DNA from: a virus
Lineage: Duplodnaviria; Caudoviricetes
Length of the DNA: 51,073 nucleotides
IMG/VR virus record: IMGVR_UViG_3300037293_000449
Location: 1-51,073 of that record
Direction: 5' to 3' (one strand)
Shown here: positions 1 to 51,073 of the stretch, in pieces
How positions within the stretch are numbered: position 1 is the first letter of the stretch
Layout: each line of letters opens with the position of its first letter
Made by a program: the position numbers and the translations under genes
The notes under the pieces: model-generated
What the model was told of the DNA's origin: nothing
The model's database searches: none
Seen by the model: the letters and a program-made list of their open reading frames with translations, nothing else

Positions 1-327
1 TTAGTAGGTGGTTGCGATGGCCTGCGCCAACTGCATATCCGACATGAAAGGGGCGCTGTAGGTTGAGCGATAGGCGCGTGACGCCTGCTCAAACTGCGCC
101 CCGCGGATCTGACCCTGCGAGCCGATAAACGCCAGCGCATCACTCTTGGATGACTTGAACAGCTCCGGGATGGACGAGGTCAACGCGGTTGCCCCTGAGA
201 CCAGTACAAAAGGCGCGACCGACGTGAGCATCAGTGCGCCCTGGAACGGGTTGTTGTTCTCGGCGGCTATCACCGGATTGCCGAGCACGGCCATGCTGGC
301 GAATGCCATTACCTTCCATGAGTCCAT
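1..327 (-). CDS. DUF2388 family protein (host flank)
   Basis: Start taken at MDSWK (327); signal-peptide-like N-terminus; DALAFIGSQGQIRGAQFEQA and SDMQLAQAI match the Pseudomonas DUF2388 pattern; high GC like the host. Confidence 0.75.
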   Translation of the reverse strand: MDSWKVMAFASMAVLGNPVIAAENNNPFQGALMLTSVAPFVLVSGATALTSSIPELFKSSKSDALAFIGSQGQIRGAQFEQASRAYRSTYSAPFMSDMQLAQAIATTY

Positions 328-539
328 CGTGTCTAGCTTCCATGCGTTGTGGGGGGCGTCACGATAACAAAAGTTGGCCCCTGACAACCTACAGACTCTT
401 CGGCCGTGCCTGCACAAGTGGCCTAGAGCACTGATCTACCTGGCTTTTTCACCCATTGCCGGACACGAGAAAGCCGCGCCGCGACCTTGCGCCGAAGCGA
501 TTGGGTGTATATATTCCCAACCCTGCAACACGCGCTACC

Positions 540-578
540 GCCCGAATGGCGAAACTGGTAGACGCATGGGACTTAAAA
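540..578 (+). pseudogene. 5' half of host tRNA-Leu(UAA), interrupted at the anticodon loop (attL)
   Basis: GCCCGAATGGCGAAACTGGTAGACGCATGGGACTTAAAA gives acceptor 5' strand, D arm and anticodon loop; the sequence after 578 (GCATTTGAG...) is not tRNA-like. Confidence 0.93.
570..578 (+). repeat. attL core GACTTAAAA
   Basis: Identical to 50377..50385; joining the two flanks at this repeat rebuilds an intact tRNA-Leu. Confidence 0.9.
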
Positions 579-707
579 GCATTTGAGTGTCAACACCCCT
601 CGCATCACCCCCTCATCTTCCGTATTACCTCCACCACCACGTAAACACTAGGCCTCGGCGCACCTTGCTGCCGAAACCATCAGCCTCCCCAAACCGACAT
701 TTTTTGT

Positions 708-841
708 CCTTGGTAGCTATTTGGGAGCTGTAGCTCAAAATCAGGCCAGCTTTCTCCATCGTTTGACTGCTTACCTAAGCGCTCGCCAAACTATTTTCAC
801 TTTTCTCAAAAATATTTTTAAGGCCGTTTGCGGCTCCCAAG
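708..841. promoter_or_regulatory. Putative integrase arm-type sites, left arm (TTGG[T/G]AGC)
   Basis: CCTTGGTAGCT 708..718, TTGGGAGCT 721..729 and inverted CGGCTCCCAAG 831..841; the same motifs occur at 50172..50203. Confidence 0.65.
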
Positions 842-868
842 CCACCGCTATGGCCTTTCCGTGGGCGA

Positions 869-898
869 TAAAAAACCCGGTCGCTGGGCCAGGTTTTT
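869..898. terminator. Bidirectional intrinsic terminator downstream of xis
   Basis: A-run, imperfect GC stem ACCCGGTC-GCTG-GGCCAGGT, then T-run. Confidence 0.55.
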
Positions 899-970
899 GG
901 GGAGTGCCAGGGCGTCGTGCCAAGGCCTCGACGAGCATCGTGCTCGCAGGTGTTTCAGGTAACGATGATC

Positions 971-1159
971 TTAGGCTGGGCAGTACATCGTCTGGGAAAA
1001 TCGCACCACATCTTCACGCTTGTAAAAGACTCGGCGAGTGAGGTGCTTATGAGCCGGGAGTTTATCCCTGAACTTTCCAGTGTAGCGCCAGAAACGCAGC
1101 GTCTCGGCAGACAAGCCCAGGATTTGCGCAGCTTCGCGGGGGTTCAGATATTCCGACAT
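971..1159 (-). CDS. xis: Excisionase / recombination directionality factor (MerR-like HTH)
   Basis: 62 aa, YLNPREAAQILGLSAETLRFWR...RVFYKREDV; lies next to attL. Confidence 0.8.
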   Translation of the reverse strand: MSEYLNPREAAQILGLSAETLRFWRYTGKFRDKLPAHKHLTRRVFYKREDVVRFSQTMYCPA

Positions 1160-1338
1160 TTATTTTTCCTTTTGTACGCGTTGAGTTTGCAAGCCAGGGT
1201 CTCTACCCCCGACTTGTCAATTCACGGTAATTGTTTGGAAAGTGGCCGTCAAGGCGCAGCAGCAGACTTTTCATAGTATGCTAACACCATACCTTTAATA
1301 TCTAACGATCTATTAAAAGCATACTGTTTCATGGACAT

Positions 1339-1415
1339 AAAAAAGCCCCGACAGGTATGAGAGAGACTGTCAGGGCTACATGATTGAAGGAAAAAGGAGG
1401 TAAACCCTCAACCAT
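1339..1415 (-). ncRNA. Putative ~77-nt two-hairpin antisense sRNA with anti-SD loop
   Basis: Extended -10 TG-T-TATAAT at 1429..1421 (-); 11-bp stem with loop UUUACCUCCUUUUU; 11-bp stem with loop UCUCUCUCAUAC followed by a U-tract. The second stem also serves as the primase terminator. Confidence 0.6.
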
Positions 1416-1474
1416 AACTAATTATAACATAGCAGATTATATAGTGTGTAGTTTTTACTCTTTTTGTTATCAAA

Positions 1475-2773
1475 TTATAGCGTATTTATGTGCAGGTCTC
1501 CGATTTCGTTTTGAGCCTTGAAGCCGTTAGTGCCAGGTTTGTGTTTGATGCGAGCCATCACAGTTGCGCCGCTAGCCTTAATTACATCCTGAAGTTCTTC
1601 CATAGGTGTCTTAGTGGCCTTCGCGATCTTCTGGATGGTTGAGTTGCTGATCTTGATTGCCATGTCGCTATTACCATCACCATAAAGTCTATGCCAGAAG
1701 TGCCGCCCGGCATGATCACCCGACATGACTTGAAGTTCCATTAGTACAGATGCGCCACCACTCTTTGTGGGTTTGCTGTTGAATGACTTGAACTTGATCA
1801 TTGCGTCGTGGGTTGGCATTGCTTCCGTCGATTCCGACTTTTTTACGACAATAGTGGTATCGACCTGCTTCTTGAACTTCCTGCGAATTGAGTTGATGTG
1901 GGACTTCGCGAAGATTTGGCATGAACGCCATGCAGCAGCATCTTGTGACTCGCCAGGTCGCGGCCTGTTTCGTGGGTATTGCATGTCGCGGAAGTACGGA
2001 TCGTCTGAGTGTTCAGTGTTGTCGACCTCGAATAACCTCCTGGCGATCTCCTCTTCTGTAGCTGAGGTGATCATTCCGCCGACAATTCGATTGAGTTCGT
2101 AAGAGCGTCCACGGGCTCCGGTATTGCCAGTTGCTTTGCGTGATGCTCCAGGCTTGTACATCATGCTGAGTCCGTAGCTCGACTGCTGAAGCTTCAGCTC
2201 AAGCACTTCGACAGGGTTGCCAGGGTTGTAAAAGCTGATTGCATGAGCAAGGCGATCAGGATGCGCGGTGTAGACGTAGTAGCACTGCGATGGAACCCTC
2301 CAGCAAGGGTCGATAGCGCGAAGGAGTCTGCCATCCAGAAAGTCGTCTAGGGTCTCAAGCATCGCTGCGCAGATCGAATTGTGCTCTTCGTGAAAGTAGG
2401 GTCGGTCAGGAGTGATTACCACACGGAACCTTGGCGCGCTTAGGGTGTGGCTGTGGCTCGTATAGAGGAAGTGCTCAAGACCCAAGTCAAGGAGCGCGTC
2501 CTCGATCTCTTCAAGCGCGATCATGTCGTCGTCATACCCCTCACCAAGTTTCTGGTCGATGTCGAAGATGATCAAAGAAGACGAGATCACATTGAGGTCA
2601 CTGCGCGCAGGGATGTTAAAACTGGCTGGTACGAACGTCATTGCATTCGTTTTCTCGGCCAAAACCTTTGGCTGTTCAAAGTGCTTTTCGAACAGCATTT
2701 TTAATGAGTCAGCTGACTTGTTCGAAACGTAGTTCGTTGAAGCAGTCGTCTGTGTTGCATATCTAATGGTCAT
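1475..2773 (-). CDS. AEP-superfamily primase fused to a C-terminal DUF669-like (SSB-like) domain
   Basis: IIFDID and YTSHSH...PRFRVV primase motifs; C-terminal KPTKSGG..LMELQVMSGDHAGRHFW...NEI resembles DUF669. Confidence 0.65.
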   Translation of the reverse strand: MTIRYATQTTASTNYVSNKSADSLKMLFEKHFEQPKVLAEKTNAMTFVPASFNIPARSDLNVISSSLIIFDIDQKLGEGYDDDMIALEEIEDALLDLGLEHFLYTSHSHTLSAPRFRVVITPDRPYFHEEHNSICAAMLETLDDFLDGRLLRAIDPCWRVPSQCYYVYTAHPDRLAHAISFYNPGNPVEVLELKLQQSSYGLSMMYKPGASRKATGNTGARGRSYELNRIVGGMITSATEEEIARRLFEVDNTEHSDDPYFRDMQYPRNRPRPGESQDAAAWRSCQIFAKSHINSIRRKFKKQVDTTIVVKKSESTEAMPTHDAMIKFKSFNSKPTKSGGASVLMELQVMSGDHAGRHFWHRLYGDGNSDMAIKISNSTIQKIAKATKTPMEELQDVIKASGATVMARIKHKPGTNGFKAQNEIGDLHINTL

Positions 2774-2821
2774 TTGCTCTTTCCTTTTCTTTTGAGGCTC
2801 TCTCTTGCCTCCATGTTCCCA

Positions 2822-2850
2822 GTATTAGAAATGAGCAAATGTTGTTGCAA
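2822..2850 (-). promoter_or_regulatory. Putative sigma70 promoter of the primase gene
   Basis: TTGCAA-17 nt-TAATAC(T) on the minus strand; spacer contains TTTGCTCATTT. Confidence 0.45.
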
Positions 2851-2982
2851 CTACTTTTTTATTTATTTGGGCTGGCGAGAGCTTAGGACGGCTATTGAGT
2901 GTGTGTCTAACGTGTTTCTGCGCTGAGCTCAGCTTCAAGGGGGTTCACAAAAAGTTTTTCTTAGTCATGCTTGGTTTTGAGT

Positions 2983-3043
2983 CACCCCACCTACCTATCG
3001 TCATTTCTTTCTTCTTCTATATAGAGAGCTAGTAGATGGGGTG
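2983..3043. other. Candidate replication origin A (palindrome around an AT-rich core)
   Basis: CACCCCACCTAC...GTAGATGGGGTG (11/12 inverted match) flanking an AT-rich spacer, between the divergent primase and origin-binding helicase genes. Confidence 0.45.
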
Positions 3044-3147
3044 GTGGAACAGTAAAAACACTTGGTTCAGAGAAACGCTTTTGACCTGTCCCTGTAAGAT
3101 GAATGTATACCTCATTTAATTATTTAGTCTATTTTCATCGTGGCATC

Positions 3148-3177
3148 TTGTATCAGTGTTTGCTCATTTTGGATACT
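3148..3177 (+). promoter_or_regulatory. Putative sigma70 promoter of the helicase gene
   Basis: TTGTAT-18 nt-GATACT; spacer contains TTTGCTCATTT. Confidence 0.45.
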
Positions 3178-3224
3178 GACTACATCAGGGGAATGAGAGA
3201 GCCCCTAAATAGAGGAAACACAAT

Positions 3225-5564
3225 ATGAATAATGCAATTTCTACACAATCAGTCATCATCGACAACAACAAAAATGCTTTGGAATCTGCTCTTGAACTTA
3301 GAGAGTACAAAAACACTACCCGCCTGATGTCTATCGATGGCGATGTACTGAACGCTGTCTCAGTAGCTTATAAAACAGCTTCTGGTCTCCACAGCGCCGA
3401 TGCTGGTCAAATCACTCGTTCGATCTACACGATGTCGAAAATCGCAATCGCCCTGATGATCGTGAAAGCTGACAGCAGCGACAAAGCTTTCGACGCAGCA
3501 GCCTTCGAAATCGCTCGTGATGTTTTCGTCTCCGGCAAAACCCAGGATAAGGCCCATGCTCTCGCTGAAGCAACTGGTCGCACCCAGGCTGCTTGCGAAT
3601 CAATGATCAATAGCAAGCTCGAATTCCTCACCAGCAGGATGAACTCAAAAACCAACGCGCTGACCGACACTGGCATCTCTACTGAGACCCCAGAAGCCAT
3701 TCGCGACATCATCCTGGCAGACGGTGGCAAATACCTGATCAGCCTGCCTACCGGCGAGGGCAAGTCGACCATCATCAACGAGCCAATCCTCAAGCAATAC
3801 ATTGCAGCAGGTAAGAAAGTCCTGGTCATCTCCCACAGGCGCTCAATCAACAAAGCCTTGGCTAACATCGACGGTATTGTGAGCTACGACGAGTGCGATC
3901 AACCTGAAGTCCTGCTCAACGCCAAGGGTCTGAAGATCGTCGTTAACTCGCTCAACTCACTCAAGTTCAAACGCTTCATCGCGAGTGTCGACCTGGTGGT
4001 TATCGACGAGGCATCCCAGGTGATCTCCCACGTCCTCGGCGGCGAAGTCAAAAATCGCCAAGCCGTATGGGAAACCCTTAATTTTGTCGTCAAAAACACC
4101 CCGAGCGTCATCATGTCTGACGCTGACATCGACGCACGCTGCGCTGAAATGATCGGGCCTGGCTACAAGCTGTTCAAGAAGCCTGCAGCTCACTCTGGAA
4201 TTACTGTGAAGACCGGTGACATCAACCATGTGCGTGCCCTGGCCGTCGCGTCAGCTTGCAAGACACCGACCCTGATCGCCTGTGACGCAGTGAAAGAAGC
4301 CCTGGCTCTCGCAAAGTCGATTGAAAAGCAAGGTGGGCCAGCAGCGCTCGTAATCACTGCTGACAATGCCTTGTGGCCGGAGCAAGCGGCGTTCATCGCA
4401 AACCCAAACGGCACGAATCACCAAGTCGTCATTTACAGCCCAGTGATCACGTCAGCGCTATCGATCACCTCTGGTCACTTCAAAGCTCACTACGGCGTTT
4501 TTCAGGGGCAGGTCGTGCCAAGTGACGCGATTCAGATGCTTCGTCGTGACCGCACCGCCAAGAGCTTCGTGGTGGGCATTAAGCAGTCGATGTACAGCAA
4601 GTCTGAGGCCGTCGAAGCGACGTACAAGTGCAGCCCGATTGCTCTCGATGATCTCGTTCCACATCTGAAAGCTGACACCTTCGTCCCGGTAGTTTTTATC
4701 CGCGACCCTGACAAATCAGATGAAGAAAATGATGCTGCGATCAATGAGGCTCAGGCTGATGCCAAGAAGGCGTTTGACGCAGCCCAGAGCGCCAAGCTTC
4801 AAAGATTGATCAGCGCTGAGGTTGCGTCCATCAACTTCCGCTTTGTTGAATACGGGCATCGCAAAAACGAGGCATGGCTGCGAGACAACATCCAGTCGGC
4901 ACTTCCAGCAAGCCTGCTCGCACGTGGCTTTGAGGTTGAAGTTCTTGAGCATGACGATGACCTATCTCTGGCCGGATTCAAAGCAGATAGTCAGTCCCGC
5001 AAGGCTGTTAAGCGTGAAGTAGCCAAAGGCCTCAACCACGCCGTCAAGGCTGACCCAGTGACTGCTCAGCGTGTTCAAGAGTTCGGCTCGGTAAATGAAC
5101 AGGAATACTTGGAGGCGTCTCGTGCAAGGGCGATTGAGGTGATGAAGGTATCGGACTTTGATCTGGATGACGCGATGATCTGGGGACATGGCGAAGGTGA
5201 ATCCAAAATCATCAAATTCCGCGAACTGATGAGCACCACTGAAGCCCTTGGTGCAACAGATGATCGCAGCTCGAAAAAGGTAATGTCTCTGCTGAAGCCC
5301 GCGCTTGAAACAATGTCTACCAGCAACGCCTGGTCTGGCATAGAAAGCGTTGCACTGTTCGACAGCCTCAACACCATTCGCACTGACGTGCTGACAGTAG
5401 GCATCAGGATTAGCTCTGCAAAAAGCGATCAAGCCAAGAAGGCGGACATAACGAAGATCTTCAGTCAGTTCGGACTTGTCGTCAAAAAGCACGAGACAAC
5501 GAACAAGCAGTTCTTCTACACCGTTAGCCCGAAATCACTGGCTCAAATGACACGATACATCTGA
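3225..5564 (+). CDS. SF2 helicase, replication origin-binding protein (UL9/CyRepA1-like)
   Basis: Walker A LPTGEGKST, ISHRRS, Walker B VIDEASQ, MSDAD, IYSPVITSALSI, QMLRRDR. Confidence 0.75.
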   Translation: MNNAISTQSVIIDNNKNALESALELREYKNTTRLMSIDGDVLNAVSVAYKTASGLHSADAGQITRSIYTMSKIAIALMIVKADSSDKAFDAAAFEIARDVFVSGKTQDKAHALAEATGRTQAACESMINSKLEFLTSRMNSKTNALTDTGISTETPEAIRDIILADGGKYLISLPTGEGKSTIINEPILKQYIAAGKKVLVISHRRSINKALANIDGIVSYDECDQPEVLLNAKGLKIVVNSLNSLKFKRFIASVDLVVIDEASQVISHVLGGEVKNRQAVWETLNFVVKNTPSVIMSDADIDARCAEMIGPGYKLFKKPAAHSGITVKTGDINHVRALAVASACKTPTLIACDAVKEALALAKSIEKQGGPAALVITADNALWPEQAAFIANPNGTNHQVVIYSPVITSALSITSGHFKAHYGVFQGQVVPSDAIQMLRRDRTAKSFVVGIKQSMYSKSEAVEATYKCSPIALDDLVPHLKADTFVPVVFIRDPDKSDEENDAAINEAQADAKKAFDAAQSAKLQRLISAEVASINFRFVEYGHRKNEAWLRDNIQSALPASLLARGFEVEVLEHDDDLSLAGFKADSQSRKAVKREVAKGLNHAVKADPVTAQRVQEFGSVNEQEYLEASRARAIEVMKVSDFDLDDAMIWGHGEGESKIIKFRELMSTTEALGATDDRSSKKVMSLLKPALETMSTSNAWSGIESVALFDSLNTIRTDVLTVGIRISSAKSDQAKKADITKIFSQFGLVVKKHETTNKQFFYTVSPKSLAQMTRYI

Positions 5565-5698
5565 TGTATCAAGCGCCAAGGAAGGCGCTGCAATATACCC
5601 AATATAAATATTTTGACAAACTTGCTAAGCGCTATTGAACGGCCAAATGCTCATATTTATTATGGAAGGTATAGCAAGAATAAAAAGGAAAAGGCTAT

Positions 5699-6358
5699 AT
5701 GACCGCTTTTATTGATATCTCGCAACATCAAATTGATATGGGGGAAGTTGACGAGGTAAGGGCTTGCCTGTTGAAACCATGGGGGTTTAGGGAGCTCGAC
5801 CGAGGTCTTTTATTTAGCATCGCCCAGACATGCCTGCATGCGCTCCACAAGGTGCCTTGGAATGATTACAACGCACAGCATTACAATGGACGTGTCGTGA
5901 CAGTCGAAGATGTAATTTTCCTTCCTGACCTTCCGCCAGTCCCGAAGCCTTATCGGAGTTGGCCCGAAGCATTCATTATGATTTTTGGCGGTCTGCAGGA
6001 GTGCGAATACGAGCCGAAGGAACAAAAGCTCAGGTACGTCGTTGAGCACACATACCAACCTGACTCTGTTGATCCGAACAACCCGAAGATCGTGTTCGAA
6101 ATCAAAGGTGTCATTCCTACATTGGTAGATGCAAAGAAGTACAGAGCTGTTGCGGAACAGAATGGCGTGCACATTATCTTCATCCTTCAAGAGAAAGGGA
6201 TTATCTGCCCCTGGTCAAGGCCTCGCAAAGATGGCACCAGGATGACCCAAGAGGAATGGATTTCAAAGGAGCGTTTTGAATACTGTTACCAAGGCGAAGA
6301 AGAGCTGTTCAGAGCAACCGACAAGTACAAGAAGCTCGTAGCAACATTCGGAAAGTAA
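5699..6358 (+). CDS. T7 endonuclease I-like PD-(D/E)xK nuclease / junction resolvase
   Basis: HTYQPD...FEIKG...DAKKY...IIFILQ...RKDGTRMTQEEW parallels the T7 gp3 motif order. Confidence 0.65.
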   Translation: MTAFIDISQHQIDMGEVDEVRACLLKPWGFRELDRGLLFSIAQTCLHALHKVPWNDYNAQHYNGRVVTVEDVIFLPDLPPVPKPYRSWPEAFIMIFGGLQECEYEPKEQKLRYVVEHTYQPDSVDPNNPKIVFEIKGVIPTLVDAKKYRAVAEQNGVHIIFILQEKGIICPWSRPRKDGTRMTQEEWISKERFEYCYQGEEELFRATDKYKKLVATFGK

Positions 6359-6390
6359 ACCTGCAACACCAAACATGACGTACAGAACAC

Positions 6391-6415
6391 AAGGGCCACG
6401 ATGGCTCTTTTTTTT
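6391..6415 (+). terminator. Intrinsic terminator
   Basis: AAGGGCCA-CGA-TGGCTCTT followed by a T-run. Confidence 0.7.
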
Positions 6416-6493
6416 GCTTAAATTTTGCGCACAAATAAAGCCTTTATATTAGTGTTACAATGTCTGCATAAGAATAATAATAAAGAGCACGAC

Positions 6494-6988
6494 ATGCGTA
6501 GAATTCTTGGGATTGATCCTGGCAAGAGCGGTGGCCTATCGGTAGTAGATGAGCAGTTTAACTTCATTGCCTGTATGCCTATGCCGGTTGCTTCCATCGA
6601 AAAAATCGAAAGAGTCGACCCTCGCCCTATTTTCGACTTTATAAAACTGCACAAGCCTGATTTAGCTATTGTCGAGCTTGTGGGTTCGAGGCCATGTGAG
6701 GGCGTGAAGTCCGTTTTCAGCTTTGGCGATTCTTACGGCGTCGTCCGCTCTTTGGCTGAAGCTCTCTGTGCAGACGTTCGCTATATCACACCTCAGAAGT
6801 GGAAGAGTTTTCAGGGCCTTATTGGGCTTTCAAAAGATCAAGTTGCAGAAATCGCTTATGAAGTCTTTCGCGTCGAAGATATTTACGGCAAACCCTATAA
6901 GCGTAAGGGCCAGATCAAGCGTAAGACCTGCGACGGGATCTCTGACAGCCTGATGATCGCTAAATACGGCGTCAGGTTTTTGGAGTGA
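6494..6988 (+). CDS. RuvC-like Holliday junction resolvase
   Basis: ILGIDPGKSGG, IVE, SFGDSYG, TPQKWK, DGISDSLMIA; ATG 6494 follows an A-rich leader. Confidence 0.85.
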   Translation: MRRILGIDPGKSGGLSVVDEQFNFIACMPMPVASIEKIERVDPRPIFDFIKLHKPDLAIVELVGSRPCEGVKSVFSFGDSYGVVRSLAEALCADVRYITPQKWKSFQGLIGLSKDQVAEIAYEVFRVEDIYGKPYKRKGQIKRKTCDGISDSLMIAKYGVRFLE

Positions 6989-6991
6989 CCA

Positions 6992-7498
6992 ATGGCGACT
7001 AAGGCGCTCACAAAAAAGATCATCAGTGATCTCGAAAAGTACATCACCCAGACGACCAGCCTGAAGATCGCCTGCGGCTGTGCCGGTGTGCCCTCGTCGA
7101 CGTTTTACGTATGGCAGAAGGCCGCGAAAGAGATCGAGGAAGAAGGCAAAGACGAGTCTGACTTAACCAAAGGGGAAGCTCTCCTGTTGGAATTTTTGGA
7201 GCGCATTGATCTGGCGAAAGCCAAGTCGTGCAAACCAGCTATCGATGCGGTCATGAAAGCGATCAAGGACGGCGATGCAAACCAAGCTGCCAGGTTGCTC
7301 AGCAGACGAATGCCAGAAGAATTTGGCGACTGGAACAGGAAAGAAGTAACGATCCGTCAGGAAGTCACCGAAGAATCCAGCACCGGCATCGCCCTGATCC
7401 CCTCCATGTCCGGCGACAACGACCTAGATCAGCTACTCCAGCAACAGCAATCCGACGCTCATTTGCTCGCAAAAACTAAAACAAGCGAGCTCAGCTAA
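6992..7498 (+). CDS. Probable terminase small subunit
   Basis: N-terminal HTH (ACGCAGVPSSTFYVW), helical body, located upstream of TerL. Confidence 0.65.
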   Translation: MATKALTKKIISDLEKYITQTTSLKIACGCAGVPSSTFYVWQKAAKEIEEEGKDESDLTKGEALLLEFLERIDLAKAKSCKPAIDAVMKAIKDGDANQAARLLSRRMPEEFGDWNRKEVTIRQEVTEESSTGIALIPSMSGDNDLDQLLQQQQSDAHLLAKTKTSELS

Positions 7499-8061
7499 TG
7501 ATCAGTCAACGCACTCCATTTGACTGCGGCATCGCCACGCTAGCCAACGCGCTGGGCATCACCTACGAGCAGTCGCTAGACCTCTATGGCACGGACAAAC
7601 AGCACAACGGCGTAACCATCCAGCAAACCGCATCGATCCTATTCAGCCTTGGCTATGCACCCGTGTATACCGCGCTCCCAGGATTCGTCAAAGCCAGCGG
7701 CATCGAGATGAGCACAGCAAATCCGGACATCCTGGAGAGCTTTGGCCACCCAGCAATCCTGCAAGTCCTAACCCCCTCTGGAGTCGTTCACCAGGTCTTC
7801 TTTGACGGCAAAAACATCCTCGATCCAAGTCCCTCAGTCGACGGCCTTCGAAGCGTCAGCGAGTACGAGTGTGTCGACGCGGTGATCCTCTACAAGCGCT
7901 TCCACACGGGCGGTGTGATCTCCAGCAAGCCAGGAGATGCCATTCCCCAGATCATCAGCACTGACTATCCAGAGCCGCGTAAACGGTTTGTGTTCAAAAA
8001 CAACCAGGCGCTTGTGCGCAAACAGGCTGTTCTGTGTGCGGTACGGGAAGGTGCTTTGTGA
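7498..8061 (+). CDS. C39-like cysteine peptidase
   Basis: Q-x4-DCG (QRTPFDCGIATLA), later HQVFFDG and ILDP motifs of the C39/papain-like fold. Confidence 0.6.
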   Translation: MISQRTPFDCGIATLANALGITYEQSLDLYGTDKQHNGVTIQQTASILFSLGYAPVYTALPGFVKASGIEMSTANPDILESFGHPAILQVLTPSGVVHQVFFDGKNILDPSPSVDGLRSVSEYECVDAVILYKRFHTGGVISSKPGDAIPQIISTDYPEPRKRFVFKNNQALVRKQAVLCAVREGAL

Positions 8062-8098
8062 TCCGTATACGGGGCATTAAGGCCGGAAAGGTGCGCTT

Positions 8099-9634
8099 AT
8101 GAGCTCTTTCGGGAACGTTATGGGCCGTGCCCTGGACTTCGGGAGAGCCATAGCTGCAGCCAGGGTTATCTGGAAGCCAACCAAAGGCTCTCAAGAGATG
8201 TTCCTGATGCTTGGGCAATTGTTGTCACTCGTGATCGAAGTGATGTTCCATGGCGGTCGTGGCATCGGTAAGTCCGAGGTCTTGATCATCGCTTACCTGA
8301 TCCATGTCGGCCAAGGATGGGGCAGCAGCTGGACAGGAGTGATCTTTAAGAAAGAGTACAAGCCACTACGCAATCTCATAGCCACCTCTAGGAAGATCAT
8401 CCCTCGAATTTTCCCTGATGCCGTTTGGAACAAGTCTGAATGCTCATGGACGTTCGCTACCGGCGAGGTGCTGTATTTCGGCCACATCAAGAATATGGAG
8501 GATTACGAAAACAAGTACCACGGTCATGAGTACGCCTTTATCGGCTGGGACGAGCTGGCAACCTGGCGCGACCCTGACGTCTATGAAGCGATGATGTCGA
8601 CCCTGCGTACCGCTTTCATTCCTACCAAGCAGCAACCCAACATGCCACCACTTCAGGTCAGGTCAACCACCAACCCGTTCGGTGCTGGTAAGTGGTGGGT
8701 TTACGAGCGTTTCCTTGAGGGCAAACGGCCCGGCGAGATCACATACAACAAGGATGGCTCCCGTCAAAGGTGTGCAGTCTTCGGCACAATTTTTGAAAAC
8801 ACTTACATAAGCAAGAGCTACATCACGAACTATCTACATCAGATTACCGACCCGGCTCTCAAAGCTGCCTGGCTGCATGGCGATTGGGAAGCTGTCGATA
8901 TGAGTGCGATGTTCGGGCCAGTGTGGTCAGCCGAGAACCTGATTCTTGATCCGTTCGAGATTCCGCGTGCCTGGAAAGTAGATAGGTCATTCGACTTCGG
9001 CCAGTCCACACCTTTCTGCTGCCTGTGGTACGCGGAAGCCAATGGAGAGTCGGTCACTATCAATGGCAAGCAATTCTGCCCGCCGAAGGGGTCACTGATC
9101 GTTGTAGGTGAAGACTACGGCACTGAGATTGACCCTAAGACAGGCAAGCAAACCAAAGCAGATGCTGGCCTTTACCTTCCAGCCAATCAGATCGGGGTAA
9201 GACTCAAGGCCAGAGAAGACAAGCTCCTGACGACCGTGTTTAAGAACCACCAGAAAGTCCAACCTGGCCCCGCAGACAACCAAATTCACAACGGCTCGAA
9301 GGTTGATCAGGGTAATGCACCCACGGTAGCTAAAGAGCTCAAAGCAGCTGGCATGGAGTTCGTCAATTCAGACAAGAGCCCTGGCTCTCGCGTGACCTCG
9401 GCCCAGTTGATGTTCGACAGGCTTCATGCCACGAAAACTCAAGACCCGAGTAAGCCTCATATCTACTTTTTCAAGTCCTGCAAGTTTGCTCTCAAAACCC
9501 TACCTAACTTGCATCGAGACGAAGATCAGCCTGATGCAGTTGGTAAAGGCCCTGATGACCATGCATGGGATGCGCTGGCTTACCGCTTAACTTGGAAACG
9601 CCCAGTAACTTCGATTCAACAAGGCATTCGCTAG
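8099..9634 (+). CDS. terL: Terminase large subunit
   Basis: HGGRGIGKS Walker A, IGWDEL Walker B, TTNP, nuclease DFG and DHAWDALAY. Confidence 0.93.
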   Translation: MSSFGNVMGRALDFGRAIAAARVIWKPTKGSQEMFLMLGQLLSLVIEVMFHGGRGIGKSEVLIIAYLIHVGQGWGSSWTGVIFKKEYKPLRNLIATSRKIIPRIFPDAVWNKSECSWTFATGEVLYFGHIKNMEDYENKYHGHEYAFIGWDELATWRDPDVYEAMMSTLRTAFIPTKQQPNMPPLQVRSTTNPFGAGKWWVYERFLEGKRPGEITYNKDGSRQRCAVFGTIFENTYISKSYITNYLHQITDPALKAAWLHGDWEAVDMSAMFGPVWSAENLILDPFEIPRAWKVDRSFDFGQSTPFCCLWYAEANGESVTINGKQFCPPKGSLIVVGEDYGTEIDPKTGKQTKADAGLYLPANQIGVRLKAREDKLLTTVFKNHQKVQPGPADNQIHNGSKVDQGNAPTVAKELKAAGMEFVNSDKSPGSRVTSAQLMFDRLHATKTQDPSKPHIYFFKSCKFALKTLPNLHRDEDQPDAVGKGPDDHAWDALAYRLTWKRPVTSIQQGIR

Positions 9635-9703
9635 TCTCAGAAGTTTGCCGTCAAACAAAGTACAACAGTTGTAGCCAAATAATAATAAGAATAGGCGCTA
9701 TAT

Positions 9704-11020
9704 ATGTCAGTTAGTCAACGCACTTTGCGCTGCCAGAAATACTATCAAGATCGTGAAATGATTCGTGCTATTCGCGGAGGCACCGAATCCCTGCGTGCTG
9801 CTGGAACTAAATACCTGCCAAGAGAGCCTGGGGAAACTGCTGATTCCTACAAGCGCAGGCTGGCACGATCATTCCTGTCCAATTACACAGACAAAACCGC
9901 TCGGAACTTGGCATCGAAACCCTTCACCAGACCAATCGTTGTTAAGAGCGAGAAGTACCAGGATCTTGCGGATGAGTACATGAAGGCTGTAGACGGTAAG
10001 GGTTCGAACCTTAATGGGTTGTGCTCTACCGCATTTGAAGACGCACTGTGGAACGGATCGTCATTCATTGCGATTGATGCCGCCGTTGATGGTGGTCGGC
10101 CATACGCATACCACCTTAGCGGCGATAACATCCTGGGCTACAAGCTTGATGAAGATGACAGGCTCACTGAAATACGCATCCAAGAGAAAGCCATAGTCGC
10201 AGACGGCCCATGGGGAGAAAAGGAGGTATCTCGCATCAGGGTATTCAAGCGCGACGGTGAGGTCGTAACCTGGTCTCTTTATGATGGTGATGCAGGAAAC
10301 GACGAAGCTATAGTTCTCGATCAACCGTTTGCACTCAAAGAGATTCCTGTGGTTGCGGTGCATTCGTCTGCCGTAGTCTCAAGTGGTGAGCTGTTTGCGA
10401 ATCCACCACTGAAAGACTTGGCGTTCGTGAACGTCCAGCACTTCCAGGAATCGTCTGATCAGTCAAACATCCTGAAGATCGCCAAATGCCCGATTCTATT
10501 TGCGTCAGGCGTGGCGGATGATGCTGAGATCGCTATTGGCTCTGAATATGCGATCAAGGGGGACGTGAATGCCGATCTCAAATACGTTGAACACTCGGGG
10601 GCAGCGATTGGCTCTGGACGTGATTCGCTTAGAGACCTAGAAGCCAAAATGCAGTCCTTTGGCTCGGATCTTCTTGAGAACTCCGGGGCTGTAGAGACTG
10701 CAACCGGGCGAGCCCTAAACGCTGGGGAGAACAACAACAGGATTGCGATGATGGCATTGAATCTGGCGTCAGCGGTCGAAAAGGTGTTTGGCTGGATTGC
10801 ATATTTCAACAAGATCGCTGAGCCTGATTTTCACGTCGACATCAATACCGAGTACGGAATCAACACCTCTGCTGAAGAGTTCACTGCCTTGGCCAACGCA
10901 AGGACGATGGGTGATTTGTCGCAAGAGGACTATCTCCAAGAGCTGAAGCGCCGTGGGTTGCTCAGGAATAATTTTAGCCTTGCTGACAATGCCGATAGGT
11001 TGTCGACAGAACTGGTATAG
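9704..11020 (+). CDS. Portal protein (DUF4055 family)
   Basis: YLPREPGET..SYKRRLARS, PPLKDLAFVNVQHFQESSD, ETAT; directly follows TerL. Confidence 0.88.
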   Translation: MSVSQRTLRCQKYYQDREMIRAIRGGTESLRAAGTKYLPREPGETADSYKRRLARSFLSNYTDKTARNLASKPFTRPIVVKSEKYQDLADEYMKAVDGKGSNLNGLCSTAFEDALWNGSSFIAIDAAVDGGRPYAYHLSGDNILGYKLDEDDRLTEIRIQEKAIVADGPWGEKEVSRIRVFKRDGEVVTWSLYDGDAGNDEAIVLDQPFALKEIPVVAVHSSAVVSSGELFANPPLKDLAFVNVQHFQESSDQSNILKIAKCPILFASGVADDAEIAIGSEYAIKGDVNADLKYVEHSGAAIGSGRDSLRDLEAKMQSFGSDLLENSGAVETATGRALNAGENNNRIAMMALNLASAVEKVFGWIAYFNKIAEPDFHVDINTEYGINTSAEEFTALANARTMGDLSQEDYLQELKRRGLLRNNFSLADNADRLSTELV

Positions 11021-11037
11021 CGCCTCCTGATTAGTCT

Positions 11038-11616
11038 GTGCCATCATCGTTGCCAGTAACGCCAGAGGCTAGGGATATGGTGAACGAGTTACCAGCAGAC
11101 TTTCTAGTATTCGCTAAACAGCTAGGGTTCACGTCACCTGAGCAGTGGGGCGTGAGCCGTGGAAAACTTCCAGATGGCTGGAAGAGAATTCAGCGTTACA
11201 TCATTTCTGGGCGATGTATTCGCGGGTTGATTCGCGACTTTGTTGCCAGAATGAATTCGTCCGATGATCACTACAGACGCAAGACCGGTGAGACCGGGAC
11301 GACAAGGGTCACACCAGTTTCCGCACAAATTCAGCTTTTTGAGAGTCTGTATCCACAGTTTGCTCCCAAAGCTCGCCCTCTGATGAAGCCTCCTGCTGAA
11401 TGCCAAGTTAAAAAACCGAAAGTTCGCAAGCCTAAGGTAAAGAAGCCGGTATTCGTACGTATCGGATTTGGCTTGGAGAGCACCTTTCGGTCTAGGAAAA
11501 TCGATAGGGATTGCGTGATTCTCGATGCTCACACTACGCCAATCGACAAAGCATCAAAAAGCATAATTTACGTACCAGGCTGGTCATTAGCAGGAATGCA
11601 GGGAGACGGAGATTAG
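11038..11616 (+). CDS. Hypothetical basic protein
   Basis: 192-aa ORF filling the gap; Lys/Arg-rich; start uncertain (11038 GTG or 11077 ATG). Confidence 0.55.
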   Translation: MPSSLPVTPEARDMVNELPADFLVFAKQLGFTSPEQWGVSRGKLPDGWKRIQRYIISGRCIRGLIRDFVARMNSSDDHYRRKTGETGTTRVTPVSAQIQLFESLYPQFAPKARPLMKPPAECQVKKPKVRKPKVKKPVFVRIGFGLESTFRSRKIDRDCVILDAHTTPIDKASKSIIYVPGWSLAGMQGDGD

Positions 11617-11681
11617 CCTCATTTGTTGCGCTAGATTTTCCAGTTCGTATACTGCTTCTATCCATTATCAAAGGTAATCAC

Positions 11682-12047
11682 ATGTCCCGTCTCGCAGAAT
11701 TCCGTCAGCTTGAAAAACACCTGGCTGAGCAGTTAGCCGCACTGGAAGCAATGAAAGGCGACGAAGGCCTGAAAAAGGAAGTGGAGTTCGAAACCAAGCT
11801 CCGCGCTTTGCTCGGCGAGTACAGCTACAGCTTGCGTAACGTCATCGCGATCCTTGACCCACAAGCATCGTCCCGCGCTCCAGCTGCGTCTGCTTCAAAA
11901 GCAACCCGCAAGGCTCGTGAGATCAAGATCTACAAAAACCCGAATTCCGGTGAGCTGATCGAGACCAAAGGCGGCAATCATCGCCAGTTGAAAGAGTGGA
12001 AAAATGAGTTCGGCGCTGACGTTGTTGAGTCGTGGCGCACTCAGTAA
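11682..12047 (+). CDS. MvaT/TurA family H-NS-like xenogeneic silencer
   Basis: MSRLAEFR...YKNPNSGELIETKGGNHRQLKEWK..FGADVVESW is the MvaT signature; TTGCGC-16-TATACT promoter at 11626..11653. Confidence 0.95.
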   Translation: MSRLAEFRQLEKHLAEQLAALEAMKGDEGLKKEVEFETKLRALLGEYSYSLRNVIAILDPQASSRAPAASASKATRKAREIKIYKNPNSGELIETKGGNHRQLKEWKNEFGADVVESWRTQ

Positions 12048-12067
12048 GATCGGTTTGAGTACAAACT

Positions 12068-12088
12068 AGGGCCCTGCGGGGCCCTTTT
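12068..12088 (+). terminator. Intrinsic terminator after the mvaT-like gene
   Basis: AGGGCCC-TGCG-GGGCCCT-TTT. Confidence 0.75.
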
Positions 12089-12102
12089 CGTAATCAAGGA
12101 AT

Positions 12103-12594
12103 ATGTTCATGGACGCTGGGACAAACATTACCCCCCCTCATTTCCAAAGTCATCTCGTCGAACTGGTCACCCGCTTCCGAGGTGCATTAGAGCATGTTAT
12201 AGCTGATGGCAAAGCGCCATTTAACATCGAGTGCTTTCCAGATGGCTGCTGTGGGATAACTACAGAGCTACTGGGTGACTACCTAAACTCTCTTGATATC
12301 GGTGAGTTCAAGTACGTTCGCGCAAAGAAAAGCACGTCGAGTCACGCCTGGCTCGAGGTTTATGGTCTGATCGTCGATATCACTAGCGACCAGTTTCCAG
12401 GAAGGCCGAGAATCTACGTAGATAAGCCGGACGCTTGGTATAACGAGTGGCGGGTTGAAGCAAAAGAAATAGCCAAGCATGATTCATTAGCATCGTTTTA
12501 TTTAGATGAGCGTAACTTTCTTCTTCAGGTAATAGAAGTAATGGAGGAGTCCACGCTCCCGACGCAGGCTGACAGAGACGTGCCGGCAGTATAG
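12103..12594 (+). CDS. Hypothetical protein with Cys-His-Asp (transglutaminase/papain-like) motifs
   Basis: FPDGCC...SHAWLE...VDITSDQF. Confidence 0.55.
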   Translation: MFMDAGTNITPPHFQSHLVELVTRFRGALEHVIADGKAPFNIECFPDGCCGITTELLGDYLNSLDIGEFKYVRAKKSTSSHAWLEVYGLIVDITSDQFPGRPRIYVDKPDAWYNEWRVEAKEIAKHDSLASFYLDERNFLLQVIEVMEESTLPTQADRDVPAV

Positions 12595-12695
12595 ATCGTC
12601 TGGGTGCAAGTGGCCCGAGTGGTCAGTTCTCAAAGGCGGTTGGGCGCCAGCAACTACTGCCTATTTAACAGCAATTGCGAACAGAGAGTAGTGAT

Positions 12696-13712
12696 ATGCA
12701 AAAGGAATTGGAGGCGGTTTTTTACGAGTGCCAGCACACTGGGGCGTTTAACGCTGGCCCAGCTAAAGTTCTAGCTATATTGATGAAGCACTATGGCGAA
12801 ACATGTGAAGCTTCAGGCTTTGTTTTGCATCATTTTTCAGGGATACGAGGATACAGGTTCAAAAGGGATGGAAAATGGTCATTTATCCCGACTGAAAAGA
12901 CGCCGCCCCAATCTTCAGGCCCCTTTCCATTCGCAAGCTTACTTGCCAGCAAGGATCTCTTGGTGCCTCCTCTTTTGATGCCTAGGCATATGGATATGAT
13001 ATGCAAGGCCATTAGGGCAAGTGCCGGAAATCCAAATAGCACAACAGTCGACTTCTGTCTAGCTGTCATTTATACGCCTTACGAAATGGGTAGATATTAT
13101 GAGGCTTTGTTCAATCAAGTTGACTCCTTTCAGCCGTATATGAACCATATCGACGAATGCATAAGGTCTTACCTGCTTGGTAATATTTCGGTATCCATCT
13201 CTGGTATGTTGTTAGCGGCAGAAGGTATCTTGAGGAAAATTGGTGAGAAAATAGACGGACGGTTCTCGGGCATTACAAGCAAAGATCAGTTTGTTAACGT
13301 TCTAAATAAAATAGAGGATCGGGTAACTAGCACTGCTTACTCAGAGTGCGATGTGCCAGGCTTTATGCGAGACCGCGACTATCTGGTGAATTTTGACGAG
13401 CGTATAGCGCTTATAGACGGCTTCAAAAAGTATTTTGCCACCAGACTTTACGAAAACACTAAGGATGTGACGGGTTCAATTGATATGAATAGACACAGCA
13501 TTCTTCATGGCTTGTCAATGAGTTTTAATAAGCCCATAAATTTCTACCGCTTATTCATTATGTTAGTCTTTTTGGCTTTTATTAGTGTTGTGTTGGGGCA
13601 CTCGCGGGCTTCATGCTTTGTATCAGAAACAGACAAGTCAAAGAAGAAAAGCGAATGTTATGACGAATTGGCTGGCATCGGATCTCTCTTGAAAGCCAAA
13701 TACCCTGTTTAG
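12696..13712 (+). CDS. Hypothetical protein with a HEPN-like R-x4-H motif
   Basis: C-terminal helical domain with AEGILR and NRHSILHG; AT-rich gene. Confidence 0.55.
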   Translation: MQKELEAVFYECQHTGAFNAGPAKVLAILMKHYGETCEASGFVLHHFSGIRGYRFKRDGKWSFIPTEKTPPQSSGPFPFASLLASKDLLVPPLLMPRHMDMICKAIRASAGNPNSTTVDFCLAVIYTPYEMGRYYEALFNQVDSFQPYMNHIDECIRSYLLGNISVSISGMLLAAEGILRKIGEKIDGRFSGITSKDQFVNVLNKIEDRVTSTAYSECDVPGFMRDRDYLVNFDERIALIDGFKKYFATRLYENTKDVTGSIDMNRHSILHGLSMSFNKPINFYRLFIMLVFLAFISVVLGHSRASCFVSETDKSKKKSECYDELAGIGSLLKAKYPV

Positions 13713-13999
13713 TCACGTTGGCTTTCACGTTGCTTCAGCTCTTGGCAGCATATCTTCTTGTTGTCAAACCCCTCCATGCCCATCCCGGCGCACGAACTCT
13801 TTGTGTTGAGGCCTCGCAGCAATGACCTAGTCGCGGATTTGGTGCAAAGATCCAGCACGTGTGCATCAATACTCCTTGCAAGTACAGCAGCACTATTAGC
13901 TATGCCTCTATTGTACTGTGCCTTTTCTTTGGCCGTCCTGTTACGCATCAACCGCTCGCAAGAGTCGTCATTACACTCTATGTGAAGAAATTTGGTCAT
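13709..13999 (-). CDS. Hypothetical protein
   Basis: 96-aa ORF with leader AACAATAATAACGATAAAGGT. Confidence 0.6.
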   Translation of the reverse strand: MTKFLHIECNDDSCERLMRNRTAKEKAQYNRGIANSAAVLARSIDAHVLDLCTKSATRSLLRGLNTKSSCAGMGMEGFDNKKICCQELKQRESQRD

Positions 14000-14039
14000 A
14001 CAGAAACACCTTTATCGTTATTATTGTTTTGTTGTCAAA

Positions 14040-14237
14040 CTAATCATCCCGCCGCACTAGGTCTTTGTATCGTTCTCTTGCAGCAATTATCTGGTCGCGA
14101 ATTTCTTCCGGCTCGATGCTCATGCAGCCTCCGAGGGTCACCCGGAGGGTTTTGAGGGAGTTTGCGGCTAAGATGAACTGCTCTTCTTGGAGATCCCAGA
14201 CTGTCTTGGGCTTATCTTTTCTGAATAGCCAAAGCAT
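14040..14237 (-). CDS. Hypothetical protein
   Basis: 65-aa ORF tightly packed in a minus-strand series. Confidence 0.6.
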   Translation of the reverse strand: MLWLFRKDKPKTVWDLQEEQFILAANSLKTLRVTLGGCMSIEPEEIRDQIIAARERYKDLVRRDD

Positions 14238-14242
14238 GATCG

Positions 14243-14470
14243 CTATTCCGTTTCACAGACAAATAGCAAAGAACGCCACTCTTCACGCTTCCGATCTTCG
14301 AAATCAGCACGGCTATAGGCAGTAGTATCCTGATCGTCGAACTGGTGACTGACCGCGTCTGCCAAGTGCTCTTCAATCTGCTCGACCCTTGCAAGTTGAG
14401 CGTGGTCTTCTGTCTCGTATACCTCTCCAATAGATCCAGAACCTACATGAACCACTACATAACCAACCAT
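14243..14470 (-). CDS. Hypothetical acidic protein
   Basis: 75-aa ORF with GAGGA RBS upstream. Confidence 0.6.
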   Translation of the reverse strand: MVGYVVVHVGSGSIGEVYETEDHAQLARVEQIEEHLADAVSHQFDDQDTTAYSRADFEDRKREEWRSLLFVCETE

Positions 14471-14675
14471 GATATGTTCCTCGATAAGTGCTTATGTATT
14501 AAGCATGGCAGTGAGCTTTGAGTGGTTCAATAACTTTTTTCTACACTTTTTGAGGTTGTGCAGGAGATAAGGGGAATAGTGCTCTGAAACCCCTGAAAAC
14601 ACAGGTACGTATACCAGCGGCATACTCTTAAAATAATCTCCGCAGTTGCTTTGCTAACAAACCTTGGGTAAAGAA

Positions 14676-14695
14676 CAAGGCCCTGGAGGGCCTTG
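14676..14695. terminator. Probable terminator hairpin
   Basis: CAAGGCCC-TGGA-GGGCCTTG at the 3' end of the DUF4238 gene. Confidence 0.5.
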
Positions 14696-14696
14696 G

Positions 14697-15644
14697 TCAT
14701 TGGGTTTTTTGTGGTTTGGGTACCTTTGTTTTTTTGATGATGTCGGCAGTGTCACCGAAAACTGTCTGGTCGCTACGTAGAAGAATATTTCGGTTGAGCA
14801 ATTCAGCAAAGCTAACGTCCACCTCCATAACACCCACACCATACATGTCCGAATCATTGATCATGTAGGCCATGGTTGGAGATATAGGGAAGTAGAAGTC
14901 CGTATTTTCTGGCGGCACTCCATTAGGTTCGCAATCAAGGACATCAGGGTGGACGTTGATCACTGGATTGTCGCTAGTTAAGAATGGTGTGTCCGTTTTG
15001 TTGACTAACCATACAACATTTTTACGGTAGTAAAATCGGTCAATGCTGCAGCCAACATTAACCCCGAAGATTATACTTAAAAACCACCAGTTCTTATTGG
15101 TCAAGTCGAAAGCAGAATCCCCACTTAGTTTCATAGCCTGTGCAAAAGTATCTCGAAAAAATTTCGTTCGCGTAAATTGATGCCCGATATAGCTATGAAA
15201 ATTATGCCTGTTTTCGATTGAGTTCAGAATCGATAGCTTGCCATTCCGAAGGGCGTCCAGTATTGGTTTAACATCGTTCTCAATCTTTTCATGGATGTTT
15301 TCAATAGTATTTGATAGCAGGAGTTCACGCTTGCGGATGTCTTTTTCTTCGGTGAGGACAGAAATCCGGCAGGAATGTTCGATCATTTTTTCAAGAAAGG
15401 CATTGTGGAATTCTTGGAGATCGGCGTCAGCCTTGAATATCCAGCGCTGGATGAACTCTACATCAGCATCGTTAAGTGTGCTTATTTTGTAGAAATCCAT
15501 CTCACAAGCCAACCCTTGTACGGGATAGGAGCTAACGCCCTTTCTTGTCCTACGATAAATATCGACATTATTTTTAGACCATCCTCTAAGATAATGAGCC
15601 CAAATATAGTGATTGTTGCGTTTGATCATTTCGCTTTTCAGCAC
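14697..15644 (-). CDS. DUF4238 domain protein (candidate anti-phage)
   Basis: HYIWAHYLRGW at the N-terminus, FLTSDNPV and FYFPISP; AT-rich. Confidence 0.8.
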   Translation of the reverse strand: MLKSEMIKRNNHYIWAHYLRGWSKNNVDIYRRTRKGVSSYPVQGLACEMDFYKISTLNDADVEFIQRWIFKADADLQEFHNAFLEKMIEHSCRISVLTEEKDIRKRELLLSNTIENIHEKIENDVKPILDALRNGKLSILNSIENRHNFHSYIGHQFTRTKFFRDTFAQAMKLSGDSAFDLTNKNWWFLSIIFGVNVGCSIDRFYYRKNVVWLVNKTDTPFLTSDNPVINVHPDVLDCEPNGVPPENTDFYFPISPTMAYMINDSDMYGVGVMEVDVSFAELLNRNILLRSDQTVFGDTADIIKKTKVPKPQKTQ

Positions 15645-15649
15645 TTACC

Positions 15650-16129
15650 TTACCTTCCTTGTTCGGCAATATGAGACAAATAGATGTCAACGGTATTGCT
15701 AAGCGCCTGGGCATCTTGAAGCGCACGGTGCCCTTTGCGCACGGGAAGTAGCTTCAATATCTCAGACGCAGCTTCACGACCAACAAATGACTCAATCGGT
15801 TTGACTTCAAACGTTGGATCGATGCCCGCCGCTTCGTACAGCACGTCGAGCCAGAAACAATCTGCGGGGTTGTCGGAGCACAGGGTTTTGCCGTCAAACA
15901 GGTGGTTCATCCTTTCAGCCACCTGGATAGCCGGGGTGCCTTCATTCACCAGCTGCTCACGGGTGATCTGATGCATGTCCTGCGCGTCGTAGCTCCAGTG
16001 ATCCCAGTACGAGGCTGGCTGGATCAGGGCTTGATACTCACCACCAGTGAAGACCACGGCCACTTCGATTGGGTAGCTGTCGGGCGCAATGCCGGACGCC
16101 TCGAAGTCGATGAAATGTGTTGGCTTCAT
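15650..16129 (-). CDS. DEDD(h) 3'-5' exonuclease family protein
   Basis: FIDFEASG (ExoI), SDNPAD, HRALQDA (ExoIII). Confidence 0.75.
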   Translation of the reverse strand: MKPTHFIDFEASGIAPDSYPIEVAVVFTGGEYQALIQPASYWDHWSYDAQDMHQITREQLVNEGTPAIQVAERMNHLFDGKTLCSDNPADCFWLDVLYEAAGIDPTFEVKPIESFVGREAASEILKLLPVRKGHRALQDAQALSNTVDIYLSHIAEQGR

Positions 16130-16223
16130 GCCGGTCGTCCATGCCAAAAGGACATCTTCTCTGTGGCCAGGTTTGGAGTCAAACCGCGTTGCCTGGGCGC
16201 GGGCCCGGTGATAGGTTGCCGGG

Positions 16224-16703
16224 ATGACTCAGCCACTGTTCGACCTCGACCTTTCGCGTGTTACTCGTGAGCACTACATCACCGGTAAAGCTGCGATCAA
16301 TTTCCCGTATCCGGGGGTGACTACGGGGGGATGGCATTTCCTGTCCTACTGGGATCGGGAGTCAGGAGTGTGCAAAGTGTCGCTCGCGGGAATTCATTTT
16401 CCACACACGACGGCGTTCTTTGGTGACGCAGGGATCTTGGATTCAACCCAACTGCTAGCTGAGCGTGGGTGGCATGTTGAAGGAAATGCTGTCTGGATGG
16501 CTGATCACTTTAGGGCTGCAGCGGATCTAGTCGCTAGATGGGCTCTGAGCGAGTCTCAGCATTGCAGCGTGGAGATAGCGGACTGGTTTCCGGCTGATGA
16601 AGATCGGCAGCGCTTCCTTGAACTGCTGGCGGTTGGCAGTTCTGGGCTTCGTGAGGTCGGAAAACTTGATCGTGCTGAGCGATGGCTTTCGACTCAAAGC
16701 TAA
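16224..16703 (+). CDS. Hypothetical protein
   Basis: 159-aa ORF, divergent from the exonuclease gene. Confidence 0.6.
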   Translation: MTQPLFDLDLSRVTREHYITGKAAINFPYPGVTTGGWHFLSYWDRESGVCKVSLAGIHFPHTTAFFGDAGILDSTQLLAERGWHVEGNAVWMADHFRAAADLVARWALSESQHCSVEIADWFPADEDRQRFLELLAVGSSGLREVGKLDRAERWLSTQS

Positions 16704-17234
16704 TCAAGACCCAGCTGCGTTTCTGGCATCAATCCTGTCGAGCGAATGTACGTAATCGACCGGGATCTCGTAATCCGCATCGAGTGGCAGCTCGCGCTCA
16801 GACAGCAGCACCAACGGCAGGCGTTCAGTCCAGGGTCTCGCTATTGCGCTCTGCAGGTCTTTGTCGTCAAACCTTGTGATCGACGTGCCTGTTAGCACGT
16901 ATGAGTTGTAGCCGTGGCTCATGGCGTATTGGAGCTGGGTTTGGAATGAGAATCTGCCACCGGTTGTCTCGTTTCCGGCGCTCGTCAGGATTGTCCGGTG
17001 TTGATGCAGGAGGTTTTCTAGCATGCGGAGCTTCAGGTCGGGCAATGCTTGGCGGTGATCAGGTGCAAGCGGGAGCACTGGTGAGACCGGGTAGACGATG
17101 TCTGTGCCAGGTAGTTTGTGGAGGGAGCAATGGTAGATGAGGTCGCCGGAGTCCACGTGACGAACGCTGATATCAGTGCGGTCACTGTGTACTGACTGCG
17201 AAGCGTTGTAACCATGCGGCAGGGATAACAGCAT
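16704..17234 (-). CDS. Hypothetical protein
   Basis: 176-aa ORF with AGGA RBS; its stop abuts the stop of the previous gene. Confidence 0.55.
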   Translation of the reverse strand: MLLSLPHGYNASQSVHSDRTDISVRHVDSGDLIYHCSLHKLPGTDIVYPVSPVLPLAPDHRQALPDLKLRMLENLLHQHRTILTSAGNETTGGRFSFQTQLQYAMSHGYNSYVLTGTSITRFDDKDLQSAIARPWTERLPLVLLSERELPLDADYEIPVDYVHSLDRIDARNAAGS

Positions 17235-17283
17235 TCGTCATTTCCTAAAGCCCCTCTCGCAATGTAGAGAGGGGTTGGTCAGG

Positions 17284-17832
17284 CTACATGAACTTTGCAG
17301 TCGGTGGCATCGACGACGCTTCGCAGCCGCATCCGTGAACGCTGAAGAACTCGTCATCAGTTTGAGTACGATATTCTTCTTGGCGGCGCTGACGCTCTTT
17401 GATCCTGGCAATATCCTGGGCAGTCCAAACACTTGTCTCAGGATCGAAATCCTTATCCGTGGTACGTAGCGCGCTGACCGCTGCAACCTTGGCGTTAAGA
17501 CGATCAATCTCGTCTTGCTCAATTTTGATGAAACGCTTGCGGTTGAGGTCGATGAAATAGGCCTTGGTGCTGGCCATTTCCTTGCGGACTTCTTCCATGT
17601 CCATGCCGTCGAGCTTCTTCCCAAACTCAGCATTGCTGTAGCGGGTATGCAGCATGCGAACGTCGACCAGGTAATTGATAGATTCACCCTGGCTGAGATC
17701 TTTACCCATAGCTTTGAGTGTTTGATCAGCTGTCAGCAGGCTGCTGCCGTCAACTTTGGTGATTTTCGATTCGCCACACGCAGCGAGCATAACAATAGAC
17801 AACGCGAGTACCAGTTTTTTCACGAACTGCAT
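17284..17832 (-). CDS. Lipoprotein
   Basis: MQFVKKLVLALSIVMLAA-C lipobox; AAAGGA RBS before ATG 17832; hairpin at 17250..17275 downstream. Confidence 0.75.
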   Translation of the reverse strand: MQFVKKLVLALSIVMLAACGESKITKVDGSSLLTADQTLKAMGKDLSQGESINYLVDVRMLHTRYSNAEFGKKLDGMDMEEVRKEMASTKAYFIDLNRKRFIKIEQDEIDRLNAKVAAVSALRTTDKDFDPETSVWTAQDIARIKERQRRQEEYRTQTDDEFFSVHGCGCEASSMPPTAKFM

Positions 17833-18046
17833 TCCTTTGATGTGAGACAACTTTATACCATAACTATAATGGCTCTTCAATATCACGAGCCAAGACTTGT
17901 GCGGTTTCGCTCACCATTAACAGCGATGACTATTAGTTGGAGTTAGTATGCTGCGGGGATACCGTTAAATACTTATTGCTCCATGTCAAGCTCATTGGAT
18001 ACAATAAAATACATTATAAGAAGAAAGCAAAAGCCTCAGGTTCACC

Positions 18047-18385
18047 ATGCAGACAATCACTGTCCGAAAACTCACACCTGAAACCGAAGAAATCTGCGCA
18101 ATTCGACTTGTTGGTGGTTTCGACTCTGAGAGAAAACACTATCCAGCCCTCGACCTGCTTAGGCTTGAGAACAAAAATCAGCTTGAGTTAATTGCGGACT
18201 ATGCCGAAGTCGGGTGTGCACTGTCTCTCAGGACTATTGAGAATTTCATTATTGGCGAGCTGGTACGTGCTGATGATCTTGTGTTTGATGGTGTCAGGTA
18301 TGTTTTCAACGTACAGAGTTTTTCTGAGCCAAGCAGTCTGGAGTACCTAGTCTGGGAAGTCTTGGCGCAGATCATCGAAGAATAA
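18047..18385 (+). CDS. Hypothetical acidic protein
   Basis: 112-aa ORF; promoter-like TTGCTC-18-TACAAT at 17976..18005. Confidence 0.65.
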   Translation: MQTITVRKLTPETEEICAIRLVGGFDSERKHYPALDLLRLENKNQLELIADYAEVGCALSLRTIENFIIGELVRADDLVFDGVRYVFNVQSFSEPSSLEYLVWEVLAQIIEE

Positions 18386-18401
18386 TAATAAGAGGAGAAC
18401 G

Positions 18402-18737
18402 ATGATGACCAAATTTGTAGAACAGTTCGACATGTTCATGAGAGCACACGAAGCATTTAGGGCCGGGCGGAATGCCGAGGGCCTGAGCGCGACACTGTTC
18501 CTGCTGGCAAACGGGATCGTGCGACCGAACGCCAGGGAACTATATGAGTTGTGGGAGTCGTCGGTTTATGGTGGCAATGGCTCAGATGAACTGTTTCTCA
18601 CGATTCTCGACCTTGAATTGATTCCCGACATTCTCAAAGATGCTAAAGCTGGTAGCTTCGACATTCTCAGCGAGTTCGTCGAAAGAGTTCAGAGTCTCGA
18701 TCAAGATACGAAATATGCGATTCTGAAAGCTGTTTAA
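18402..18737 (+). CDS. Hypothetical protein
   Basis: 111-aa ORF with strong GAGGAG RBS. Confidence 0.65.
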   Translation: MMTKFVEQFDMFMRAHEAFRAGRNAEGLSATLFLLANGIVRPNARELYELWESSVYGGNGSDELFLTILDLELIPDILKDAKAGSFDILSEFVERVQSLDQDTKYAILKAV

Positions 18738-18839
18738 GATAGTCAAGGATTATTTTGCACTAAATCCCCCAGGCCATTTTTTATGATATTATGTGTTCAC
18801 AACATATAAAAACAATAAATGATCCTTGGGGGATTAAGA

Positions 18840-19637
18840 ATGTTGAAGCAGCACAATGGTCTCGTTGTTTTCAAAGCTTACGGCGAAGAAGATAGCGGAA
18901 CACAAGAGCCAGGGGCTCAAGTACCAATCACCGAAACTCCAGAATTCCAAGAAACCCTCAAAGCCGAGATTGCTAAAGCCCTGGCTGCTGAAACTGGTGG
19001 TTTGAAGTCAAAGAATTCTGAGCTCAAATCCGAGCGAGATAAGTTCAAGGCGCAAGCTGATGCCTTCGTTGCTCAAGCGCAAGAGCTGGAGGATCAAGAA
19101 GCACTAAAATCCGGCAAGATGGACTGGCAGGCGCTGATGGATAAGCGTATGAATGCCAATAACCAAACTTGGCAAGAACGCCTTCAGGCTGAACAGTCCG
19201 AAAAGGATGAGCTTAGGAAAGAGATTGATGTCGAGAAAGGCAAGTTGAAGCAATTTCAAATTAAGCAACTCGTCGGAAATGCTGCACTTCAGAACCAGTT
19301 CCTAGCACCAACCGCTGTGAAAGATGTACTGAAGCTGGCTCCAGATATCTGGGATCTTGCAGACTCCGGAGAGCTCGTTGCAAGAGATCAGCACGGCAAT
19401 GTGATACTCGGAAAAACAGGACGTGCACTGACCCCCAAGGAATGGATTTCCAGCCTTGAAGAGGAATACCCTCACTACTTCCCTGAATTAAAGGGTAGTG
19501 GTGCCAAGCAAGGGTCTGGTGGTAATGCACAAACTATGACTCGCCAGGAATGGCAGCAGAAATTGATGCTGGGCACCGCCCAAGAACAATCAGATCTGTT
19601 CACCAAAAGATCTAAGGGCGAAATCGTAGTGAGCTAA
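18840..19637 (+). CDS. Capsid scaffolding protein
   Basis: Coiled coil GLKSKNSEL..., C-terminal PHYF...GSGA; directly upstream of the coat gene. Confidence 0.75.
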   Translation: MLKQHNGLVVFKAYGEEDSGTQEPGAQVPITETPEFQETLKAEIAKALAAETGGLKSKNSELKSERDKFKAQADAFVAQAQELEDQEALKSGKMDWQALMDKRMNANNQTWQERLQAEQSEKDELRKEIDVEKGKLKQFQIKQLVGNAALQNQFLAPTAVKDVLKLAPDIWDLADSGELVARDQHGNVILGKTGRALTPKEWISSLEEEYPHYFPELKGSGAKQGSGGNAQTMTRQEWQQKLMLGTAQEQSDLFTKRSKGEIVVS

Positions 19638-19801
19638 GGAATACGGATGTGTAGAAGATTTAACTTCTTCTGCATCCATCAAGGTAGTATCTGGGGCTCA
19701 CCCTGAGCTCCAGTTCCCAAGCTGGTCGGGCCAGCGACTGTTTTGCTCTGTGAGCAACAGATACCTCAAAAATACCAATACAACAATAATAATAAATAGG
19801 T

Positions 19802-20971
19802 ATGCAAATGACGCAAAGTAATGCACTCGTTGTTCTTCCAGCTTATGGGAACGATTTCGAAGCACTAATTAACGAAACTATCCTTCCTGTCGCTATGTCA
19901 CGCCTTCGTGGTCAGTTGACTATGCCCGGATTGATTACCGTAAACACGGCGGACGAGTCGAAAAAGGTTGGTGAGTCGATTCGGATCAACAAGCCTGTTG
20001 AGTTCGATGAAGCAGACGAACATGGCGTTGGTGGATCTGTTGCTACAGATCTCGAAGTTGAGAAGGTCGACCTGAAACTGGATCGACATATCTATAAAGA
20101 ATTCAAGATGTCCGACCGAGAATTCACGGGCATGCAGCCTGGTGTTATTCCTGATGCTCTCGGTGCAGCAGTGGACGTCCTGGCCCGAACCATCAACGAA
20201 GCTATCTTCGATCTCGTAAAAGAAGTTCCGTATCACTCTGGCGTTCTTGGGTCGATCAACCCACTAGATAAAAAAGACGTGATCAATGCGCGCAAAACAC
20301 TTCACAACGCCAAAGTGCTGGGAGAGAAGACATTCGTCCTGACCTCCGATGGTGAGGCTGAATTGCTGGGTGTGTTCACAACTGGTAGCGACCAAGTGGC
20401 TGAGAAAGAAGGCGTAATCGGGCGTAGGTTCGGCCTCAACTGCTACAGCGATATCCAGGCACCGTTCCACTTTGCAGGCACAGCTTCTGAAAGCCAGTCC
20501 GCCACCATCTCGACCGCCGCCTCCGTTGGTACGAGTGTACTTGTGATCAAGGGCCTCGATCCTGCTGCGACCTTCGTTAGGGGGGACGTCATCAAGGTAG
20601 CTGGTGTCGAGAGTCCTTTCTCTGTTGCTAAAGACGTTGCTGCAGATGGCACTGGCTCAGCAATCGTGACGATCCACGAAGTTATTAAAACGGATATTCC
20701 TGCAGGTGCTGCTGTCGCTGTAGCGAAAGACCACGGCTTCAATATCGCTTTCTCGAAGTCAGCGTTTGTCATCGCATTCCGTCAGCTTGAAACCCCTGCT
20801 AACGCTCCTGGCGTAACCATGGGATCGATGACAGACCCTGCGACTGGCGTAACCATGCGTCTGCTCAGCTCGTACAACTTCGCTACGGAGTCGACCCACT
20901 GGAAGCTGGAAATCCTGTTCGGATGCAAAGCAGTAGCTCCAGAACGTGCAATCCGCGTCGGCAGTCACTGA
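19802..20971 (+). CDS. Major capsid protein (P22 coat-like)
   Basis: KVGESIRINKP, DVINARKTL, GVIGRRFG, AFSKSAFVIAFRQL, LEILFGCKAVAPE. Confidence 0.88.
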   Translation: MQMTQSNALVVLPAYGNDFEALINETILPVAMSRLRGQLTMPGLITVNTADESKKVGESIRINKPVEFDEADEHGVGGSVATDLEVEKVDLKLDRHIYKEFKMSDREFTGMQPGVIPDALGAAVDVLARTINEAIFDLVKEVPYHSGVLGSINPLDKKDVINARKTLHNAKVLGEKTFVLTSDGEAELLGVFTTGSDQVAEKEGVIGRRFGLNCYSDIQAPFHFAGTASESQSATISTAASVGTSVLVIKGLDPAATFVRGDVIKVAGVESPFSVAKDVAADGTGSAIVTIHEVIKTDIPAGAAVAVAKDHGFNIAFSKSAFVIAFRQLETPANAPGVTMGSMTDPATGVTMRLLSSYNFATESTHWKLEILFGCKAVAPERAIRVGSH

Positions 20972-21005
20972 TACACCGGGCTCGCGAGAGCCCACCCGCA
21001 ACATC

Positions 21006-21040
21006 AAAGCCCTCGTTCGCTTCCCGGCAGCGGGGGCTTT
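21006..21040 (+). terminator. Intrinsic terminator after the capsid gene
   Basis: AAAGCCCTCGTT...AGCGGGGGCTTT hairpin. Confidence 0.6.
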
Positions 21041-21059
21041 CCATTTTCAGGAGCAATAA

Positions 21060-21371
21060 ATGAGCGAAGTAACCGCAACAATCGAACGCAATGGCACTGT
21101 CCTGCCAATTGTCACTCCCGGCGTTTCCAGAGGTAAATCAAGCCTTACCCAAGGCGCTACATTCACTACCCAAGTGATCCAAGGCCAAGCCATCTACGTC
21201 TTCTGCAAATCCCTAATTCATCTCGCTGAAGGCACCTCAGTTACTGAATCCGACGCACCTATCGACGCACGCGGCGGCGTGTATTTGAATGCAAACAAGG
21301 GCAAGCAGATAAGCGTCAGGTTGCTGGCTGGTGAAGATGCCGCGACCGTCTGGATTCATGAAGTGAGATGA
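21060..21371 (+). CDS. Small beta-rich putative virion protein
   Basis: 103 aa, AGGAG RBS, follows the capsid gene. Confidence 0.6.
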   Translation: MSEVTATIERNGTVLPIVTPGVSRGKSSLTQGATFTTQVIQGQAIYVFCKSLIHLAEGTSVTESDAPIDARGGVYLNANKGKQISVRLLAGEDAATVWIHEVR

Positions 21372-21375
21372 GCCG

Positions 21376-23160
21376 ATGAATATTCTGGGTCGGAATCTCC
21401 TGTCTCTCACTGTTTATCACCTGCGCCGCGTCGTGCAGTTCGTGATCGGCTCTCCAGTGATCGATGGCATCGTGGTAAATCCTGATGGGTCGGTTACGGT
21501 CGGTGGTAGCGGCGGCACTCCTGGGCAGACAATCGTCATTACGTTTCCGGATGGGTCGGTTGGCACTGGCGTAGTCGGAAACGGTGGTGGCTGGACAGTG
21601 ACATCGCCTGGTGCTGTGACGCCTGTTCCTGCCGCTCCGGATCTTGTTGTCGATCAGGTTCCGACACCTGACAAACCTGCTACTCCTGAGCCCGGTGAAG
21701 TGAAACCTGGAGAAGGTGGTGGAACTGTCGTCGGCGGTGGCGGTGCTAATACTGGTGATGATGTCGAAGTCACATTGCCAGGTGGTGAAACGGGGTCTGG
21801 AGAGGCTGGGCCTGGCGGTGATTGGGAAGTTGAGTTTCCGGATGTTCCGCTTGATCCGGATCTTGATCCAGGAGATGTCGGTGTCATCACGAATCCGAAG
21901 CCGGGTGAGCCTGTAGTCGAAGATGTGACGCCGAATCCAGATGGAACTGTCACTATTGGGGGTGGTGGAGCGAACCCAGGTGATCAAGTCACTGTGACCT
22001 TCCCTGATGGAAGCTCGGGAACTGGCGTGGCGGACGACAATGGCGATTGGTCGGTTGTATCGCCTGATGCGCAAGATCCTGCAATCAAGCCTGGCGATGT
22101 TGTCGTTGTAGCGAAGCCTGATCCGATGGCGGGCTCGGTATCGGCTCCAGATGCAATCTACGCTGACATTGCAGGCATTGAGTTCGTTGAGGTCGCAGAC
22201 GACGGCAGCTATATCTCCTGGGAACAGTTCATTGAGCAGCTAAAACGGATTACCAGCATCAACACTACAGCGAGCCGCTCAATCACTTTTGGTGGTGCCT
22301 ATGGGCTTCCAAAGCGCATCCTGAAATCCGGAAGCACGTTCATCGCGGCATTCGATGCGCAGTACGTGATCTTCGACAGCGAGAACGAACTGACGCAGGG
22401 AACCGCCAGGATTGTCCAGAAGAACTACATCTCAGACCGGGCTTGCGACGTGTTCAAAACGGAGCACACGGCTTACTACCTACGCAGCGACAATGGCCTC
22501 GACAGGCTCACCAGACTTGACGGCTCGGACACCTCAATTGCTCTCGACATCGCGGGTTCCTTCGGAGATATGAAGCTGCCAACAATGGCGAGCCTAGGTG
22601 ACGAAGACTGGTTGGTGAACACTGACTTCTCCATCTCTTACCTGATCAATCCCGTGACCCTCGCTGTCAGGCCTGGCCCAGTTTTCAGCGACGTAAGCCT
22701 TCTGATCGAGGGATCGGGTGCCGAGGTGGCATCGTCGAATGGGCGTGTGTTCGCAAGCGCAAAACGCACAAACAATCAGAGCTCCGCAGTATTCGAGTTC
22801 ACTGAGTCGGCTCACAGTCTGGTCAGCGAGAATGGTGGAAAGGTCGTTGCCGGGAACACCTACCTTCACGTAATGAGCGGCGCAGACCTGCGAGTGATCA
22901 GCTTGGCCAGCGGCACCCTGCAAGCCGTAACTATCGATAGCGCTCTGTCACATGGTTACTCGCGTGGGGACTTCGCGGTCTTCGTCAATGGCGATGTATC
23001 TCTGACAGTAACCTATGACGCGGGAAAGACATTCTCAAAAGTATTCCCAGTCGACGGCGACTCAAGCCTCAAATGGATTGATGTAGAAGACTCATCTCTG
23101 TTGGTTACGAGAAACTTTCGTGACTTCGACCTACTTGAATATTCACTCGTTGAAGAGTGA
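21376..23160 (+). CDS. Bacterial Ig-like repeat protein (putative virion appendage)
   Basis: Three repeats of PDG-TV-V-G-PG-V-VTFPDG-G-G-GDW-V. Confidence 0.7.
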   Translation: MNILGRNLLSLTVYHLRRVVQFVIGSPVIDGIVVNPDGSVTVGGSGGTPGQTIVITFPDGSVGTGVVGNGGGWTVTSPGAVTPVPAAPDLVVDQVPTPDKPATPEPGEVKPGEGGGTVVGGGGANTGDDVEVTLPGGETGSGEAGPGGDWEVEFPDVPLDPDLDPGDVGVITNPKPGEPVVEDVTPNPDGTVTIGGGGANPGDQVTVTFPDGSSGTGVADDNGDWSVVSPDAQDPAIKPGDVVVVAKPDPMAGSVSAPDAIYADIAGIEFVEVADDGSYISWEQFIEQLKRITSINTTASRSITFGGAYGLPKRILKSGSTFIAAFDAQYVIFDSENELTQGTARIVQKNYISDRACDVFKTEHTAYYLRSDNGLDRLTRLDGSDTSIALDIAGSFGDMKLPTMASLGDEDWLVNTDFSISYLINPVTLAVRPGPVFSDVSLLIEGSGAEVASSNGRVFASAKRTNNQSSAVFEFTESAHSLVSENGGKVVAGNTYLHVMSGADLRVISLASGTLQAVTIDSALSHGYSRGDFAVFVNGDVSLTVTYDAGKTFSKVFPVDGDSSLKWIDVEDSSLLVTRNFRDFDLLEYSLVEE

Positions 23161-23209
23161 TACAATATCCACATAACAAGATTTGCATTCAAAGCAAACA
23201 GGATTTCAA

Positions 23210-24550
23210 ATGACTACTAATAAATATCGTCCTAGTGACTTTACGACTGTCTGGGACGGAAATCTCGATGCGGTTATTCATATTCATCGACCAGGTAACT
23301 CTCAAAAGGCTTCTGCTCGCCAGATTGTGGATGCAGTAGTCGCTGCTATACCGACACCTGAACCAGGTGAAGAAATCCCTGTCTCTGGCATTGAAACTGG
23401 CACAATTGTAATGCTCCCTGAAGGTTCCTACACTGATTACTTTGAGTGTGATGGAAGTATCAAGGAAAGTTCTCTAGCTTCAGTGCTTGCTGGGATCATC
23501 AATGGTGGTGCGCCGAAGTATCAAAGCATCCTGTCCAGCAGCGTTGCTCGAAAGTCACTCACAACTGGTGAGGTTTTGGATGCAGTCTACTTCAAGGGGC
23601 TGCTATTCACAGTTAATAGCGTCACGCCATTTATTACCGCTTACGATTTAAACTTCAACCTGGTTTACTCAAATGCTTCGGCGCTGGGTCATAAGCGTTT
23701 GGTCGTGACTGATAATGCCCTGTATTTTCTAAACAGCAGTTACAACATCTATTGTGTTCAAGTAAGCGGTTCGACGGTCACGGCTGCATACGCTGGTGAA
23801 TCTTCACAATCTACAAATGGTGGATTCAGCGCTGTCAGTGTGTCGGCTGATGAAGATTTGTTCTGCTGGATCTCCCTACGTCGTCTTTACAACCCTAAAA
23901 CGAACACGAAGCGAAACCTTTCGGGCGTTTTCTCCATTGGTGGGCTCGATCAGGGCAGTACGGTAGTGAAGACCGAGGGCGGACGGATCTTCTTCGTGGG
24001 AACGTATGGAGCTTCGGCACCTGGGCTCTATGAGATGTTCCTGGATACCTCCGTTCCGACAGTCACGTCTGCCAAGCTCATCCACTCGATTTACCCGGCA
24101 CCGGATACGATCAAATGCGCCGGTGATTTCGTGTATTTCGGCGTTGCGGGCATGCAGTACAAGCTGAACGCAAGGACGGATCGAGTCACCTCAGTCACAT
24201 CGCCATATTTCGTCAACGCTACCGCTGTCACCCACAGCATCGCATGTCACAACAATTTCCTGTTCGTGAACGGCCTACGGGCTACGTCCAACAATTTTGG
24301 CTATGTCTCTTTCGACTACGGCAACACGTTCTCGAAGCTACCCGCATTCAACTCAAAGCTGGCTGGGATGCTGATTGATCCAGTAGCGCACAAAGCATTG
24401 TACTTCGGCGACTCCGGCACCGTGGGCTCTGCAGACGGCTCAACCGGCAACGTCGAAATCCATCAGCTCACACTGCTCGATAACAACTATTTCAAATTGC
24501 CCCTCGTGGCCGGGGCATGTGAGGGGTACAGGTTTTATGTCAAAAAATAA
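23210..24550 (+). CDS. Tail fibre / receptor-binding-like protein
   Basis: Collar-like TGTIVMLP...FECDGS and C-terminal FKLP motif bracketing a beta-rich domain; followed by a fibre chaperone. Confidence 0.6.
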   Translation: MTTNKYRPSDFTTVWDGNLDAVIHIHRPGNSQKASARQIVDAVVAAIPTPEPGEEIPVSGIETGTIVMLPEGSYTDYFECDGSIKESSLASVLAGIINGGAPKYQSILSSSVARKSLTTGEVLDAVYFKGLLFTVNSVTPFITAYDLNFNLVYSNASALGHKRLVVTDNALYFLNSSYNIYCVQVSGSTVTAAYAGESSQSTNGGFSAVSVSADEDLFCWISLRRLYNPKTNTKRNLSGVFSIGGLDQGSTVVKTEGGRIFFVGTYGASAPGLYEMFLDTSVPTVTSAKLIHSIYPAPDTIKCAGDFVYFGVAGMQYKLNARTDRVTSVTSPYFVNATAVTHSIACHNNFLFVNGLRATSNNFGYVSFDYGNTFSKLPAFNSKLAGMLIDPVAHKALYFGDSGTVGSADGSTGNVEIHQLTLLDNNYFKLPLVAGACEGYRFYVKK

Positions 24551-24923
24551 GCTGCATTACGACGACGCTGGCTACGTCTACGGTTACGGCGAGTTGCCGG
24601 GCACCCAGTTCATCGAGATCGACAATTTTGAAGAGGCCTTGCAGGCTTTCTCCAGCCGTAAATCCCTCCGCATCGCCGATGGCCAGCTGGTGATCGAGGT
24701 CTCTCGCGAAGAGAAGATGAAGGATGTCACAAGGGCGCGTGATGAGCTGCTGGCTGAGTCTGAACTGCTTCGCGTGAGACTGCTCGACAGCGAAGACATC
24801 GCGGGCACCATCGACACGCTGGGTAGGCAGCGACTGGCTATCTACAGGCAGGCATTGCGCGACGTAACTCTGCAAGACCCATTTGCCGTCAGCTGGCCAA
24901 CTTTGGAGACAAACGATGAGTAA
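24537..24923 (+). CDS. Tail fibre assembly chaperone
   Basis: RARDELLAES...YRQALRDVTLQ..F..SWP signature. Confidence 0.8.
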   Translation: MSKNKLHYDDAGYVYGYGELPGTQFIEIDNFEEALQAFSSRKSLRIADGQLVIEVSREEKMKDVTRARDELLAESELLRVRLLDSEDIAGTIDTLGRQRLAIYRQALRDVTLQDPFAVSWPTLETNDE

Positions 24924-25113
24924 AAATAGTGTATGGCTGGAGCTTGATGGGGATCGGGTGTTGGTTGATGCCGGAAGTGTTGCGGAGGATTACTGGCGGG
25001 GATTGGGGTATTGCGAGCCGGGGGCTTCTCTTCCTGACCAGCTTGAGGCTCCTGTTGAGAAGCCTGCTAGGAAAGTGCGTGTCAAAAAGGTTGTGGACGC
25101 CTCAGAGGCCTAA
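24916..25113 (+). CDS. Small hypothetical protein
   Basis: GGAG RBS, ATG overlapping the previous gene end. Confidence 0.5.
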   Translation: MSKNSVWLELDGDRVLVDAGSVAEDYWRGLGYCEPGASLPDQLEAPVEKPARKVRVKKVVDASEA

Positions 25114-25365
25114 GTCTTCCTCAAGTTTCATGCCGCGCATGTATCTTTCGTCAGCGAATAATTCCAAGGCTTTTTGCCGGACTGCTTCAGCAATTTCAAC
25201 TATCGAACGACCATTAGATATTTCTTGTTGCTGCGATTGAGTTGCGAGTTCGATAACGCGGCTGTAGTTATATTCGCCATGTTCTTTTAGGGCCACGTGG
25301 AATGGATTCGCCGGATTGAAATCCTCAAGGAGTTTTTTAACTGCAGATTCCAGCGACATAAACAC
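25102..25365 (-). CDS. Hypothetical protein (opposite-strand moron)
   Basis: 87-aa AT-rich ORF with AAGGT RBS. Confidence 0.5.
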   Translation of the reverse strand: MFMSLESAVKKLLEDFNPANPFHVALKEHGEYNYSRVIELATQSQQQEISNGRSIVEIAEAVRQKALELFADERYMRGMKLEEDLGL

Positions 25366-25425
25366 TACCTTGCTTTAAGTGTTACAATAAATAATAGACT
25401 TACATAATAATAAGAAGAACGTCTA

Positions 25426-25641
25426 ATGTCAATCTATCAAGACGTGGCTATCGAAGCCACAAAATCCGCTCCACCAGTTGCAGTGACCGGCGCGATCATC
25501 ATGGGAATGTCTATGAGCGATTGGGTTACCATACTTACACTTGCGTATCTTGTTCTCCAGATATACTTCTCTGTTTTGAAAAATAGACGAGAGACGAGGG
25601 AGAGTCGGCTGAAAGAGAAGAATGCCGATGACTCTAAGTAA
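25426..25641 (+). CDS. Holin (T7 gp17.5-like)
   Basis: APPVAVTG...GMSMSDWVTILTLAYLVLQI, charged C-terminus, upstream of lysozyme. Confidence 0.85.
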   Translation: MSIYQDVAIEATKSAPPVAVTGAIIMGMSMSDWVTILTLAYLVLQIYFSVLKNRRETRESRLKEKNADDSK

Positions 25642-26095
25642 GCGCTTCCTCGCAGCAAGTATCGCAGCAACACTCAGTATCGCCTCACTGCTAGTTGCTA
25701 AGCACGAAGGCCTAGAAACCACTGCATATAGAGATCCAATCGGCATCCCAACTATTTGCTATGGCCACACGTCTACAGCCCATATTGGACAGACAAAAAC
25801 AATTGTTGAGTGCCAGGAGCTTCTGTCATCTGATCTTTTGGTTGCAATTAGCGATGTTGAAAGCCGGGTGAGAGCTCCACTGACCGTTGAGCGCAGGGCC
25901 GCACTTGTTTCCTTTGTGTTCAACGTAGGTGGCACTAAGTTCGGTAGCTCTACATTGCTCAGGAAATTAAATGCGGGAGACGCTCGCGGTGCTTGCGCCG
26001 AGTTGTCGCGGTGGGTGTATGCCGGAGGTGTAAAGCTCAAAGGGCTTGTTGCTAGACGAGCTGAAGAGCGTGCGTTGTGCGAGGTGGGGCTATGA
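25622..26095 (+). CDS. GH24 endolysin, probably SAR type
   Basis: Hydrophobic N-terminus then HEG..AYRD..GIPTICYGHT, ALVSFVFNVG, GLVARRAEE. Confidence 0.95.
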   Translation: MPMTLSKRFLAASIAATLSIASLLVAKHEGLETTAYRDPIGIPTICYGHTSTAHIGQTKTIVECQELLSSDLLVAISDVESRVRAPLTVERRAALVSFVFNVGGTKFGSSTLLRKLNAGDARGACAELSRWVYAGGVKLKGLVARRAEERALCEVGL

Positions 26096-26547
26096 CAAAG
26101 TACCTCCTGATCGCCTTGTTCGCGGTCGCGGCTGTCCTTGGCGGGGTCGTGCTCAAAGGCAACCGTGACGCCCTGCTGCGTGAACTTGATCGGGCAAACA
26201 CCCAGGTGTCCCAGCTTGAGCAACGGGCACGGCAGGCTACCCAGGCACTTGAGGCCCGCGATGAACTAGATAAGCAACGCTTTAAGGAGATGACTGATGC
26301 GAAGAACCAAATCGACACTTTGCGTGATCAGTTTGCTGCTGGCACTAAGCGCGTGCTCGTCCGTGCAACCTGTCCAGCAGTGCAACCCAGCACCGGCACC
26401 ACCGGTGTGGATGATGCAAGAGAGTCCGCGCTTACAGCCTCTGCTCGACAAGATTATCTACGTCTCAGAGAGCAAATAGTTACGACTGAAGCTCAGCTCG
26501 CAGGGCTCCAGGACTACGTCCGTCAGGTTGTCCAGGGGGTGAAGTGA
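26092..26547 (+). CDS. Rz: i-spanin
   Basis: N-terminal TM, coiled coil, VLVRATCP, ARQDYLRLRE...LQDYVR. Confidence 0.9.
   Translation: MTKYLLIALFAVAAVLGGVVLKGNRDALLRELDRANTQVSQLEQRARQATQALEARDELDKQRFKEMTDAKNQIDTLRDQFAAGTKRVLVRATCPAVQPSTGTTGVDDARESALTASARQDYLRLREQIVTTEAQLAGLQDYVRQVVQGVK
26297..26479 (+). CDS. Rz1: o-spanin lipoprotein embedded in Rz
   Basis: +1 frame inside Rz; lipobox LSAC; Pro-rich CNPAPAPPVWMM. Confidence 0.85.
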   Translation: MRRTKSTLCVISLLLALSACSSVQPVQQCNPAPAPPVWMMQESPRLQPLLDKIIYVSESK

Positions 26548-27500
26548 TGGCTTCCTTGGCGAACAAGACGATCAAGCACCAGATCGCCATGCGCGGCCAG
26601 TTCACACGCATCGCGAAGCAAGCCGCACTGCACCTGCAGACTCTCAAGGTGTCAGTCAAGGCTGAGCTAGACGAAGCTATGACTGCGCGCAACTGGACTG
26701 CCGTTGCTCGACTACGGAAGACGTTCGTGACAATCGACAAGCTCATCGCTGATGAGTACGAGCTGATGTCTGAGACGCTCAAGCAGGAGCTCGGCGACCT
26801 GTTTGTGTACGAGTCGGAATTCAGCAGCAAGCTTTTGGGATTCGATTTCAGCAGCAACATGGTCACTGAAAAGCTGGTTGAGAGCATCGTAAGCAGCGAC
26901 CCGTTTGACGGCAAAATCTTAGGTGAGTGGCTCGACGAGCAGAAGCTTGCGACTCAGATCAAGGTGAAGCAGACGATCAGGTTGGGCGTGCTGAATGGGT
27001 TGTCGACGTCGAAGATCGTGGATGCGTTGTATGCGGAGCCTGGGAATCCATTCGTTGGTGCTCGCAGGAATGCTGAGGTGATGGTTCGTACAGCTTCAGC
27101 GCATGTGACGTCGCAAGCTTCGTTGAAGACTTTTGAGCGTGTTGGTTTCGGCTCGTATCAGCTGAGCGCTGTGCTCGACTCTCGGACGACTCCGGTGTGC
27201 CGTGCCCTGGACGGCAAGATCTATAAGACCTCCGACAAGGGCCGTAAGGTGCCTCCGTTTCATCCGGGGTGCCGCACAGTGATGATAGCTGTTACTGAAA
27301 ATGATCCTGCGTTTACCGATGGGTACGAAGACTGGCTCAGCACGCAGAGTGCCGGCGAGCAGGAAGCGATTCTGGGCCCGGCAAGGTACAGGCTGTGGAA
27401 GTCAGGTCAGCCCCTAGAGAGCTTCGTGGATCTCGATACGCATCATGTCATCCCGCTGGACGAGCTGAGATCAAAAGAAGTTTTTCTAAATCAAGAATGA
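26547..27500 (+). CDS. Minor head protein (SPP1 gp7 / Mu gpF family)
   Basis: AVLDSRTTPVCRALDG, PPFHPGCRT, YEDWL..Q...ILG. Confidence 0.9.
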   Translation: MASLANKTIKHQIAMRGQFTRIAKQAALHLQTLKVSVKAELDEAMTARNWTAVARLRKTFVTIDKLIADEYELMSETLKQELGDLFVYESEFSSKLLGFDFSSNMVTEKLVESIVSSDPFDGKILGEWLDEQKLATQIKVKQTIRLGVLNGLSTSKIVDALYAEPGNPFVGARRNAEVMVRTASAHVTSQASLKTFERVGFGSYQLSAVLDSRTTPVCRALDGKIYKTSDKGRKVPPFHPGCRTVMIAVTENDPAFTDGYEDWLSTQSAGEQEAILGPARYRLWKSGQPLESFVDLDTHHVIPLDELRSKEVFLNQE

Positions 27501-27522
27501 CTCGTATCAACTGCCCGCTGCC

Positions 27523-27582
27523 ACCCCCACTACTGTCCCTTTATTTAAGAAAAAGAAAAGAGAGAGCGATGGTAGTGGGGGT
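27523..27582. other. Candidate origin B: inverted homologue of 2983..3043
   Basis: Perfect 11-bp inverted repeat ACCCCCACTAC/GTAGTGGGGGT around an AT/purine-rich core, in a 140-bp intergenic gap. Confidence 0.45.
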
Positions 27583-27640
27583 AGATCAACACCCGACCAG
27601 GGGCAGTACCACTACTACTATGGCTAAGAGAAACGCTTTT

Positions 27641-28006
27641 ATGAGTTACGCAAGCTATGAAGATTTTAGGAATGAATTCGGAGACGACGATCTGCCTGAC
27701 GACGCCGAGATCAGGGTGGTAAGAGCAATCGACCGCGCATCACGCCTGGCTGATACCTACATTCGCTCGAACGGCATAGCAGTCCCCCTGGTTGATCCAG
27801 TGGCAATTGCGGACGTCCGTGGCCCCGTCCTTGATATAGCTCGATACAACGCTTGGCCAGACACTGATAGTGAGAACCTGCGCAAGCGGTACGAAGACGC
27901 CCTGGCCTTCCTTGAGGGGGTCGCCACCGGCAAGATTCACCTGATCGCTGAGGGCAAGACAACGACCGGCTCGAAGCTCACCAATATCCGCCTTTTCCGG
28001 GCATAA
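27641..28006 (+). CDS. Head-tail connector (Mu gp36 / DUF1320)
   Basis: MSYASYED....FG, ASRLADTYI, DIARY, RKRYEDALAFLEGVATGK. Confidence 0.9.
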   Translation: MSYASYEDFRNEFGDDDLPDDAEIRVVRAIDRASRLADTYIRSNGIAVPLVDPVAIADVRGPVLDIARYNAWPDTDSENLRKRYEDALAFLEGVATGKIHLIAEGKTTTGSKLTNIRLFRA

Positions 28007-28009
28007 GCC

Positions 28010-28483
28010 ATGATCCCCGTCATCGCCAGGGCACTGGCAGCATCGTCAACCGGCGACAGGTCTGTCGAGCTCGTAGCGAACACGAAGCAGCTCCAAGAAC
28101 TCGCTGCAAAAGTGAAGAAGCTCGGGCCAAACAACCCCCACATCCGCGCTGGTCTCCAGGAAGTCGCGGCACTCTGGGAAAACCGGATCAAAGCCAATTT
28201 CAGACGCTCGATCAACCCATACGGCGAAAAATGGGCAGACATCAAACACCGCCAAGGGCAGCCGCTGCTCGACACCGGGATGCTCCGAAACAGTATATCT
28301 GGAGAAGTCAGGGGGCTCAGCATCGTTCTTGGATCACCCCTTGAATACGCAGATACCCATCAGAACGGCATTAGGGTTAAGCAGCGCATGTTCCTGCCGA
28401 GCAAAGAGCGTGGACTGCCGGACAAGTGGAAAAATGAGTACGTGAAAATACTAATAAGAAATGTCGAAAAGGCACTCGCATGA
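28010..28483 (+). CDS. Virion morphogenesis protein (Mu gpG-like)
   Basis: PYGEKWA, LLDTGMLRNSI, YADTHQNG, RMFLP. Confidence 0.85.
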   Translation: MIPVIARALAASSTGDRSVELVANTKQLQELAAKVKKLGPNNPHIRAGLQEVAALWENRIKANFRRSINPYGEKWADIKHRQGQPLLDTGMLRNSISGEVRGLSIVLGSPLEYADTHQNGIRVKQRMFLPSKERGLPDKWKNEYVKILIRNVEKALA

Positions 28484-28926
28484 AAATCTCCGATCACCTA
28501 GAACTAATTAAAACCCAGCTCGAAGCTTTGCCGTCAAAACCAACCATCAAATTCTTCTCAGGCGAACTTGAAGTAGATGATCTCAAGAATCTAAAGCTTG
28601 ATGGCAAACGCCCATACATACTTCTCTCCTGCGGCGGAGGCAACGTCCCTGACAGAAACTCCAGAGTGAAACTAGAGTTAGACGCAATGTTTGGAGCTTG
28701 GGTCATCGGCAAGATAGATCCAACCACCCACGGAATGTCATCTATAGCTGCTGACACCGCTGTAGAGATTGCCAAGATGATTGAGAACTTCCGTGGCGAC
28801 CCTAAAACAAATACAAAGATCCCCGTGTTACAATTAATCAAGGAAGCATTCAACGGTGTTACTGACGGCAAGTCAGACTTTAGCGCCTGGTCAGTTATCT
28901 GGTCGCAACGAATCGCGCTTGTTTGA
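28480..28926 (+). CDS. Putative tail terminator (Mu gp37-like)
   Basis: Size, position before the tail tube gene, C-terminal AWSVIWSQ. Confidence 0.55.
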   Translation: MKISDHLELIKTQLEALPSKPTIKFFSGELEVDDLKNLKLDGKRPYILLSCGGGNVPDRNSRVKLELDAMFGAWVIGKIDPTTHGMSSIAADTAVEIAKMIENFRGDPKTNTKIPVLQLIKEAFNGVTDGKSDFSAWSVIWSQRIALV

Positions 28927-28968
28927 GCTCGAAACAAATACCAACAATAATAAGAATAGGTACAAGAC

Positions 28969-29745
28969 ATGTCTTTAGGATTTAACGCACCAGATACAAC
29001 CATTGGCTGGATCGCGAACGGAGGTTTGCTTATTTCCAAGTTAGATGCAAACGACCAGCCGATTGGTGGCTTCTTCACAGTTGGACAGGCATCCTCTGCA
29101 GTTCTTGCATTAAGCTCGGACAAAGTTGAGATGCCAGATATGGTTTATGGAACTCTCGGCATTGCCAAATCAAAGGTAATCAAGAACTCAGCTGAAGCGA
29201 CCATCAACATGAAGTCGTTTTCCCCAGAGGTCATGGAGCTTGCACTCTTCGGACAGGTTACCGAAGACATTGCTGAGACCGGTGCCACTGCCAAAGCTAA
29301 GGCCTACAGGGGCCGTAGCATTATCGTTAACGGCATCATTGCAGGTGTCACGAGCATCAAGGTTACCGGTGAAGAAGACAACCTGGCGCTCGGTACTGAT
29401 TACGTTGTCTCGAACGGCTCGATCTACTTCCCGGCGACGTCTAGCATTGCCGATGGGGATATCGTTGACGTCGTGTACGACAAGGCGGCAGTGCGCAGGA
29501 TTGAAGGCATGGTGAACACGGGCGTCAACGTGATGATCGTTTTCGACGGTGTGAACCTGGCTGAGAGTGACACCCCTGTGAAAGTCACTTATCACAAGGT
29601 TGCGCTGTCACCGGCAGCTCAGCGTCAGCTCTTGTCCAGTGACTACGCTGACCAGGAGATCAAGGGCACGCTGCAGGTTTCGAAGGCTGTCACTGGCTCG
29701 GGTCTGTCGAAAATGTTCAAGGAAGAGCACGTCGTGGCGGTTTGA
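28969..29745 (+). CDS. Major tail tube protein
   Basis: GTDYVV..GSIYF, DGVNLA...VKVTYHKVALSP; precedes chaperone and tape measure; no sheath gene present. Confidence 0.8.
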   Translation: MSLGFNAPDTTIGWIANGGLLISKLDANDQPIGGFFTVGQASSAVLALSSDKVEMPDMVYGTLGIAKSKVIKNSAEATINMKSFSPEVMELALFGQVTEDIAETGATAKAKAYRGRSIIVNGIIAGVTSIKVTGEEDNLALGTDYVVSNGSIYFPATSSIADGDIVDVVYDKAAVRRIEGMVNTGVNVMIVFDGVNLAESDTPVKVTYHKVALSPAAQRQLLSSDYADQEIKGTLQVSKAVTGSGLSKMFKEEHVVAV

Positions 29746-29755
29746 TGGTGAAACA

Positions 29756-29780
29756 AGAGGGGCCAAGGTGGCCCCTTTTT
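29756..29780. terminator. Bidirectional intrinsic terminator
   Basis: AGGGGCCA-AGG-TGGCCCCT-TTTT. Confidence 0.75.
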
Positions 29781-31035
29781 AACTGGCAAACCGAGAATCT
29801 TTTTCACGCTGCTCCTGGTATTCCCTAATCAATTCATTGAGATTTGGGAAGGTAAACCGAGGAGATCTGTTCTTGAAGCTCGCTACAATACGAAGGTGGA
29901 ATCGACATGCTGTCTCTTTATCTTCGAGTTCAATCGAGAAATCGACGGAAGCGTCAGCGTCGTTGTGCTTGAAAGGGGTCTTCGAAATATAAGAGCACTC
30001 CAGCAGTCCAATAAATTCCTGGGCGCCAAAATAATCGTCAAACTTTATGTCGCACTCTCTGTGCTCCGAATCTACTTCGTAGACTGGATCGTCGGGAAGG
30101 TGGATAGACATGTCAGATATTTTACGCATGACTACAAACTCTTTTATCATAGGGACGTAAGAGTCTGCGGCAGGCTTAGTCAAGAGCTCATGGCAGTTTC
30201 CGTGATTCATGTATTCCATCAAAGCAAACATGCAGCAATTGTTTGGAATGCATAGATAGTCTGAGAACATTTGAAGATCCAATGCCATACTGCTTGCGAT
30301 GTCTCTGCCCAGTTCCTCAATGCTGATGATTTTCATGAGATCTTCTAGATTGCGACTTGTGAATGCATGAATTAGACGAAAGATCGTCAGCTCCCTATGC
30401 AGTCTCAAATTCTTCATCATCTTTTCGCGCTTGAGTTCATCGAGGAATAGCCTGACCTTTTTATGGTCTTCACGAACACTTGGGGGTAGTTTAATTTCCG
30501 CTGAATTAATTCCGACAATCGTTTGGATTTTTTTAATTGACCAGCCTATAGCTTTGGCTATTACCATCAAGGAGCTGAGCGCAATATTACTAAATGCGAT
30601 GACTCTTTTTGCCCATGCCTCGGAGGTATACGTTCGCATGGTGATGGCAAGCTCTACGGCTTTCCTCGTGCTCTCCGCTTGAGCAGGCGTGAATTTGTTA
30701 TCGAGCTCAAGAACGTCTTCGTAGTAAAGCTCGCTCTGGCCATTTCTAGAAAGCGGAAGGTCAACATAGGCGCTATATTTGTGAAAAGCCGCTTTATCGG
30801 AAAAGTAAGAATGCAAGCTTTGTTCTAGGCCGAGCGCGCCTAGTCTGAAATTAAAGTATAAGACTTCATCAATGTGCTTTTCGTCTCCTGTTCCTTGAAA
30901 TGCGAGACGGTCATTAACAGACTTCATAGTTGTGAAGCCTATCTTGTAGAACTTGCCCAAGGGCGTGTTTAACCTCACGTAGTATAGGTGCCCGATGTTC
31001 CCCGTAGCTCCTGGCACACCTCGATTGTCTGACAT
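29779..31035 (-). CDS. Protein with N-terminal GIY-YIG/T5orf172-like domain
   Basis: GHLYYVR...YKIGFTT...VNDRL...LEQSLH; AT-rich moron. Confidence 0.6.
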   Translation of the reverse strand: MSDNRGVPGATGNIGHLYYVRLNTPLGKFYKIGFTTMKSVNDRLAFQGTGDEKHIDEVLYFNFRLGALGLEQSLHSYFSDKAAFHKYSAYVDLPLSRNGQSELYYEDVLELDNKFTPAQAESTRKAVELAITMRTYTSEAWAKRVIAFSNIALSSLMVIAKAIGWSIKKIQTIVGINSAEIKLPPSVREDHKKVRLFLDELKREKMMKNLRLHRELTIFRLIHAFTSRNLEDLMKIISIEELGRDIASSMALDLQMFSDYLCIPNNCCMFALMEYMNHGNCHELLTKPAADSYVPMIKEFVVMRKISDMSIHLPDDPVYEVDSEHRECDIKFDDYFGAQEFIGLLECSYISKTPFKHNDADASVDFSIELEDKETACRFHLRIVASFKNRSPRFTFPNLNELIREYQEQREKDSRFAS

Positions 31036-31056
31036 CTCAAGCTTCCATGATTAGTA

Positions 31057-31659
31057 TTAGATTTCCCAGCGCTGCCCATCATGATCGATGGTGATCACTT
31101 GGCAATTAGAGATGGAATTTTTCAGGTCATAAGCGCGGAACGCCCGCATGGTTTCCGAGTCAATCCGCACGGGAGACTCTACTACCAGCCATCGCACAGC
31201 CTGGATAAATTGACCGTGACCAAACACAGCAACAGTGCCAGTCATCCCGTGCAGCCTCCGCAACGATTCCCTAGCCCGCTGGATCAAACCAGCAAAAGAC
31301 TCAGTACCGGGCCCATCGACAAAATCCGGATCTGCAGACACCCAGTAGCTATCTACCCACGGTTTTCGCTCCGCAGCTGTAGTGTTAGCGCACCTGCCAG
31401 GAGATAAGTAGGTGAACTCCTCAACCGCCCAGGCCTCAACCGGCACGCCAGGAAAGCGCTGAATGGTAGGCTGAGCTGTATCCTGAGCCCGTTCAAAAGG
31501 AGACGTCACGATCAGACTCGGGGCCTGGTCGAACGAATTGGCAACAGCCCGAGCCTGAGCCCAGCCTTTCTCAGTCAGCGGAATCAGCGCCGGGTCGGAC
31601 GTAGCATTGCCAGCGTTCGCAGCACTCTCACCATGCCTCACAAAATGAACTGTCAGCAT
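31057..31659 (-). CDS. Histidine phosphatase family protein
   Basis: VRHGES.AN, LTEKG..QA, SPFERAQDTA, GHG. Confidence 0.9.
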   Translation of the reverse strand: MLTVHFVRHGESAANAGNATSDPALIPLTEKGWAQARAVANSFDQAPSLIVTSPFERAQDTAQPTIQRFPGVPVEAWAVEEFTYLSPGRCANTTAAERKPWVDSYWVSADPDFVDGPGTESFAGLIQRARESLRRLHGMTGTVAVFGHGQFIQAVRWLVVESPVRIDSETMRAFRAYDLKNSISNCQVITIDHDGQRWEI

Positions 31660-31997
31660 ACGACCGGCTCCAGCTCGCCCTTGGCCGCAGCCTCGGCAAT
31701 CTTGAACAACTGGTCAGTCAGCCGATGCACATGCTCCGCACCAACCTGCATCAGCATGTTCTCCATGGCTTCCTTAACCTCTGTGTCATCGCGCTTGTGC
31801 TCTAAAGCAAAAGAAATACAGTTGAACACGCAGTCCAGAACATCAAATCGATAACCATCCTGGACATCGGAATCTAGCAAGTAATCCATTGCAACTTCCG
31901 AAGGCATGTCATACCCGCTAACTTGCAGCACAGCAATACTTTGACGGCAAACATAATCATCACGCTCTACAAGCGTTAATTCCGAAATCTTTTGCAT
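31653..31997 (-). CDS. Hypothetical protein
   Basis: 114-aa ORF overlapping the phosphatase start. Confidence 0.6.
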   Translation of the reverse strand: MQKISELTLVERDDYVCRQSIAVLQVSGYDMPSEVAMDYLLDSDVQDGYRFDVLDCVFNCISFALEHKRDDTEVKEAMENMLMQVGAEHVHRLTDQLFKIAEAAAKGELEPVVC

Positions 31998-32107
31998 CCC
32001 TGGCCTCGTGCCGGTTTGAGCTCAAAGCATTCTTGTCCGTAGGCCCATCCGTGTCAATTGAAATGATATGATAGGCGTATAAAAATAATAATAAGAAAGG
32101 CCTTCAA

Positions 32108-32515
32108 ATGTCTCTGCTCGACCTTGTTGTTCCATTTAAGAAAGTTGTCATTACTCAGGCCTCCGAAGACAAACCTGAAGTTTCTTTCGATGTGTATGGA
32201 TTAACCACTGAGGACTTTGTCCGCTTGGTGGATAGCCACGGCAAAATCCTAGGCGCTATCTTCTTGCAGAATGCCAAAGAAGATCTCAAGGATACCGACA
32301 ACTCGAAGGGCATCATGCTTCAGTTTCCTGGCTTTGGTGCTGCGTGTATCGCTCTTGGCTGTAAAGAACCTGATGCTGCTGCACACGTACAAAACCTTCC
32401 CCTGATGACCCAAGTTGAACTGCTTGCTGCAGTTTTCTCGCTTACTTTTCCTGACGGTCTAAAAAAAAGTCTGATAAAACTCGGGCCGACAATCGTACAG
32501 CTGCTGAAAAAGTAA
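32108..32515 (+). CDS. Tail assembly chaperone (gpG-like)
   Basis: Position between tube and tape measure; LPLMTQVELL...LTFPDGLKK. Confidence 0.8.
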   Translation: MSLLDLVVPFKKVVITQASEDKPEVSFDVYGLTTEDFVRLVDSHGKILGAIFLQNAKEDLKDTDNSKGIMLQFPGFGAACIALGCKEPDAAAHVQNLPLMTQVELLAAVFSLTFPDGLKKSLIKLGPTIVQLLKK

Positions 32516-32820
32516 AAGACTTTGAAGCAGAGAGGAAACGCAAAGAGAGCGCTGAGGATGGTGACGAGTTAGATAAGTTCGTAGGCGTCCTCGTTTCTAA
32601 CTGTGAATTCCTGATCTCCAAGGGACATAACACCCCAAATCTTAACCCATACAAATACTCAATCAGAAAGCTGTTCAGTGTTGCTGTAGTTCAAAAAGAA
32701 CTTAGCCGCGAGCAGCTATTCGCAAAAATGTATGGTGACCACCTGAGCCGAATATCTTGCGTCACGGGGGATTCGAAACCCTTTAATGATCTGATAATGA
32801 AAATTGCCGGAGAGCAATAA
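32108..32820 (+). CDS. gpGT-like chaperone made by -1 frameshift at A AAA AAA (32461..32467)
   Basis: A8 run; the -1 frame stays open from 32461 to TAA 32818..32820, 2 nt before the tape measure ATG. Confidence 0.85.
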
Positions 32821-32822
32821 GC

Positions 32823-35597
32823 ATGGCTAGTAATGCTGTAATCAATTTAGTCCTTAAAGCTAAGGACGAAGCATCCAACATACTCACAAGTTCTTTCAGT
32901 AAAATTACGGCACTGGCTGCTAGCGTCGGCCTGGCATTCAAGTTTCATGATGCCATTGAGCAAATGACTGAGTTGGACTTTGCTGCGAAGCGCTTGGGCG
33001 TAACTATGCAAGATCTAACTGCTGCGCAGTACGCGGCATTTAACGGGGCGAACGTCAAACCTGATCAGTTTCTGGATGCTTTGGACGAAGTCCGTATAAA
33101 AGTTGAGGAATTCAGTTCCATCGGCTCTGGCGGCGCAGTCGACTTCTTTGAAGTCCTGAATATATCTGCTGAGAAGTTTAACAAACTCAATCCGTTGCAG
33201 CAGTTGGACAAAATATCTGAAACGATCAAAGGGATGTCTGATAACTCAGCCTTCACTTTCCTAGATCAAATTGGATCTGACTCCCTGCGCAACCTTCTTC
33301 CAGTTCTACGTAATGGTGGAGCTGAGTTCAAAAGGCTTCGCGCCGAGGCTGAGCGTCTAAACCTGACTCTATCTGATGTCGACACGATTTCAGTCGCCCA
33401 ACTTGGTAAATCCTTTTCGCAGCTCGAAAAAGTGGGTAGTACGGCTTTCAGCAAAATCGTCGCAGATATCGCTCCTGAGCTGACAGCCCTGACAGAGATG
33501 GTGACTGAAGCCATCGTTGGCATATCGAAAGACACGAAGGCTCCAGTTAAAGATATAGGGCAGACATTCCTTGATGTTTTTTCTGGTGTTGTCGCAAGCC
33601 TGAATTTTACTGTCCAAGTTAAAAATGCGTTCGTTGTCGCCTACAGCGCTATGAAAGAAGTTGTCTTATCTTTCGCTACGTTCAACCTCAAGCAATTCCA
33701 GTTCCTCGACTCGATCTATACAAAAAGTGCCAACGGTCTCGTCAACATCTTTAGGGCGGCATTCGCAAAGAATCTGGAGTTCCTCAACTCCACATTCATT
33801 GAGCCGATGAAGCAGTTCGCCAACACGTTCAACCTCGATGCAGCTGCCGGTCAGATCTCGAAATTCCAGGGTGTTCTTTCCGGGCTCCAGGAATCGTCAA
33901 GCAAACCCATCCAAGTTGCGACAGAAAACAAAAGCATTGGCGAGACTATCAAGCAGCTTCAGGTTCTCAAAGACGAAGCGCATAAGTCTGGCTTAGAAAA
34001 CTTCAAGGTGTGGAATGACGGCGATTATCAGAAACAAACCGAAGAAACGATGGCGAAAATCAAGGCGAAGGTTCTTGAGAATGAAGACAAAACAAATGCT
34101 GAGTTAGCGAGACGAAAGGACAAGTCCGACCAGGACAAAATCGTAAAACTTCAAACCAAAAACGCCGCTGCATCAGCTCAAATCGCCGCAACACAGGCTC
34201 AGCTCCAGGCCGACCTCGCTAAGAAAGAAATCGACATCACGATCTCGAAGATCGACACGAAAAAACAGGTGGAACTGTCTGGCCTGCAGGAGCGTGCGCG
34301 CCTCGAAAACCTTTCAGCCGTACAGATCGCGGACGAAAAATTCAGAATCGAAATGGAGGCTGCAAAGAAGCTAAGCGAGCAGAAAAAGCGTTCTCTCGAA
34401 GTCGACATCAAAGCCCTGCAGGGCAGTCTCGCAGGCCAACAAAAGCTCCTTGGCGCGACTCAGAACCTCAATGACCGTCCTGGCATCCTCGCAACGATCA
34501 ACCAGCTCGAAGCAGACATAACTTCCAAAAAAGCAGATCAGGCAACGATTGGCGCAGAGCTCGTCAACCAGTCGGCGCTGCTGAAAGCCGACCGTGTCGC
34601 CCAGGTTGGTCAAATAAAAGAGCAGTTAGCTCAGATCAAAGCTGACGCGCAAATCGAGCTGCTCGCAATTGGCGGCAATCAATTCAGCGCTGACATCAAA
34701 AAGATCGAGTCGGATTTCAAGGACACAATTAAGAACATGGAGTCATTGGGCGACGACTCCACGGCAATCCAGAAGCTCATCTCCGCGAAGAAAGCTCAGG
34801 CAGAGATGCAAGAGATCGAGCGCCAGTACGCCAGTTTGAAGTCAAAGCTGGAGAAGCATCAGATCTCGCCACTTGACTACCTCGATCAAGCCAACAAGTT
34901 GGAAGAGCGCGGTACGAAGGCTGCTGAAGTCACTGGCAACCCCGCAGACTTGGATAAAGTGAAGAAGTCTGCGCAAGACGCCAGGGCTGAGGTTTTTGAT
35001 CTGCAGACGCTGACGGACAACGTTTCGAGCAGTCTGCAGGGTGGGCTTGAGGGGCTCTTCACGGACTTTATCTCTGGCACGAAATCAGCCAAGGAAGCGT
35101 TTGCGGACTTCGCACAGGGCGTCCTTAGCGAAGTGGCGAAAATCATTGCGAAGCTGCTCATCCAGCTTGCCATCCAGTCGATGCTTTCGGCGTATACGGG
35201 TGGTGCCAGTGCCGGTGCGGGTGGCCTGATGAGCATGGTTGGTGCCGGGGTTAAGCACGGTGGCGGTGGGATCGGTGATGCTGGTCGTTCAAGGAATGTG
35301 CCGTGGAGTTTTTTCCAGGACGCCCCTCGTTACCACACTGGCGGAATTATGGGCCTGAAGCCCAATGAAGTTCCGATCATCGCGGAAAAAGGTGAGGAAA
35401 TGCTTACGGCAAGTGATCCACGTCATCGCAATAACATCGGCAAGGGAAACAAGGGGCAGTCCGATCAAGTTACGCGAGTCACCGTTAACAACATGATTGA
35501 TGCCCCGTCTATCGCAAGTGCTTTGGAAGGGCCTGATGGAGATAGAGTATTCATGAATTTCATCAGAGCCAACAGAAACGAAATAAAGAACATGTGA
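32823..35597 (+). CDS. Tail tape measure protein
   Basis: 924 aa helical; SAKEAFADFA, APRYHTGG, EVPIIAEKGE. Confidence 0.92.
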   Translation: MASNAVINLVLKAKDEASNILTSSFSKITALAASVGLAFKFHDAIEQMTELDFAAKRLGVTMQDLTAAQYAAFNGANVKPDQFLDALDEVRIKVEEFSSIGSGGAVDFFEVLNISAEKFNKLNPLQQLDKISETIKGMSDNSAFTFLDQIGSDSLRNLLPVLRNGGAEFKRLRAEAERLNLTLSDVDTISVAQLGKSFSQLEKVGSTAFSKIVADIAPELTALTEMVTEAIVGISKDTKAPVKDIGQTFLDVFSGVVASLNFTVQVKNAFVVAYSAMKEVVLSFATFNLKQFQFLDSIYTKSANGLVNIFRAAFAKNLEFLNSTFIEPMKQFANTFNLDAAAGQISKFQGVLSGLQESSSKPIQVATENKSIGETIKQLQVLKDEAHKSGLENFKVWNDGDYQKQTEETMAKIKAKVLENEDKTNAELARRKDKSDQDKIVKLQTKNAAASAQIAATQAQLQADLAKKEIDITISKIDTKKQVELSGLQERARLENLSAVQIADEKFRIEMEAAKKLSEQKKRSLEVDIKALQGSLAGQQKLLGATQNLNDRPGILATINQLEADITSKKADQATIGAELVNQSALLKADRVAQVGQIKEQLAQIKADAQIELLAIGGNQFSADIKKIESDFKDTIKNMESLGDDSTAIQKLISAKKAQAEMQEIERQYASLKSKLEKHQISPLDYLDQANKLEERGTKAAEVTGNPADLDKVKKSAQDARAEVFDLQTLTDNVSSSLQGGLEGLFTDFISGTKSAKEAFADFAQGVLSEVAKIIAKLLIQLAIQSMLSAYTGGASAGAGGLMSMVGAGVKHGGGGIGDAGRSRNVPWSFFQDAPRYHTGGIMGLKPNEVPIIAEKGEEMLTASDPRHRNNIGKGNKGQSDQVTRVTVNNMIDAPSIASALEGPDGDRVFMNFIRANRNEIKNM

Positions 35598-35632
35598 TAA
35601 TATATAACTACTGACTAATAAGAATAAAAACA

Positions 35633-36505
35633 ATGACAGTAGCTATCCAAACTTACGCCAGCGGTGCTGAGTGGCTCTCATCTTTATGTGCTGATATTTT
35701 GCCGTCAAACAACTGGACGGTAGTTCGAGATACCTCTTTTGAGAAGGTATTTGGGCTTCCGGGTGATCAGGGGTTTGTTGCGTTTGTGATCAGCGCTGGG
35801 ATTGTAGAGGTTCAAGCATTCCCAGTTTTCGATCCTGATCAACCTGTTGCTGCCCATGCTGGTGGGTTTAGCTATGCGTACTCGCCGTTCCTGCCGCGCT
35901 TTGTGCTGCCTGGTGGGTCGGTAAAGGTCTGGACGCTGGTGAATTCTCGGCGCTTGTGCGGAGTTATCAAATCGGGGGCATCGTACTATTCGTTCTATGC
36001 AGGACTGATCCTGCCGTTCGGCTCTAACAAGGTGTATTCGTTTCCGTGCTTCATCGGTGGATCTGGGGAGCCCGGGGGGGCGAAAGAATCCGCATATCCT
36101 TTCATGTCTGGTGGTAATCAGTTCTCGCCGAAAGTCTGCTTGCCGACTGGCGCATGGCAAATCGTTGGTGGGAATTCTGGAGGATCTTCTTCATTTACTA
36201 ATGAATTTCCATACTCGTATTCGTACTCTTTCATTCATCCGTTTGATGGGAAATACCACAAGCTGCGGTCGAAGATCGATGGCGGCGCTGTCGTGTATCC
36301 GTCTCTGATTGTTAGCTCCGGTCGATCTTCGGATACGGATGCTCAGAATGCCGATGATGGGGCGTGGCTCGGGTACTTGGACGGTGTGTTTGCTATCCCT
36401 CAGGGGCGCTCGGCTGAGTCTGTAATTTCGGTCGATGGGTTGGATTACCTGGTGGTGCCTAACGTCAGCAAGTCCTCTGAGACATACGGGTTGAGGTTGG
36501 CATGA
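35633..36505 (+). CDS. Minor tail / virion structural protein
   Basis: Follows tape measure; GYLDGVF motif recalls D3112/M6-type tail proteins. Confidence 0.65.
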   Translation: MTVAIQTYASGAEWLSSLCADILPSNNWTVVRDTSFEKVFGLPGDQGFVAFVISAGIVEVQAFPVFDPDQPVAAHAGGFSYAYSPFLPRFVLPGGSVKVWTLVNSRRLCGVIKSGASYYSFYAGLILPFGSNKVYSFPCFIGGSGEPGGAKESAYPFMSGGNQFSPKVCLPTGAWQIVGGNSGGSSSFTNEFPYSYSYSFIHPFDGKYHKLRSKIDGGAVVYPSLIVSSGRSSDTDAQNADDGAWLGYLDGVFAIPQGRSAESVISVDGLDYLVVPNVSKSSETYGLRLA

Positions 36506-37443
36506 AGCACTACTCGACACGCTATACCTCAGCAGATGACCTGGTCGCAGTGATCAAGCAGCGCCTTGAAATTGAAGGTTGGGCGGTGAACCGCTACGGC
36601 GGGTTTGATGATCCTCGCATTGGTATCCAGTTGATGATTTCTCGCGGGGGTGCGTTCTTCTGTTTGCGTAGCTTCGGGGAGTCGAGCCCTTACGTCGATT
36701 ACTACGCGGCTAGCTCAATTGGTCAGCACGGGGTGATCGTCTCTGCCGCGAGCGGCTACAGCGACAGTGCAGGCTTCATCAGTCAACCGGGTTTTCAGTC
36801 TTCTCCCAAGTGCTGCGTCGAATCTGGCGAAAGCGCAGGCACGTGTCATTTCTTCATAAGCGGTGATTTGGTTATGTTCGTGACTGAGCGCGCAGGTGGG
36901 CTGTATTCGTGCTTGTCATTCGGAATGTTGCCGGTGCTATCTCCGGGCTCGGGCGGTCAGTTTGTGACGTCGACAGAGAGCTACTTGAGCAGCCAAAAAC
37001 AACCACTCTTTGCAAATGCATACGCGACCTTCGGCGTTCGTCTTGCTCACTCTGAATGGACGGGCTGGGACGTTGGGGGTCGCACGTGGGGGCCGCTGAG
37101 GCCAAGTAGCCAAGGAGCTTTAATCGGCGTGCCGCACTTTCATCAAAACGGGACTGAGTACGGAAACATCGGGGCTGTGTCGCGAGCGAAGGGGCTGGTC
37201 GGCGGCATTGACGGACTTATCCCAATCACCCTATTCACGGAGTACAGCGGTGGGTTTTCTCCGTATGCAGAACTGCCTGAAATTTTCCTGGTGCCGATGG
37301 ATGCCCTGGAGCCTGGTGCCACTTACGAGCTCGGGGCTCATCGTTTTTTGATCTTCCCTCAGTACGTCAAAGCGTTCCCGACTGATCGCAATTACCCGCA
37401 TTTCAATCTCGGCATCGCAGTGCTGCTGGAGCCCAACGTATGA
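36502..37443 (+). CDS. Minor tail / virion structural protein
   Basis: Translationally coupled (ATGA) within the tail operon. Confidence 0.65.
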   Translation: MKHYSTRYTSADDLVAVIKQRLEIEGWAVNRYGGFDDPRIGIQLMISRGGAFFCLRSFGESSPYVDYYAASSIGQHGVIVSAASGYSDSAGFISQPGFQSSPKCCVESGESAGTCHFFISGDLVMFVTERAGGLYSCLSFGMLPVLSPGSGGQFVTSTESYLSSQKQPLFANAYATFGVRLAHSEWTGWDVGGRTWGPLRPSSQGALIGVPHFHQNGTEYGNIGAVSRAKGLVGGIDGLIPITLFTEYSGGFSPYAELPEIFLVPMDALEPGATYELGAHRFLIFPQYVKAFPTDRNYPHFNLGIAVLLEPNV

Positions 37444-38972
37444 ACCAGATCGCAAAAAGCTTCGGCACCTTCTTCTTCGACAACGTTTTCCTGACCCCCG
37501 AAAGAATCGATGCGGGAGTGGTTGTGCCTGGCGCAGAAGTTTCGTTCGAGCTTTGGCATTCTTTCGCTGACGCGAAGGTATTAACCGGGGTTACTCAAAC
37601 CGGGGCGTTAGGGATTGAGCTCAACGGTGCTACCTCAGGGGCTTTGTACGCTTTTACCTCCTTTGCCTACGGCGTTTCTCTGAGCCAAGCAAATGGGCTT
37701 ATCGACTACACGGCAGCTTTCGACTTTGGCACCGGGGCCTCGTACAGTTTCAACCTGACCGCCTCGATGGCGCTTGTGATGCCTGAGCGTATCGACTGGT
37801 CAACTCAGCCAGAAATGAGCATTCAGTACCTTACAGAAGTCATCGAATCGTTTGACGGCACAGAGCAACGCATCGCTCTTCGTGACACACCACGATGCTC
37901 GCTTAGCTACCTGTACAGCATGACTGACGAGCAGCAGTACCAGTTTGATAACAAGATAGCTACGTCGTCAGGTAGCATGATTGTGCCGCTGTGGCCGCTG
38001 CAGTGTCAGCTGTCACGCGAAGTGCTGGCAGGAGATGCATCTGTTGCTCTGGAGACGATCAATGCTCACGTTGTGGCATCCGACACGCTTTTGATCTCCG
38101 AAGGGGATGAGTCCGAAATAGTGAGTGTCGAGTCGGTGGCCGACAGGGTCGTGACACTAAAACATCTGGCTAAGAAAACCTTCTCCACAAGTGCGGTCGT
38201 CGTCCCAGCCCGAAACGCATACCCCTCTGATGAGTCGAATTCCACCTCGTTCCTGCGAAACTTTGACCAGCAATCGATCACCTTCGATGTCGATGAAACG
38301 CAGATCCAGAAGCCAACGCCAGTAGACGACTTCGAGCGCCTGAACTCTCGACCAGTCTTCCCATTCAGGCCTGATCGCTCAAAAGATGTCACTACTCAAT
38401 ACAACCGCCTGCGAGAAACCCTCGACCCACTGATCGGAGCCCGAAGCATCTACGACCGGGCACGCGGATCAGTGAAAGTCCTCGGGCAGACATTTACGTT
38501 TTTCTCCGAGCAGGAACGGCAACGTTTCGAGGACTTCGCCGAACTCATGAACGGCGCACAGGGTGAGTTCTACATTGAAGGCCCTGGGCAGGCTTTCGAG
38601 CTGAGCGAAGACATCGTGGTTCCTACATTCAAATTCAAGATCAAAAGCAGCGGTTACACCAACTTCGCTAACAGCAACTCGCTCGCCCCAATAGCAGCAA
38701 TAAAACTGTATGATGGAACGACTATTTACAAAACAATCCTGAGCGCAACTGGCAACCCAGACGGCACAGAAGCAATCACCACAAAAGAAATAACACTCAG
38801 CCTCAAGACAACTGACATTGAAGCAATCGTACCGCTCTATCTTGCAAGATTTGACTCAGATGAATTCCGCTACATCTTCGACACCAACGAAGTGTCGACT
38901 ATAACTAAAAACATACGGCAACTACTCTATGCTGACCCTGCAATCGATACAGAAAGCGCTGTCTCTATCTAG
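37440..38972 (+). CDS. Tail structural protein (distal-tail-like)
   Basis: LTEVIESFDGTEQRIALRDTPR motif; tail operon position. Confidence 0.7.
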   Translation: MNQIAKSFGTFFFDNVFLTPERIDAGVVVPGAEVSFELWHSFADAKVLTGVTQTGALGIELNGATSGALYAFTSFAYGVSLSQANGLIDYTAAFDFGTGASYSFNLTASMALVMPERIDWSTQPEMSIQYLTEVIESFDGTEQRIALRDTPRCSLSYLYSMTDEQQYQFDNKIATSSGSMIVPLWPLQCQLSREVLAGDASVALETINAHVVASDTLLISEGDESEIVSVESVADRVVTLKHLAKKTFSTSAVVVPARNAYPSDESNSTSFLRNFDQQSITFDVDETQIQKPTPVDDFERLNSRPVFPFRPDRSKDVTTQYNRLRETLDPLIGARSIYDRARGSVKVLGQTFTFFSEQERQRFEDFAELMNGAQGEFYIEGPGQAFELSEDIVVPTFKFKIKSSGYTNFANSNSLAPIAAIKLYDGTTIYKTILSATGNPDGTEAITTKEITLSLKTTDIEAIVPLYLARFDSDEFRYIFDTNEVSTITKNIRQLLYADPAIDTESAVSI

Positions 38973-39729
38973 ACCAATCGAACTCTTCTTGTTTGAACAC
39001 GGTACGGAAAAGTACGCCTACACATCCGGCAGCAGGCAGCATCTCCACACGGACGGGCTGATCTACAAGCCGCTGAGCCTGAGACGAGGCAAAGTTCAGC
39101 GCACAGCCGAAGACTACAAAAACCAGCTGACTCTCGACATGCCCGGCGACTCACCAGTACCTCTGCTGTTCCGGTCACATTTGCCGTCAAACCACGTCAG
39201 CATCAAGGTTTTTCAGACCCAGCGCGACCTACCAGGCGAGTCGATCAACATCTTCGCTGGGGAGGTCACGAGCGTCACTTGGAACAACTCCATCGCAAGC
39301 CTGGCATGCAACCCCGTCTCCAGGTCTCTGACCCGCCAGGTGCTTCGCTGCGGCTACCAGAGCCAGTGCAATCATCATTTATACGACACACGGTGCGGCC
39401 TCCAAATCCAGGACTGGCAAGAGGATACGACCGTCTCTGCTATCAGGGACAACGGCTTCACCGTAGAAGTAGCCTCAAAGGCCAACGCTGACGACTACTA
39501 CATCACGGGTTTGTTATCAAAGACTGGAAGTGACTTCCGGATGATCACCTCCTGCTCGGAGAGTTCTTTTAAGTTGATGTCGCCGATTGACGGATTGAAA
39601 GTTGGTGATGCTATTCAAGTGGCAAAGGGGTGTGATCACTCGGCTGCGTCGTGTCATTCTTTTGATAACTTCGACAATTTCTTGGGCTTCTTGACGATCC
39701 CGACTGATAACCCGTTTCAAGTTTACTAA
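38929..39729 (+). CDS. Phage BR0599/DUF2163 family tail hub protein
   Basis: CNHHLYDTRCG, GCDHSAASC..FDNFDNFLGFLTIP..NPF. Confidence 0.9.
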   Translation: MLTLQSIQKALSLSRPIELFLFEHGTEKYAYTSGSRQHLHTDGLIYKPLSLRRGKVQRTAEDYKNQLTLDMPGDSPVPLLFRSHLPSNHVSIKVFQTQRDLPGESINIFAGEVTSVTWNNSIASLACNPVSRSLTRQVLRCGYQSQCNHHLYDTRCGLQIQDWQEDTTVSAIRDNGFTVEVASKANADDYYITGLLSKTGSDFRMITSCSESSFKLMSPIDGLKVGDAIQVAKGCDHSAASCHSFDNFDNFLGFLTIPTDNPFQVY

Positions 39730-39762
39730 CAACATACCCCTAAGAATAATAAGAAGGTAAGC

Positions 39763-42129
39763 ATGGTTTACTTCATGATGGCCATGATGGTTCTGTCAAT
39801 GTACCTGTCAATCAAGATGCAGAAGAAGCCTGAAAGGCCTAATGCGGCAGGAATTGAAGACTTTAGTTTCCCCTCTGCATCTGAGCGCCCGATTCAGGTA
39901 CTTGCGGGCACCAGGCGCATTTCAGGCCCCAATGTTCTCTGGTACGGCGACCTGCGCACCACTGCGATCAAGACCGTGACTAAAGGGATGTTCAGTTCGA
40001 AAAAGACCGTCACTGGCTACCGATATTACATGGGCGTCCAGCTCGGCATTTGCCATGGCCCTGACGTCCTGTTAAGGGAGATCAAGTTCGGCGATGACGT
40101 CGCGTGGTCAGGTCTGAGCACTGGAGGCCCGATCCAGATCGACAAGCCCGCACTCTTCGGTGGTGACACGAATGGCTCTGGCGGCCTCTCTGGGACGATG
40201 AGGTTTTACCCCGGTGCCTTGACGCAAACCGCGAACGAGTACCTGGTTGGCAAGGTTGGCTCAGATCTCGTGTCTGCCATACGCGGTGTCAGCTACTGCG
40301 TTATGGAGGGCATGTACATCGGGAACTCATCGAGCCCGCAGGCCACGAGCTTTGTGGTCAGCAGGTTCCCGAAATCGCCAGACGACCGCTTCAGCGACTA
40401 CGAACAAATTGGACTCGACGCAAACCCAGCATTTTTTATCTATGAAATGATCACCCACGGACTTTACGGGGCAGACCTCGGCTACTCGTCAATTGACTTG
40501 GACTCGTTCACGTCAGCCGCTAAAACACTCTTTGACGAGGGCCTGGGCATCTCAGCAGTCATTGATTCATCGACAACGGCTGGGGACGTGATCAATGACG
40601 TCAAACGCGTGATCCAGGGGTCATTGCAGACAGATCCTGCAACCGGCGCGCTGAAGCTAAGGCTGATCCGGAACGACTACATCGTCGACGACCTGCCACT
40701 GCTCGATCAGTCGAATATCAAGAACCTCAGCGGCTTCACAAGGGGCTCACTCGACACTGCGATCACTGAAGTGAAGCTCAAGTACACAAGCATCGACGAC
40801 GACTTCACTGAGCGCACAGTCATCGCCCAGAACAATGCCTTACGAATCCACAAGGGTGACAGTGACGGCCAGGTCGTCCAGATGCCCATGATCAGCACCC
40901 GAGAAAGCGCAGCGCAGATCGTGATGAGGGAAATGGCCAGCGCATCGGTTCCCTTGGCAACGTGTACAGCAGAGTGCAATCGAGGCCCAGCACACACTGA
41001 AGTCGGTGACGTAGTGCGTCTGAGCTGGCCAGCCGAAAGCGTCGACAACCTTGTCATGCGCGTGACCGGCGTCGACCTAGGAGCACCTCAAGACGGCTCG
41101 GTACGCCTCACACTCGTCCAGGACGTTTTTGGTGTTTTCATGAGCATTTACGCCGATGGCTCCGAGCGCCAATGGACTAAGCCAACCTTCGACGCCACGG
41201 ACATTAAGCGCTTCGACATCATCGATGCCCCGACAATTTTGACGACAAACCAAACAGCCGGAAGCGTGATGGTCGTGGCTGAGAATCCTGGCGTTGCGCT
41301 GGACTACCAGTTCCAGGTGCGCGGAGGTGTTGATAGCGGTTACGTCGATGCCGGGGCAATGCCTTTCACTCCACTGTTCTCGACTACGAAAGCCTTGGGC
41401 ACTGGTTGGACTGATGTAAGCCTTGTTCTGTCCGGGCCGTCTGCAGAGCTTTCGTCGCACACTCCGGAAGAGGTTCGTCAGGGGCTGGGCTTGATGCTGA
41501 TCGTCAGTGCTCTTGGGAAAGAATGGATCTCGTATCAGAACGCTGTGGCTGGCAATTCAACGACTGTGAATCTTGGTCTGGTAAACCGTGGGCTATTCAA
41601 CACGAAGCCTTTGGCGCACCCAGCAAGAGCCCGCGCATGGGCTGTTTCCGAGGGTTTCGGGGTTACTGATTGGCAGTACGTGAAGAGCGAATCCGTGTCG
41701 CTCAGGATGCTGCCACGGACGCAAACAGGAGTGCTCGATGTCGATGATGCTGTCGTGCATTCGTACAGTGTTGCCGGGGCTAATGTCGCTCCGTGGGTGC
41801 CAGGGCGTGTGCGCGTGAATGGCGTCGAGGGTGGGCAGATTTCGGGGGGCGCTACAGTGACCTGGAGGAAGCGTGATGGGTCGTTGCCTGCAGTTGTATT
41901 CAACGGTGACGACGTGAGTCAGGTGAGTGCTTCGACGTATCAAGTGGTCGTGAAATCGGGGAGCACTGTCGTCAAAACTGTCAGCGGGATTACAGCTGAA
42001 TCCTGGGGATTTTCTGAAGAGACTGCGCTGAACGGCGGGGCTTACTTCGGTTCCCTGACCTTTGAGGTCGTCGCTCAAAAGCCAGGGTTTGCTGATTCAG
42101 CTGTCACCAGAGTCAGCGTAACAAGGTGA
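39763..42129 (+). CDS. Tail tip / central fibre protein
   Basis: GPNVLWYGD, GYRYYMGVQLGICHG, ANPAFFIYE, LRLIRNDY, VGDVVRLSWP, QDVF. Confidence 0.88.
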   Translation: MVYFMMAMMVLSMYLSIKMQKKPERPNAAGIEDFSFPSASERPIQVLAGTRRISGPNVLWYGDLRTTAIKTVTKGMFSSKKTVTGYRYYMGVQLGICHGPDVLLREIKFGDDVAWSGLSTGGPIQIDKPALFGGDTNGSGGLSGTMRFYPGALTQTANEYLVGKVGSDLVSAIRGVSYCVMEGMYIGNSSSPQATSFVVSRFPKSPDDRFSDYEQIGLDANPAFFIYEMITHGLYGADLGYSSIDLDSFTSAAKTLFDEGLGISAVIDSSTTAGDVINDVKRVIQGSLQTDPATGALKLRLIRNDYIVDDLPLLDQSNIKNLSGFTRGSLDTAITEVKLKYTSIDDDFTERTVIAQNNALRIHKGDSDGQVVQMPMISTRESAAQIVMREMASASVPLATCTAECNRGPAHTEVGDVVRLSWPAESVDNLVMRVTGVDLGAPQDGSVRLTLVQDVFGVFMSIYADGSERQWTKPTFDATDIKRFDIIDAPTILTTNQTAGSVMVVAENPGVALDYQFQVRGGVDSGYVDAGAMPFTPLFSTTKALGTGWTDVSLVLSGPSAELSSHTPEEVRQGLGLMLIVSALGKEWISYQNAVAGNSTTVNLGLVNRGLFNTKPLAHPARARAWAVSEGFGVTDWQYVKSESVSLRMLPRTQTGVLDVDDAVVHSYSVAGANVAPWVPGRVRVNGVEGGQISGGATVTWRKRDGSLPAVVFNGDDVSQVSASTYQVVVKSGSTVVKTVSGITAESWGFSEETALNGGAYFGSLTFEVVAQKPGFADSAVTRVSVTR

Positions 42130-42131
42130 GG

Positions 42132-42791
42132 TTAGTTTCTGACTAAAAACTTGGCTTGCTCACCGTCTGAATTGGAGCGAAGCTTCATCACCATTCGCTG
42201 AATGAATGGTATATGACTGTCGCGTTCTAGATCCGCAAAGATCATTCCTTGTCCGTTCAGGTTGTCCATAACGATCTGGACACTTGTTGAGTTTAGAACA
42301 CCCAGGTGTATCGTCTTGCAGTCAACATCATCTTTTTGGATTTTGTAGAACGTCAGGTGATGTGCGGACTTATAATTTGTCTCCCAAGCCACATGCTCAG
42401 TTTTCATGCCTGCAAGGAAAAGTGGTTGCTGAACCCCTGAGTCGGATTTTCTGATTTCGCAGAGACCACCTTGAGAGTCCTCCATCATCATGCCGGGATC
42501 AATTCCGTACTGCTTCAGGACGGTTGTATCGCCGGTAAACTTAATTCGAAGTCCGGACTTTGAAATATCGTTGACTCGGTCGTAGATGAAACCCTTGTCG
42601 ATTATATCTACCTTAATTTTTGCATGGAGCGGCGTTAAAAGCTTTGCTCCGTTATTCTGAGTGTACAGATACACATTGCCGGTAAATGTGTCGGCCATAA
42701 GCGTTCGGTTGTAGCCCAGGAAAATTTCTCCGACAACCCAGAACACACACATAAAAGCAAAGAACTTAGCGAAAGTTTTACGCCGCAGCAT
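42132..42791 (-). CDS. Membrane-anchored hypothetical protein
   Basis: N-terminal TM helix; AT-rich. Confidence 0.6.
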   Translation of the reverse strand: MLRRKTFAKFFAFMCVFWVVGEIFLGYNRTLMADTFTGNVYLYTQNNGAKLLTPLHAKIKVDIIDKGFIYDRVNDISKSGLRIKFTGDTTVLKQYGIDPGMMMEDSQGGLCEIRKSDSGVQQPLFLAGMKTEHVAWETNYKSAHHLTFYKIQKDDVDCKTIHLGVLNSTSVQIVMDNLNGQGMIFADLERDSHIPFIQRMVMKLRSNSDGEQAKFLVRN

Positions 42792-43119
42792 GTTCTAACT
42801 CCTCAGCTTCACGCTTATAAAATGGGGGCTCAACATTAAGCAGTGCAGCGCCAAGGAGGAATACTCCAACATTTTCCCAAATCATCTCACCCAGGAAGGG
42901 TAGTAATGTGCTGGAGCCAGGTAGGATCGTTGCCATTATCGCAATTGGATATCCGAGTAAGTCCATAACTAGAGATGGGGCGTGATAGCAGTGCAGCAAA
43001 TTGCGTGCAGAAATTACTGTCTCGCTGAATGTTTGAAGCTCAGTCGCAGACGCGAGTAGAAAACCTGGCGCGACGACGCTAAACATAAATATTGCCCACA
43101 CCACTCGATAGATACGCAT
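42778..43119 (-). CDS. Small membrane protein
   Basis: About three hydrophobic segments; AGGGAG RBS. Confidence 0.6.
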   Translation of the reverse strand: MRIYRVVWAIFMFSVVAPGFLLASATELQTFSETVISARNLLHCYHAPSLVMDLLGYPIAIMATILPGSSTLLPFLGEMIWENVGVFLLGAALLNVEPPFYKREAEELEHAAA

Positions 43120-43187
43120 ACAACTCCCTTGCTCTTTAAGTTTGCATCAATGCTACGTGCAGGCAACTAGCGTGAAAAGCGTTTTTA

Positions 43188-44168
43188 CTACGCAGTTACA
43201 TACCCAATTGTGGTTTTTCTAATAACGCCCAAACCCTCTGCGTTCCTGAAAATCTCACCAGCTCGGAGGTTCCCGATTCTGGCGTTTTTCGCAAAAACCT
43301 TGAGCCGAACGGGGGTGCCGGGTTCCAGAGTTTTTGCGTGAACAACCAGGGTTTTCAGGATTTCTGCGTTCGAGTCGAGCAGGGTTTCTGGGTTTTTCAC
43401 GGTTTCTGGCGTTTCTGTCACTCCCTCTGGCATGCCAGTCACCTTAACTTCAGATGATGGCGTTTCGCTAGCCGCTGAGGCTACAACACCCGTGCTAGAG
43501 CGTCCAGAGCTTCTGACGCCAGCTAGGATGAGTGCCGGAACTATCTCCAGGGACATTGCGAAGCCGAGGCACAGAAACTGGGCGAGAAGCGGTGGCAGGT
43601 TGGATGCCTTGGCGACGCCGGACTTGATATGAGCGATCTCAAGAGACCAGGCGTTAATGCGTCCAATCGCCTGAGCGCGCTGAGCTGCTGCACGAGTGCT
43701 GACAGACTCTTCGAGTTCCAAGGCTTTGGAAACCATGCCACGACTACGCAAGTCATTAGCCTGCGTCCCCGCATCGGAGATCTCTTTATCAAGATGGGAG
43801 ATTAACGCTGAGTCTTTCTGAGCCATTGCAGTAAGTGCGGCTACACGCTCAGTAGTCATCACTTCATGAGTGGCCTTGCTGACGCTAATCGAAGTCATGA
43901 GTCGATCATAAGTGGCCCAACCGCTAACACCCGAAAGCATCAGGGCGCATGCAATTGTCAGTACCGCACTTGTGCCACGCAAAACCCGGATAGCAACAGG
44001 CCACGCCAGATACTTGAAGATATCCAAGAGCACGGCTGCAGACGCAAACAAGAGCGCAAGATTCTTGTCCTCAATAAGTGCATACATAGCCAAGGCAACA
44101 GAAATTGCAGTTACGCTAGACAAAAGGAATGCGATTGCGACAAGTAATGCCGACAGCTTTTTGCTCAT
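43188..44168 (-). CDS. Multi-TM coiled-coil protein with putative C-terminal winged helix
   Basis: Three N-terminal TMs, coiled coil, fourth TM, linker, ARIGNLRAGEIF...GVI. Confidence 0.65.
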   Translation of the reverse strand: MSKKLSALLVAIAFLLSSVTAISVALAMYALIEDKNLALLFASAAVLLDIFKYLAWPVAIRVLRGTSAVLTIACALMLSGVSGWATYDRLMTSISVSKATHEVMTTERVAALTAMAQKDSALISHLDKEISDAGTQANDLRSRGMVSKALELEESVSTRAAAQRAQAIGRINAWSLEIAHIKSGVAKASNLPPLLAQFLCLGFAMSLEIVPALILAGVRSSGRSSTGVVASAASETPSSEVKVTGMPEGVTETPETVKNPETLLDSNAEILKTLVVHAKTLEPGTPVRLKVFAKNARIGNLRAGEIFRNAEGLGVIRKTTIGYVTA

Positions 44169-44343
44169 CTTGAGCTCCGAAATCTCTGTATAAGTCCATT
44201 ATATAAGGGGTTCCAGGCAGTGCAATAGCATGGGCGGGCTATTTGACATCAAACTACCTTCATATAGATTGCATTTATTTATTGAGTGGGCGAGTCCAAT
44301 TCAATATGATGTTTATAAATGAGCCATAAAAAGGAAAATAATA

Positions 44344-44790
44344 ATGGACATCAAGATTTCAGTTAATCACCAGGCTATCGCTGACGCACTTATTAAAAGT
44401 GGCGACTTGCATCGTGAAGATTGCGGATGCGGACTTTCATATGAGCATGATGAAGCACAGGAACTTCAGGAAGTTATTGATATTGCGCTGGATGTAATCG
44501 AAATTTACGGCGAAGCCGGGCTAAGGGCGCTGGCAAATAGAGCCGAAAGACGTGCGGATGAACTGGATGTAGAAGTTCGAGCGAAGCTGGCTAAGGCGGA
44601 AGCCGAGAAAGCCCTGGGTGAAGTAATCCTGTCGGAGTTCGACCAGATCGCTCTGATGAACATTGTGGGCATCATCGGCGGTGACATGGACGCCTATGAC
44701 CTTGCCACGACACTCGTCCGCAGGAAGGTCTACAGCGCTGCTGAGATGATGCGACTATCCGGTGCGCAGTTGAGACATTTACTCTCGTAA
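44344..44790 (+). CDS. Hypothetical protein
   Basis: 148 aa; AAAAAGGAAAA RBS. Confidence 0.65.
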   Translation: MDIKISVNHQAIADALIKSGDLHREDCGCGLSYEHDEAQELQEVIDIALDVIEIYGEAGLRALANRAERRADELDVEVRAKLAKAEAEKALGEVILSEFDQIALMNIVGIIGGDMDAYDLATTLVRRKVYSAAEMMRLSGAQLRHLLS

Positions 44791-45204
44791 AAACGACTCA
44801 GCAAGCAATTGGGCTAGGGGCGCAGGCTTTTGGCCTTTTTCGAAGGACGTCACCAGAAAGGTTTTGCCGCAACGGTCATGGAGCACCATTCCTTCCCTGA
44901 CCAATCTCGCTTCGACGTGGAGCTCTGCGAATAGCCCGAACGCAGTCGTGTCGCCGTCAACCTGCCCATAAATCCACCCGGCTTCGTCTGCCACGACTTC
45001 ACTGAGAACGTGGTCTGACGGGCTGAAAGCTCTCTTTATCATCCTACCCACCCGTCGCGCTCCCTTAGCCGCCATAACGAAAAACCAGATCAGGGGAATA
45101 AGCGGAATCGAGATCAGGATTCCACCCCACACGTTGATCTGATGCACAACCCAACGCAAAAGGCCCCAAAGCCCGCGCATGGGCACGATCCAGTTGATTC
45201 TCAT
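44779..45204 (-). CDS. Hypothetical membrane protein
   Basis: Hydrophobic segment GGILISIPLIPLIWFFVMAA; coupled to the upstream gene. Confidence 0.55.
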   Translation of the reverse strand: MRINWIVPMRGLWGLLRWVVHQINVWGGILISIPLIPLIWFFVMAAKGARRVGRMIKRAFSPSDHVLSEVVADEAGWIYGQVDGDTTAFGLFAELHVEARLVREGMVLHDRCGKTFLVTSFEKGQKPAPLAQLLAESFLRE

Positions 45205-45503
45205 GACCCGACCTCCACACTTGTTGGCTTCTCATGCAGGAAGGTCAGCGCAAGCAGAGCGTGTATAGAATCAAGCAGCGCATCAGCCTTATCGTCAAAG
45301 CTCAGAATCATGTACTCGTGCCCCTGGACGTCTTTGACGCCAATACCCATGTCATCAATCCAAGCACTGTGTATGTGGAAGGTCTGATGTAACTCACCGT
45401 CAAATTCCTTCCCCTCAATAACTCCATATGTAAGCCCGGCAACATCAATGGCATTACCCTTATGCAAAACATATGCTTCATAAATCAATGCGCAACGAGC
45501 CAT
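45201..45503 (-). CDS. Hypothetical protein
   Basis: 100 aa; GGAGG RBS. Confidence 0.6.
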   Translation of the reverse strand: MARCALIYEAYVLHKGNAIDVAGLTYGVIEGKEFDGELHQTFHIHSAWIDDMGIGVKDVQGHEYMILSFDDKADALLDSIHALLALTFLHEKPTSVEVGS

Positions 45504-45596
45504 TTAACCTCCATTACATATATGCCGATTGTACCGCTTGCAAGGTTTGCCAGCAAACACTAATATCGGGATTGTAGAATTAAGGAGTTGCATGTC

Positions 45597-46256
45597 ATGA
45601 AAAGTTTCAGAAGCATATTAAATGCACAACATGTAGCTCAGTTGTATCTTGAAAATAAGTCGATTAACGGCATGAGTAAGAGAGCTGGGGTGTCAGATGA
45701 ATTGACAAGGTTTGCATTCACTCTGGCACTCCGTGGCGTACATCCGAATAGCCTTGACTCTATTTTTGACTTCAGACTTGAAGACGTTGTCGGTCTCCTG
45801 CTCGCTGATAAAGAGACCACGCAGGATATGAAGGATGAATTCGATGAGTTCAGGGTTGTTTGGCGCAGGCTGCATTGCCGTGAGCGTGATCGGCGGGACG
45901 CGATTTGGCGACTGGAAGCGATAAAGCCAGGTTCAAAAACAGCTGAGCCATTTCTCGAATCTCTTGATGCAATAGCTGAGGCGGACGAGGTAGATCCGAT
46001 TGGGGAGGCCTTTGCTATGGGGATCGACGAGGTCTTCGAGATAGTCCCCGTCACGTCGGTGCCAGGCTGGATAGACTACATCGCGTGCGACGACATTCCA
46101 GAGCCGTGGTGCGAGCGCTTCTCACAAGCTAGCACTGGATCGACGGCTACGATCCGTGGGAGCTATGCGTACGACTGGGAAAAGTTTGTGCGGTGCTGGA
46201 AGGTCGAGATGGATATGATAGCTAAACACCAGTTGGCACTTGGGGAGTCGCTATGA
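45597..46256 (+). CDS. Hypothetical protein
   Basis: AAGGAG RBS; coupled to the exonuclease gene. Confidence 0.6.
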   Translation: MKSFRSILNAQHVAQLYLENKSINGMSKRAGVSDELTRFAFTLALRGVHPNSLDSIFDFRLEDVVGLLLADKETTQDMKDEFDEFRVVWRRLHCRERDRRDAIWRLEAIKPGSKTAEPFLESLDAIAEADEVDPIGEAFAMGIDEVFEIVPVTSVPGWIDYIACDDIPEPWCERFSQASTGSTATIRGSYAYDWEKFVRCWKVEMDMIAKHQLALGESL

Positions 46257-46717
46257 AAATTGTTGTGGACTGCGAATTCACACAGCTCAATGCTACCTCC
46301 AAACTTATTTCCATGGCGCTAGTTGCGGAAGACGGCCAAGAGCTCTACTTCGAGCTTAGCGATAATTACGTGATTGGCGATTGCAGTGATTTTGTTGTTG
46401 AGAAGGTATTACCACAGCTGTCAGGAGGTAGCGACTCAATATCACTGATTGCTGCAAGGCAGGAATTGTTGGCGTTCTTGGCTCGCTTCGATAATGTCGA
46501 AATCATGTCTGACGCGCCCGCATGGGACTGGGAGTTCTTCTGCGATATCGCTTACCACAACGGAAAGTGGCCAGGCAATGCATCCAACAAGCCGCTTAAC
46601 TTGATTGACATGTTTAATAATAAAAATATGCAAGGGGAAGATGCGCCGGAGCTTCCACATCATGCGTTGCTCGACGCTAGATTACTAATGAACTACTACA
46701 AGCGTCTTCTCAAATAG
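46253..46717 (+). CDS. DEDD 3'-5' exoribonuclease (Rv2179c-like)
   Basis: VVDCEFT..LISMALV, SDAPAWDW, HHALLDAR. Confidence 0.8.
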   Translation: MKIVVDCEFTQLNATSKLISMALVAEDGQELYFELSDNYVIGDCSDFVVEKVLPQLSGGSDSISLIAARQELLAFLARFDNVEIMSDAPAWDWEFFCDIAYHNGKWPGNASNKPLNLIDMFNNKNMQGEDAPELPHHALLDARLLMNYYKRLLK

Positions 46718-47864
46718 CTAGCTCTAGTTCGTCGGGAATATTTAATTGCTGTCCAGGTACATACTCAATGTACTTTCGCTTGAGCCTGCACTCCTGAGGC
46801 TTGAATAGCGCGTCAAATATAGCATCGATGAGTTCCAGAATTTCCTTGATCATCTTTTGAACTTCGTAATCCCTTGCTGTGAACTTGATGTAGATTGGCT
46901 TTCTTCTGCGCCCGTTAACTGCGATGAACTCATAGTAGTGGATTCTAATTCTTTCTTGGTCTTCGCTATCTCTTCTTGCAATTTCATCCTGAAGTTGATG
47001 AATGGTTTCTGGATCATAGTGCATTCCTTCTTGTGTAGTTAGTTTATGCCACGTAAGTCTTGAGCGTTTGAGTTGTCTTCCGCTGATGTGTTTGCCGTCA
47101 AACTCGAAGCTGATGCCTTTCGGTTGGCCTTCATCATTGAGCGTCAGTTTGATGTAGACCTTCTGCTTTCTCAGGGCCCTGACGAAGTCGAACATGTCTC
47201 CTTGGATTGCGTTGGTGGCTTCGATAGCGCCTGCAATCTTTGCGATCATCTTGTGCTTGAGCGGGAGGTCACCATCTCTGATCGATGCCTGGAGTTCTGC
47301 GTGAGAGATCGAAACGCCCCAAGTATCCTTAGGCTTTGGGGCTTTGCTCAGGTTGAAGCGATCTTCGATGCCGGACACTGACTCAAGGCTGATCGAGCGT
47401 TCGTTGCTGTCCTTGACCATCGAGAAGTCGTCATTGAGCCGGATGCGATTTGCGACGATGTGGACGTGTTGATGATCCTTGTCCTGGTGCATTACAGCGA
47501 CGTACTGAGTCGTTTCGTCGAAGCCTAGGTCTGTCATGTACTTCGTGACGGCCTGGCGCCACTGTGAGGTTGTTAGAGACTCACCTGGGCGCAAGGACAG
47601 CATGGCGTGGAAGACCGGTTTAATGGCCTTCTCAGAGTCGATGGCGAAGCGCCTGAGCGTCTCAACCTGGTCGAATTCGCGGATCATCTCCGAAAGGTCT
47701 GACTCGTTGCCCTGCAGGACGCCTGGCAGTGGGTCTTTGCTCATAGTGTTGAAGCTGATCGTCCGGATTCCGCTGATCTCATGGTCGTGCTTGGTACAGC
47801 CGAAGATGTAGCGAATGCGGTTCTTAAACGAGCCTGCAGATTTAGGAAAGATCTTTCCAATCAT
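46710..47864 (-). CDS. HUH relaxase (MobA/VirD2, MOBP-like)
   Basis: Motif I GSFKNRIRY, motif II VFHAMLSLRPGE, motif III HQDKDHQHVHIVANRI; intact ORF. Confidence 0.93.
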   Translation of the reverse strand: MIGKIFPKSAGSFKNRIRYIFGCTKHDHEISGIRTISFNTMSKDPLPGVLQGNESDLSEMIREFDQVETLRRFAIDSEKAIKPVFHAMLSLRPGESLTTSQWRQAVTKYMTDLGFDETTQYVAVMHQDKDHQHVHIVANRIRLNDDFSMVKDSNERSISLESVSGIEDRFNLSKAPKPKDTWGVSISHAELQASIRDGDLPLKHKMIAKIAGAIEATNAIQGDMFDFVRALRKQKVYIKLTLNDEGQPKGISFEFDGKHISGRQLKRSRLTWHKLTTQEGMHYDPETIHQLQDEIARRDSEDQERIRIHYYEFIAVNGRRRKPIYIKFTARDYEVQKMIKEILELIDAIFDALFKPQECRLKRKYIEYVPGQQLNIPDELELAI

Positions 47865-48154
47865 TTCACACCTCCAAGATTCACTTGGGCGATGTACTTC
47901 ACCTTCTCAAGCAGTTCGCTTCCTGGGCGATCCGCATTGATCATTGATGCAAGGTTCATCAACTCCCTGGCGATCTGTACGACATCCTGAGTGACTTTTG
48001 GCTTCACCTGCCCATTGGCAACGTAGTCACGGATAAACGCTCCAGCTGACTTGTAGCCTGCCTCAGTCATCTTGGCATTAAGAGTGTCTAACTCCGTTTT
48101 GTTTAGTCGTAGGGTGATGCGGGACTCTTTGGTTTGTCTCTCTATAGTTTTCAT
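47861..48154 (-). CDS. mobC: Relaxosome accessory protein (RHH)
   Basis: ITLRLNKTELDTL....AG....GAFIRD, RELMNLASMIN; ATGA overlap with the relaxase. Confidence 0.85.
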   Translation of the reverse strand: MKTIERQTKESRITLRLNKTELDTLNAKMTEAGYKSAGAFIRDYVANGQVKPKVTQDVVQIARELMNLASMINADRPGSELLEKVKYIAQVNLGGVK

Positions 48155-48189
48155 CTTGACCCACCTTTATTATTCTAGTTATCGAGCCT

Positions 48190-48260
48190 TTTAACGCAAC
48201 ACCCGAAGGGATGTGAGTATCTAGCCTTACTTGTCTGACATAGACACAGCTGGCTAAAAA
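48190..48260. other. Candidate oriT
   Basis: Upstream of mobC; short inverted repeats (CCC-GAA-GGG; TGTCT-GACAT-AGACA 48232..48246) and GTATCTAGCC, loosely like the MOBP nic motif TATCCTG/C. Confidence 0.4.
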
Positions 48261-48344
48261 GTAGCTCTAGACTCATTATGCAAATGGAGCTTTAGGTGGG
48301 TCTAGTGTGTTTGTAAGTCTTTTTGATTTATTTGTTTGTATACC

Positions 48345-48483
48345 GAAACTTTCGCAAGGTGTGAATGCGAAAACGCAGCAAGGGAGTGCGAAATCGCAAA
48401 CAAGGAAAGCGAATTCGCTCTCATGTACTGCGACAATCACAAGGCGTGACTGTGGTTTCGCAATAACATAGTGCGAATTCGCA
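48345..48483. repeat. Seven 12-bp TGCG-N4-CGCA palindromic units at ~21-bp period
   Basis: Units start at 48345, 48366, 48387, 48408, 48429, 48451, 48472; an AT-rich tract precedes them. Confidence 0.85.
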
Positions 48484-48511
48484 AATGGATGGTGTAAACC
48501 GGAATTAATAG

Positions 48512-49891
48512 TTACAGGCTAACTTCTTTGGTATCGAGCATCTTGGTATCGAGGTCAGCCAAGGTGGAAAGTAGACCTCGGCACACAAAATCTTTTTCGA
48601 GGCCAGCACTGTTCAGAATCTCGGTTTCAATCTTCGTAGCAGCATCACGGATCTCTGAGAGATATGCCATTTTGTAGCCATCTGTCACGTCCACAGTCTG
48701 TCCAGCCGAATCATGGTTGCAGAGCACCTTGATGTAAAACGCACCAACACCGGCCCGCTCAGCGACTGACATGAAGCTGGCCCGCATGATTTTGCGTGGA
48801 AGATGCTGATTGATCCTGTCAGAAATCCTGCAGAGGAAGTCCCGGACATTCGACTCACTGACCTTATCCTGCTGCACTCCTGGGAAAACGTAGTCACCTG
48901 AAGAGTGCTTCATCGAGTACATCAGCTGGCAGTAAGCAGCATCGCTCAGAACAAGATGAAACTCCTTCCCATTTTTCAGGGTGTCTTCTTCATTTGTCTT
49001 GTTGCGTTCTGGAAAAACCACTGCGCGAGTTTTATGGCAAATATAGCTTCGCCGGATCTTATTGATCTCTCCAGGCCTAACTCCTGTGAAGAGCATAAAC
49101 AAAATCGCTGCCGAGACCGGCTTGAACGATGTAGGTACATCACGAAGCGGAGGGGTCTCGGAGATTTCTACACACCCCTTAATGAACTGACCCAGATCCT
49201 TTGGGTTGATCCGAATCTTATCGCGCTTGGTGGTATGCCATTGCTTGGTGTGTTTCATGATATCGACAGGGTTGTACTTGTAAATCGGCTCACCGATCTC
49301 GTTCTTATACCAGACAATCGAAAACGAAAAGATACCCCGAAGCAGGCACAAGGCTTTATTAGCAGATCGCTCCCTTGGTGGTGTAACTCGTCCATTCGGT
49401 CTGACAGCAGGGACGGTAGTCTCGTCATGGAGGTTCACAACGTCATCACTGGTAAAGCTTGAGATGGCCCTTGGGCCGTACTTCGCCTTGATGTAGTTGT
49501 TATAAGTTCGGTTGTAGTCATCGACTGTAGTCTTGGTCAGCTTCTTGCTTTTACGGCGCATGAAGTTTTCGAATGCCATGTCCAAGGTGAGGCTGTCCCG
49601 GAGAGACTTCGTTTCTTCAGCCTGCAGGATCTCATCAAGGTTCGCGTAGATCTTCTCTGCTTGCGCTCTAATCAATGGCAGTTTGGTAGTTTTGGGATTA
49701 AAAGCCTCAAGCTTGCGGCGGTGATCTTTTCCCAATACCTTCCTGACAACATAGAAGGCCTTGCCCCCAGCCTTAGTTACACGTAATACCAAGCCTTTAG
49801 TTTCAGTGTCATAAGCGAGCATATCAGCCTTACCTTCAGGGCAAACGAGTGCCTCCAGGGAAGCTTTGGTGAAGTGAATTTTCAAAGCCAC
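48512..49891 (-). CDS. int: Tyrosine integrase with N-terminal arm-binding domain
   Basis: YDTETKGLVLRV...GGKAF arm domain; LFTGVRPGEI, KNG, RKIMRASF, LCNH, VTDGY catalytic motifs. Confidence 0.95.
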   Translation of the reverse strand: MALKIHFTKASLEALVCPEGKADMLAYDTETKGLVLRVTKAGGKAFYVVRKVLGKDHRRKLEAFNPKTTKLPLIRAQAEKIYANLDEILQAEETKSLRDSLTLDMAFENFMRRKSKKLTKTTVDDYNRTYNNYIKAKYGPRAISSFTSDDVVNLHDETTVPAVRPNGRVTPPRERSANKALCLLRGIFSFSIVWYKNEIGEPIYKYNPVDIMKHTKQWHTTKRDKIRINPKDLGQFIKGCVEISETPPLRDVPTSFKPVSAAILFMLFTGVRPGEINKIRRSYICHKTRAVVFPERNKTNEEDTLKNGKEFHLVLSDAAYCQLMYSMKHSSGDYVFPGVQQDKVSESNVRDFLCRISDRINQHLPRKIMRASFMSVAERAGVGAFYIKVLCNHDSAGQTVDVTDGYKMAYLSEIRDAATKIETEILNSAGLEKDFVCRGLLSTLADLDTKMLDTKEVSL

Positions 49892-49917
49892 GGGGAATCC
49901 TTACGAGTCTTAACGTG

Positions 49918-49946
49918 TTGATTTGATCTGTGTTTTCGTGTCTAAT
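49918..49946 (+). promoter_or_regulatory. Putative promoter of the element-encoded tRNA
   Basis: TTGATT-17 nt-TCTAAT followed by a GC-rich discriminator CCACCGCC. Confidence 0.55.
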
Positions 49947-49964
49947 CCACCGCCTGCTTGCACC

Positions 49965-50049
49965 GCCTCGATGGTGAAATTGGTAGACACATCGCACTTA
50001 AAATGCGCCGCCGAAAGGTGTACCGGTTCGACTCCGGTTCGAGGCACCA
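49965..50049 (+). tRNA. Element-encoded tRNA-Leu(UAA), complete, 85 nt
   Basis: Acceptor GCCTCGA/TCGAGGC, D arm with GG, CGCA-CTTAAAA-TGCG, long variable arm CGCC-GAAA-GGTG, ACCGG-TTCGACT-CCGGT, discriminator A plus CCA. Confidence 0.95.
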
Positions 50050-50171
50050 TCTCTCCTGCAATACCCATCCCACCTCGCTGCACCCACCAGAACGTCATTT
50101 GCGTCTAAAGATCTCGGGACAAAATCCATCCATCATCTGTACGTTTCATGATCAATTCCTAGGTTGGTGAG

Positions 50172-50203
50172 CCTTGGTAGCTCTTGGGAGCCGCTTGGTA
50201 GCT
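50172..50203. promoter_or_regulatory. Putative integrase arm-type sites, right arm
   Basis: Tandem CCTTGGTAGCT / CTTGGGAGCCG / CTTGGTAGCT at 11-bp period. Confidence 0.7.
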
Positions 50204-50376
50204 GCCACTGAAAGCCGCTCACATCTGCCAGCATCTCTCCTCAGCGCTCACCATCTCTCGGCGACCTGGCAAAGATCACTCTAAACGCCTGATATGCCTA
50301 GTTTTTAAGCCCAAAAACACGTTCAAAAGCTTTCCTAAGCTCTCGACTGCTTTCCGCTGCCGATTTAGGGCAGAAT

Positions 50377-50433
50377 GACTTAAAATCCCCCGCCTGTAAG
50401 GGCGTCCCGGTTCGATTCCGGGTTCGGGCACCA
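50377..50433 (+). pseudogene. 3' half of host tRNA-Leu(UAA) (attR)
   Basis: GACTTAAAATCCCC...GGTTCGATTCC...TTCGGGCACCA; its 3' end pairs with GCCCGAA at 540; upstream sequence supplies no 5' half. Confidence 0.93.
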
Positions 50434-50442
50434 TAGATATCA

Positions 50443-50476
50443 AGGGCTTGCATGATTTTTCATGCGAGCCCTTTTT
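50443..50476 (+). terminator. Terminator of the host tRNA gene
   Basis: AAGGGCTTGCATGA-TTTT-TCATGCGAGCCCTT-TTT. Confidence 0.85.
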
Positions 50477-50809
50477 CGTTTGTGCTCCCCAAAATTAGAA
50501 AACTCCACCACTCGTTTTGTCGGCATGACCTGTTTGCCGATCCTTTTGCGTGTGTAGCCATCCTGACATTCCCTTGATCCTTCGCGACCTTTGCTGTTAC
50601 TCAGAGCAAAGCGGCAGCGCGTTAATTCTTTGATCAGTTTTTGTAACAGATTGTTTGCGGCAGGCACAGAAACCTATAAAGTTAACCTTTCGGTCAGCTT
50701 TGCACTGTCAACTCCAGCCTTTTGTTTCCAGCGAAAGCGCTCCTGCAAGGATCGAGACCCCCAGAACATAACTAAAAGGGCGGACCCATAACCGCCCAGA
50801 GGATGATCC

Positions 50810-51073
50810 ATGTCCAACCGTGATATCTCCCGGCGCTCGTTCCTTCAGGGCGGGCTGGTGGCGGGTGTGAGCGTGACTCTTACACCGCTCAGCACCCAGG
50901 CGCTGGCTGCCTTGATGGAAAACAGCGTGACCGTGCCGTCCGAGCAGTGGCTGGGCAACAACGGCAAGGCGCGCTCGCGTAACGACGCCTTGTCCAAGGT
51001 CTGCGGGAGCAAGGTCTTTGCCCGCGACATCCGCGCCAAGGACATGCCGGGCTGGCCGCAGCAGCAGGGCCAC
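50810..51073 (+). CDS. Xanthine dehydrogenase/aldehyde oxidase family molybdopterin subunit, N-terminal part (host flank)
   Basis: Tat signal MSNRDISRRSFLQGG; RNDALSKVCGSKVFARDI motif; runs off the window end. Confidence 0.75.
   Translation, partial: MSNRDISRRSFLQGGLVAGVSVTLTPLSTQALAALMENSVTVPSEQWLGNNGKARSRNDALSKVCGSKVFARDIRAKDMPGWPQQQGH

Follow-up and report, generated by a model that had tools for sequence, protein, structure and literature searches.

What becomes of UUA decoding in a bacterium whose tRNA-Leu(UAA) gene has been broken by a prophage? This question is raised by a 51,073-nucleotide stretch of viral DNA, referred to here as the window, in which a 49.8-kb tailed Pseudomonas prophage parts a host tRNA-Leu(UAA) gene into two and leaves it broken. 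The integrated tailed prophage (579..50376; 49,798 bp, about 50% G+C) carries genes for replication, a Holliday junction resolvase, both terminase subunits (small and large), and the portal, scaffold, major head, tape measure and tail proteins; its genes for structure, packaging and replication are all open and complete. From the sequence, this is probably a temperate, siphovirus-like phage of Pseudomonas whose lysogeny is tRNA-dependent.

The 5' half of the host tRNA (540..578, + strand), comprising the acceptor 5' strand, the D arm and the anticodon stem 5' strand and loop, ends in the attL core and is continuous with the intact tRNA of a related genome, G029. The 3' half (50377..50433, + strand) holds the loop, the anticodon stem 3' strand, the variable arm, the T arm, the acceptor 3' strand and CCA. 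From the element tRNA to the host flank, the + strand has a single terminator-like site, the hairpin of the host tRNA gene (50442..50473). As predicted, the host tRNA was cut at the anticodon loop with 9 bp shared: the common core GACTTAAAA, at attL (570..578, + strand) and at attR (50377..50385, + strand), was the only block common to both junctions. The original prediction that neither junction rebuilds the tRNA also held. No rebuilt tRNA was detected at attL or attR when the whole window was scanned with ARAGORN and with Rfam at the gathering score, each of which found a single tRNA, at 49965..50049. On the element side of the junctions no tRNA-like sequence was present (attL side GCATTTGAGTGTCAAC..., attR side ...GGGCAGAAT), and the window held no attP of the classical tRNA-restoring type, in which a 3' or 5' part of the tRNA is carried and one junction rebuilds the gene. 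In-silico excision (1..578 joined to 50386..end) yielded an intact 87-nt tRNA-Leu(taa). A natural empty site was found in G029, which has one intact tRNA-Leu(taa), and in which the left flank of the window (8..578) and the right stretch 50377..50451 meet with an overlap of the 9-bp core.

The tyrosine integrase gene (48512..49891, - strand; 459 aa, GTG start) was assigned by PF00589 (28.6 bits, cut-off 27.1) and phrog_1 (E 1e-31). Between it and a gene for a MobA/VirD2-like relaxase (46710..47864, - strand; PF03432, 83.1 bits) lies a gene for a NikA-like small DNA-binding protein (47861..48154, - strand; PF21983, 34.2 bits), and the relaxase gene is next to int throughout the phage family. Arm-type-like repeats were present in the P' arm (710..728, + strand; TTGGTAGCT at 710 and TTGGGAGC at 721), with an inverted TTGGGAGC on the same side (833..840), and in the P arm (50174..50203, + strand; TTGGTAGCT at 50174 and 50195, TTGGGAGC at 50184). 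The 51-kb window has no further copy of TTGGTAGCT, each of the three lying no more than about 200 bp from a core, and 31 of the 40 columns of the P-arm repeat region (50171..50210) were invariant in a four-element alignment. Within the host tRNA-Leu(UAA) gene, attB is at the anticodon loop, and the 7 bp of this loop, CTTAAAA, are the likely crossover region. Classical tRNA-targeting integrases, in the account attributed to Williams 2002 (NAR 30:866), reportedly also cross over in the anticodon loop. They share the 7-nt loop with symmetric stem arms as its flanks, but their attP carries the 3' part of the tRNA, so that the gene is rebuilt, which is not the case here.

A complete element tRNA-Leu(UAA) divergent from int had been predicted, and such a gene was found at 49965..50049 (+ strand). 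It is 85 nt long, with the anticodon arm TCGCA-CTTAAAA-TGCGC, discriminator A and an encoded CCA, and it adjoins int on the opposite strand across a 73-bp spacer, about 330 bp from the core. It scored 54.6 bits against RF00005 (gathering score 29), and the aligned anticodon loop, CUUAAAA, gives the anticodon UAA. ARAGORN labelled it tRNA-Phe(aaa), with the anticodon arm shifted, and called the same arm Leu(taa) in six other tRNAs. It is the sole tRNA of the prophage, and its anticodon is exactly that of the destroyed gene. The expected compensatory differences from the host copy were seen in both sequences and folds, the stems differing by paired changes only (three pairs in the acceptor stem, one in the D stem, two in the anticodon stem and one in the T stem). 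All 85 columns of the tRNA were invariant in four elements with integrases 75-100% identical; in the same four, 58 of 73 columns were invariant in the int-tRNA spacer (49892..49964) and just 45 of 121 in the DNA downstream of the tRNA. No relatives of the int-tRNA region were found in the phage collection, where 75 records matched, each through the tRNA alone.

Three further elements of the original prediction fared less well. The tRNA's own promoter was not confirmed, as promoter scans returned no qualifying site upstream of it, nor any at the left end; a possible promoter, TTGATT-17 nt-TCTAAT (49918..49946, + strand), was picked out by eye only. The suggestion that the recoded stem makes the element tRNA immune to its own integrase was weakened, as attB, attP and the element tRNA all have the same 7-nt loop CTTAAAA. 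In addition, the element tRNA of a related lysogen, G264, keeps GACTTAAAA and reads GACTTAAAATC, matching the 16-bp core of its element over the first 11 bp, and this retention of the core in the element's own tRNA argues against such immunity. Nor was the element's proposed control of UUA decoding for AT-rich genes upheld: codon TTA occurs at 4.9 per 1000 in the element, compared with 2.2-5.4 per 1000 in three host samples, so that no UUA enrichment was evident relative to those samples.

The mechanism that we favour is tRNA-dependent lysogeny. The sequence shows a tyrosine integrase whose attP has the core GACTTAAAA and arm-type repeats TTGGTAGCT/TTGGGAGC on both sides, with attB at the anticodon loop of the host gene for tRNA-Leu(UAA). 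As the attP has no copy of the tRNA 3' half, the host gene stays split until the prophage leaves. The complete phage tRNA beside int would supply UUA decoding, and the lysogen would thus depend on it. Precise excision would restore the host tRNA gene, and any deletion in which the phage tRNA is lost and attB is not restored should be lethal.

Relatives of the integrase were found in two other viral records, plus a third at 71% identity whose contig ends at int, in two named genomes, Pseudomonas sp. ANT_J12 and GM50, and, among 401 genomes of the genus, in four (ANT_J12, GM50, G295 and G264). An attL made of host 5' half, core and element was present in all seven members compared (the window, G003, G004, G001, G002, G264 and G295), and an 85-nt tRNA-Leu(UAA) beside int together with an attR of element, core and host 3' half in six of them, the contig of G004 ending at int. 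The six further lysogens had integrases 56-100% identical, cores of 9-16 bp and no tRNA rebuilt at the junctions, and the contig of a seventh relative ends before the tRNA and att ends. The assemblies of G001, G002 and G295 are drafts in which attL and attR fall on separate contigs, and G264 is one 6.03-Mb contig. Three host tRNA alleles, with stems TGGGA, AGGGA and CCGGA, occur in the family. The integrase is 100% identical in the window and in G003, whose hosts differ in tRNA allele, which points to recent independent integrations. A distant integrase relative, L079 (39% identical), had no tRNA within 2.5 kb and was set aside.

Whether lysogens depend on the element tRNA turns on the number of tRNA-Leu(UAA) genes in the host, which was counted in G001 and G264, lysogens of related elements and not the window's own host. 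In G001 (65 RF00005 matches) the element tRNA was the only Leu(UAA); all 12 matches of at least 80 nt were typed, as Leu tag, caa, cag (two) and gag, four Ser, one Tyr, an odd 88-nt gene and the element tRNA. In G264 (73 matches, all 11 of at least 80 nt typed) the only Leu(taa) was likewise the element's. In each census 150 of the 173 first-look candidates were scored and 23 were left unscored. A Leu(UAA) D-arm/anticodon pattern matched exactly twice each in G002, G264 and G295, one match being the element tRNA and the other the orphaned 5' half of the host gene. Across 151 genomes of the genus, 129 were matched, four of them twice, and 22 had no match; two of the four double matches are lysogens in which the second match is the orphan 5' half. 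The pattern used for the 151 genomes ended in a trailing letter that missed the orphan 5' half of G295, and a rerun without this tail covered the lysogens and the seven genomes with only the TCGCA allele described below. These counts suggest that most Pseudomonas genomes have just one tRNA-Leu(UAA) gene. Codon TTA was present at least once in 29 of 52 sampled host ORFs and, to our knowledge, UUA is read solely by anticodon UAA in these bacteria. The predicted dependence of the lysogen on the element tRNA is in this way supported indirectly: the part concerning a sole Leu(UAA) stood in the related lysogens G001 and G264.

It might be argued that the host retains another functional tRNA-Leu(UAA), in which case the split would be harmless and the element tRNA ordinary and dispensable. 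Counting in related lysogens instead of the window's host leaves room for this, as do the 22 genomes without a match, which indicate that the pattern is not exhaustive, and the existence of second copies in the genus (two Leu(taa) genes are present in G136, one within an 11-tRNA array). We nevertheless regard a spare copy as very unlikely, given the scarcity of double matches, half of them explained by orphan 5' halves, the two full censuses without a host Leu(taa), and the presence of the tRNA, with its 85 invariant positions in four elements, in every family member seen to the right end. A role mainly in lytic growth, by codon supply or by countering host anticodon nucleases as a decoy or substitute, with complementation secondary or an accident of attP decay, is also unlikely. 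tRNA-Leu is common among phages, that of T4-like phages being 78-79% identical to the element tRNA, and an anti-defence idea is raised in the discussion section of PMC10865867. However, TTA is no commoner in the element than in the host samples, the element has this one tRNA with precisely the anticodon of the gene it destroys, and the same pairing occurs in an unrelated conjugative element without a lytic cycle.

Finally, the prophage could be a trapped, decaying remnant whose attP once held the tRNA 3' half and lost it, the present layout being a dead end. In one genome, G116, an int remnant does adjoin a tRNA of the element type. This explanation is extremely improbable in view of the identical integrase in two hosts with different tRNA alleles, the conserved arm-type repeats, the open and complete structural, packaging and replication genes, and the record of G003, which is 95% complete by the collection's own estimate.

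The phage tRNA was identical at 85 of 85 positions to the chromosomal tRNA-Leu(UAA) allele of G104, another Pseudomonas lineage, which indicates capture from such a host or common descent. In seven genomes of the genus the sole Leu(UAA) has the element-type anticodon arm TCGCA/TGCGC. The possibility that these seven are decayed lysogens, their native gene replaced by relics, was rejected, except possibly for G116. Within about 8 kb either side of the TCGCA-allele tRNA, none of the seven had window proteins, bar the integrase remnant in G116, and no orphan host tRNA halves were found in them. The TCGCA-allele loci have flanking synteny in common with native-type loci, and in a tree of a 1.5-kb shared flank one split parts four TCGCA genomes from three with other alleles; L036, L037 and L040 do not have that stretch, and the tree took four of the seven. 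On these grounds the TCGCA allele is likely native to a clade and the source of the phage tRNA.

The same tRNA is split by an unrelated conjugative element, in G125 and relatives, which brings a replacement tRNA-Leu(UAA) with a predicted group I intron. This conjugative-element family was present in 5 of the 401 genus genomes, compared with 4 of 401 for the phage family. G125 had been considered a counter-example, with a split tRNA-Leu and no replacement, until an E-value Rfam scan revealed the intron-bearing replacement. The predicted intron interrupts the anticodon loop after U34 and before A35, with RF00028 scores of 35.8-38.9 bits, below the gathering score of 50. Group I introns occur in tRNA-Leu(UAA) genes of cyanobacteria and plastids, at this same place in the loop (U34/A35); the case in G125 and its relatives differs in that the gene belongs to a conjugative element of Pseudomonas and takes the place of a host tRNA that has been split. 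No report of a group I intron in a Pseudomonas tRNA-Leu was found in the open literature (supplements and subscription journals lay outside this scope). It is possible, and offered here tentatively, that the anticodon loop of the single-copy tRNA-Leu(UAA) is a general Pseudomonas target at which unrelated mobile elements split and replace the gene, the replacements being shaped to evade their own integrase, in the phage by re-paired stems. On this tentative reading, element-borne alleles can become a lineage's only tRNA-Leu(UAA), of which G116, with the integrase remnant next to its tRNA, may be an example.

The arrangement is already described in mycobacterial phages, which the original prediction did not recognise; here it is seen in a Pseudomonas family, with tRNA-Leu(UAA) as a new target. 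In Guerrero-Bustamante and Hatfull 2024 (PMC10865867), tRNA-dependent lysogeny is described for the actinobacteriophages Fionnbharth (K4), Cluster L, Cain (K6), Gaia (X) and Gordonia CQ2/DL, whose tRNAs were needed for lysogen survival by experiment, and the authors left open how common the phenomenon is beyond their phages. Those systems share with the present one a tyrosine integrase, arm-type sites flanking attP, an attB inside a host tRNA gene (core 8-17 bp, 9 bp here) and a tRNA rebuilt at neither attL nor attR; as in them, the isotype and anticodon of the phage tRNA match the disrupted gene. They differ in their targets (Lys-TTT, Ile2-CAT and Leu-CAA), whereas here the host is Pseudomonas, of the Gammaproteobacteria, the tRNA lies directly beside int on the opposite strand, the NikA-like and relaxase genes belong to the module, and the case is known from genome data and not experiment. 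Two further cases are bioinformatic only: Lo5R7ANS-like prophages of Sinorhizobium meliloti, which split tRNA-Leu(UAG) and carry a tRNA-Leu(UAG) (PMC11476347), and the Lactobacillus johnsonii prophage Lj965, cited in PMC10865867 as similar. As described in these sources, both interrupt a tRNA mid-gene and bring a tRNA of the same anticodon resembling alleles of other taxa, and both differ from ours in host class, anticodon and phage type. No Pseudomonas case of tRNA-dependent lysogeny was found in the same open literature.

The locus extends tRNA-dependent lysogeny, experimentally shown only in actinobacteriophages, to a Pseudomonas phage family and to tRNA-Leu(UAA). It provides a testable case in a tractable genus, in which the phage tRNA is expected to act as a lysogeny gene, and the int-attP-tRNA cassette could be used as an integration vector. 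The conjugative element with its intron-bearing tRNA suggests that the strategy goes beyond phages. More generally, a prophage can hold an essential host function, so that partial deletion would be penalised and foreign tRNA alleles would spread.

The host tRNA-Leu(UAA) gene is interrupted by the prophage (579..50376). A type II tRNA is present in two pieces: its 5' part, reaching through the anticodon loop, spans 540..578, and the matching 3' part spans 50377..50433, ends in CCA and has a strong terminator-like hairpin (50442..50473) downstream of it. The sole stretch common to both parts is GACTTAAAA (570..578 and 50377..50385). When 1..578 was joined by script to the stretch from 50386 to the end, the product folded as a regular cloverleaf, an 87-nt tRNA-Leu(taa). 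A naturally empty site was found in a genome of the genus, G029, which has one intact tRNA-Leu(taa) where the two flanks of the window abut (74% identity for the left flank, 8..578, and 97% for the right stretch, 50377..50451); the two matches overlap by exactly the 9-bp core. On the element side the junctions read GCATTTGAGTGTCAAC... and ...GGGCAGAAT, neither of which resembles a tRNA, and the host gene is therefore rebuilt at neither junction. Precise excision should restore it. A single tRNA gene was detected in the whole window, at 49965..50049 (ARAGORN; Rfam RF00005, 54.6 bits, gathering score 29). The tRNA count, the excision join and G029 bear out the original observation of a cut host tRNA with 9 bp in common and no rebuilding.

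This remaining tRNA is the element's own. The Rfam alignment places CUUAAAA as the anticodon loop, giving the anticodon UAA. ARAGORN labelled the gene Phe(aaa), which was rejected as a shifted anticodon arm; it called six other tRNAs with an identical arm Leu(taa). When sequences and folds were compared with those of the host tRNA, the stems differed by paired changes only, with both sides changed in three pairs of the acceptor stem, one of the D stem, two of the anticodon stem and one of the T stem. The variable arm is shorter than in the host gene, with which the tRNA shares the T-C mismatch atop the anticodon stem, the D loop and the discriminator A. The alignment and stem comparison confirm that a complete, diverged tRNA-Leu(UAA) with compensatory changes is present. 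Its proposed own promoter fared less well: no site upstream passed the promoter scan, and a candidate (TTGATT-17-TCTAAT, 49918..49946) was picked out by eye. No plus-strand terminator was found in a scan between this tRNA and the host terminator.

The layout of the window, as read from its sequence, fits tRNA-dependent lysogeny, whose parts are a tyrosine integrase, an attB in a tRNA gene, a core of 8-17 bp and no rebuilt tRNA (PMC10865867). In mycobacteriophages, a same-anticodon phage tRNA was shown experimentally to be needed for lysogen survival; the authors also cite Lj965 of Lactobacillus and raise the frequency of the phenomenon elsewhere as a question (Guerrero-Bustamante & Hatfull 2024, PMC10865867). 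S. meliloti prophages splitting tRNA-Leu(UAG) are a bioinformatic case (PMC11476347). No Pseudomonas case was found in a literature search.

The element has the look of a complete temperate tailed phage, and its attP is lambda-style. Its genes code for primase/helicase-like replication proteins and a Holliday junction resolvase, for the small and the large terminase, portal, scaffold and major head proteins, and for tape measure and tail proteins. Towards the right end follow genes for RNase H, a MobA/VirD2-like relaxase, a NikA-like protein and a tyrosine integrase of 459 aa. At about 50%, the G+C content of the element is lower than that of the short flanks (about 56%) and of related host loci (57-60%). 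In all 51 kb, the nonamer TTGGTAGCT is present at three positions (710, 50174 and 50195) and adjoins TTGGGAGC at each, so that arm-type-like repeats flank the prospective attP on both sides. In this tailed prophage the relaxase and NikA-like genes (46710-48154, minus strand) are neighbours of int, and both are kept with it across the family (relaxase identity 39-94%); mobilisation, replication or excision control are candidate roles. About 10 nt past the core, TGTCAA is present at element left ends (588-593 in the window; loci L023, L062, L080 and L103), in the phage family (GTCAAC in lysogen G264) and in an unrelated conjugative-element family, and may be a shared core-type binding feature.

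The arrangement is conserved among related elements. The integrase matched three further viral records, two of them at 100% and 99% identity and one (71%) whose contig stops at int. Matches were found in four of 401 genomes of the genus: Pseudomonas sp. ANT_J12 (78%), GM50 (75%), G295 (70%) and G264 (56%). An opposite-strand 85-nt tRNA-Leu(UAA) adjoins int in every relative whose DNA extends far enough, and the core and host 3' half follow 330-375 bp beyond it. The host 5' half, core and element form attL in the window, the related records G003 and G004, and lysogens G001, G002, G264 and G295. Most elements have a 9-bp core; the cores of G295 and G264 are longer (11 and 16 bp). The lysogens carry three different host tRNA-Leu alleles, and phages with a 100%-identical integrase were found in two. 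In an alignment of four elements, the tRNA was invariant in 85/85 columns, the upstream spacer in 58/73 and the next 121 bp in 45/121. The G264 att cores are 104.6 kb apart (C1:2681316-2785983), and the only other core in that interval is the one in the element tRNA; in G002 (contigs C100 and C104), attL is on a different contig though 65 kb precede attR. These two elements may be much larger than that of the window, or composite.

Dependence was approached through the tRNA content of lysogens. A tRNA-Leu(UAA) D-arm and anticodon-loop pattern matched 129 of 151 genomes of the genus, four of them twice; two of these four were lysogens G001 and G002, in which the second match was the orphan 5' half. 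In tRNA censuses of G001 and G264 (150/173 first-look candidates scored in each), G001 gave 65 RF00005 matches, with all 12 of 80 nt or more typed: Leu (tag, caa, two cag, gag), four Ser, one Tyr, an odd 88-nt gene and the element tRNA. The single 6.03-Mb contig of G264 gave 73, with all 11 of 80 nt or more typed, and the sole Leu(taa) among these was the element's. The odd gene of G001 (L022; C4:254368-254554, minus strand) is type II tRNA-like with loop CTAATAA, was called Ile(aat), has no encoded CCA and scored only 37.6 bits against RF00005. Additional Leu(UAA) copies do occur in the genus, as in G136, where an 11-gene tRNA array (L052; C1:63622-79649) includes a second tRNA-Leu(taa), with an imperfect anticodon stem (TGGGA/TCCTC). 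Decoding of UUA requires the anticodon UAA, and at least one TTA codon was present in 29 of 52 sampled host ORFs; the lysogens therefore very probably rely on the tRNA of the element, a reading that draws on censuses of two lysogens of related elements. Imprecise deletion would consequently be penalised.

Two further roles had been proposed for this tRNA. Shielding from the integrase by the recoded stem is weakened as an explanation, but not refuted. The 7-nt anticodon loop, the usual overlap region of anticodon-loop integrases, is identical across attB, attP and the phage tRNA; the attP flanks (AATGA/GCATT) are already unlike those of attB (TGGGA/TCCCC); and in G264 the element tRNA itself contains GACTTAAAATC, with which the core of this element begins (its first 11 bp). 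Supply of UUA decoding to the element's genes was not supported: TTA accounted for 70 of 14,394 codons in the element (4.9 per 1000), and three host samples of 16 kb gave 2.2-5.4 per 1000.

The element-type anticodon arm was found in the only Leu(UAA) gene of seven of 151 genomes. The G104 tRNA is identical to the phage tRNA (85/85), with homology extending about 60 bp upstream and 35 bp downstream. The seven loci share flank synteny with native-type loci, and no orphan halves were found at them, nor, outside G116, any phage genes. One well-supported split in a flank tree set four of the seven apart from three genomes with other alleles. In our reading, the element-type allele probably belongs natively to a clade and gave rise to the phage copy. 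Similarly, mycobacterial phage tRNAs have their closest relatives in other species of the host genus (PMC10865867). In G116, the remnant of an integrase gene (residues 1-105, with a frameshift, 33-47% identical; L036:7599-8069, contig C1) lies 73 bp upstream of the element-type tRNA on the opposite strand, with the spacing seen in the phage. Apart from it the locus is native, with an OprB fragment upstream and the genes for DoxX and alginate lyase downstream. What is left of an element may be preserved here, or the int-tRNA module may have arisen at this place. In G105, a 44-nt partial tRNA-Cys copy (L040:10243-10286) about 0.9 kb from the intact gene suggests integration of another element there.

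In G125, an insertion of 62.5 kb, with a core of 11 bp, separates the halves of tRNA-Leu(UAA), attR is adjoined by a P4-type integrase with an arm-binding domain, and no ordinary Leu(taa) was present among 54 tRNA matches. This genome was rejected as a counter-example (a split without replacement), as a predicted intron-bearing tRNA-Leu(taa) was found inside attL (L103:2171-2486; C37 ~134771-135086, minus strand; ARAGORN and Rfam). An Rfam E-value scan placed a candidate group I intron about 190 bp inside attL (RF00028, 38.9 bits, E ~1e-7; family scores of 35.8-38.9 bits are under the gathering score of 50), and ARAGORN with introns allowed gave an 85-nt tRNA that is interrupted between U34 and A35 by an intron of 231 nt. 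The intron was found in five of 401 genomes of the genus (81-100% identity; further loci L105, L106, L107 and L108; predicted lengths 229-233 nt), with a split host 5' half about 200 bp upstream in four of the five. Genes for conjugation (VirB4/TrbE-like, coupling protein, DUF3363, ParB-like) are present on the G125 element, which has no detectable protein in common with the window phage. With a split host tRNA and their own tRNA-Leu(UAA), such elements therefore form a second, unrelated family with a split-and-replace strategy, in which the predicted intron would also interrupt the att-like sequence in the element's own tRNA gene. No report of a tRNA-Leu group I intron in Pseudomonas was found in a literature search. 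At L088 (G126, C2 ~3045105, minus strand), GGTAGACGGCCGGGACTTAAAACAATTC resembles the Leu(UAA) D and anticodon arms followed by foreign sequence, with no tRNA (ARAGORN) or intron (Rfam, E up to 0.01) detected.

The original observation is real and its core interpretation sound. The phenomenon itself has already been described; the value of this case lies in a new host group, in conservation at the family level and, as a side finding, in the intron-bearing tRNA of a conjugative element. The Leu(UAA) identity of the tRNA would be hidden by automatic annotation of this phage family.

What the first reader, a model, noticed from the sequence alone, without database searches (positions are those of the whole stretch)
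1339..1429. Unannotated two-loop antisense sRNA that could be the missing lysogeny repressor
Seen: on the minus strand a perfect extended -10 (TG-T-TATAAT, 1429..1421) precedes a ~77-nt unit: stem AUGGUUGAGGG/CCUUCAAUCAU with loop UUUACCUCCUUUUU (contains the anti-Shine-Dalgarno ACCUCCUU), then stem AGCCCUGACAG/CUGUCGGGGCU with loop UCUCUCUCAUAC and a U-tract. Both replication genes carry a leader hairpin with the complementary loop just upstream of the RBS: helicase AGGGG-AAUGAGAGAG-CCCCU (3187..3206, 9-nt match) and primase GAGGC-AAGAGAGA-GCCUC (2811..2794). The order GAGAGAG then SD is antiparallel to loop 2 then loop 1. The RBSs of xis, primase, endonuclease and ORF 44344 all contain AAAAGGAAA, complementary to the UCCUUUU of loop 1. 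Known analogues: P1/P7 C4 RNA and P4 CI RNA give RNA-based immunity. Inference: a trans-acting double-kissing RNA silences excision and replication in a prophage with no recognisable CI.
Basis: partly seen in the sequence, partly recalled or inferred. Interest (0 to 1): 0.9.

Follow-up and report, generated by a model that had tools for sequence, protein, structure and literature searches.

The report
Prophage small RNA targeting replication-gene leaders
A roughly 80-base two-hairpin RNA gene, conserved in a group of Pseudomonas prophages, has exposed stretches that match the start regions of the phage's own replication genes, so it probably holds those genes down, but nothing yet shows it is the phage's only lysogeny switch.

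Summary
On the minus strand at 1339-1429 there is an extended -10 promoter, two hairpins with pyrimidine-rich loops and a U-tract (MFE -32 kcal/mol, z -5.5). I found the unit in 34 of 39 related loci, where the primase is 44-97% identical. The promoter, both hairpins and the terminator are kept while the stems change by compensatory substitutions: 15 of 22 pairs have double changes and 0 of 500 shuffles reach the observed values. No Rfam family matches it, and its 29-codon frame is not conserved.

The unpaired parts are complementary to the leaders of the divergent primase and helicase genes. The matching sequences switch together between clades:
- UCCUUUU with AAAAGGA
- CUCUCUCUU with AAGAGAGA
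- a UUGUUGUUG linker with ACAACAACAA, up to 13 nt

The best reading is a new family of phage regulatory RNA that represses the early replication genes, and probably the excision gene, by base-pairing.

The claim that it is the missing lysogeny repressor is unproven. No CI-like protein was recognised in 40 reading frames, but three early promoters share a conserved spacer motif (TGCTCAT) that suggests a protein regulator. Two related prophages whose RNAs would cross-pair also sit in one genome. There are no usable expression data.

The parts
1421..1450 (-). Promoter of the small RNA. The extended -10 TGTTATAAT is at 1429..1421 and a weak -35-like TACACA at 1450..1445. A second TATAAT lies at about 1440..1435.
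   Evidence: TGnTA..T is invariant or nearly so in 16 aligned relatives and sits at a constant distance from hairpin 1.
1338..1415 (-). Predicted small RNA of about 78-82 nt, from a start near 1415 to the U-tract.
   Evidence: The fold is. CM R1 scores it at 110 bits.
1380..1415 (-). Hairpin 1. Loop 1 is at 1391-1404 (UUUACCUCCUUUUU) and is complementary to the A-rich ribosome-binding sites AAAAGGA.
   Evidence: 9 of 11 pairs in this helix have changes on both sides. UCCUUUU is invariant in clades A-F.
1338..1377 (-). Hairpin 2 plus U-tract, an intrinsic terminator. It also ends primase transcripts. Loop 2 is at 1355-1366 (UCUCUCUCAUAC).
   Evidence: 6 of 11 pairs have changes on both sides. 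The CUCUC core and the T-run are invariant.
1475..2773 (-). Primase-like / DUF669 replication gene, 432 aa. It lies upstream of the RNA on the same strand.
   Evidence: phrog_34715 E 2e-149, primase/helicase-primase PHROGs, DUF669.
2774..2850 (-). Primase promoter and leader. -35 TTGCAA is at 2850-2845, the TGCTCAT spacer motif at 2837-2831 and -10 AATACT at 2826-2821. The 5' hairpin is at 2811-2794 with loop AAGAGAGA. The RBS AAAAGGAAA is at 2788-2780.
   Evidence: In the accessibility-aware scan it scores -8.4 for loop 2 and -6.2 for loop 1.
3148..3224 (+). Helicase promoter and leader. -35 TTGTAT is at 3148-3153, TGCTCAT at 3161-3167 and -10 GATACT at 3172-3177. The 5' hairpin is at 3187-3206 with loop AAUGAGAGAG. 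The RBS GAGGAAA is at 3212-3218.
   Evidence: Its 9-nt match to loop 2 is the best loop-2 site in the whole window apart from the RNA's own antisense strand.
3225..5564 (+). Helicase / origin-binding-like replication gene, 779 aa.
   Evidence: Herpes_ori_bp, DEAD, phrog_38391 E 1e-174.
5635..5698 (+). Third early promoter with the same spacer motif. TTGAAC is at 5635-5640, TGCTCAT at 5648-5654 and TATTAT at 5658-5663. The RBS AAAAAGGAAAAGG sits in the loop of hairpin UAUAGC/GCUAUA and precedes the endonuclease gene 5699-6358.
   Evidence: PHROG endonuclease hit.
971..1173 (-). xis-like HTH_17 gene (971-1159) with RBS AAAAGGAAA (1173-1165). It lies 180 nt downstream of the RNA's terminator and is a candidate further target.
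   Evidence: The RNA lies just upstream of an xis-like gene in 19 loci.
44329..44790 (+). ORF 44344 (148 aa, unknown function), the fourth gene with an AAAAGGAAA RBS. A weak candidate target with no leader hairpin.
   Evidence: No family hit.

Best explanation
This is the gene of a previously undescribed phage-encoded regulatory small RNA of about 80 nt.

How it is made. It is transcribed from its own sigma-70 promoter with an extended -10 and ends at an intrinsic terminator, which is hairpin 2. In this phage the same terminator also ends primase transcripts, so the module is additionally carried as the 3' end of the primase mRNA.

How it acts. Its single-stranded parts pair with the leaders of the phage's divergent early replication genes:
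- Loop 2 (CUCUCUC...) kisses the purine-rich loop of the hairpin at the 5' end of the helicase and primase mRNAs.
- Loop 1 (..CCUCCUUUUU) covers the A-rich Shine-Dalgarno region (AAAAGGA) about 10 nt further on.
- In other clades the linker between the hairpins also pairs.

The likely result is blocked ribosome binding and/or destabilised mRNA, so that primase, helicase and probably endonuclease and the xis-like gene are kept low. In a lysogen it would mop up leaky or incoming early transcripts and so contribute to maintenance and superinfection immunity. During lytic growth it would give negative feedback on replication genes.

What is shown and what is inferred. Shown: structure, conservation, covariation, complementarity and its concerted changes between clades. 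Inferred: transcription, pairing in vivo, the direction of the effect (repression), and the role in lysogeny.
For: 1. Structure. It folds as two hairpins, z -5.5. All 16 first relatives fold the same way on their own, at -26 to -40 kcal/mol, and so do clades G and H.

2. Covariation on 16 sequences (A4). 91.5% of cells are paired against 73.6% in shuffles (0 of 500 reach it). 15 of 22 pairs have changes on both sides. The covariation score is 0.494 against 0.196. Slid controls give 37-52% paired.

3. Own transcription unit.
- The extended -10 is conserved at a fixed distance.
- In clades F and H a separate terminator precedes it.
- In clade G it lies 1.4-2 kb from the primase gene.

4. Not coding. 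The start codon and frame are not kept.

5. Complementarity in the window. The helicase leader is the best loop-2 site among 1804 tiles on both strands apart from the RNA's own antisense. The primase leader is the third loop-2 site. In a two-site model they rank 3rd and 5th apart from the RNA's own antisense strand.

6. Complementarity across relatives.
- 70 of 70 leaders have a 5' hairpin, with 28 different stems. The loop holds GAGA/AGAG in 44 of 58 leaders of loci where the script found the RNA.
- With only unpaired RNA positions allowed, the longest Watson-Crick match to the leaders beats the locus background at p<=0.05 in 24 of 29 leader tests. That is 13 of 15 for one representative of each of 8 clades, Fisher 1e-13, and the tests are not independent.

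7. Concerted switches.
- Clades A-F: loop 1 UCCUUUU with RBS AAAAGGA.
- Clade G: loop 1 CCUCUCUCUU with RBS AAGAGAGA in both leaders, plus linker UUGUUGUUG with ACAACAACAA (13-nt match in L051).
- Clade H: loop 1 CACCUU with helicase RBS AAGGUG, linker CUCUUGUUGUU with AACAACAAGAG (9-11 nt), and in L062 loop 2 CUCUCAC with leader loop GUGAGAG.
- The clade-B helicase loop UGCGAGA pairs only with RNAs that carry CUCUCGC.

8. No Rfam family reaches threshold.
Against: - There are no expression data. The only RNA libraries holding relatives are assembled contigs, which cannot show a discrete transcript, and they bridge primase and the RNA region.
- Each single pairing is short, 7-9 bp in this window. 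A naive duplex scan that includes stem bases does not single out the leaders.
- Loop 1's strongest matches in the window are Shine-Dalgarno-like sites inside coding regions, not the early RBSs.
- Exceptions exist. The L005 helicase loop is GAAACA. The L008 and L022 primase loops are CGCAAGA. Clade E reaches 8 bp only with G-U pairs (p 0.17-0.49). Loop 1 of L041 (UUUACGAGCAUUUU) matches neither RBS.
- Leader hairpins persist in 5 relatives in which model R1 finds no RNA (L040, L052-L055). The hairpin therefore has some function of its own, for example protecting the mRNA 5' end.
- Clades share ancestry, so the combined p-value overstates independence. The type I to type II switch is a single event on the tree.
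- Repression rather than activation is assumed from the overlap with the RBS.
Confidence: 0.55

Rival explanations
1. First reader's strong form. The RNA is the primary or only lysogeny (immunity) repressor of a prophage that has no protein repressor, as the CI RNA is in satellite phage P4. Its pairing types define immunity groups.
For: - No CI/Cro/XRE/S24-type protein was found in 40 reading frames scanned with Pfam and PHROGs, 10 of them also with NCBIfam. The only HTH is the xis-like gene.
- The RNA has a near-consensus promoter of the kind expected to be on in a lysogen.
- Its targets are the replication genes and probably xis, exactly what must stay silent.
- The pairing sequences diversify between clades, as immunity specificities do.
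- P4 sets a precedent for RNA that blocks a phage's own replication genes in lysogeny (PMC4825925, passage read).
Against: - All three early promoters share a conserved TGCTCAT element in the -35/-10 spacer, kept even in relatives with 45-50% primase identity. Spacers are normally free to vary, so a DNA-binding protein is suggested.
- Most reading frames of the prophage are unannotated, so a novel repressor cannot be excluded.
- Records 2675903373_000005 (L008) and 2675903373_000007 (L019) carry the same leading number, so I take them to come from one genome; no call confirmed this. Their RNAs would pair with at least one of each other's leaders: -12.4 and -13.9 kcal/mol in the loop-only matrix. 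That does not fit the RNA being the sole specificity determinant.
- Five relatives lack a detectable copy.
- 7-9 bp contacts would have to silence two constitutive promoters entirely after transcription.
Confidence: 0.2
2. It is only a structured 3' untranslated region and terminator that insulates the xis-like gene from replication-gene transcription. The complementarity to the leaders is a by-product of low-complexity purine and pyrimidine runs.
For: - Hairpin 2 is a textbook intrinsic terminator lying between primase and xis.
- The RNA lies directly upstream of an xis-like gene in 19 loci, even where it has moved away from the primase gene.
- GAGAGAG is not over-represented in the window, 4 against about 6 expected.
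- The single contacts are short.
Against: - A terminator needs neither a conserved extended -10 promoter in front of it nor a second hairpin whose loop sequence is more conserved than its stem.
- In clades F and H another terminator already ends the primase gene.
- Loop and linker sequences change together with the leaders' RBS sequences in clades G and H, including 11-13-nt matches that are not simple repeats.
Confidence: 0.12
3. It is a small RNA aimed at the host. Either it is an anti-Shine-Dalgarno decoy that binds strong host ribosome-binding sites, or it is a sponge for a host RNA or protein, acting as a lysogenic-conversion or takeover factor.
For: - Loop 1 contains ACCUCCUU, the core of the 16S rRNA anti-Shine-Dalgarno sequence (recalled textbook knowledge).
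- Its best matches in the window are strong AGGAGG-type sites.
- The sub-threshold Rfam look-alikes are two-hairpin sRNAs with C/U-rich loops that act on host mRNAs: NmsRb, LhrC, the Betaproteobacteria toxic sRNA and anti-hemB.
- The review PMC12197685 shows that many prophage sRNAs act on host genes (passages read).
Against: - Clade G has replaced the anti-SD loop by CCUCUCUCUU, and clade H by CACCUU variants, each matching that clade's own phage leaders.
- Host genomes were not scanned for targets, so this is untested rather than excluded. It could also hold in addition to phage targets.
Confidence: 0.08
4. It encodes a small leaderless protein of 29 aa, or it is a DNA-level signal such as a single-strand priming site next to the primase gene.
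For: - An ATG at 1415-1413 opens a 29-codon frame with a hydrophobic tail. It would sit at the predicted transcript start.
- Stem covariation would also be expected of a hairpin formed in single-stranded DNA.
Against: - The ATG is GTG in L002-L004, L010 and L011.
- A 1-nt insertion in the loop of L003 shifts the frame, and L005 reads a different frame and peptide.
- A priming signal explains neither the promoter, nor the invariant T-run, nor the concerted changes with the mRNA leaders.
Confidence: 0.03

Closest known systems
c4 antisense RNA of phages P1 and P7
   Same: It is a phage-encoded RNA of about 77 nt. Short complementary segments are presented in loops, it pairs around the ribosome-binding site of a phage mRNA, and it underlies immunity specificity (review PMC12197685, passages read).
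   Different: - c4 is cut out of the same transcript that carries its target, and it controls an antirepressor (ant). The RNA here has its own promoter and terminator and is complementary to the leaders of two divergent replication operons.
- There is no similarity in sequence or structure model. No C4 hit appears even at E<=10.
CI RNA of satellite phage P4
   Same: An RNA keeps the element's own replication genes off in lysogeny by pairing with two target sites (PMC4825925, passage read).
   Different: - CI is processed from the leader of the operon it controls and acts by premature transcription termination at seqA and seqC.
- Here the RNA is a separate gene at the far end of the primase operon. 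Its sites overlap the RBS, which suggests translational control. Termination was not tested.
- P4 is a satellite, whereas this is a full-size tailed prophage.
Two-hairpin sRNAs with C/U-rich loops that mask Shine-Dalgarno sequences (LhrC, NmsR, Betaproteobacteria toxic sRNA, RsaE/RoxS type)
   Same: A hairpin-loop presents a pyrimidine-rich anti-SD motif and a terminator hairpin follows. These families are the only look-alikes in Rfam.
   Different: - All hits are far below threshold: 12-17 bits against gathering scores of 43-110, E 0.3-8.
- Those RNAs are chromosomal and act on host mRNAs.
- RsaE/RoxS is named from memory, not from a call.
Plasmid copy-number antisense RNAs (CopA/CopT of R1, RNAI of ColE1) and the two-site kissing of OxyS with fhlA (all recalled, not checked in a call)
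   Same: Loop-loop kissing occurs with a hairpin in the leader of a replication gene. A two-site contact gives strength to short pairings.
   Different: The plasmid RNAs are transcribed from the opposite strand of their target and are fully complementary. This RNA is encoded elsewhere, has only short matches, and addresses two or more leaders.
sar RNA of P22 and OOP RNA of lambda
   Same: Both are small phage RNAs with their own promoter and terminator that influence the lysis-lysogeny balance (PMC12197685).
   Different: Both overlap their target gene on the opposite strand. Here nothing overlaps. The sar model scores 13 bits against a gathering score of 43.

Membership tests
Any Rfam family (release 15, 4227 models) | A score at or above the family's gathering threshold. 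| tested here: not met
   The whole window gives only the tRNA at 49965-50046. A permissive search of 1250-1520 gives a best of 17 bits (NmsRb, gathering 52), with all E>=0.3.
Intrinsic (Rho-independent) terminator | A G+C-rich stem-loop directly followed by a run of U. | tested here: met
   Hairpin 2 has an 11-bp stem followed by UUUUUU. The stem base GCC/GGC and the T-run are invariant in 16 relatives. The simple scan missed it because its loop limit is 3-8 and this loop has 12 nt.
Independent sRNA gene (own promoter, structure, terminator) | A conserved promoter at a fixed distance, a structure supported by compensatory changes, and no conserved reading frame. | tested here: met
   Promoter. 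Covariation. Separate upstream terminator or a distant position in clades F, G and H. Frame not conserved. Transcription itself was not observed.
Trans-acting base-pairing sRNA with defined targets | Complementarity between unpaired sRNA regions and target sites that is conserved or co-varies. | tested here: met
   24 of 29 leader tests reach p<=0.05, and loop 1, linker and RBS switch together in clades G and H. Exceptions are L005 helicase, L008/L022 primase, clade E and L041.
Trans-acting base-pairing sRNA with defined targets | Regulation of the target in vivo that depends on the pairing. | not testable with these tools
   This needs reporter fusions with compensatory mutants.
P1/P7 c4-type immunity RNA | The RNA is processed from the transcript that also carries its target (ant) and pairs at the RBS of that downstream gene. 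| tested here: not met
   The RNA has its own promoter. The complementary sites lie in the leaders of the upstream primase gene and of the divergent helicase gene. No antirepressor gene was recognised.
P4 CI-type immunity RNA | The RNA is the immunity factor: it prevents expression of the replication genes in the lysogen, and a protein repressor is absent. | tested here: inconclusive
   No CI-like protein was found in 40 frames. Against this stand the conserved TGCTCAT promoter element and the many unannotated frames. Immunity itself is not testable here.
Cis-antisense RNA (sar, OOP type) | It overlaps a gene on the opposite strand. | tested here: not met
   The only plus-strand frame over the region is a 45-codon TTG frame at 1384-1521. 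I saw no start codon at a suitable distance behind the plus-strand AGGAGG of 1394-1399. Conservation of that frame was not tested.

The most novel reading that the evidence does not exclude
A full-size tailed temperate phage lineage of Pseudomonas maintains lysogeny and superinfection immunity mainly through an RNA. This one small RNA silences both divergent replication operons and the excision gene after transcription, through two or three short contacts per leader. Its interchangeable pairing modules (UCCUUUU, CUCUCUCUU, UUGUUGUUG, CACCUU) define heteroimmunity groups. This would be the first RNA-based immunity outside P4-like satellites and the secondary c4 system of P1.
Probability: 0.2. 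Interest if true: 0.85.

Novelty: new variant of a known kind. Interest (0 to 1): 0.68.

Why it matters
Regulatory RNAs that control a phage's own early genes are known from only a handful of classical coliphage and Salmonella phage systems: c4, CI, sar and OOP. The one Pseudomonas entry in the 2025 review I read in passages (PMC12197685) is a long cis-antisense RNA of a virulent phage.

Here a whole prophage lineage, with primase 44-97% identical, carries a compact RNA. Its structure is backed by compensatory changes, and its exposed sequences have changed in step with the leaders of the replication genes. That gives three things:
- A directly testable model of post-transcriptional control of phage replication and excision in Pseudomonas.
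- A natural set of matched RNA and leader variants that could serve as orthogonal regulators.
- A possible answer to why these prophages show no recognisable repressor.

If the RNA turns out to be the immunity determinant, RNA-based immunity would extend to ordinary tailed temperate phages.

Tried and rejected
Searches that found nothing useful
- blastn of 600-3300 against cultured phages gave no match.
- tblastn of the primase found only distant C-terminal (DUF669) hits in Vibrio and Pseudoalteromonas phages. No characterised phage serves as a guide.

RNA evidence
- All 19 runs offered are assembled contigs with small shares.
- Laying X1, X12, X13 and X15 showed soil metatranscriptome contigs of relatives about 90% identical that bridge the primase 3' end and the RNA region. 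One ends inside hairpin 2 and one runs on past the terminator to 1268. Contigs cannot show starts, ends or strand, so this says nothing either way.

Alignments and scans that did not work
- The MAFFT alignment with RNAalifold recovered only 9 pairs, because the stems were misaligned. It was replaced by a covariance-model alignment. That alignment is fitted to the model and still misplaces hairpin 1 of L012, L017 and L021.
- A naive duplex scan that included stem bases did not rank the leaders highly. It was replaced by an accessibility-aware scan.
- A reversed-loop control is uninformative, because CU repeats read the same backwards.
- A longest-match test using the whole RNA has a high background: 7-mers are expected in about a quarter of windows. 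It was replaced by the unpaired-only test.

Prevalence
- The exact pattern matched 2 of 401 Pseudomonas genomes sampled, with 0 for the reversed-pattern control.
- Model R1 matched 9 of 151 genomes. By eye 7 of those are ordinary host terminators and 2 are real (G001, and G109, which looks degenerate).
- Of the 6 metagenome pattern hits, 2 (L028, L033) are chance matches.

Rejected ideas
- A 29-aa protein.
- A plus-strand gene behind the AGGAGG of the antisense strand. I saw no start codon there, and its conservation was not tested.
- ORF 44344 as a full target. It has the RBS match only and no leader hairpin.

Considered but left open
- The leader loops fit GNRAGA (GAGAGA, GCGAGA, GUGAGA, GCAAGA). 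This could point to a tetraloop-like or protein-binding role besides pairing.

Literature
- Searches found no description of this RNA. The library holds open-access papers only.
Table S1 of PMC12197685, which lists 38 phage sRNAs without a function, could not be seen.
Full report
**Setting**

The window is an IMG/VR provirus record. It holds a prophage of about 49.8 kb.
- The left end holds an xis-like HTH_17 gene (971-1159, minus strand), the unit in question, and a primase-like/DUF669 gene (1475-2773, minus strand).
- Transcribed divergently from these are a helicase/origin-binding-like gene (3225-5564), an endonuclease, a resolvase, the small terminase subunit and the structural genes.
- A tyrosine integrase (48512-49891, minus strand) lies at the right end.
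- Relatives lie in Pseudomonas genomes.
- No cultured phage in the collection is close.

- On the minus strand TGTTATAAT (1429-1421) is followed, five bases later, by two hairpins and a U-tract.
- Hairpin 1 is AUGGUUGAGGG / UUUACCUCCUUUUU / CCUUCAAUCAU. Hairpin 2 is AGCCCUGACAG / UCUCUCUCAUAC / CUGUCGGGGCU.
- The fold is much more stable than shuffles: -32 against -16.3 kcal/mol, z -5.5, 0 of 200 shuffles as stable.
- The leader hairpins at 3187-3206 and 2811-2794 and the four AAAAGGAAA ribosome-binding sites are as described.
- Within the window alone, motif counts are not striking. GAGAGAG occurs 4 times against about 6 expected. AAAAGGAAA is enriched, at 4 against about 0.4 expected, and always sits at an RBS.

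**It is a conserved RNA gene**

How relatives were collected:
- with the primase protein
- with a primase alignment
- with a DNA pattern of the loops
- with a covariance model

How many carry it:
- 34 of the 39 distinct loci examined carry the unit. Primase identity runs from 97% down to 44%.
- In five loci (L040, L052-L055) model R1 finds nothing, even in the whole records. Those records are 14-89% complete.

What is conserved:
- Every member has a TGnTAnnnT-type -10 at a fixed distance, two hairpins with unpaired loops and a T-run.
- On the 16 sequences of clades A-F, 91.5% of cells pair, against 73.6% in shuffles (0 of 500 reach it). 15 of 22 pairs show changes on both sides. Sliding the 3' partner drops pairing to 37-52%. 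That alignment is fitted to the model, and hairpin 1 of three sequences is misplaced in it. Each sequence nevertheless folds into the two hairpins on its own.
- Loop sequences are more conserved than stems.

Why it is a separate gene and not coding:
- In clades F and H a separate terminator ends the primase gene before the RNA's promoter. In clade G the RNA lies 1.4-2 kb away, behind other genes. It therefore cannot be merely the primase 3' end.
- The 29-codon frame that opens at 1415 is not conserved. ATG becomes GTG, a 1-nt loop insertion in L003 shifts the frame, and L005 reads a different frame.
- No Rfam family reaches threshold. The weak look-alikes are two-hairpin sRNAs with C/U-rich loops.

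**The targets**

Common design of the early promoters and leaders:
- Both divergent early promoters, and a third in front of the endonuclease gene, share one design: a -35, a spacer that contains TGCTCAT, a -10 of the AATACT type, and about six bases ending in ACAT.
- The primase and helicase leaders then continue with a hairpin at the 5' end of the mRNA, an A-rich stretch, the Shine-Dalgarno sequence and the start codon.
- The endonuclease leader has no 5' hairpin of that kind. Its RBS instead sits in the loop of hairpin UAUAGC/GCUAUA.
- All 70 leaders examined have the hairpin, with 28 different stems.

Scan of the window:
- I scanned all 1804 tiles on both strands and charged for opening structure in both partners.
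- The helicase leader loop is the best site for loop 2 apart from the RNA's own antisense strand: 9 bp, -11.8 kcal/mol. The primase leader loop is the third: 7 bp, -8.4.
- Loop 1's best matches are strong Shine-Dalgarno-like sequences inside coding regions. Its matches to the early RBSs are only 6-8 bp.
- When a loop-2 site must be followed by a loop-1 site, the primase and helicase leaders rank 3rd and 5th apart from the RNA's own antisense strand, and they are the only top sites at real gene starts.

**Comparative evidence for pairing**

- With only the unpaired RNA positions allowed to pair and Watson-Crick pairs only, the longest match to the cognate leaders beats the background of the same locus at p<=0.05 in 24 of 29 tests. 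For one representative of each of eight clades the figure is 13 of 15, with Fisher 1e-13. The clades share ancestry, so this is an upper bound on the strength.
- More telling, the pairing sequences differ between clades and change on both sides.
  - Clades A-F: loop 1 has UCCUUUU and the RBSs have AAAAGGA.
  - Clade G: loop 1 is CCUCUCUCUU and both RBSs are AAGAGAGA. The linker between the hairpins (..CUUGUUGUUGUG..) matches ACAACAACAA just upstream of the RBS, up to 13 consecutive bases in L051.
  - Clade H: loop 1 has CACCUU and the helicase RBS has AAGGUG. The linker CUCUUGUUGUU matches AACAACAAGAG (9-11 bases). In L062 loop 2 CUCUCAC matches the leader loop GUGAGAG.
  - Clade B: the helicase loop UGCGAGA pairs well only with RNAs carrying CUCUCGC.
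- The xis-like gene's RBS follows the same types: AAAAGGA in most of clades A and E, and AAAGAGAG in L004, L032 and L061. The RNA sits directly upstream of an xis-like gene in 19 loci.

**Evidence on the other side**

- Exceptions to the pairing are the L005 helicase loop (GAAACA), the L008 and L022 primase loops (CGCAAGA), clade E (8 bp only with G-U pairs) and L041 (loop 1 matches neither RBS).
- Leader hairpins persist in the five relatives without a detectable RNA, and there the loops mostly lack GA repeats. The hairpin therefore has a function of its own.
- A naive duplex scan does not pick out the leaders.
- No run gave raw reads. Metatranscriptome contigs of relatives cover primase and the RNA region alike.

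**Is it the lysogeny repressor?**

For:
- Pfam and PHROGs scans of 40 frames, and an NCBIfam scan of 10 of them, found no CI, Cro, XRE or S24 protein.
- The targets are the genes that must be silent in a lysogen.
- The pairing modules diversify as immunity specificities do.
- P4 is a precedent (PMC4825925, passage).

Against:
- The TGCTCAT element in the promoter spacers is conserved down to the most distant relatives. The easiest explanation is a site for a protein.
- Most frames are unannotated.
- Records 2675903373_000005 and 2675903373_000007 share the same leading number, so I take them to come from one genome; no call confirmed this. They hold prophages of clades D and B whose RNAs would cross-pair with at least one leader of the other.

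I put this strong reading at about 0.2. The reading that the RNA is a base-pairing repressor of the early leaders I put at about 0.55. That it is a real, separately transcribed RNA I hold at about 0.9.

**Comparison with known systems**

- It works most like c4 of P1/P7, where short loop-presented contacts lie around an RBS, and like the CI RNA of P4, where replication genes are kept off by an RNA with two target sites. It also borrows from plasmid copy-control kissing RNAs.
- It is a member of none of them. It has its own promoter, it is not processed from its target's transcript, it overlaps no gene, and it matches no model.
- The literature searches found no description of it. Supplements were closed.

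Noticed in passing
window 538-590, 49965-50049 and 50365-50440: A host tRNA gene of the Leu(UAA) type (anticodon loop CUUAAAA) appears split at its anticodon loop by the prophage. The 5' half lies at the left junction and the 3' half at the right junction, sharing the core GACTTAAAA. The prophage carries its own complete 85-nt tRNA of the same type just inside the right end. ARAGORN labels it Phe(aaa), and Rfam tRNA scores it at 54.6 bits. It may replace the disrupted host gene. The 330 bases between the phage tRNA and the host 3' half are unexplained.
   Followed up: partly
window 2831-2837 (-), 3161-3167 (+), 5648-5654 (+); also in L002-L063: All three early promoters carry TGCTCAT in the spacer between -35 and -10. 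It is conserved even in relatives with 45-50% primase identity, though not in the clade F primase promoters. It is a candidate operator for an unidentified DNA-binding regulator.
   Followed up: partly
window 46710-48154 (-): A mobilisation module lies inside the prophage next to the integrase. It comprises a MobA/VirD2-type relaxase (PF03432, E 3e-23) and a NikA-like accessory protein (PF21983, E 3e-8).
   Followed up: no
window about 2982-3048, between the divergent early promoters: An inverted repeat of the type CACCCCAYCTAC ... GTAGRTGGGGTG flanks an A+T-rich centre. It is conserved in relatives as CCCCACTAC ... GTAGTGGGGG. It is probably the replication origin bound by the origin-binding-like helicase.
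   Followed up: no
window 1215-1320 (-); L041, L060, L062 and L063 downstream of the RNA: Between the RNA and the xis-like gene lie repeated AGTATGC / GCATACT motifs and TTGACA boxes. In L041, L060, L062 and L063 there is a perfect palindrome of the type TTGACA-N3-TGTCAA. These are candidate protein-binding sites that control excision.
   Followed up: no
L008 (IMGVR_UViG_2675903373_000005) and L019 (IMGVR_UViG_2675903373_000007): Two related prophages of different clades (D and B), each with its own copy of the RNA, come from records with the same leading number, which I take to mean one genome; no call confirmed this. They would be useful for testing cross-immunity.
   Followed up: partly
window 14697-16147 (-), 29779-31659 (-), 46253-46717 (+): Minus-strand cargo genes interrupt the structural modules: DUF4238, a DEDD-type exonuclease, a histidine phosphatase and a protein with a weak MUG113/T5orf172 match. 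There is also an RNase AS-like 3' exoribonuclease. These are possible defence or accessory genes.
   Followed up: no
leaders in L002-L063: Almost all leader hairpin loops fit GNRAGA (GAGAGA, GCGAGA, GUGAGA, GCAAGA), preceded by a conserved ACAT at the presumed transcript start. This may reflect a second function of the 5' hairpin, such as mRNA stabilisation or protein binding, besides pairing with the RNA.
   Followed up: partly

What the first reader, a model, noticed from the sequence alone, without database searches (positions are those of the whole stretch)
1463..47102. Strand composition flips from C/A-rich to G/T-rich at the palindromes, even within single genes
Seen by eye: the plus strand is C/A-rich left of many sites and G/T-rich right of them. 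G+T per 60 nt: 23 (26581..26640) vs 39 (27001..27060) across site 26904; 23 (41161..41220) vs 36 (41401..41460) across 41238; 27 (39421..39480) vs 39 (39601..39660) across 39510. Each pair lies within one gene, so gene orientation cannot explain it. I found site 39510 only after noticing the flip. Similar flips appear at 7987, 16860, 21284, 24902 and 45546; 28527 and 39180 do not show it clearly. These windows were hand-picked. Known: G/T excess marks the leading strand on each side of an origin. Inference: every site acts as a local bidirectional start of synthesis, leaving a saw-tooth mutational footprint, as expected if a primase-polymerase initiates there.
Basis: partly seen in the sequence, partly recalled or inferred. 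Interest (0 to 1): 0.8.

Follow-up and report, generated by a model that had tools for sequence, protein, structure and literature searches.

The report
Saw-tooth strand bias at phage palindromes
A Pseudomonas prophage carries 33 evenly spread copies of one short palindrome, and the base composition of silent codon positions flips at them like a replication origin, suggesting DNA synthesis starts at dozens of fixed sites.

Summary
The window is a whole siphovirus-like provirus. TTTGNNNNCAAA occurs 33 times against 1.56 expected. Plus-strand G+T excess switches from negative to positive at the motif centre at 28 of 33 sites (z about 6). The switch survives correction for gene strand and codon position. 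It is about four times larger at third codon positions than at positions 1+2, and it holds at four-fold sites. Between neighbouring sites the third-position skew falls steadily from +0.16 to -0.18 and crosses zero midway, a true saw-tooth. No oriented oligomer explains it.

Motif and flip recur in relatives whose primase-polymerase is only 44-52% identical (171 of 186 sites). Sites are conserved in position (79-96% against 13-33% for controls) and spaced more evenly than chance.

Best reading (about 0.55): the palindromes are start points of outward DNA synthesis for a replisome built from an HSV-OBP-like helicase and an AEP prim-pol/SSB fusion. Single-strand exposure would leave the footprint. 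Initiation itself is not shown. A conserved relaxase could give the same polarity through nick priming.

The parts
1463..1474 (.). TTTGTTATCAAA site, directly after the stop of the prim-pol gene
   Evidence: flank delta +0.14
4083..4094 (.). TTTGTCGTCAAA site inside the helicase gene
   Evidence: delta +0.06; cp3 same-gene delta +0.25
6424..6435 (.). TTTGCGCACAAA site
   Evidence: delta +0.18
7462..7473 (.). TTTGCTCGCAAA site, no flip
   Evidence: delta -0.07; one-mismatch in G003/G004
7801..7812 (.). TTTGACGGCAAA site
   Evidence: delta +0.20
7987..7998 (.). TTTGTGTTCAAA site
   Evidence: delta +0.27; upward jump peak at 7985
9485..9496 (.). TTTGCTCTCAAA site
   Evidence: delta +0.08
9644..9655 (.). 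TTTGCCGTCAAA site, intergenic, no flip
   Evidence: delta -0.05
10328..10339 (.). TTTGCACTCAAA site inside the portal gene
   Evidence: delta +0.09; cp3 same-gene +0.44
11359..11370 (.). TTTGCTCCCAAA site, no flip
   Evidence: delta -0.05
12054..12065 (.). TTTGAGTACAAA site, intergenic
   Evidence: delta +0.09
14028..14039 (.). TTTGTTGTCAAA site
   Evidence: delta +0.02
14650..14661 (.). TTTGCTAACAAA site
   Evidence: delta +0.11
15800..15811 (.). TTTGACTTCAAA site (87 nt from the next)
   Evidence: delta +0.08
15887..15898 (.). TTTGCCGTCAAA site
   Evidence: delta +0.07
16172..16183 (.). TTTGGAGTCAAA site, intergenic
   Evidence: delta +0.07
16860..16871 (.). TTTGTCGTCAAA site in a minus-strand gene
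   Evidence: delta +0.17
19001..19012 (.). TTTGAAGTCAAA site, no flip
   Evidence: delta -0.02
21284..21295 (.). TTTGAATGCAAA site
   Evidence: delta +0.35
23182..23193 (.). TTTGCATTCAAA site
   Evidence: delta +0.05
24902..24913 (.). TTTGGAGACAAA site
   Evidence: delta +0.18
26904..26915 (.). TTTGACGGCAAA site inside the head-morphogenesis gene
   Evidence: delta +0.23; cp3 same-gene +0.56
28527..28538 (.). TTTGCCGTCAAA site, weak flip, absent in G005/G006
   Evidence: delta +0.03
31940..31951 (.). TTTGACGGCAAA site (75 nt from the next)
   Evidence: delta +0.19
32015..32026 (.). TTTGAGCTCAAA site, intergenic
   Evidence: delta +0.16
34835..34846 (.). TTTGAAGTCAAA site inside the tape-measure gene
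   Evidence: delta +0.13; cp3 same-gene +0.40
35698..35709 (.). TTTGCCGTCAAA site
   Evidence: delta +0.35
39180..39191 (.). TTTGCCGTCAAA site, weak flip (330 nt from 39510)
   Evidence: delta +0.07
39510..39521 (.). TTTGTTATCAAA site
   Evidence: delta +0.22; cp3 same-gene +0.65
41238..41249 (.). TTTGACGACAAA site inside the tail gene
   Evidence: delta +0.21; cp3 same-gene +0.50
44242..44253 (.). TTTGACATCAAA site, divergent intergenic region
   Evidence: delta +0.13
45546..45557 (.). TTTGCCAGCAAA site, divergent intergenic region
   Evidence: delta +0.21
47091..47102 (.). TTTGCCGTCAAA site inside the relaxase gene, no flip
   Evidence: delta -0.05
18164..18175 (.). CTTGAGAACAAA, a one-mismatch remnant that is an exact site in G003, G004 and G006 and still sits at an upward skew jump
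   Evidence: jump 0.25 at 18182
1475..2773 (-). 432-aa fusion: AEP primase-polymerase-like N-terminal domain, helical middle, OB-fold SSB-like C-terminal domain (candidate priming enzyme)
3225..5564 (+). 779-aa SF2 helicase resembling origin-binding initiator helicases (candidate reader of the palindrome)
5699..6358 (+). endonuclease-family protein (phrog_945)
6425..6988 (+). RuvC-like Holliday-junction resolvase
15650..16147 (-). DnaQ-like 3'-5' exonuclease
46253..46717 (+). RNase H-like protein (phrog_2259)
46710..47864 (-). MobA/VirD2-type relaxase, conserved across the family (candidate nicking enzyme of the rival reading)
47861..48154 (-). NikA-like relaxase accessory protein

Best explanation
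The TTTG-N4-CAAA palindromes are sequence-defined points where phage DNA synthesis starts on both strands and runs outward.

Proposed mechanism (inferred, not shown):
1. The 779-aa helicase, which resembles origin-binding proteins, recognises and opens the palindrome.
2. The AEP primase-polymerase, fused to an SSB-like OB fold, primes each strand at the outer edge of its 5'-TTTG half-site.
3. The two new strands grow away from each other.
4. On each side the old strand whose 5'-to-3' direction points away from the site is displaced, or becomes lagging-strand template, and spends time single-stranded.
5. That strand gains T and G at the expense of C and A.
6. Over many replication rounds this writes a G/T excess that is highest just outside each site, falls towards the next site and changes sign midway.

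The sites may act as independent origins, or mainly as obligatory lagging-strand priming sites spaced at Okazaki-fragment distance (about 1.4 kb). The symmetry of the saw-tooth means that forks cross each interval in both directions about equally often. Initiation at many sites explains that most simply.
For: SHOWN:
- The motif occurs 33 times against 1.56 expected. Spacing is strictly N4, and swapped or related palindromes occur 0-1 times.
- The skew has origin polarity at 28 of 33 sites, z about 6.
- It is largest at cp3 and at four-fold sites (+0.24 and +0.265) and small at cp1 and cp2 (+0.08 and +0.04). That is the signature of mutation bias filtered by selection on proteins.
- The flip occurs inside single genes on either strand: 8 of 10 same-gene sites in the window and 37 of 37 in the distant clade. 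In the window, ordinary gene orientation leaves almost no cp3 keto skew (+0.009 and -0.011).
- The decline between sites is monotonic with zero at the midpoint. In 27 of 30 intervals the first half exceeds the second, with no replichore-like offset.
- Amplitude is about 0.02 for intervals under 700 nt and 0.13-0.16 for longer ones. Neighbouring sites therefore interact over hundreds of bases, as competing start points would.
- The skew begins within about 20-40 nt of the motif edge.
- No polar k-mer stands out beyond mononucleotide skew, and TTTG/CAAA polarity is as expected from base composition.
- The flip replicates in four other whole proviruses (cp3 delta 0.17-0.28, z 5-7). It also replicates in 16 loci whose prim-pol is 44-52% identical: 171 of 186 sites, z 17. 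Many of these sites are homologous, so they are not independent.
- Sites are conserved at 79-96% against 13-33% for the same eight positions of random 12-mers.
- Spacing is more even than random (CV 0.49-0.69).
- In G006 the motif stops where the 50%-GC phage DNA stops.
- Fourteen of 34 upward skew jumps, and 0 of 35 downward jumps, lie within 75 nt of a site; 9.5% is expected.

GENE CONTENT:
- The helicase hits Pfam Herpes_ori_bp above its cut-off.
- Its four best Foldseek matches are HSV-1 origin-binding protein on OriS DNA, E 1.5e-10 to 1.2e-9, against 1e-7 for the next match. One VIA alignment spans model residues 133-779.
- Its helicase domain is related to RepA of phiHAP-1 and VP882 and to the CyRepA1 plasmid initiators.
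- The prim-pol has an invariant FDxDQ block and AEP-like plus OB-fold structural matches.
- No other polymerase or origin was found.

PRECEDENT:
[quoted passage not shown] Applied to 5'-TTTG on each strand here, that geometry gives the observed polarity. This last step is my inference.
Against: - No direct evidence of initiation exists. All public holder runs are contigs, so no read starts could be seen.
- Polarised substitution counts did not clearly show the expected C>T excess on the outward strand. The C>T/G>A rate ratio was 1.06-1.15 with z at most 1.8, and T>C exceeded A>G. Only 66 events came from closely related windows. Parsimony bias and mosaic recombination make this test weak, but it is not support.
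- Five of 33 sites do not flip.
- Twenty of 34 upward jumps at the chosen threshold are not at exact sites.
- The AEP assignment is modest: no Pfam AEP model at E<=0.01, PHROG primase hits at 3e-7 to 4e-4, model pLDDT 73.
- The helicase core matches generic SF2 helicases almost as well as OBP: Z 19-20 against 20.4.
- No test here links any protein to the motif.
- About 30 origins in 50 kb has no precedent in phages that I know of (recalled).
- phiHAP-1, whose RepA shares the helicase domain, has no such motif or flip.
Confidence: 0.55

Rival explanations
1. Nick-primed synthesis. The conserved MobA/VirD2-type relaxase with NikA, or the phrog_945 endonuclease, nicks each strand at the palindrome. 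The 3'-OH is then extended outward by strand displacement or nick translation. The displaced strand is single-stranded and acquires the same bias.
For: - The relaxase domain hits PF03432 at 83 bits, above the 24.6 cut-off, and NikA sits next to it.
- The relaxase is present in 4 of 7 whole relatives. The three without a match are records of 48-78% estimated completeness.
- It is also present in 5 of 5 distant-clade records at 55-57% identity. It is therefore as much a core gene as the prim-pol.
- Outward 3'-OH extension gives exactly the observed polarity (inference).
- An endonuclease-family gene lies in the replication module.
Against: - Relaxases normally act at one oriT, on one strand (established knowledge, recalled).
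- A 12-bp palindrome with free central bases, kept at about 30 evenly spaced places, does not look like an oriT.
- Nicking both strands of a palindrome would break the duplex.
- Nothing here ties the relaxase to the motif.
- The one site inside the relaxase gene (47091) does not flip.
Confidence: 0.15
2. The sites are lagging-strand priming sites only. A sequence-specific primase needs the motif, so the genome keeps one on both strands every 1.4 kb or so. Replication starts elsewhere. The stretch of lagging-strand template just beyond each used site stays single-stranded longest, which gives a saw-tooth.
For: - Mean spacing is 1.4-1.7 kb, with spacing more even than random and a typical largest gap of 3482 nt. 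That is the usual length of bacterial Okazaki fragments (recalled).
- The decline between sites is roughly linear.
- An RNase H-like gene is present.
- AEP prim-pols with defined template words are documented.
Against: - With one origin, or with rolling-circle replication, each interval would be crossed in one direction. The saw-tooth would then be one-sided (0 to + on one arm, - to 0 on the other). Here it is symmetric about zero along the whole genome.
- The amplitude does not grow with interval length beyond about 700 nt. A pure exposure-time model predicts growth unless the bias saturates.
- A palindrome is not needed for single-strand recognition.
Confidence: 0.2
3. Divergent transcription starts at each palindrome. 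Its consensus holds TTGAC-like -35 words on both strands. The non-template strand on each side accumulates C-to-T changes.
For: The polarity would match (inference). The consensus gTTTGaCGtCAAAc contains TTGAC on both strands in a minority of copies.
Against: - No conserved -10-like word lies at the right distance. Positions 12-31 beyond the motif show at most 24 of 66 for any base.
- The inner four bases are free.
- Known gene orientation leaves almost no cp3 keto skew in this genome, +0.009 and -0.011, so transcription is a weak skew source here.
- About 20 antisense starts inside one late operon is implausible.
Confidence: 0.04
4. There is no mutational footprint. Instead, selection on flanking composition creates the asymmetry, for example for DNA shape, protein spreading or packaging signals around a binding site.
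For: The motif is clearly under selection. Three bases beyond each half-site are also biased.
Against: - The bias reaches 500-1000 nt and scales with the distance to the next site.
- It is strongest at synonymous and four-fold positions.
- It is a plain mononucleotide shift without any oriented word.
- The halves of the motif themselves have the opposite polarity to their flanks.
Confidence: 0.05

Closest known systems
Replication-associated skew jumps and human 'N-domains'
   Same: Passages of PMC3320577 describe the same shape: upward skew jumps at initiation sites, a linear fall to negative values between them with a sign change in the middle, read as a gradient of fork polarity.
   Different: - The scale is about 1.4 kb instead of about 1 Mb.
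- The borders are one exact 12-bp palindrome rather than broad initiation zones.
- The genome is a temperate phage.
- The link to replication is not measured here.
Bacterial chromosome origin/terminus GC and keto skew (recalled general knowledge; reviews PMC3269016 and PMC3269012 seen only in the listing)
   Same: G and T excess on the strand that reads 5'-to-3' away from the start point. The bias is strongest at synonymous positions.
   Different: One origin per replicon there. Here about 30 sign changes of origin type lie in 46 kb.
Sequence-specific AEP primase-polymerases: NrS-1 polymerase, pRN1 ORF904, RSF1010 RepB'
   Same: - These are prim-pols that start DNA synthesis at defined template words.
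- NrS-1 uses 5'-TTTGGTTA-3' or 5'-GTG-3' and starts just upstream of the recognition site (passages of PMC8718748).
- RepB' acts on two inverted 40-nt ssi sites (start of the abstract of PMC8567376).
- The window's protein has an AEP-like fold and an invariant DxD block.
   Different: - No sequence-level family hit.
- The protein is fused to an OB-fold domain.
- The word here is an 8-specified-base palindrome repeated about 30 times.
- The shared TTTG may be coincidence.
- No biochemistry exists for this protein.
Origin-binding SF2 helicases: HSV-1 UL9/OBP, RepA of N15-type phages (phiHAP-1, VP882), CyRepA1 plasmid initiators
   Same: - Pfam Herpes_ori_bp hit above its cut-off.
- The best structural matches are OBP bound to OriS DNA.
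- 30-34% identity to the helicase part of the phiHAP-1 and VP882 RepA proteins.
- CyRepA1 at 161 bits.
- OBP reads inverted repeats of a palindromic origin (recalled).
   Different: - CyRepA1 scores below its 200-bit cut-off.
- Those systems have one or a few origins.
- phiHAP-1 has no enriched palindrome with a skew flip.
- Primase and helicase are separate genes here.
Vertebrate mitochondrial skew gradients under strand-displacement replication (recalled; PMC4182315 seen only in the listing)
   Same: A skew at four-fold sites that grows with the time a strand spends single-stranded, producing a positional gradient.
   Different: One gradient per genome there. Here it is reset at every palindrome and is symmetric on both strands.
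Polar oligomers (Chi, KOPS; recalled)
   Same: Strand-oriented sequence bias organised around fixed points.
   Different: Tested here and not found. No k-mer of 2-6 nt is more polar than base composition predicts, maximum |z| 3.7 among thousands.

Membership tests
Replication-origin-type compositional skew jump | Sign change from C/A excess to G/T excess on the plus strand at the site | tested here: met
   28 of 33 sites, z 5.8-6.2; averaged profile
Replication-origin-type compositional skew jump | Bias strongest at synonymous positions and independent of gene orientation | tested here: met
   At W=300: cp3 +0.24, cp1 +0.08, cp2 +0.04; four-fold sites +0.265; residual after strand/codon-position correction unchanged. 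Same-gene sites positive in 8 of 10 and 37 of 37.
Replication-origin-type compositional skew jump | Nascent strands or forks actually diverge from the site | not testable with these tools
   All holder runs are kept as contigs, which cannot show molecule ends
Replication-origin-type compositional skew jump | Strand-asymmetric substitution rates relative to the site | tested here: inconclusive
   C>T/G>A 1.06-1.15 (z at most 1.8), G>T/C>A 1.25-1.37, T>C above A>G; 66 events in close windows
AEP primase-polymerase (protein 1475-2773) | Curated family model hit | tested here: not met
   No Pfam or NCBIfam AEP/prim-pol model at E<=0.01; only DUF669 at 20.6 bits, below the 21 cut-off. PDB sequence search found nothing.
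AEP primase-polymerase (protein 1475-2773) | Catalytic acidic DxD block and AEP fold (motif name recalled) | tested here: inconclusive
   - F70-D71-x-D73-Q74 is invariant in 17 sequences.
- Foldseek: S-2L PrimPol AEP domain E 4e-3, prob 1.00; ASFV PrimPol E 8e-4; LigD polymerase domain.
- Model pLDDT 73.
- PHROG primase families at 3e-7 to 4e-4.
Origin-binding SF2 helicase (protein 3225-5564) | Pfam Herpes_ori_bp above its gathering score | tested here: met
   29.7 bits against a cut-off of 20, residues 174-310
Origin-binding SF2 helicase (protein 3225-5564) | Full-length fold like HSV-1 OBP, including the C-terminal DNA-binding part | tested here: inconclusive
   The Foldseek top four are 9hgi/9hgj, E 1.5e-10 to 1.2e-9. 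VIA-align gives Z 20.4 over 381 residues, and Z 20.1 over 500 residues spanning 133-779 but with rmsd 13.4. Generic SF2 cores tie at Z 19-20.
CyRepA1 plasmid replication initiator | NCBIfam NF042913 at or above its cut-off | tested here: not met
   161 bits against a cut-off of 200
MOB relaxase (protein 46710-47864) | Relaxase nuclease domain model above its cut-off | tested here: met
   PF03432 at 83.1 bits against 24.6. The NCBIfam TraI/MobA(P) model scores 68.7 bits, below its 250 cut-off.
Polar-oligomer system (Chi/KOPS type) | A specific oligomer strongly oriented relative to the sites | tested here: not met
Sigma-70 divergent promoter | -10 element at 16-19 bp from a -35-like word | tested here: not met
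   Position counts around the 66 half-sites show no conserved word outside the motif plus or minus 3 nt

The most novel reading that the evidence does not exclude
A family of temperate Pseudomonas siphoviruses replicates from about 25-33 sequence-defined, evenly spaced bidirectional origins, one 12-bp palindrome per 1.4 kb or so. These would be fired by an OBP-like helicase and an AEP prim-pol/SSB fusion. That would be a eukaryote-style multi-origin replicon in a phage. Its fork-polarity map is written into synonymous sites as kilobase-scale 'N-domains', so origins and their relative strength could be read from sequence alone.
Probability: 0.35. Interest if true: 0.92.

Novelty: new variant of a known kind. 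Interest (0 to 1): 0.82.

Why it matters
Replication-linked strand bias is known for whole bacterial chromosomes and for megabase domains in mammals. I found no report of a phage genome cut into about 30 kilobase-scale skew domains, each bounded by one exact palindrome. The five searches returned nothing relevant, and the library does not hold most subscription journals.

If the sites are start points of DNA synthesis, four things follow.
1. It would be a new replication architecture for a virus of bacteria.
2. It would show a prim-pol and OBP-like helicase module whose recognition word can be read from the genome.
3. It would offer a natural system for measuring how single-strand exposure shapes mutation over a few hundred bases.
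4. It would be a candidate enzyme pair for sequence-addressed priming.

Even if the enzyme is a nickase, a conserved and evenly spaced palindrome that organises the composition of a whole genome needs explaining. The prediction is directly testable in non-pathogenic P. putida-group lysogens.

Tried and rejected
1. Polarised substitution spectra. Singleton changes among eight proviruses (5184 events) gave only weak asymmetries, partly in the wrong direction. Windows at 94% identity or more gave 66 events. The 'close' relatives are only 75-83% identical genome-wide and are mosaic. Inconclusive.
2. Site gain and loss. Most losses in relatives are one-mismatch versions, and the flip persists at them (for example 0.28-0.48). 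Cause and effect could not be separated.
3. One-mismatch variants. There are 31, not enriched. The 15 that lie more than 400 nt from an exact site have a mean delta of only +0.058, with 11 of 15 positive.
4. Sites in DNA not alignable to the window. Only 8 exist; 5 of 7 are positive at cp3. Too few to count as independent support.
5. Public runs. There were 24 rows, all kept as Logan contigs, and no RNA holder is listed. Laying X6, X7, X9 and X10 on 19001-39000 gave near-identical contigs, or mosaic blocks in X9. It gave no molecule ends.
6. Polar k-mers and half-site polarity: none found.
7. Dependence on the central four bases: none found.
8. phiHAP-1, used as a test of generality for RepA-type helicases: no enriched palindrome with a flip.
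9. Megablast of 1400-9700 against cultured phages found no match. tblastn of the prim-pol found only weak matches to the OB-fold part in 6 records.
10. PDB sequence searches of both replication proteins found nothing. The Atlas search of helicase residues 480-779 gave a best score of 0.76, below the level of a lead.
11. attL/attR. No direct repeat of 12 nt or more was found between 49901-50300 and 1-1600, so the prophage ends are not fixed.
12. Earlier findings of this scan: three look-ups, all empty.
13. The tail-protein query for mosaic relatives carrying a different replication module returned only the same family, or relatives at 28-33% identity. The test 'same structural genes, other replisome' could not be made.

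Full report
WHAT THE WINDOW IS

The 51,073-base window is a complete IMG/VR provirus record. Its genes are those of a siphovirus-like temperate phage:
- small and large terminase, portal, major head protein, tape measure and tail proteins;
- an integrase at 48512-49891 next to a tRNA gene.

The replication region sits at the left end.
- A 432-aa protein (1475-2773, minus strand) has an N-terminal part that matches phage primase families weakly. Its C-terminal part is an OB fold like PrgE, SSB and PriB.
- A divergently transcribed 779-aa SF2 helicase lies at 3225-5564.
- An endonuclease-family gene and a RuvC-like resolvase follow.
- A DnaQ-like exonuclease and an RNase H-like gene lie elsewhere in the genome.
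- A MobA/VirD2-type relaxase and a NikA-like protein lie next to the integrase.

Homologues of the 432-aa protein that carry a source name are all from Pseudomonas of the putida and fluorescens groups. Megablast of 1400-9700 against the phage collection found no match. tblastn of the 432-aa protein found only weak partial matches to its OB-fold part.

THE MOTIF

TTTGNNNNCAAA occurs 33 times between 1463 and 47102. Dinucleotide-preserving shuffles give 1.56 on average and at most 5.
- The consensus is a 14-bp palindrome, gTTTG-aCGt-CAAAc, but the central four bases are largely free.
- Spacing is strict. Gaps of 2, 3, 5 or 6 bases, and swapped or reversed halves, occur 0-1 times.
- One-mismatch versions (31) are not enriched.
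- Sites lie in genes of both strands, in two of the three reading frames, and between genes.

CHECKING THE OBSERVATION

I compared keto skew (G+T minus A+C) in the flank to the right and the flank to the left of each site.
- The difference is positive at 28 of 33 sites at W=300, mean +0.118.
- Against random positions z is about 6. Against 3000 circular shifts of the whole site set it is 5.8.
- The averaged profile is negative on the left (-0.05 to -0.11) and positive on the right (+0.02 to +0.09). It changes sign at the motif and fades by 600-800 nt.
- The motif's own halves have the opposite polarity (TTTG on the left, CAAA on the right). Local composition therefore cannot be what creates the motif there.

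I called genes with a simple longest-ORF heuristic, which is a limitation.
- Subtracting the mean for each gene-strand and codon-position class left the result unchanged.
- By codon position at W=300, the flip is +0.24 at third positions (26 of 32, z 6.8), +0.08 at first positions and +0.04 at second positions.
- At four-fold degenerate sites it is +0.265 (26 of 33).
- Of ten sites with 200 nt of the same gene on both sides, eight flip, several by 0.4-0.65. The sd for random same-gene positions is 0.19.
- Gene orientation as such leaves almost no third-position keto skew in this genome, +0.009 and -0.011.

The flip is therefore not a product of gene strand or amino-acid content. It has the signature of a mutational bias.

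THE SAW-TOOTH

I rescaled every inter-site interval of 300 nt or more to unit length.
- Third-position skew falls monotonically through ten bins: 0.161, 0.134, 0.094, 0.044, 0.064, -0.018, -0.016, -0.068, -0.174, -0.182. Both G-C and T-A skew contribute.
- In 27 of 30 intervals the first half is more G/T-rich than the second. There is no genome-wide offset of the kind a single origin would give.
- Pooled over five proviruses, the amplitude next to a site is about 0.02 when the next site is under 700 nt away and 0.13-0.16 for longer intervals. The zero crossing tracks the midpoint.
- Over 464 sites in 32 records (many homologous), the bias begins within about 20-40 nt of the motif edge.
- In the reverse test, 14 of 34 upward skew jumps lie within 75 nt of an exact site, and 0 of 35 downward jumps do. 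9.5% of the genome lies that close to a site.
- One further jump sits on a one-mismatch remnant at 18164 that is an exact site in three relatives.

WHAT IT IS NOT

- No 2- to 6-mer is more strongly oriented relative to the sites than base composition predicts (maximum |z| 3.7). Neither TTTG/CAAA nor GTG/CAC is. This is not a Chi- or KOPS-like system.
- No conserved word lies where a -10 element would be.
- The central four bases do not matter.

RELATIVES

The primase-like protein led to 35 IMG/VR loci.
- Four whole proviruses (G003-G006) carry 25-31 sites each and show the same flip: cp3 difference 0.17-0.28, z 5-7.
- In the 88-kb record G006 all 27 sites lie in the 49-51% GC phage half. None lie in the adjacent 40 kb of 58-63% GC DNA.
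- In 16 loci whose primase-like protein is only 44-52% identical, the same palindrome is still the most enriched one.
- In those loci 171 of 186 sites flip at all positions (z 17), 137 of 170 flip at third positions, and all 37 same-gene sites flip. The rescaled profile again runs from +0.10 to -0.19.
- Many of these sites are homologous to one another, so the counts are not independent trials.
- Genomes are only 75-83% identical over alignable DNA, so synonymous sites have turned over and the bias must be maintained.
- Sites themselves are conserved in place in 79-96% of alignable cases. The same eight positions of random 12-mers are conserved in 13-33%.
- Site spacing is more even than random: CV 0.49-0.69, mean 1.4-1.7 kb, usual largest gap 3482 nt.
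- The motif is thus a selected, genome-covering feature of this phage family.
- Phage phiHAP-1, whose RepA shares the helicase domain, shows nothing similar.

HOW IT MOST LIKELY WORKS

The polarity means that, on each side of a site, the strand reading 5'-to-3' away from the site is enriched in G and T. That is what is seen on the leading-strand sequence either side of a bacterial origin (recalled). It is also seen at the borders of human skew N-domains, where a linear fall between jumps is read as a gradient of fork polarity (passages of PMC3320577).

The simplest reading is that DNA synthesis starts at the palindromes and moves outward on both strands. The displaced or lagging-template strand would then be exposed to deamination-type damage.

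The gene content fits.
- The helicase hits Pfam Herpes_ori_bp above its threshold.
- Its model (pLDDT 83.7) is best matched by HSV-1 origin-binding protein bound to OriS.
- It is related to the RepA and CyRepA1 initiators.
- The partner protein combines an AEP-like domain carrying an invariant FDxDQ block with an SSB-like OB fold.
- A documented prim-pol, that of phage NrS-1, recognises 5'-TTTGGTTA-3' and starts just upstream of the recognition site (passages of PMC8718748). Applying that geometry to 5'-TTTG on each strand of the palindrome gives divergent synthesis from its outer edges, which is the observed polarity. This last step is inference, and the shared TTTG may be coincidence.

WHAT REMAINS OPEN

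- Nothing here shows initiation. The public runs that hold this phage are stored as contigs and cannot show molecule ends.
- My attempts to measure strand-asymmetric substitution rates were inconclusive.
- The relaxase is as conserved in the family as the primase-like protein. Nick-primed outward synthesis would leave the same mark.
- Sites could also be obligatory lagging-strand priming points rather than origins. The spacing resembles Okazaki-fragment length. However, the saw-tooth is symmetric about zero everywhere, which requires forks from both directions. That is easiest to explain if synthesis starts at many sites.
- Five sites do not flip, and closely spaced sites are weak. 'Every site' is therefore too strong.

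NOVELTY

Searches for the motif and for phage saw-tooth skew found nothing relevant. The earlier notes of this scan hold nothing on it.

Skew jumps at origins and sequence-specific prim-pols are both known kinds. A phage genome partitioned into about 30 kilobase-scale skew domains by one conserved palindrome is, as far as I could find, a new variant. If the multi-origin reading is right, it is a new way for a phage to replicate.

Noticed in passing
window 46710-48154: A MobA/VirD2-type relaxase and a NikA-like accessory gene sit inside a tailed prophage, between its body and the integrase. They are conserved at 55-57% identity in the distant clade of the family. A relaxase as a core phage gene is unusual, and its role is unknown.
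   Followed up: partly
window 9678-9708, 28943-28973, 32084-32114: A 31-nt A-rich element (AATAATAATAAGAATAGG...) is repeated three times at 71-100% identity. Each copy ends at the ATG of a gene: portal at 9704, and the ORFs at 28969 and 32108. It may be a shared translation or late-expression signal. ATAAT-type words were also the most polar 5- and 6-mers.
   Followed up: no
window 49965-50049: ARAGORN calls an 85-nt tRNA-Phe with the anticodon AAA next to the integrase. Both the length and the anticodon are odd for tRNA-Phe. No repeat of 12 nt or more of this region was found at the left end, so the attachment sites are not located.
   Followed up: partly
window 1463-47102; G006 (L017-L021): The phage is about 50% GC, while the DNA beside it in the 88-kb record is 58-63% GC. 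A large drop below the neighbouring DNA would fit a long history of C-to-T pressure, but that was not tested.
   Followed up: no
window 15800/15887, 31940/32015, 9485/9644, 7801/7987: Several sites come in close pairs, 75-186 nt apart. In the pooled set, 107 of 459 sites have a neighbour within 200 nt, and such pairs flip like a single unit (mean +0.16). In the window the number of gaps under 200 nt (4) equals the random expectation (4.1).
   Followed up: partly
window 13.7-17.9 kb: A block of mostly minus-strand genes interrupts the plus-strand structural genes. It includes DUF4238 (14697-15644) and a DnaQ-like exonuclease. Several of these genes are missing from relatives, so it looks like a variable cargo region. 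Sites inside the non-homologous block of G004 (12.6-15.5 kb) flip weakly or not at all.
   Followed up: partly
window 19001-39000: Near-identical copies of this phage turn up in contigs of runs from 15 studies of varied habitats: sponge, salt lake, biofilm, food and drinking water. Run X9 carries mosaic blocks of 5-10% divergence inside otherwise identical sequence, which suggests recombination between relatives.
   Followed up: no
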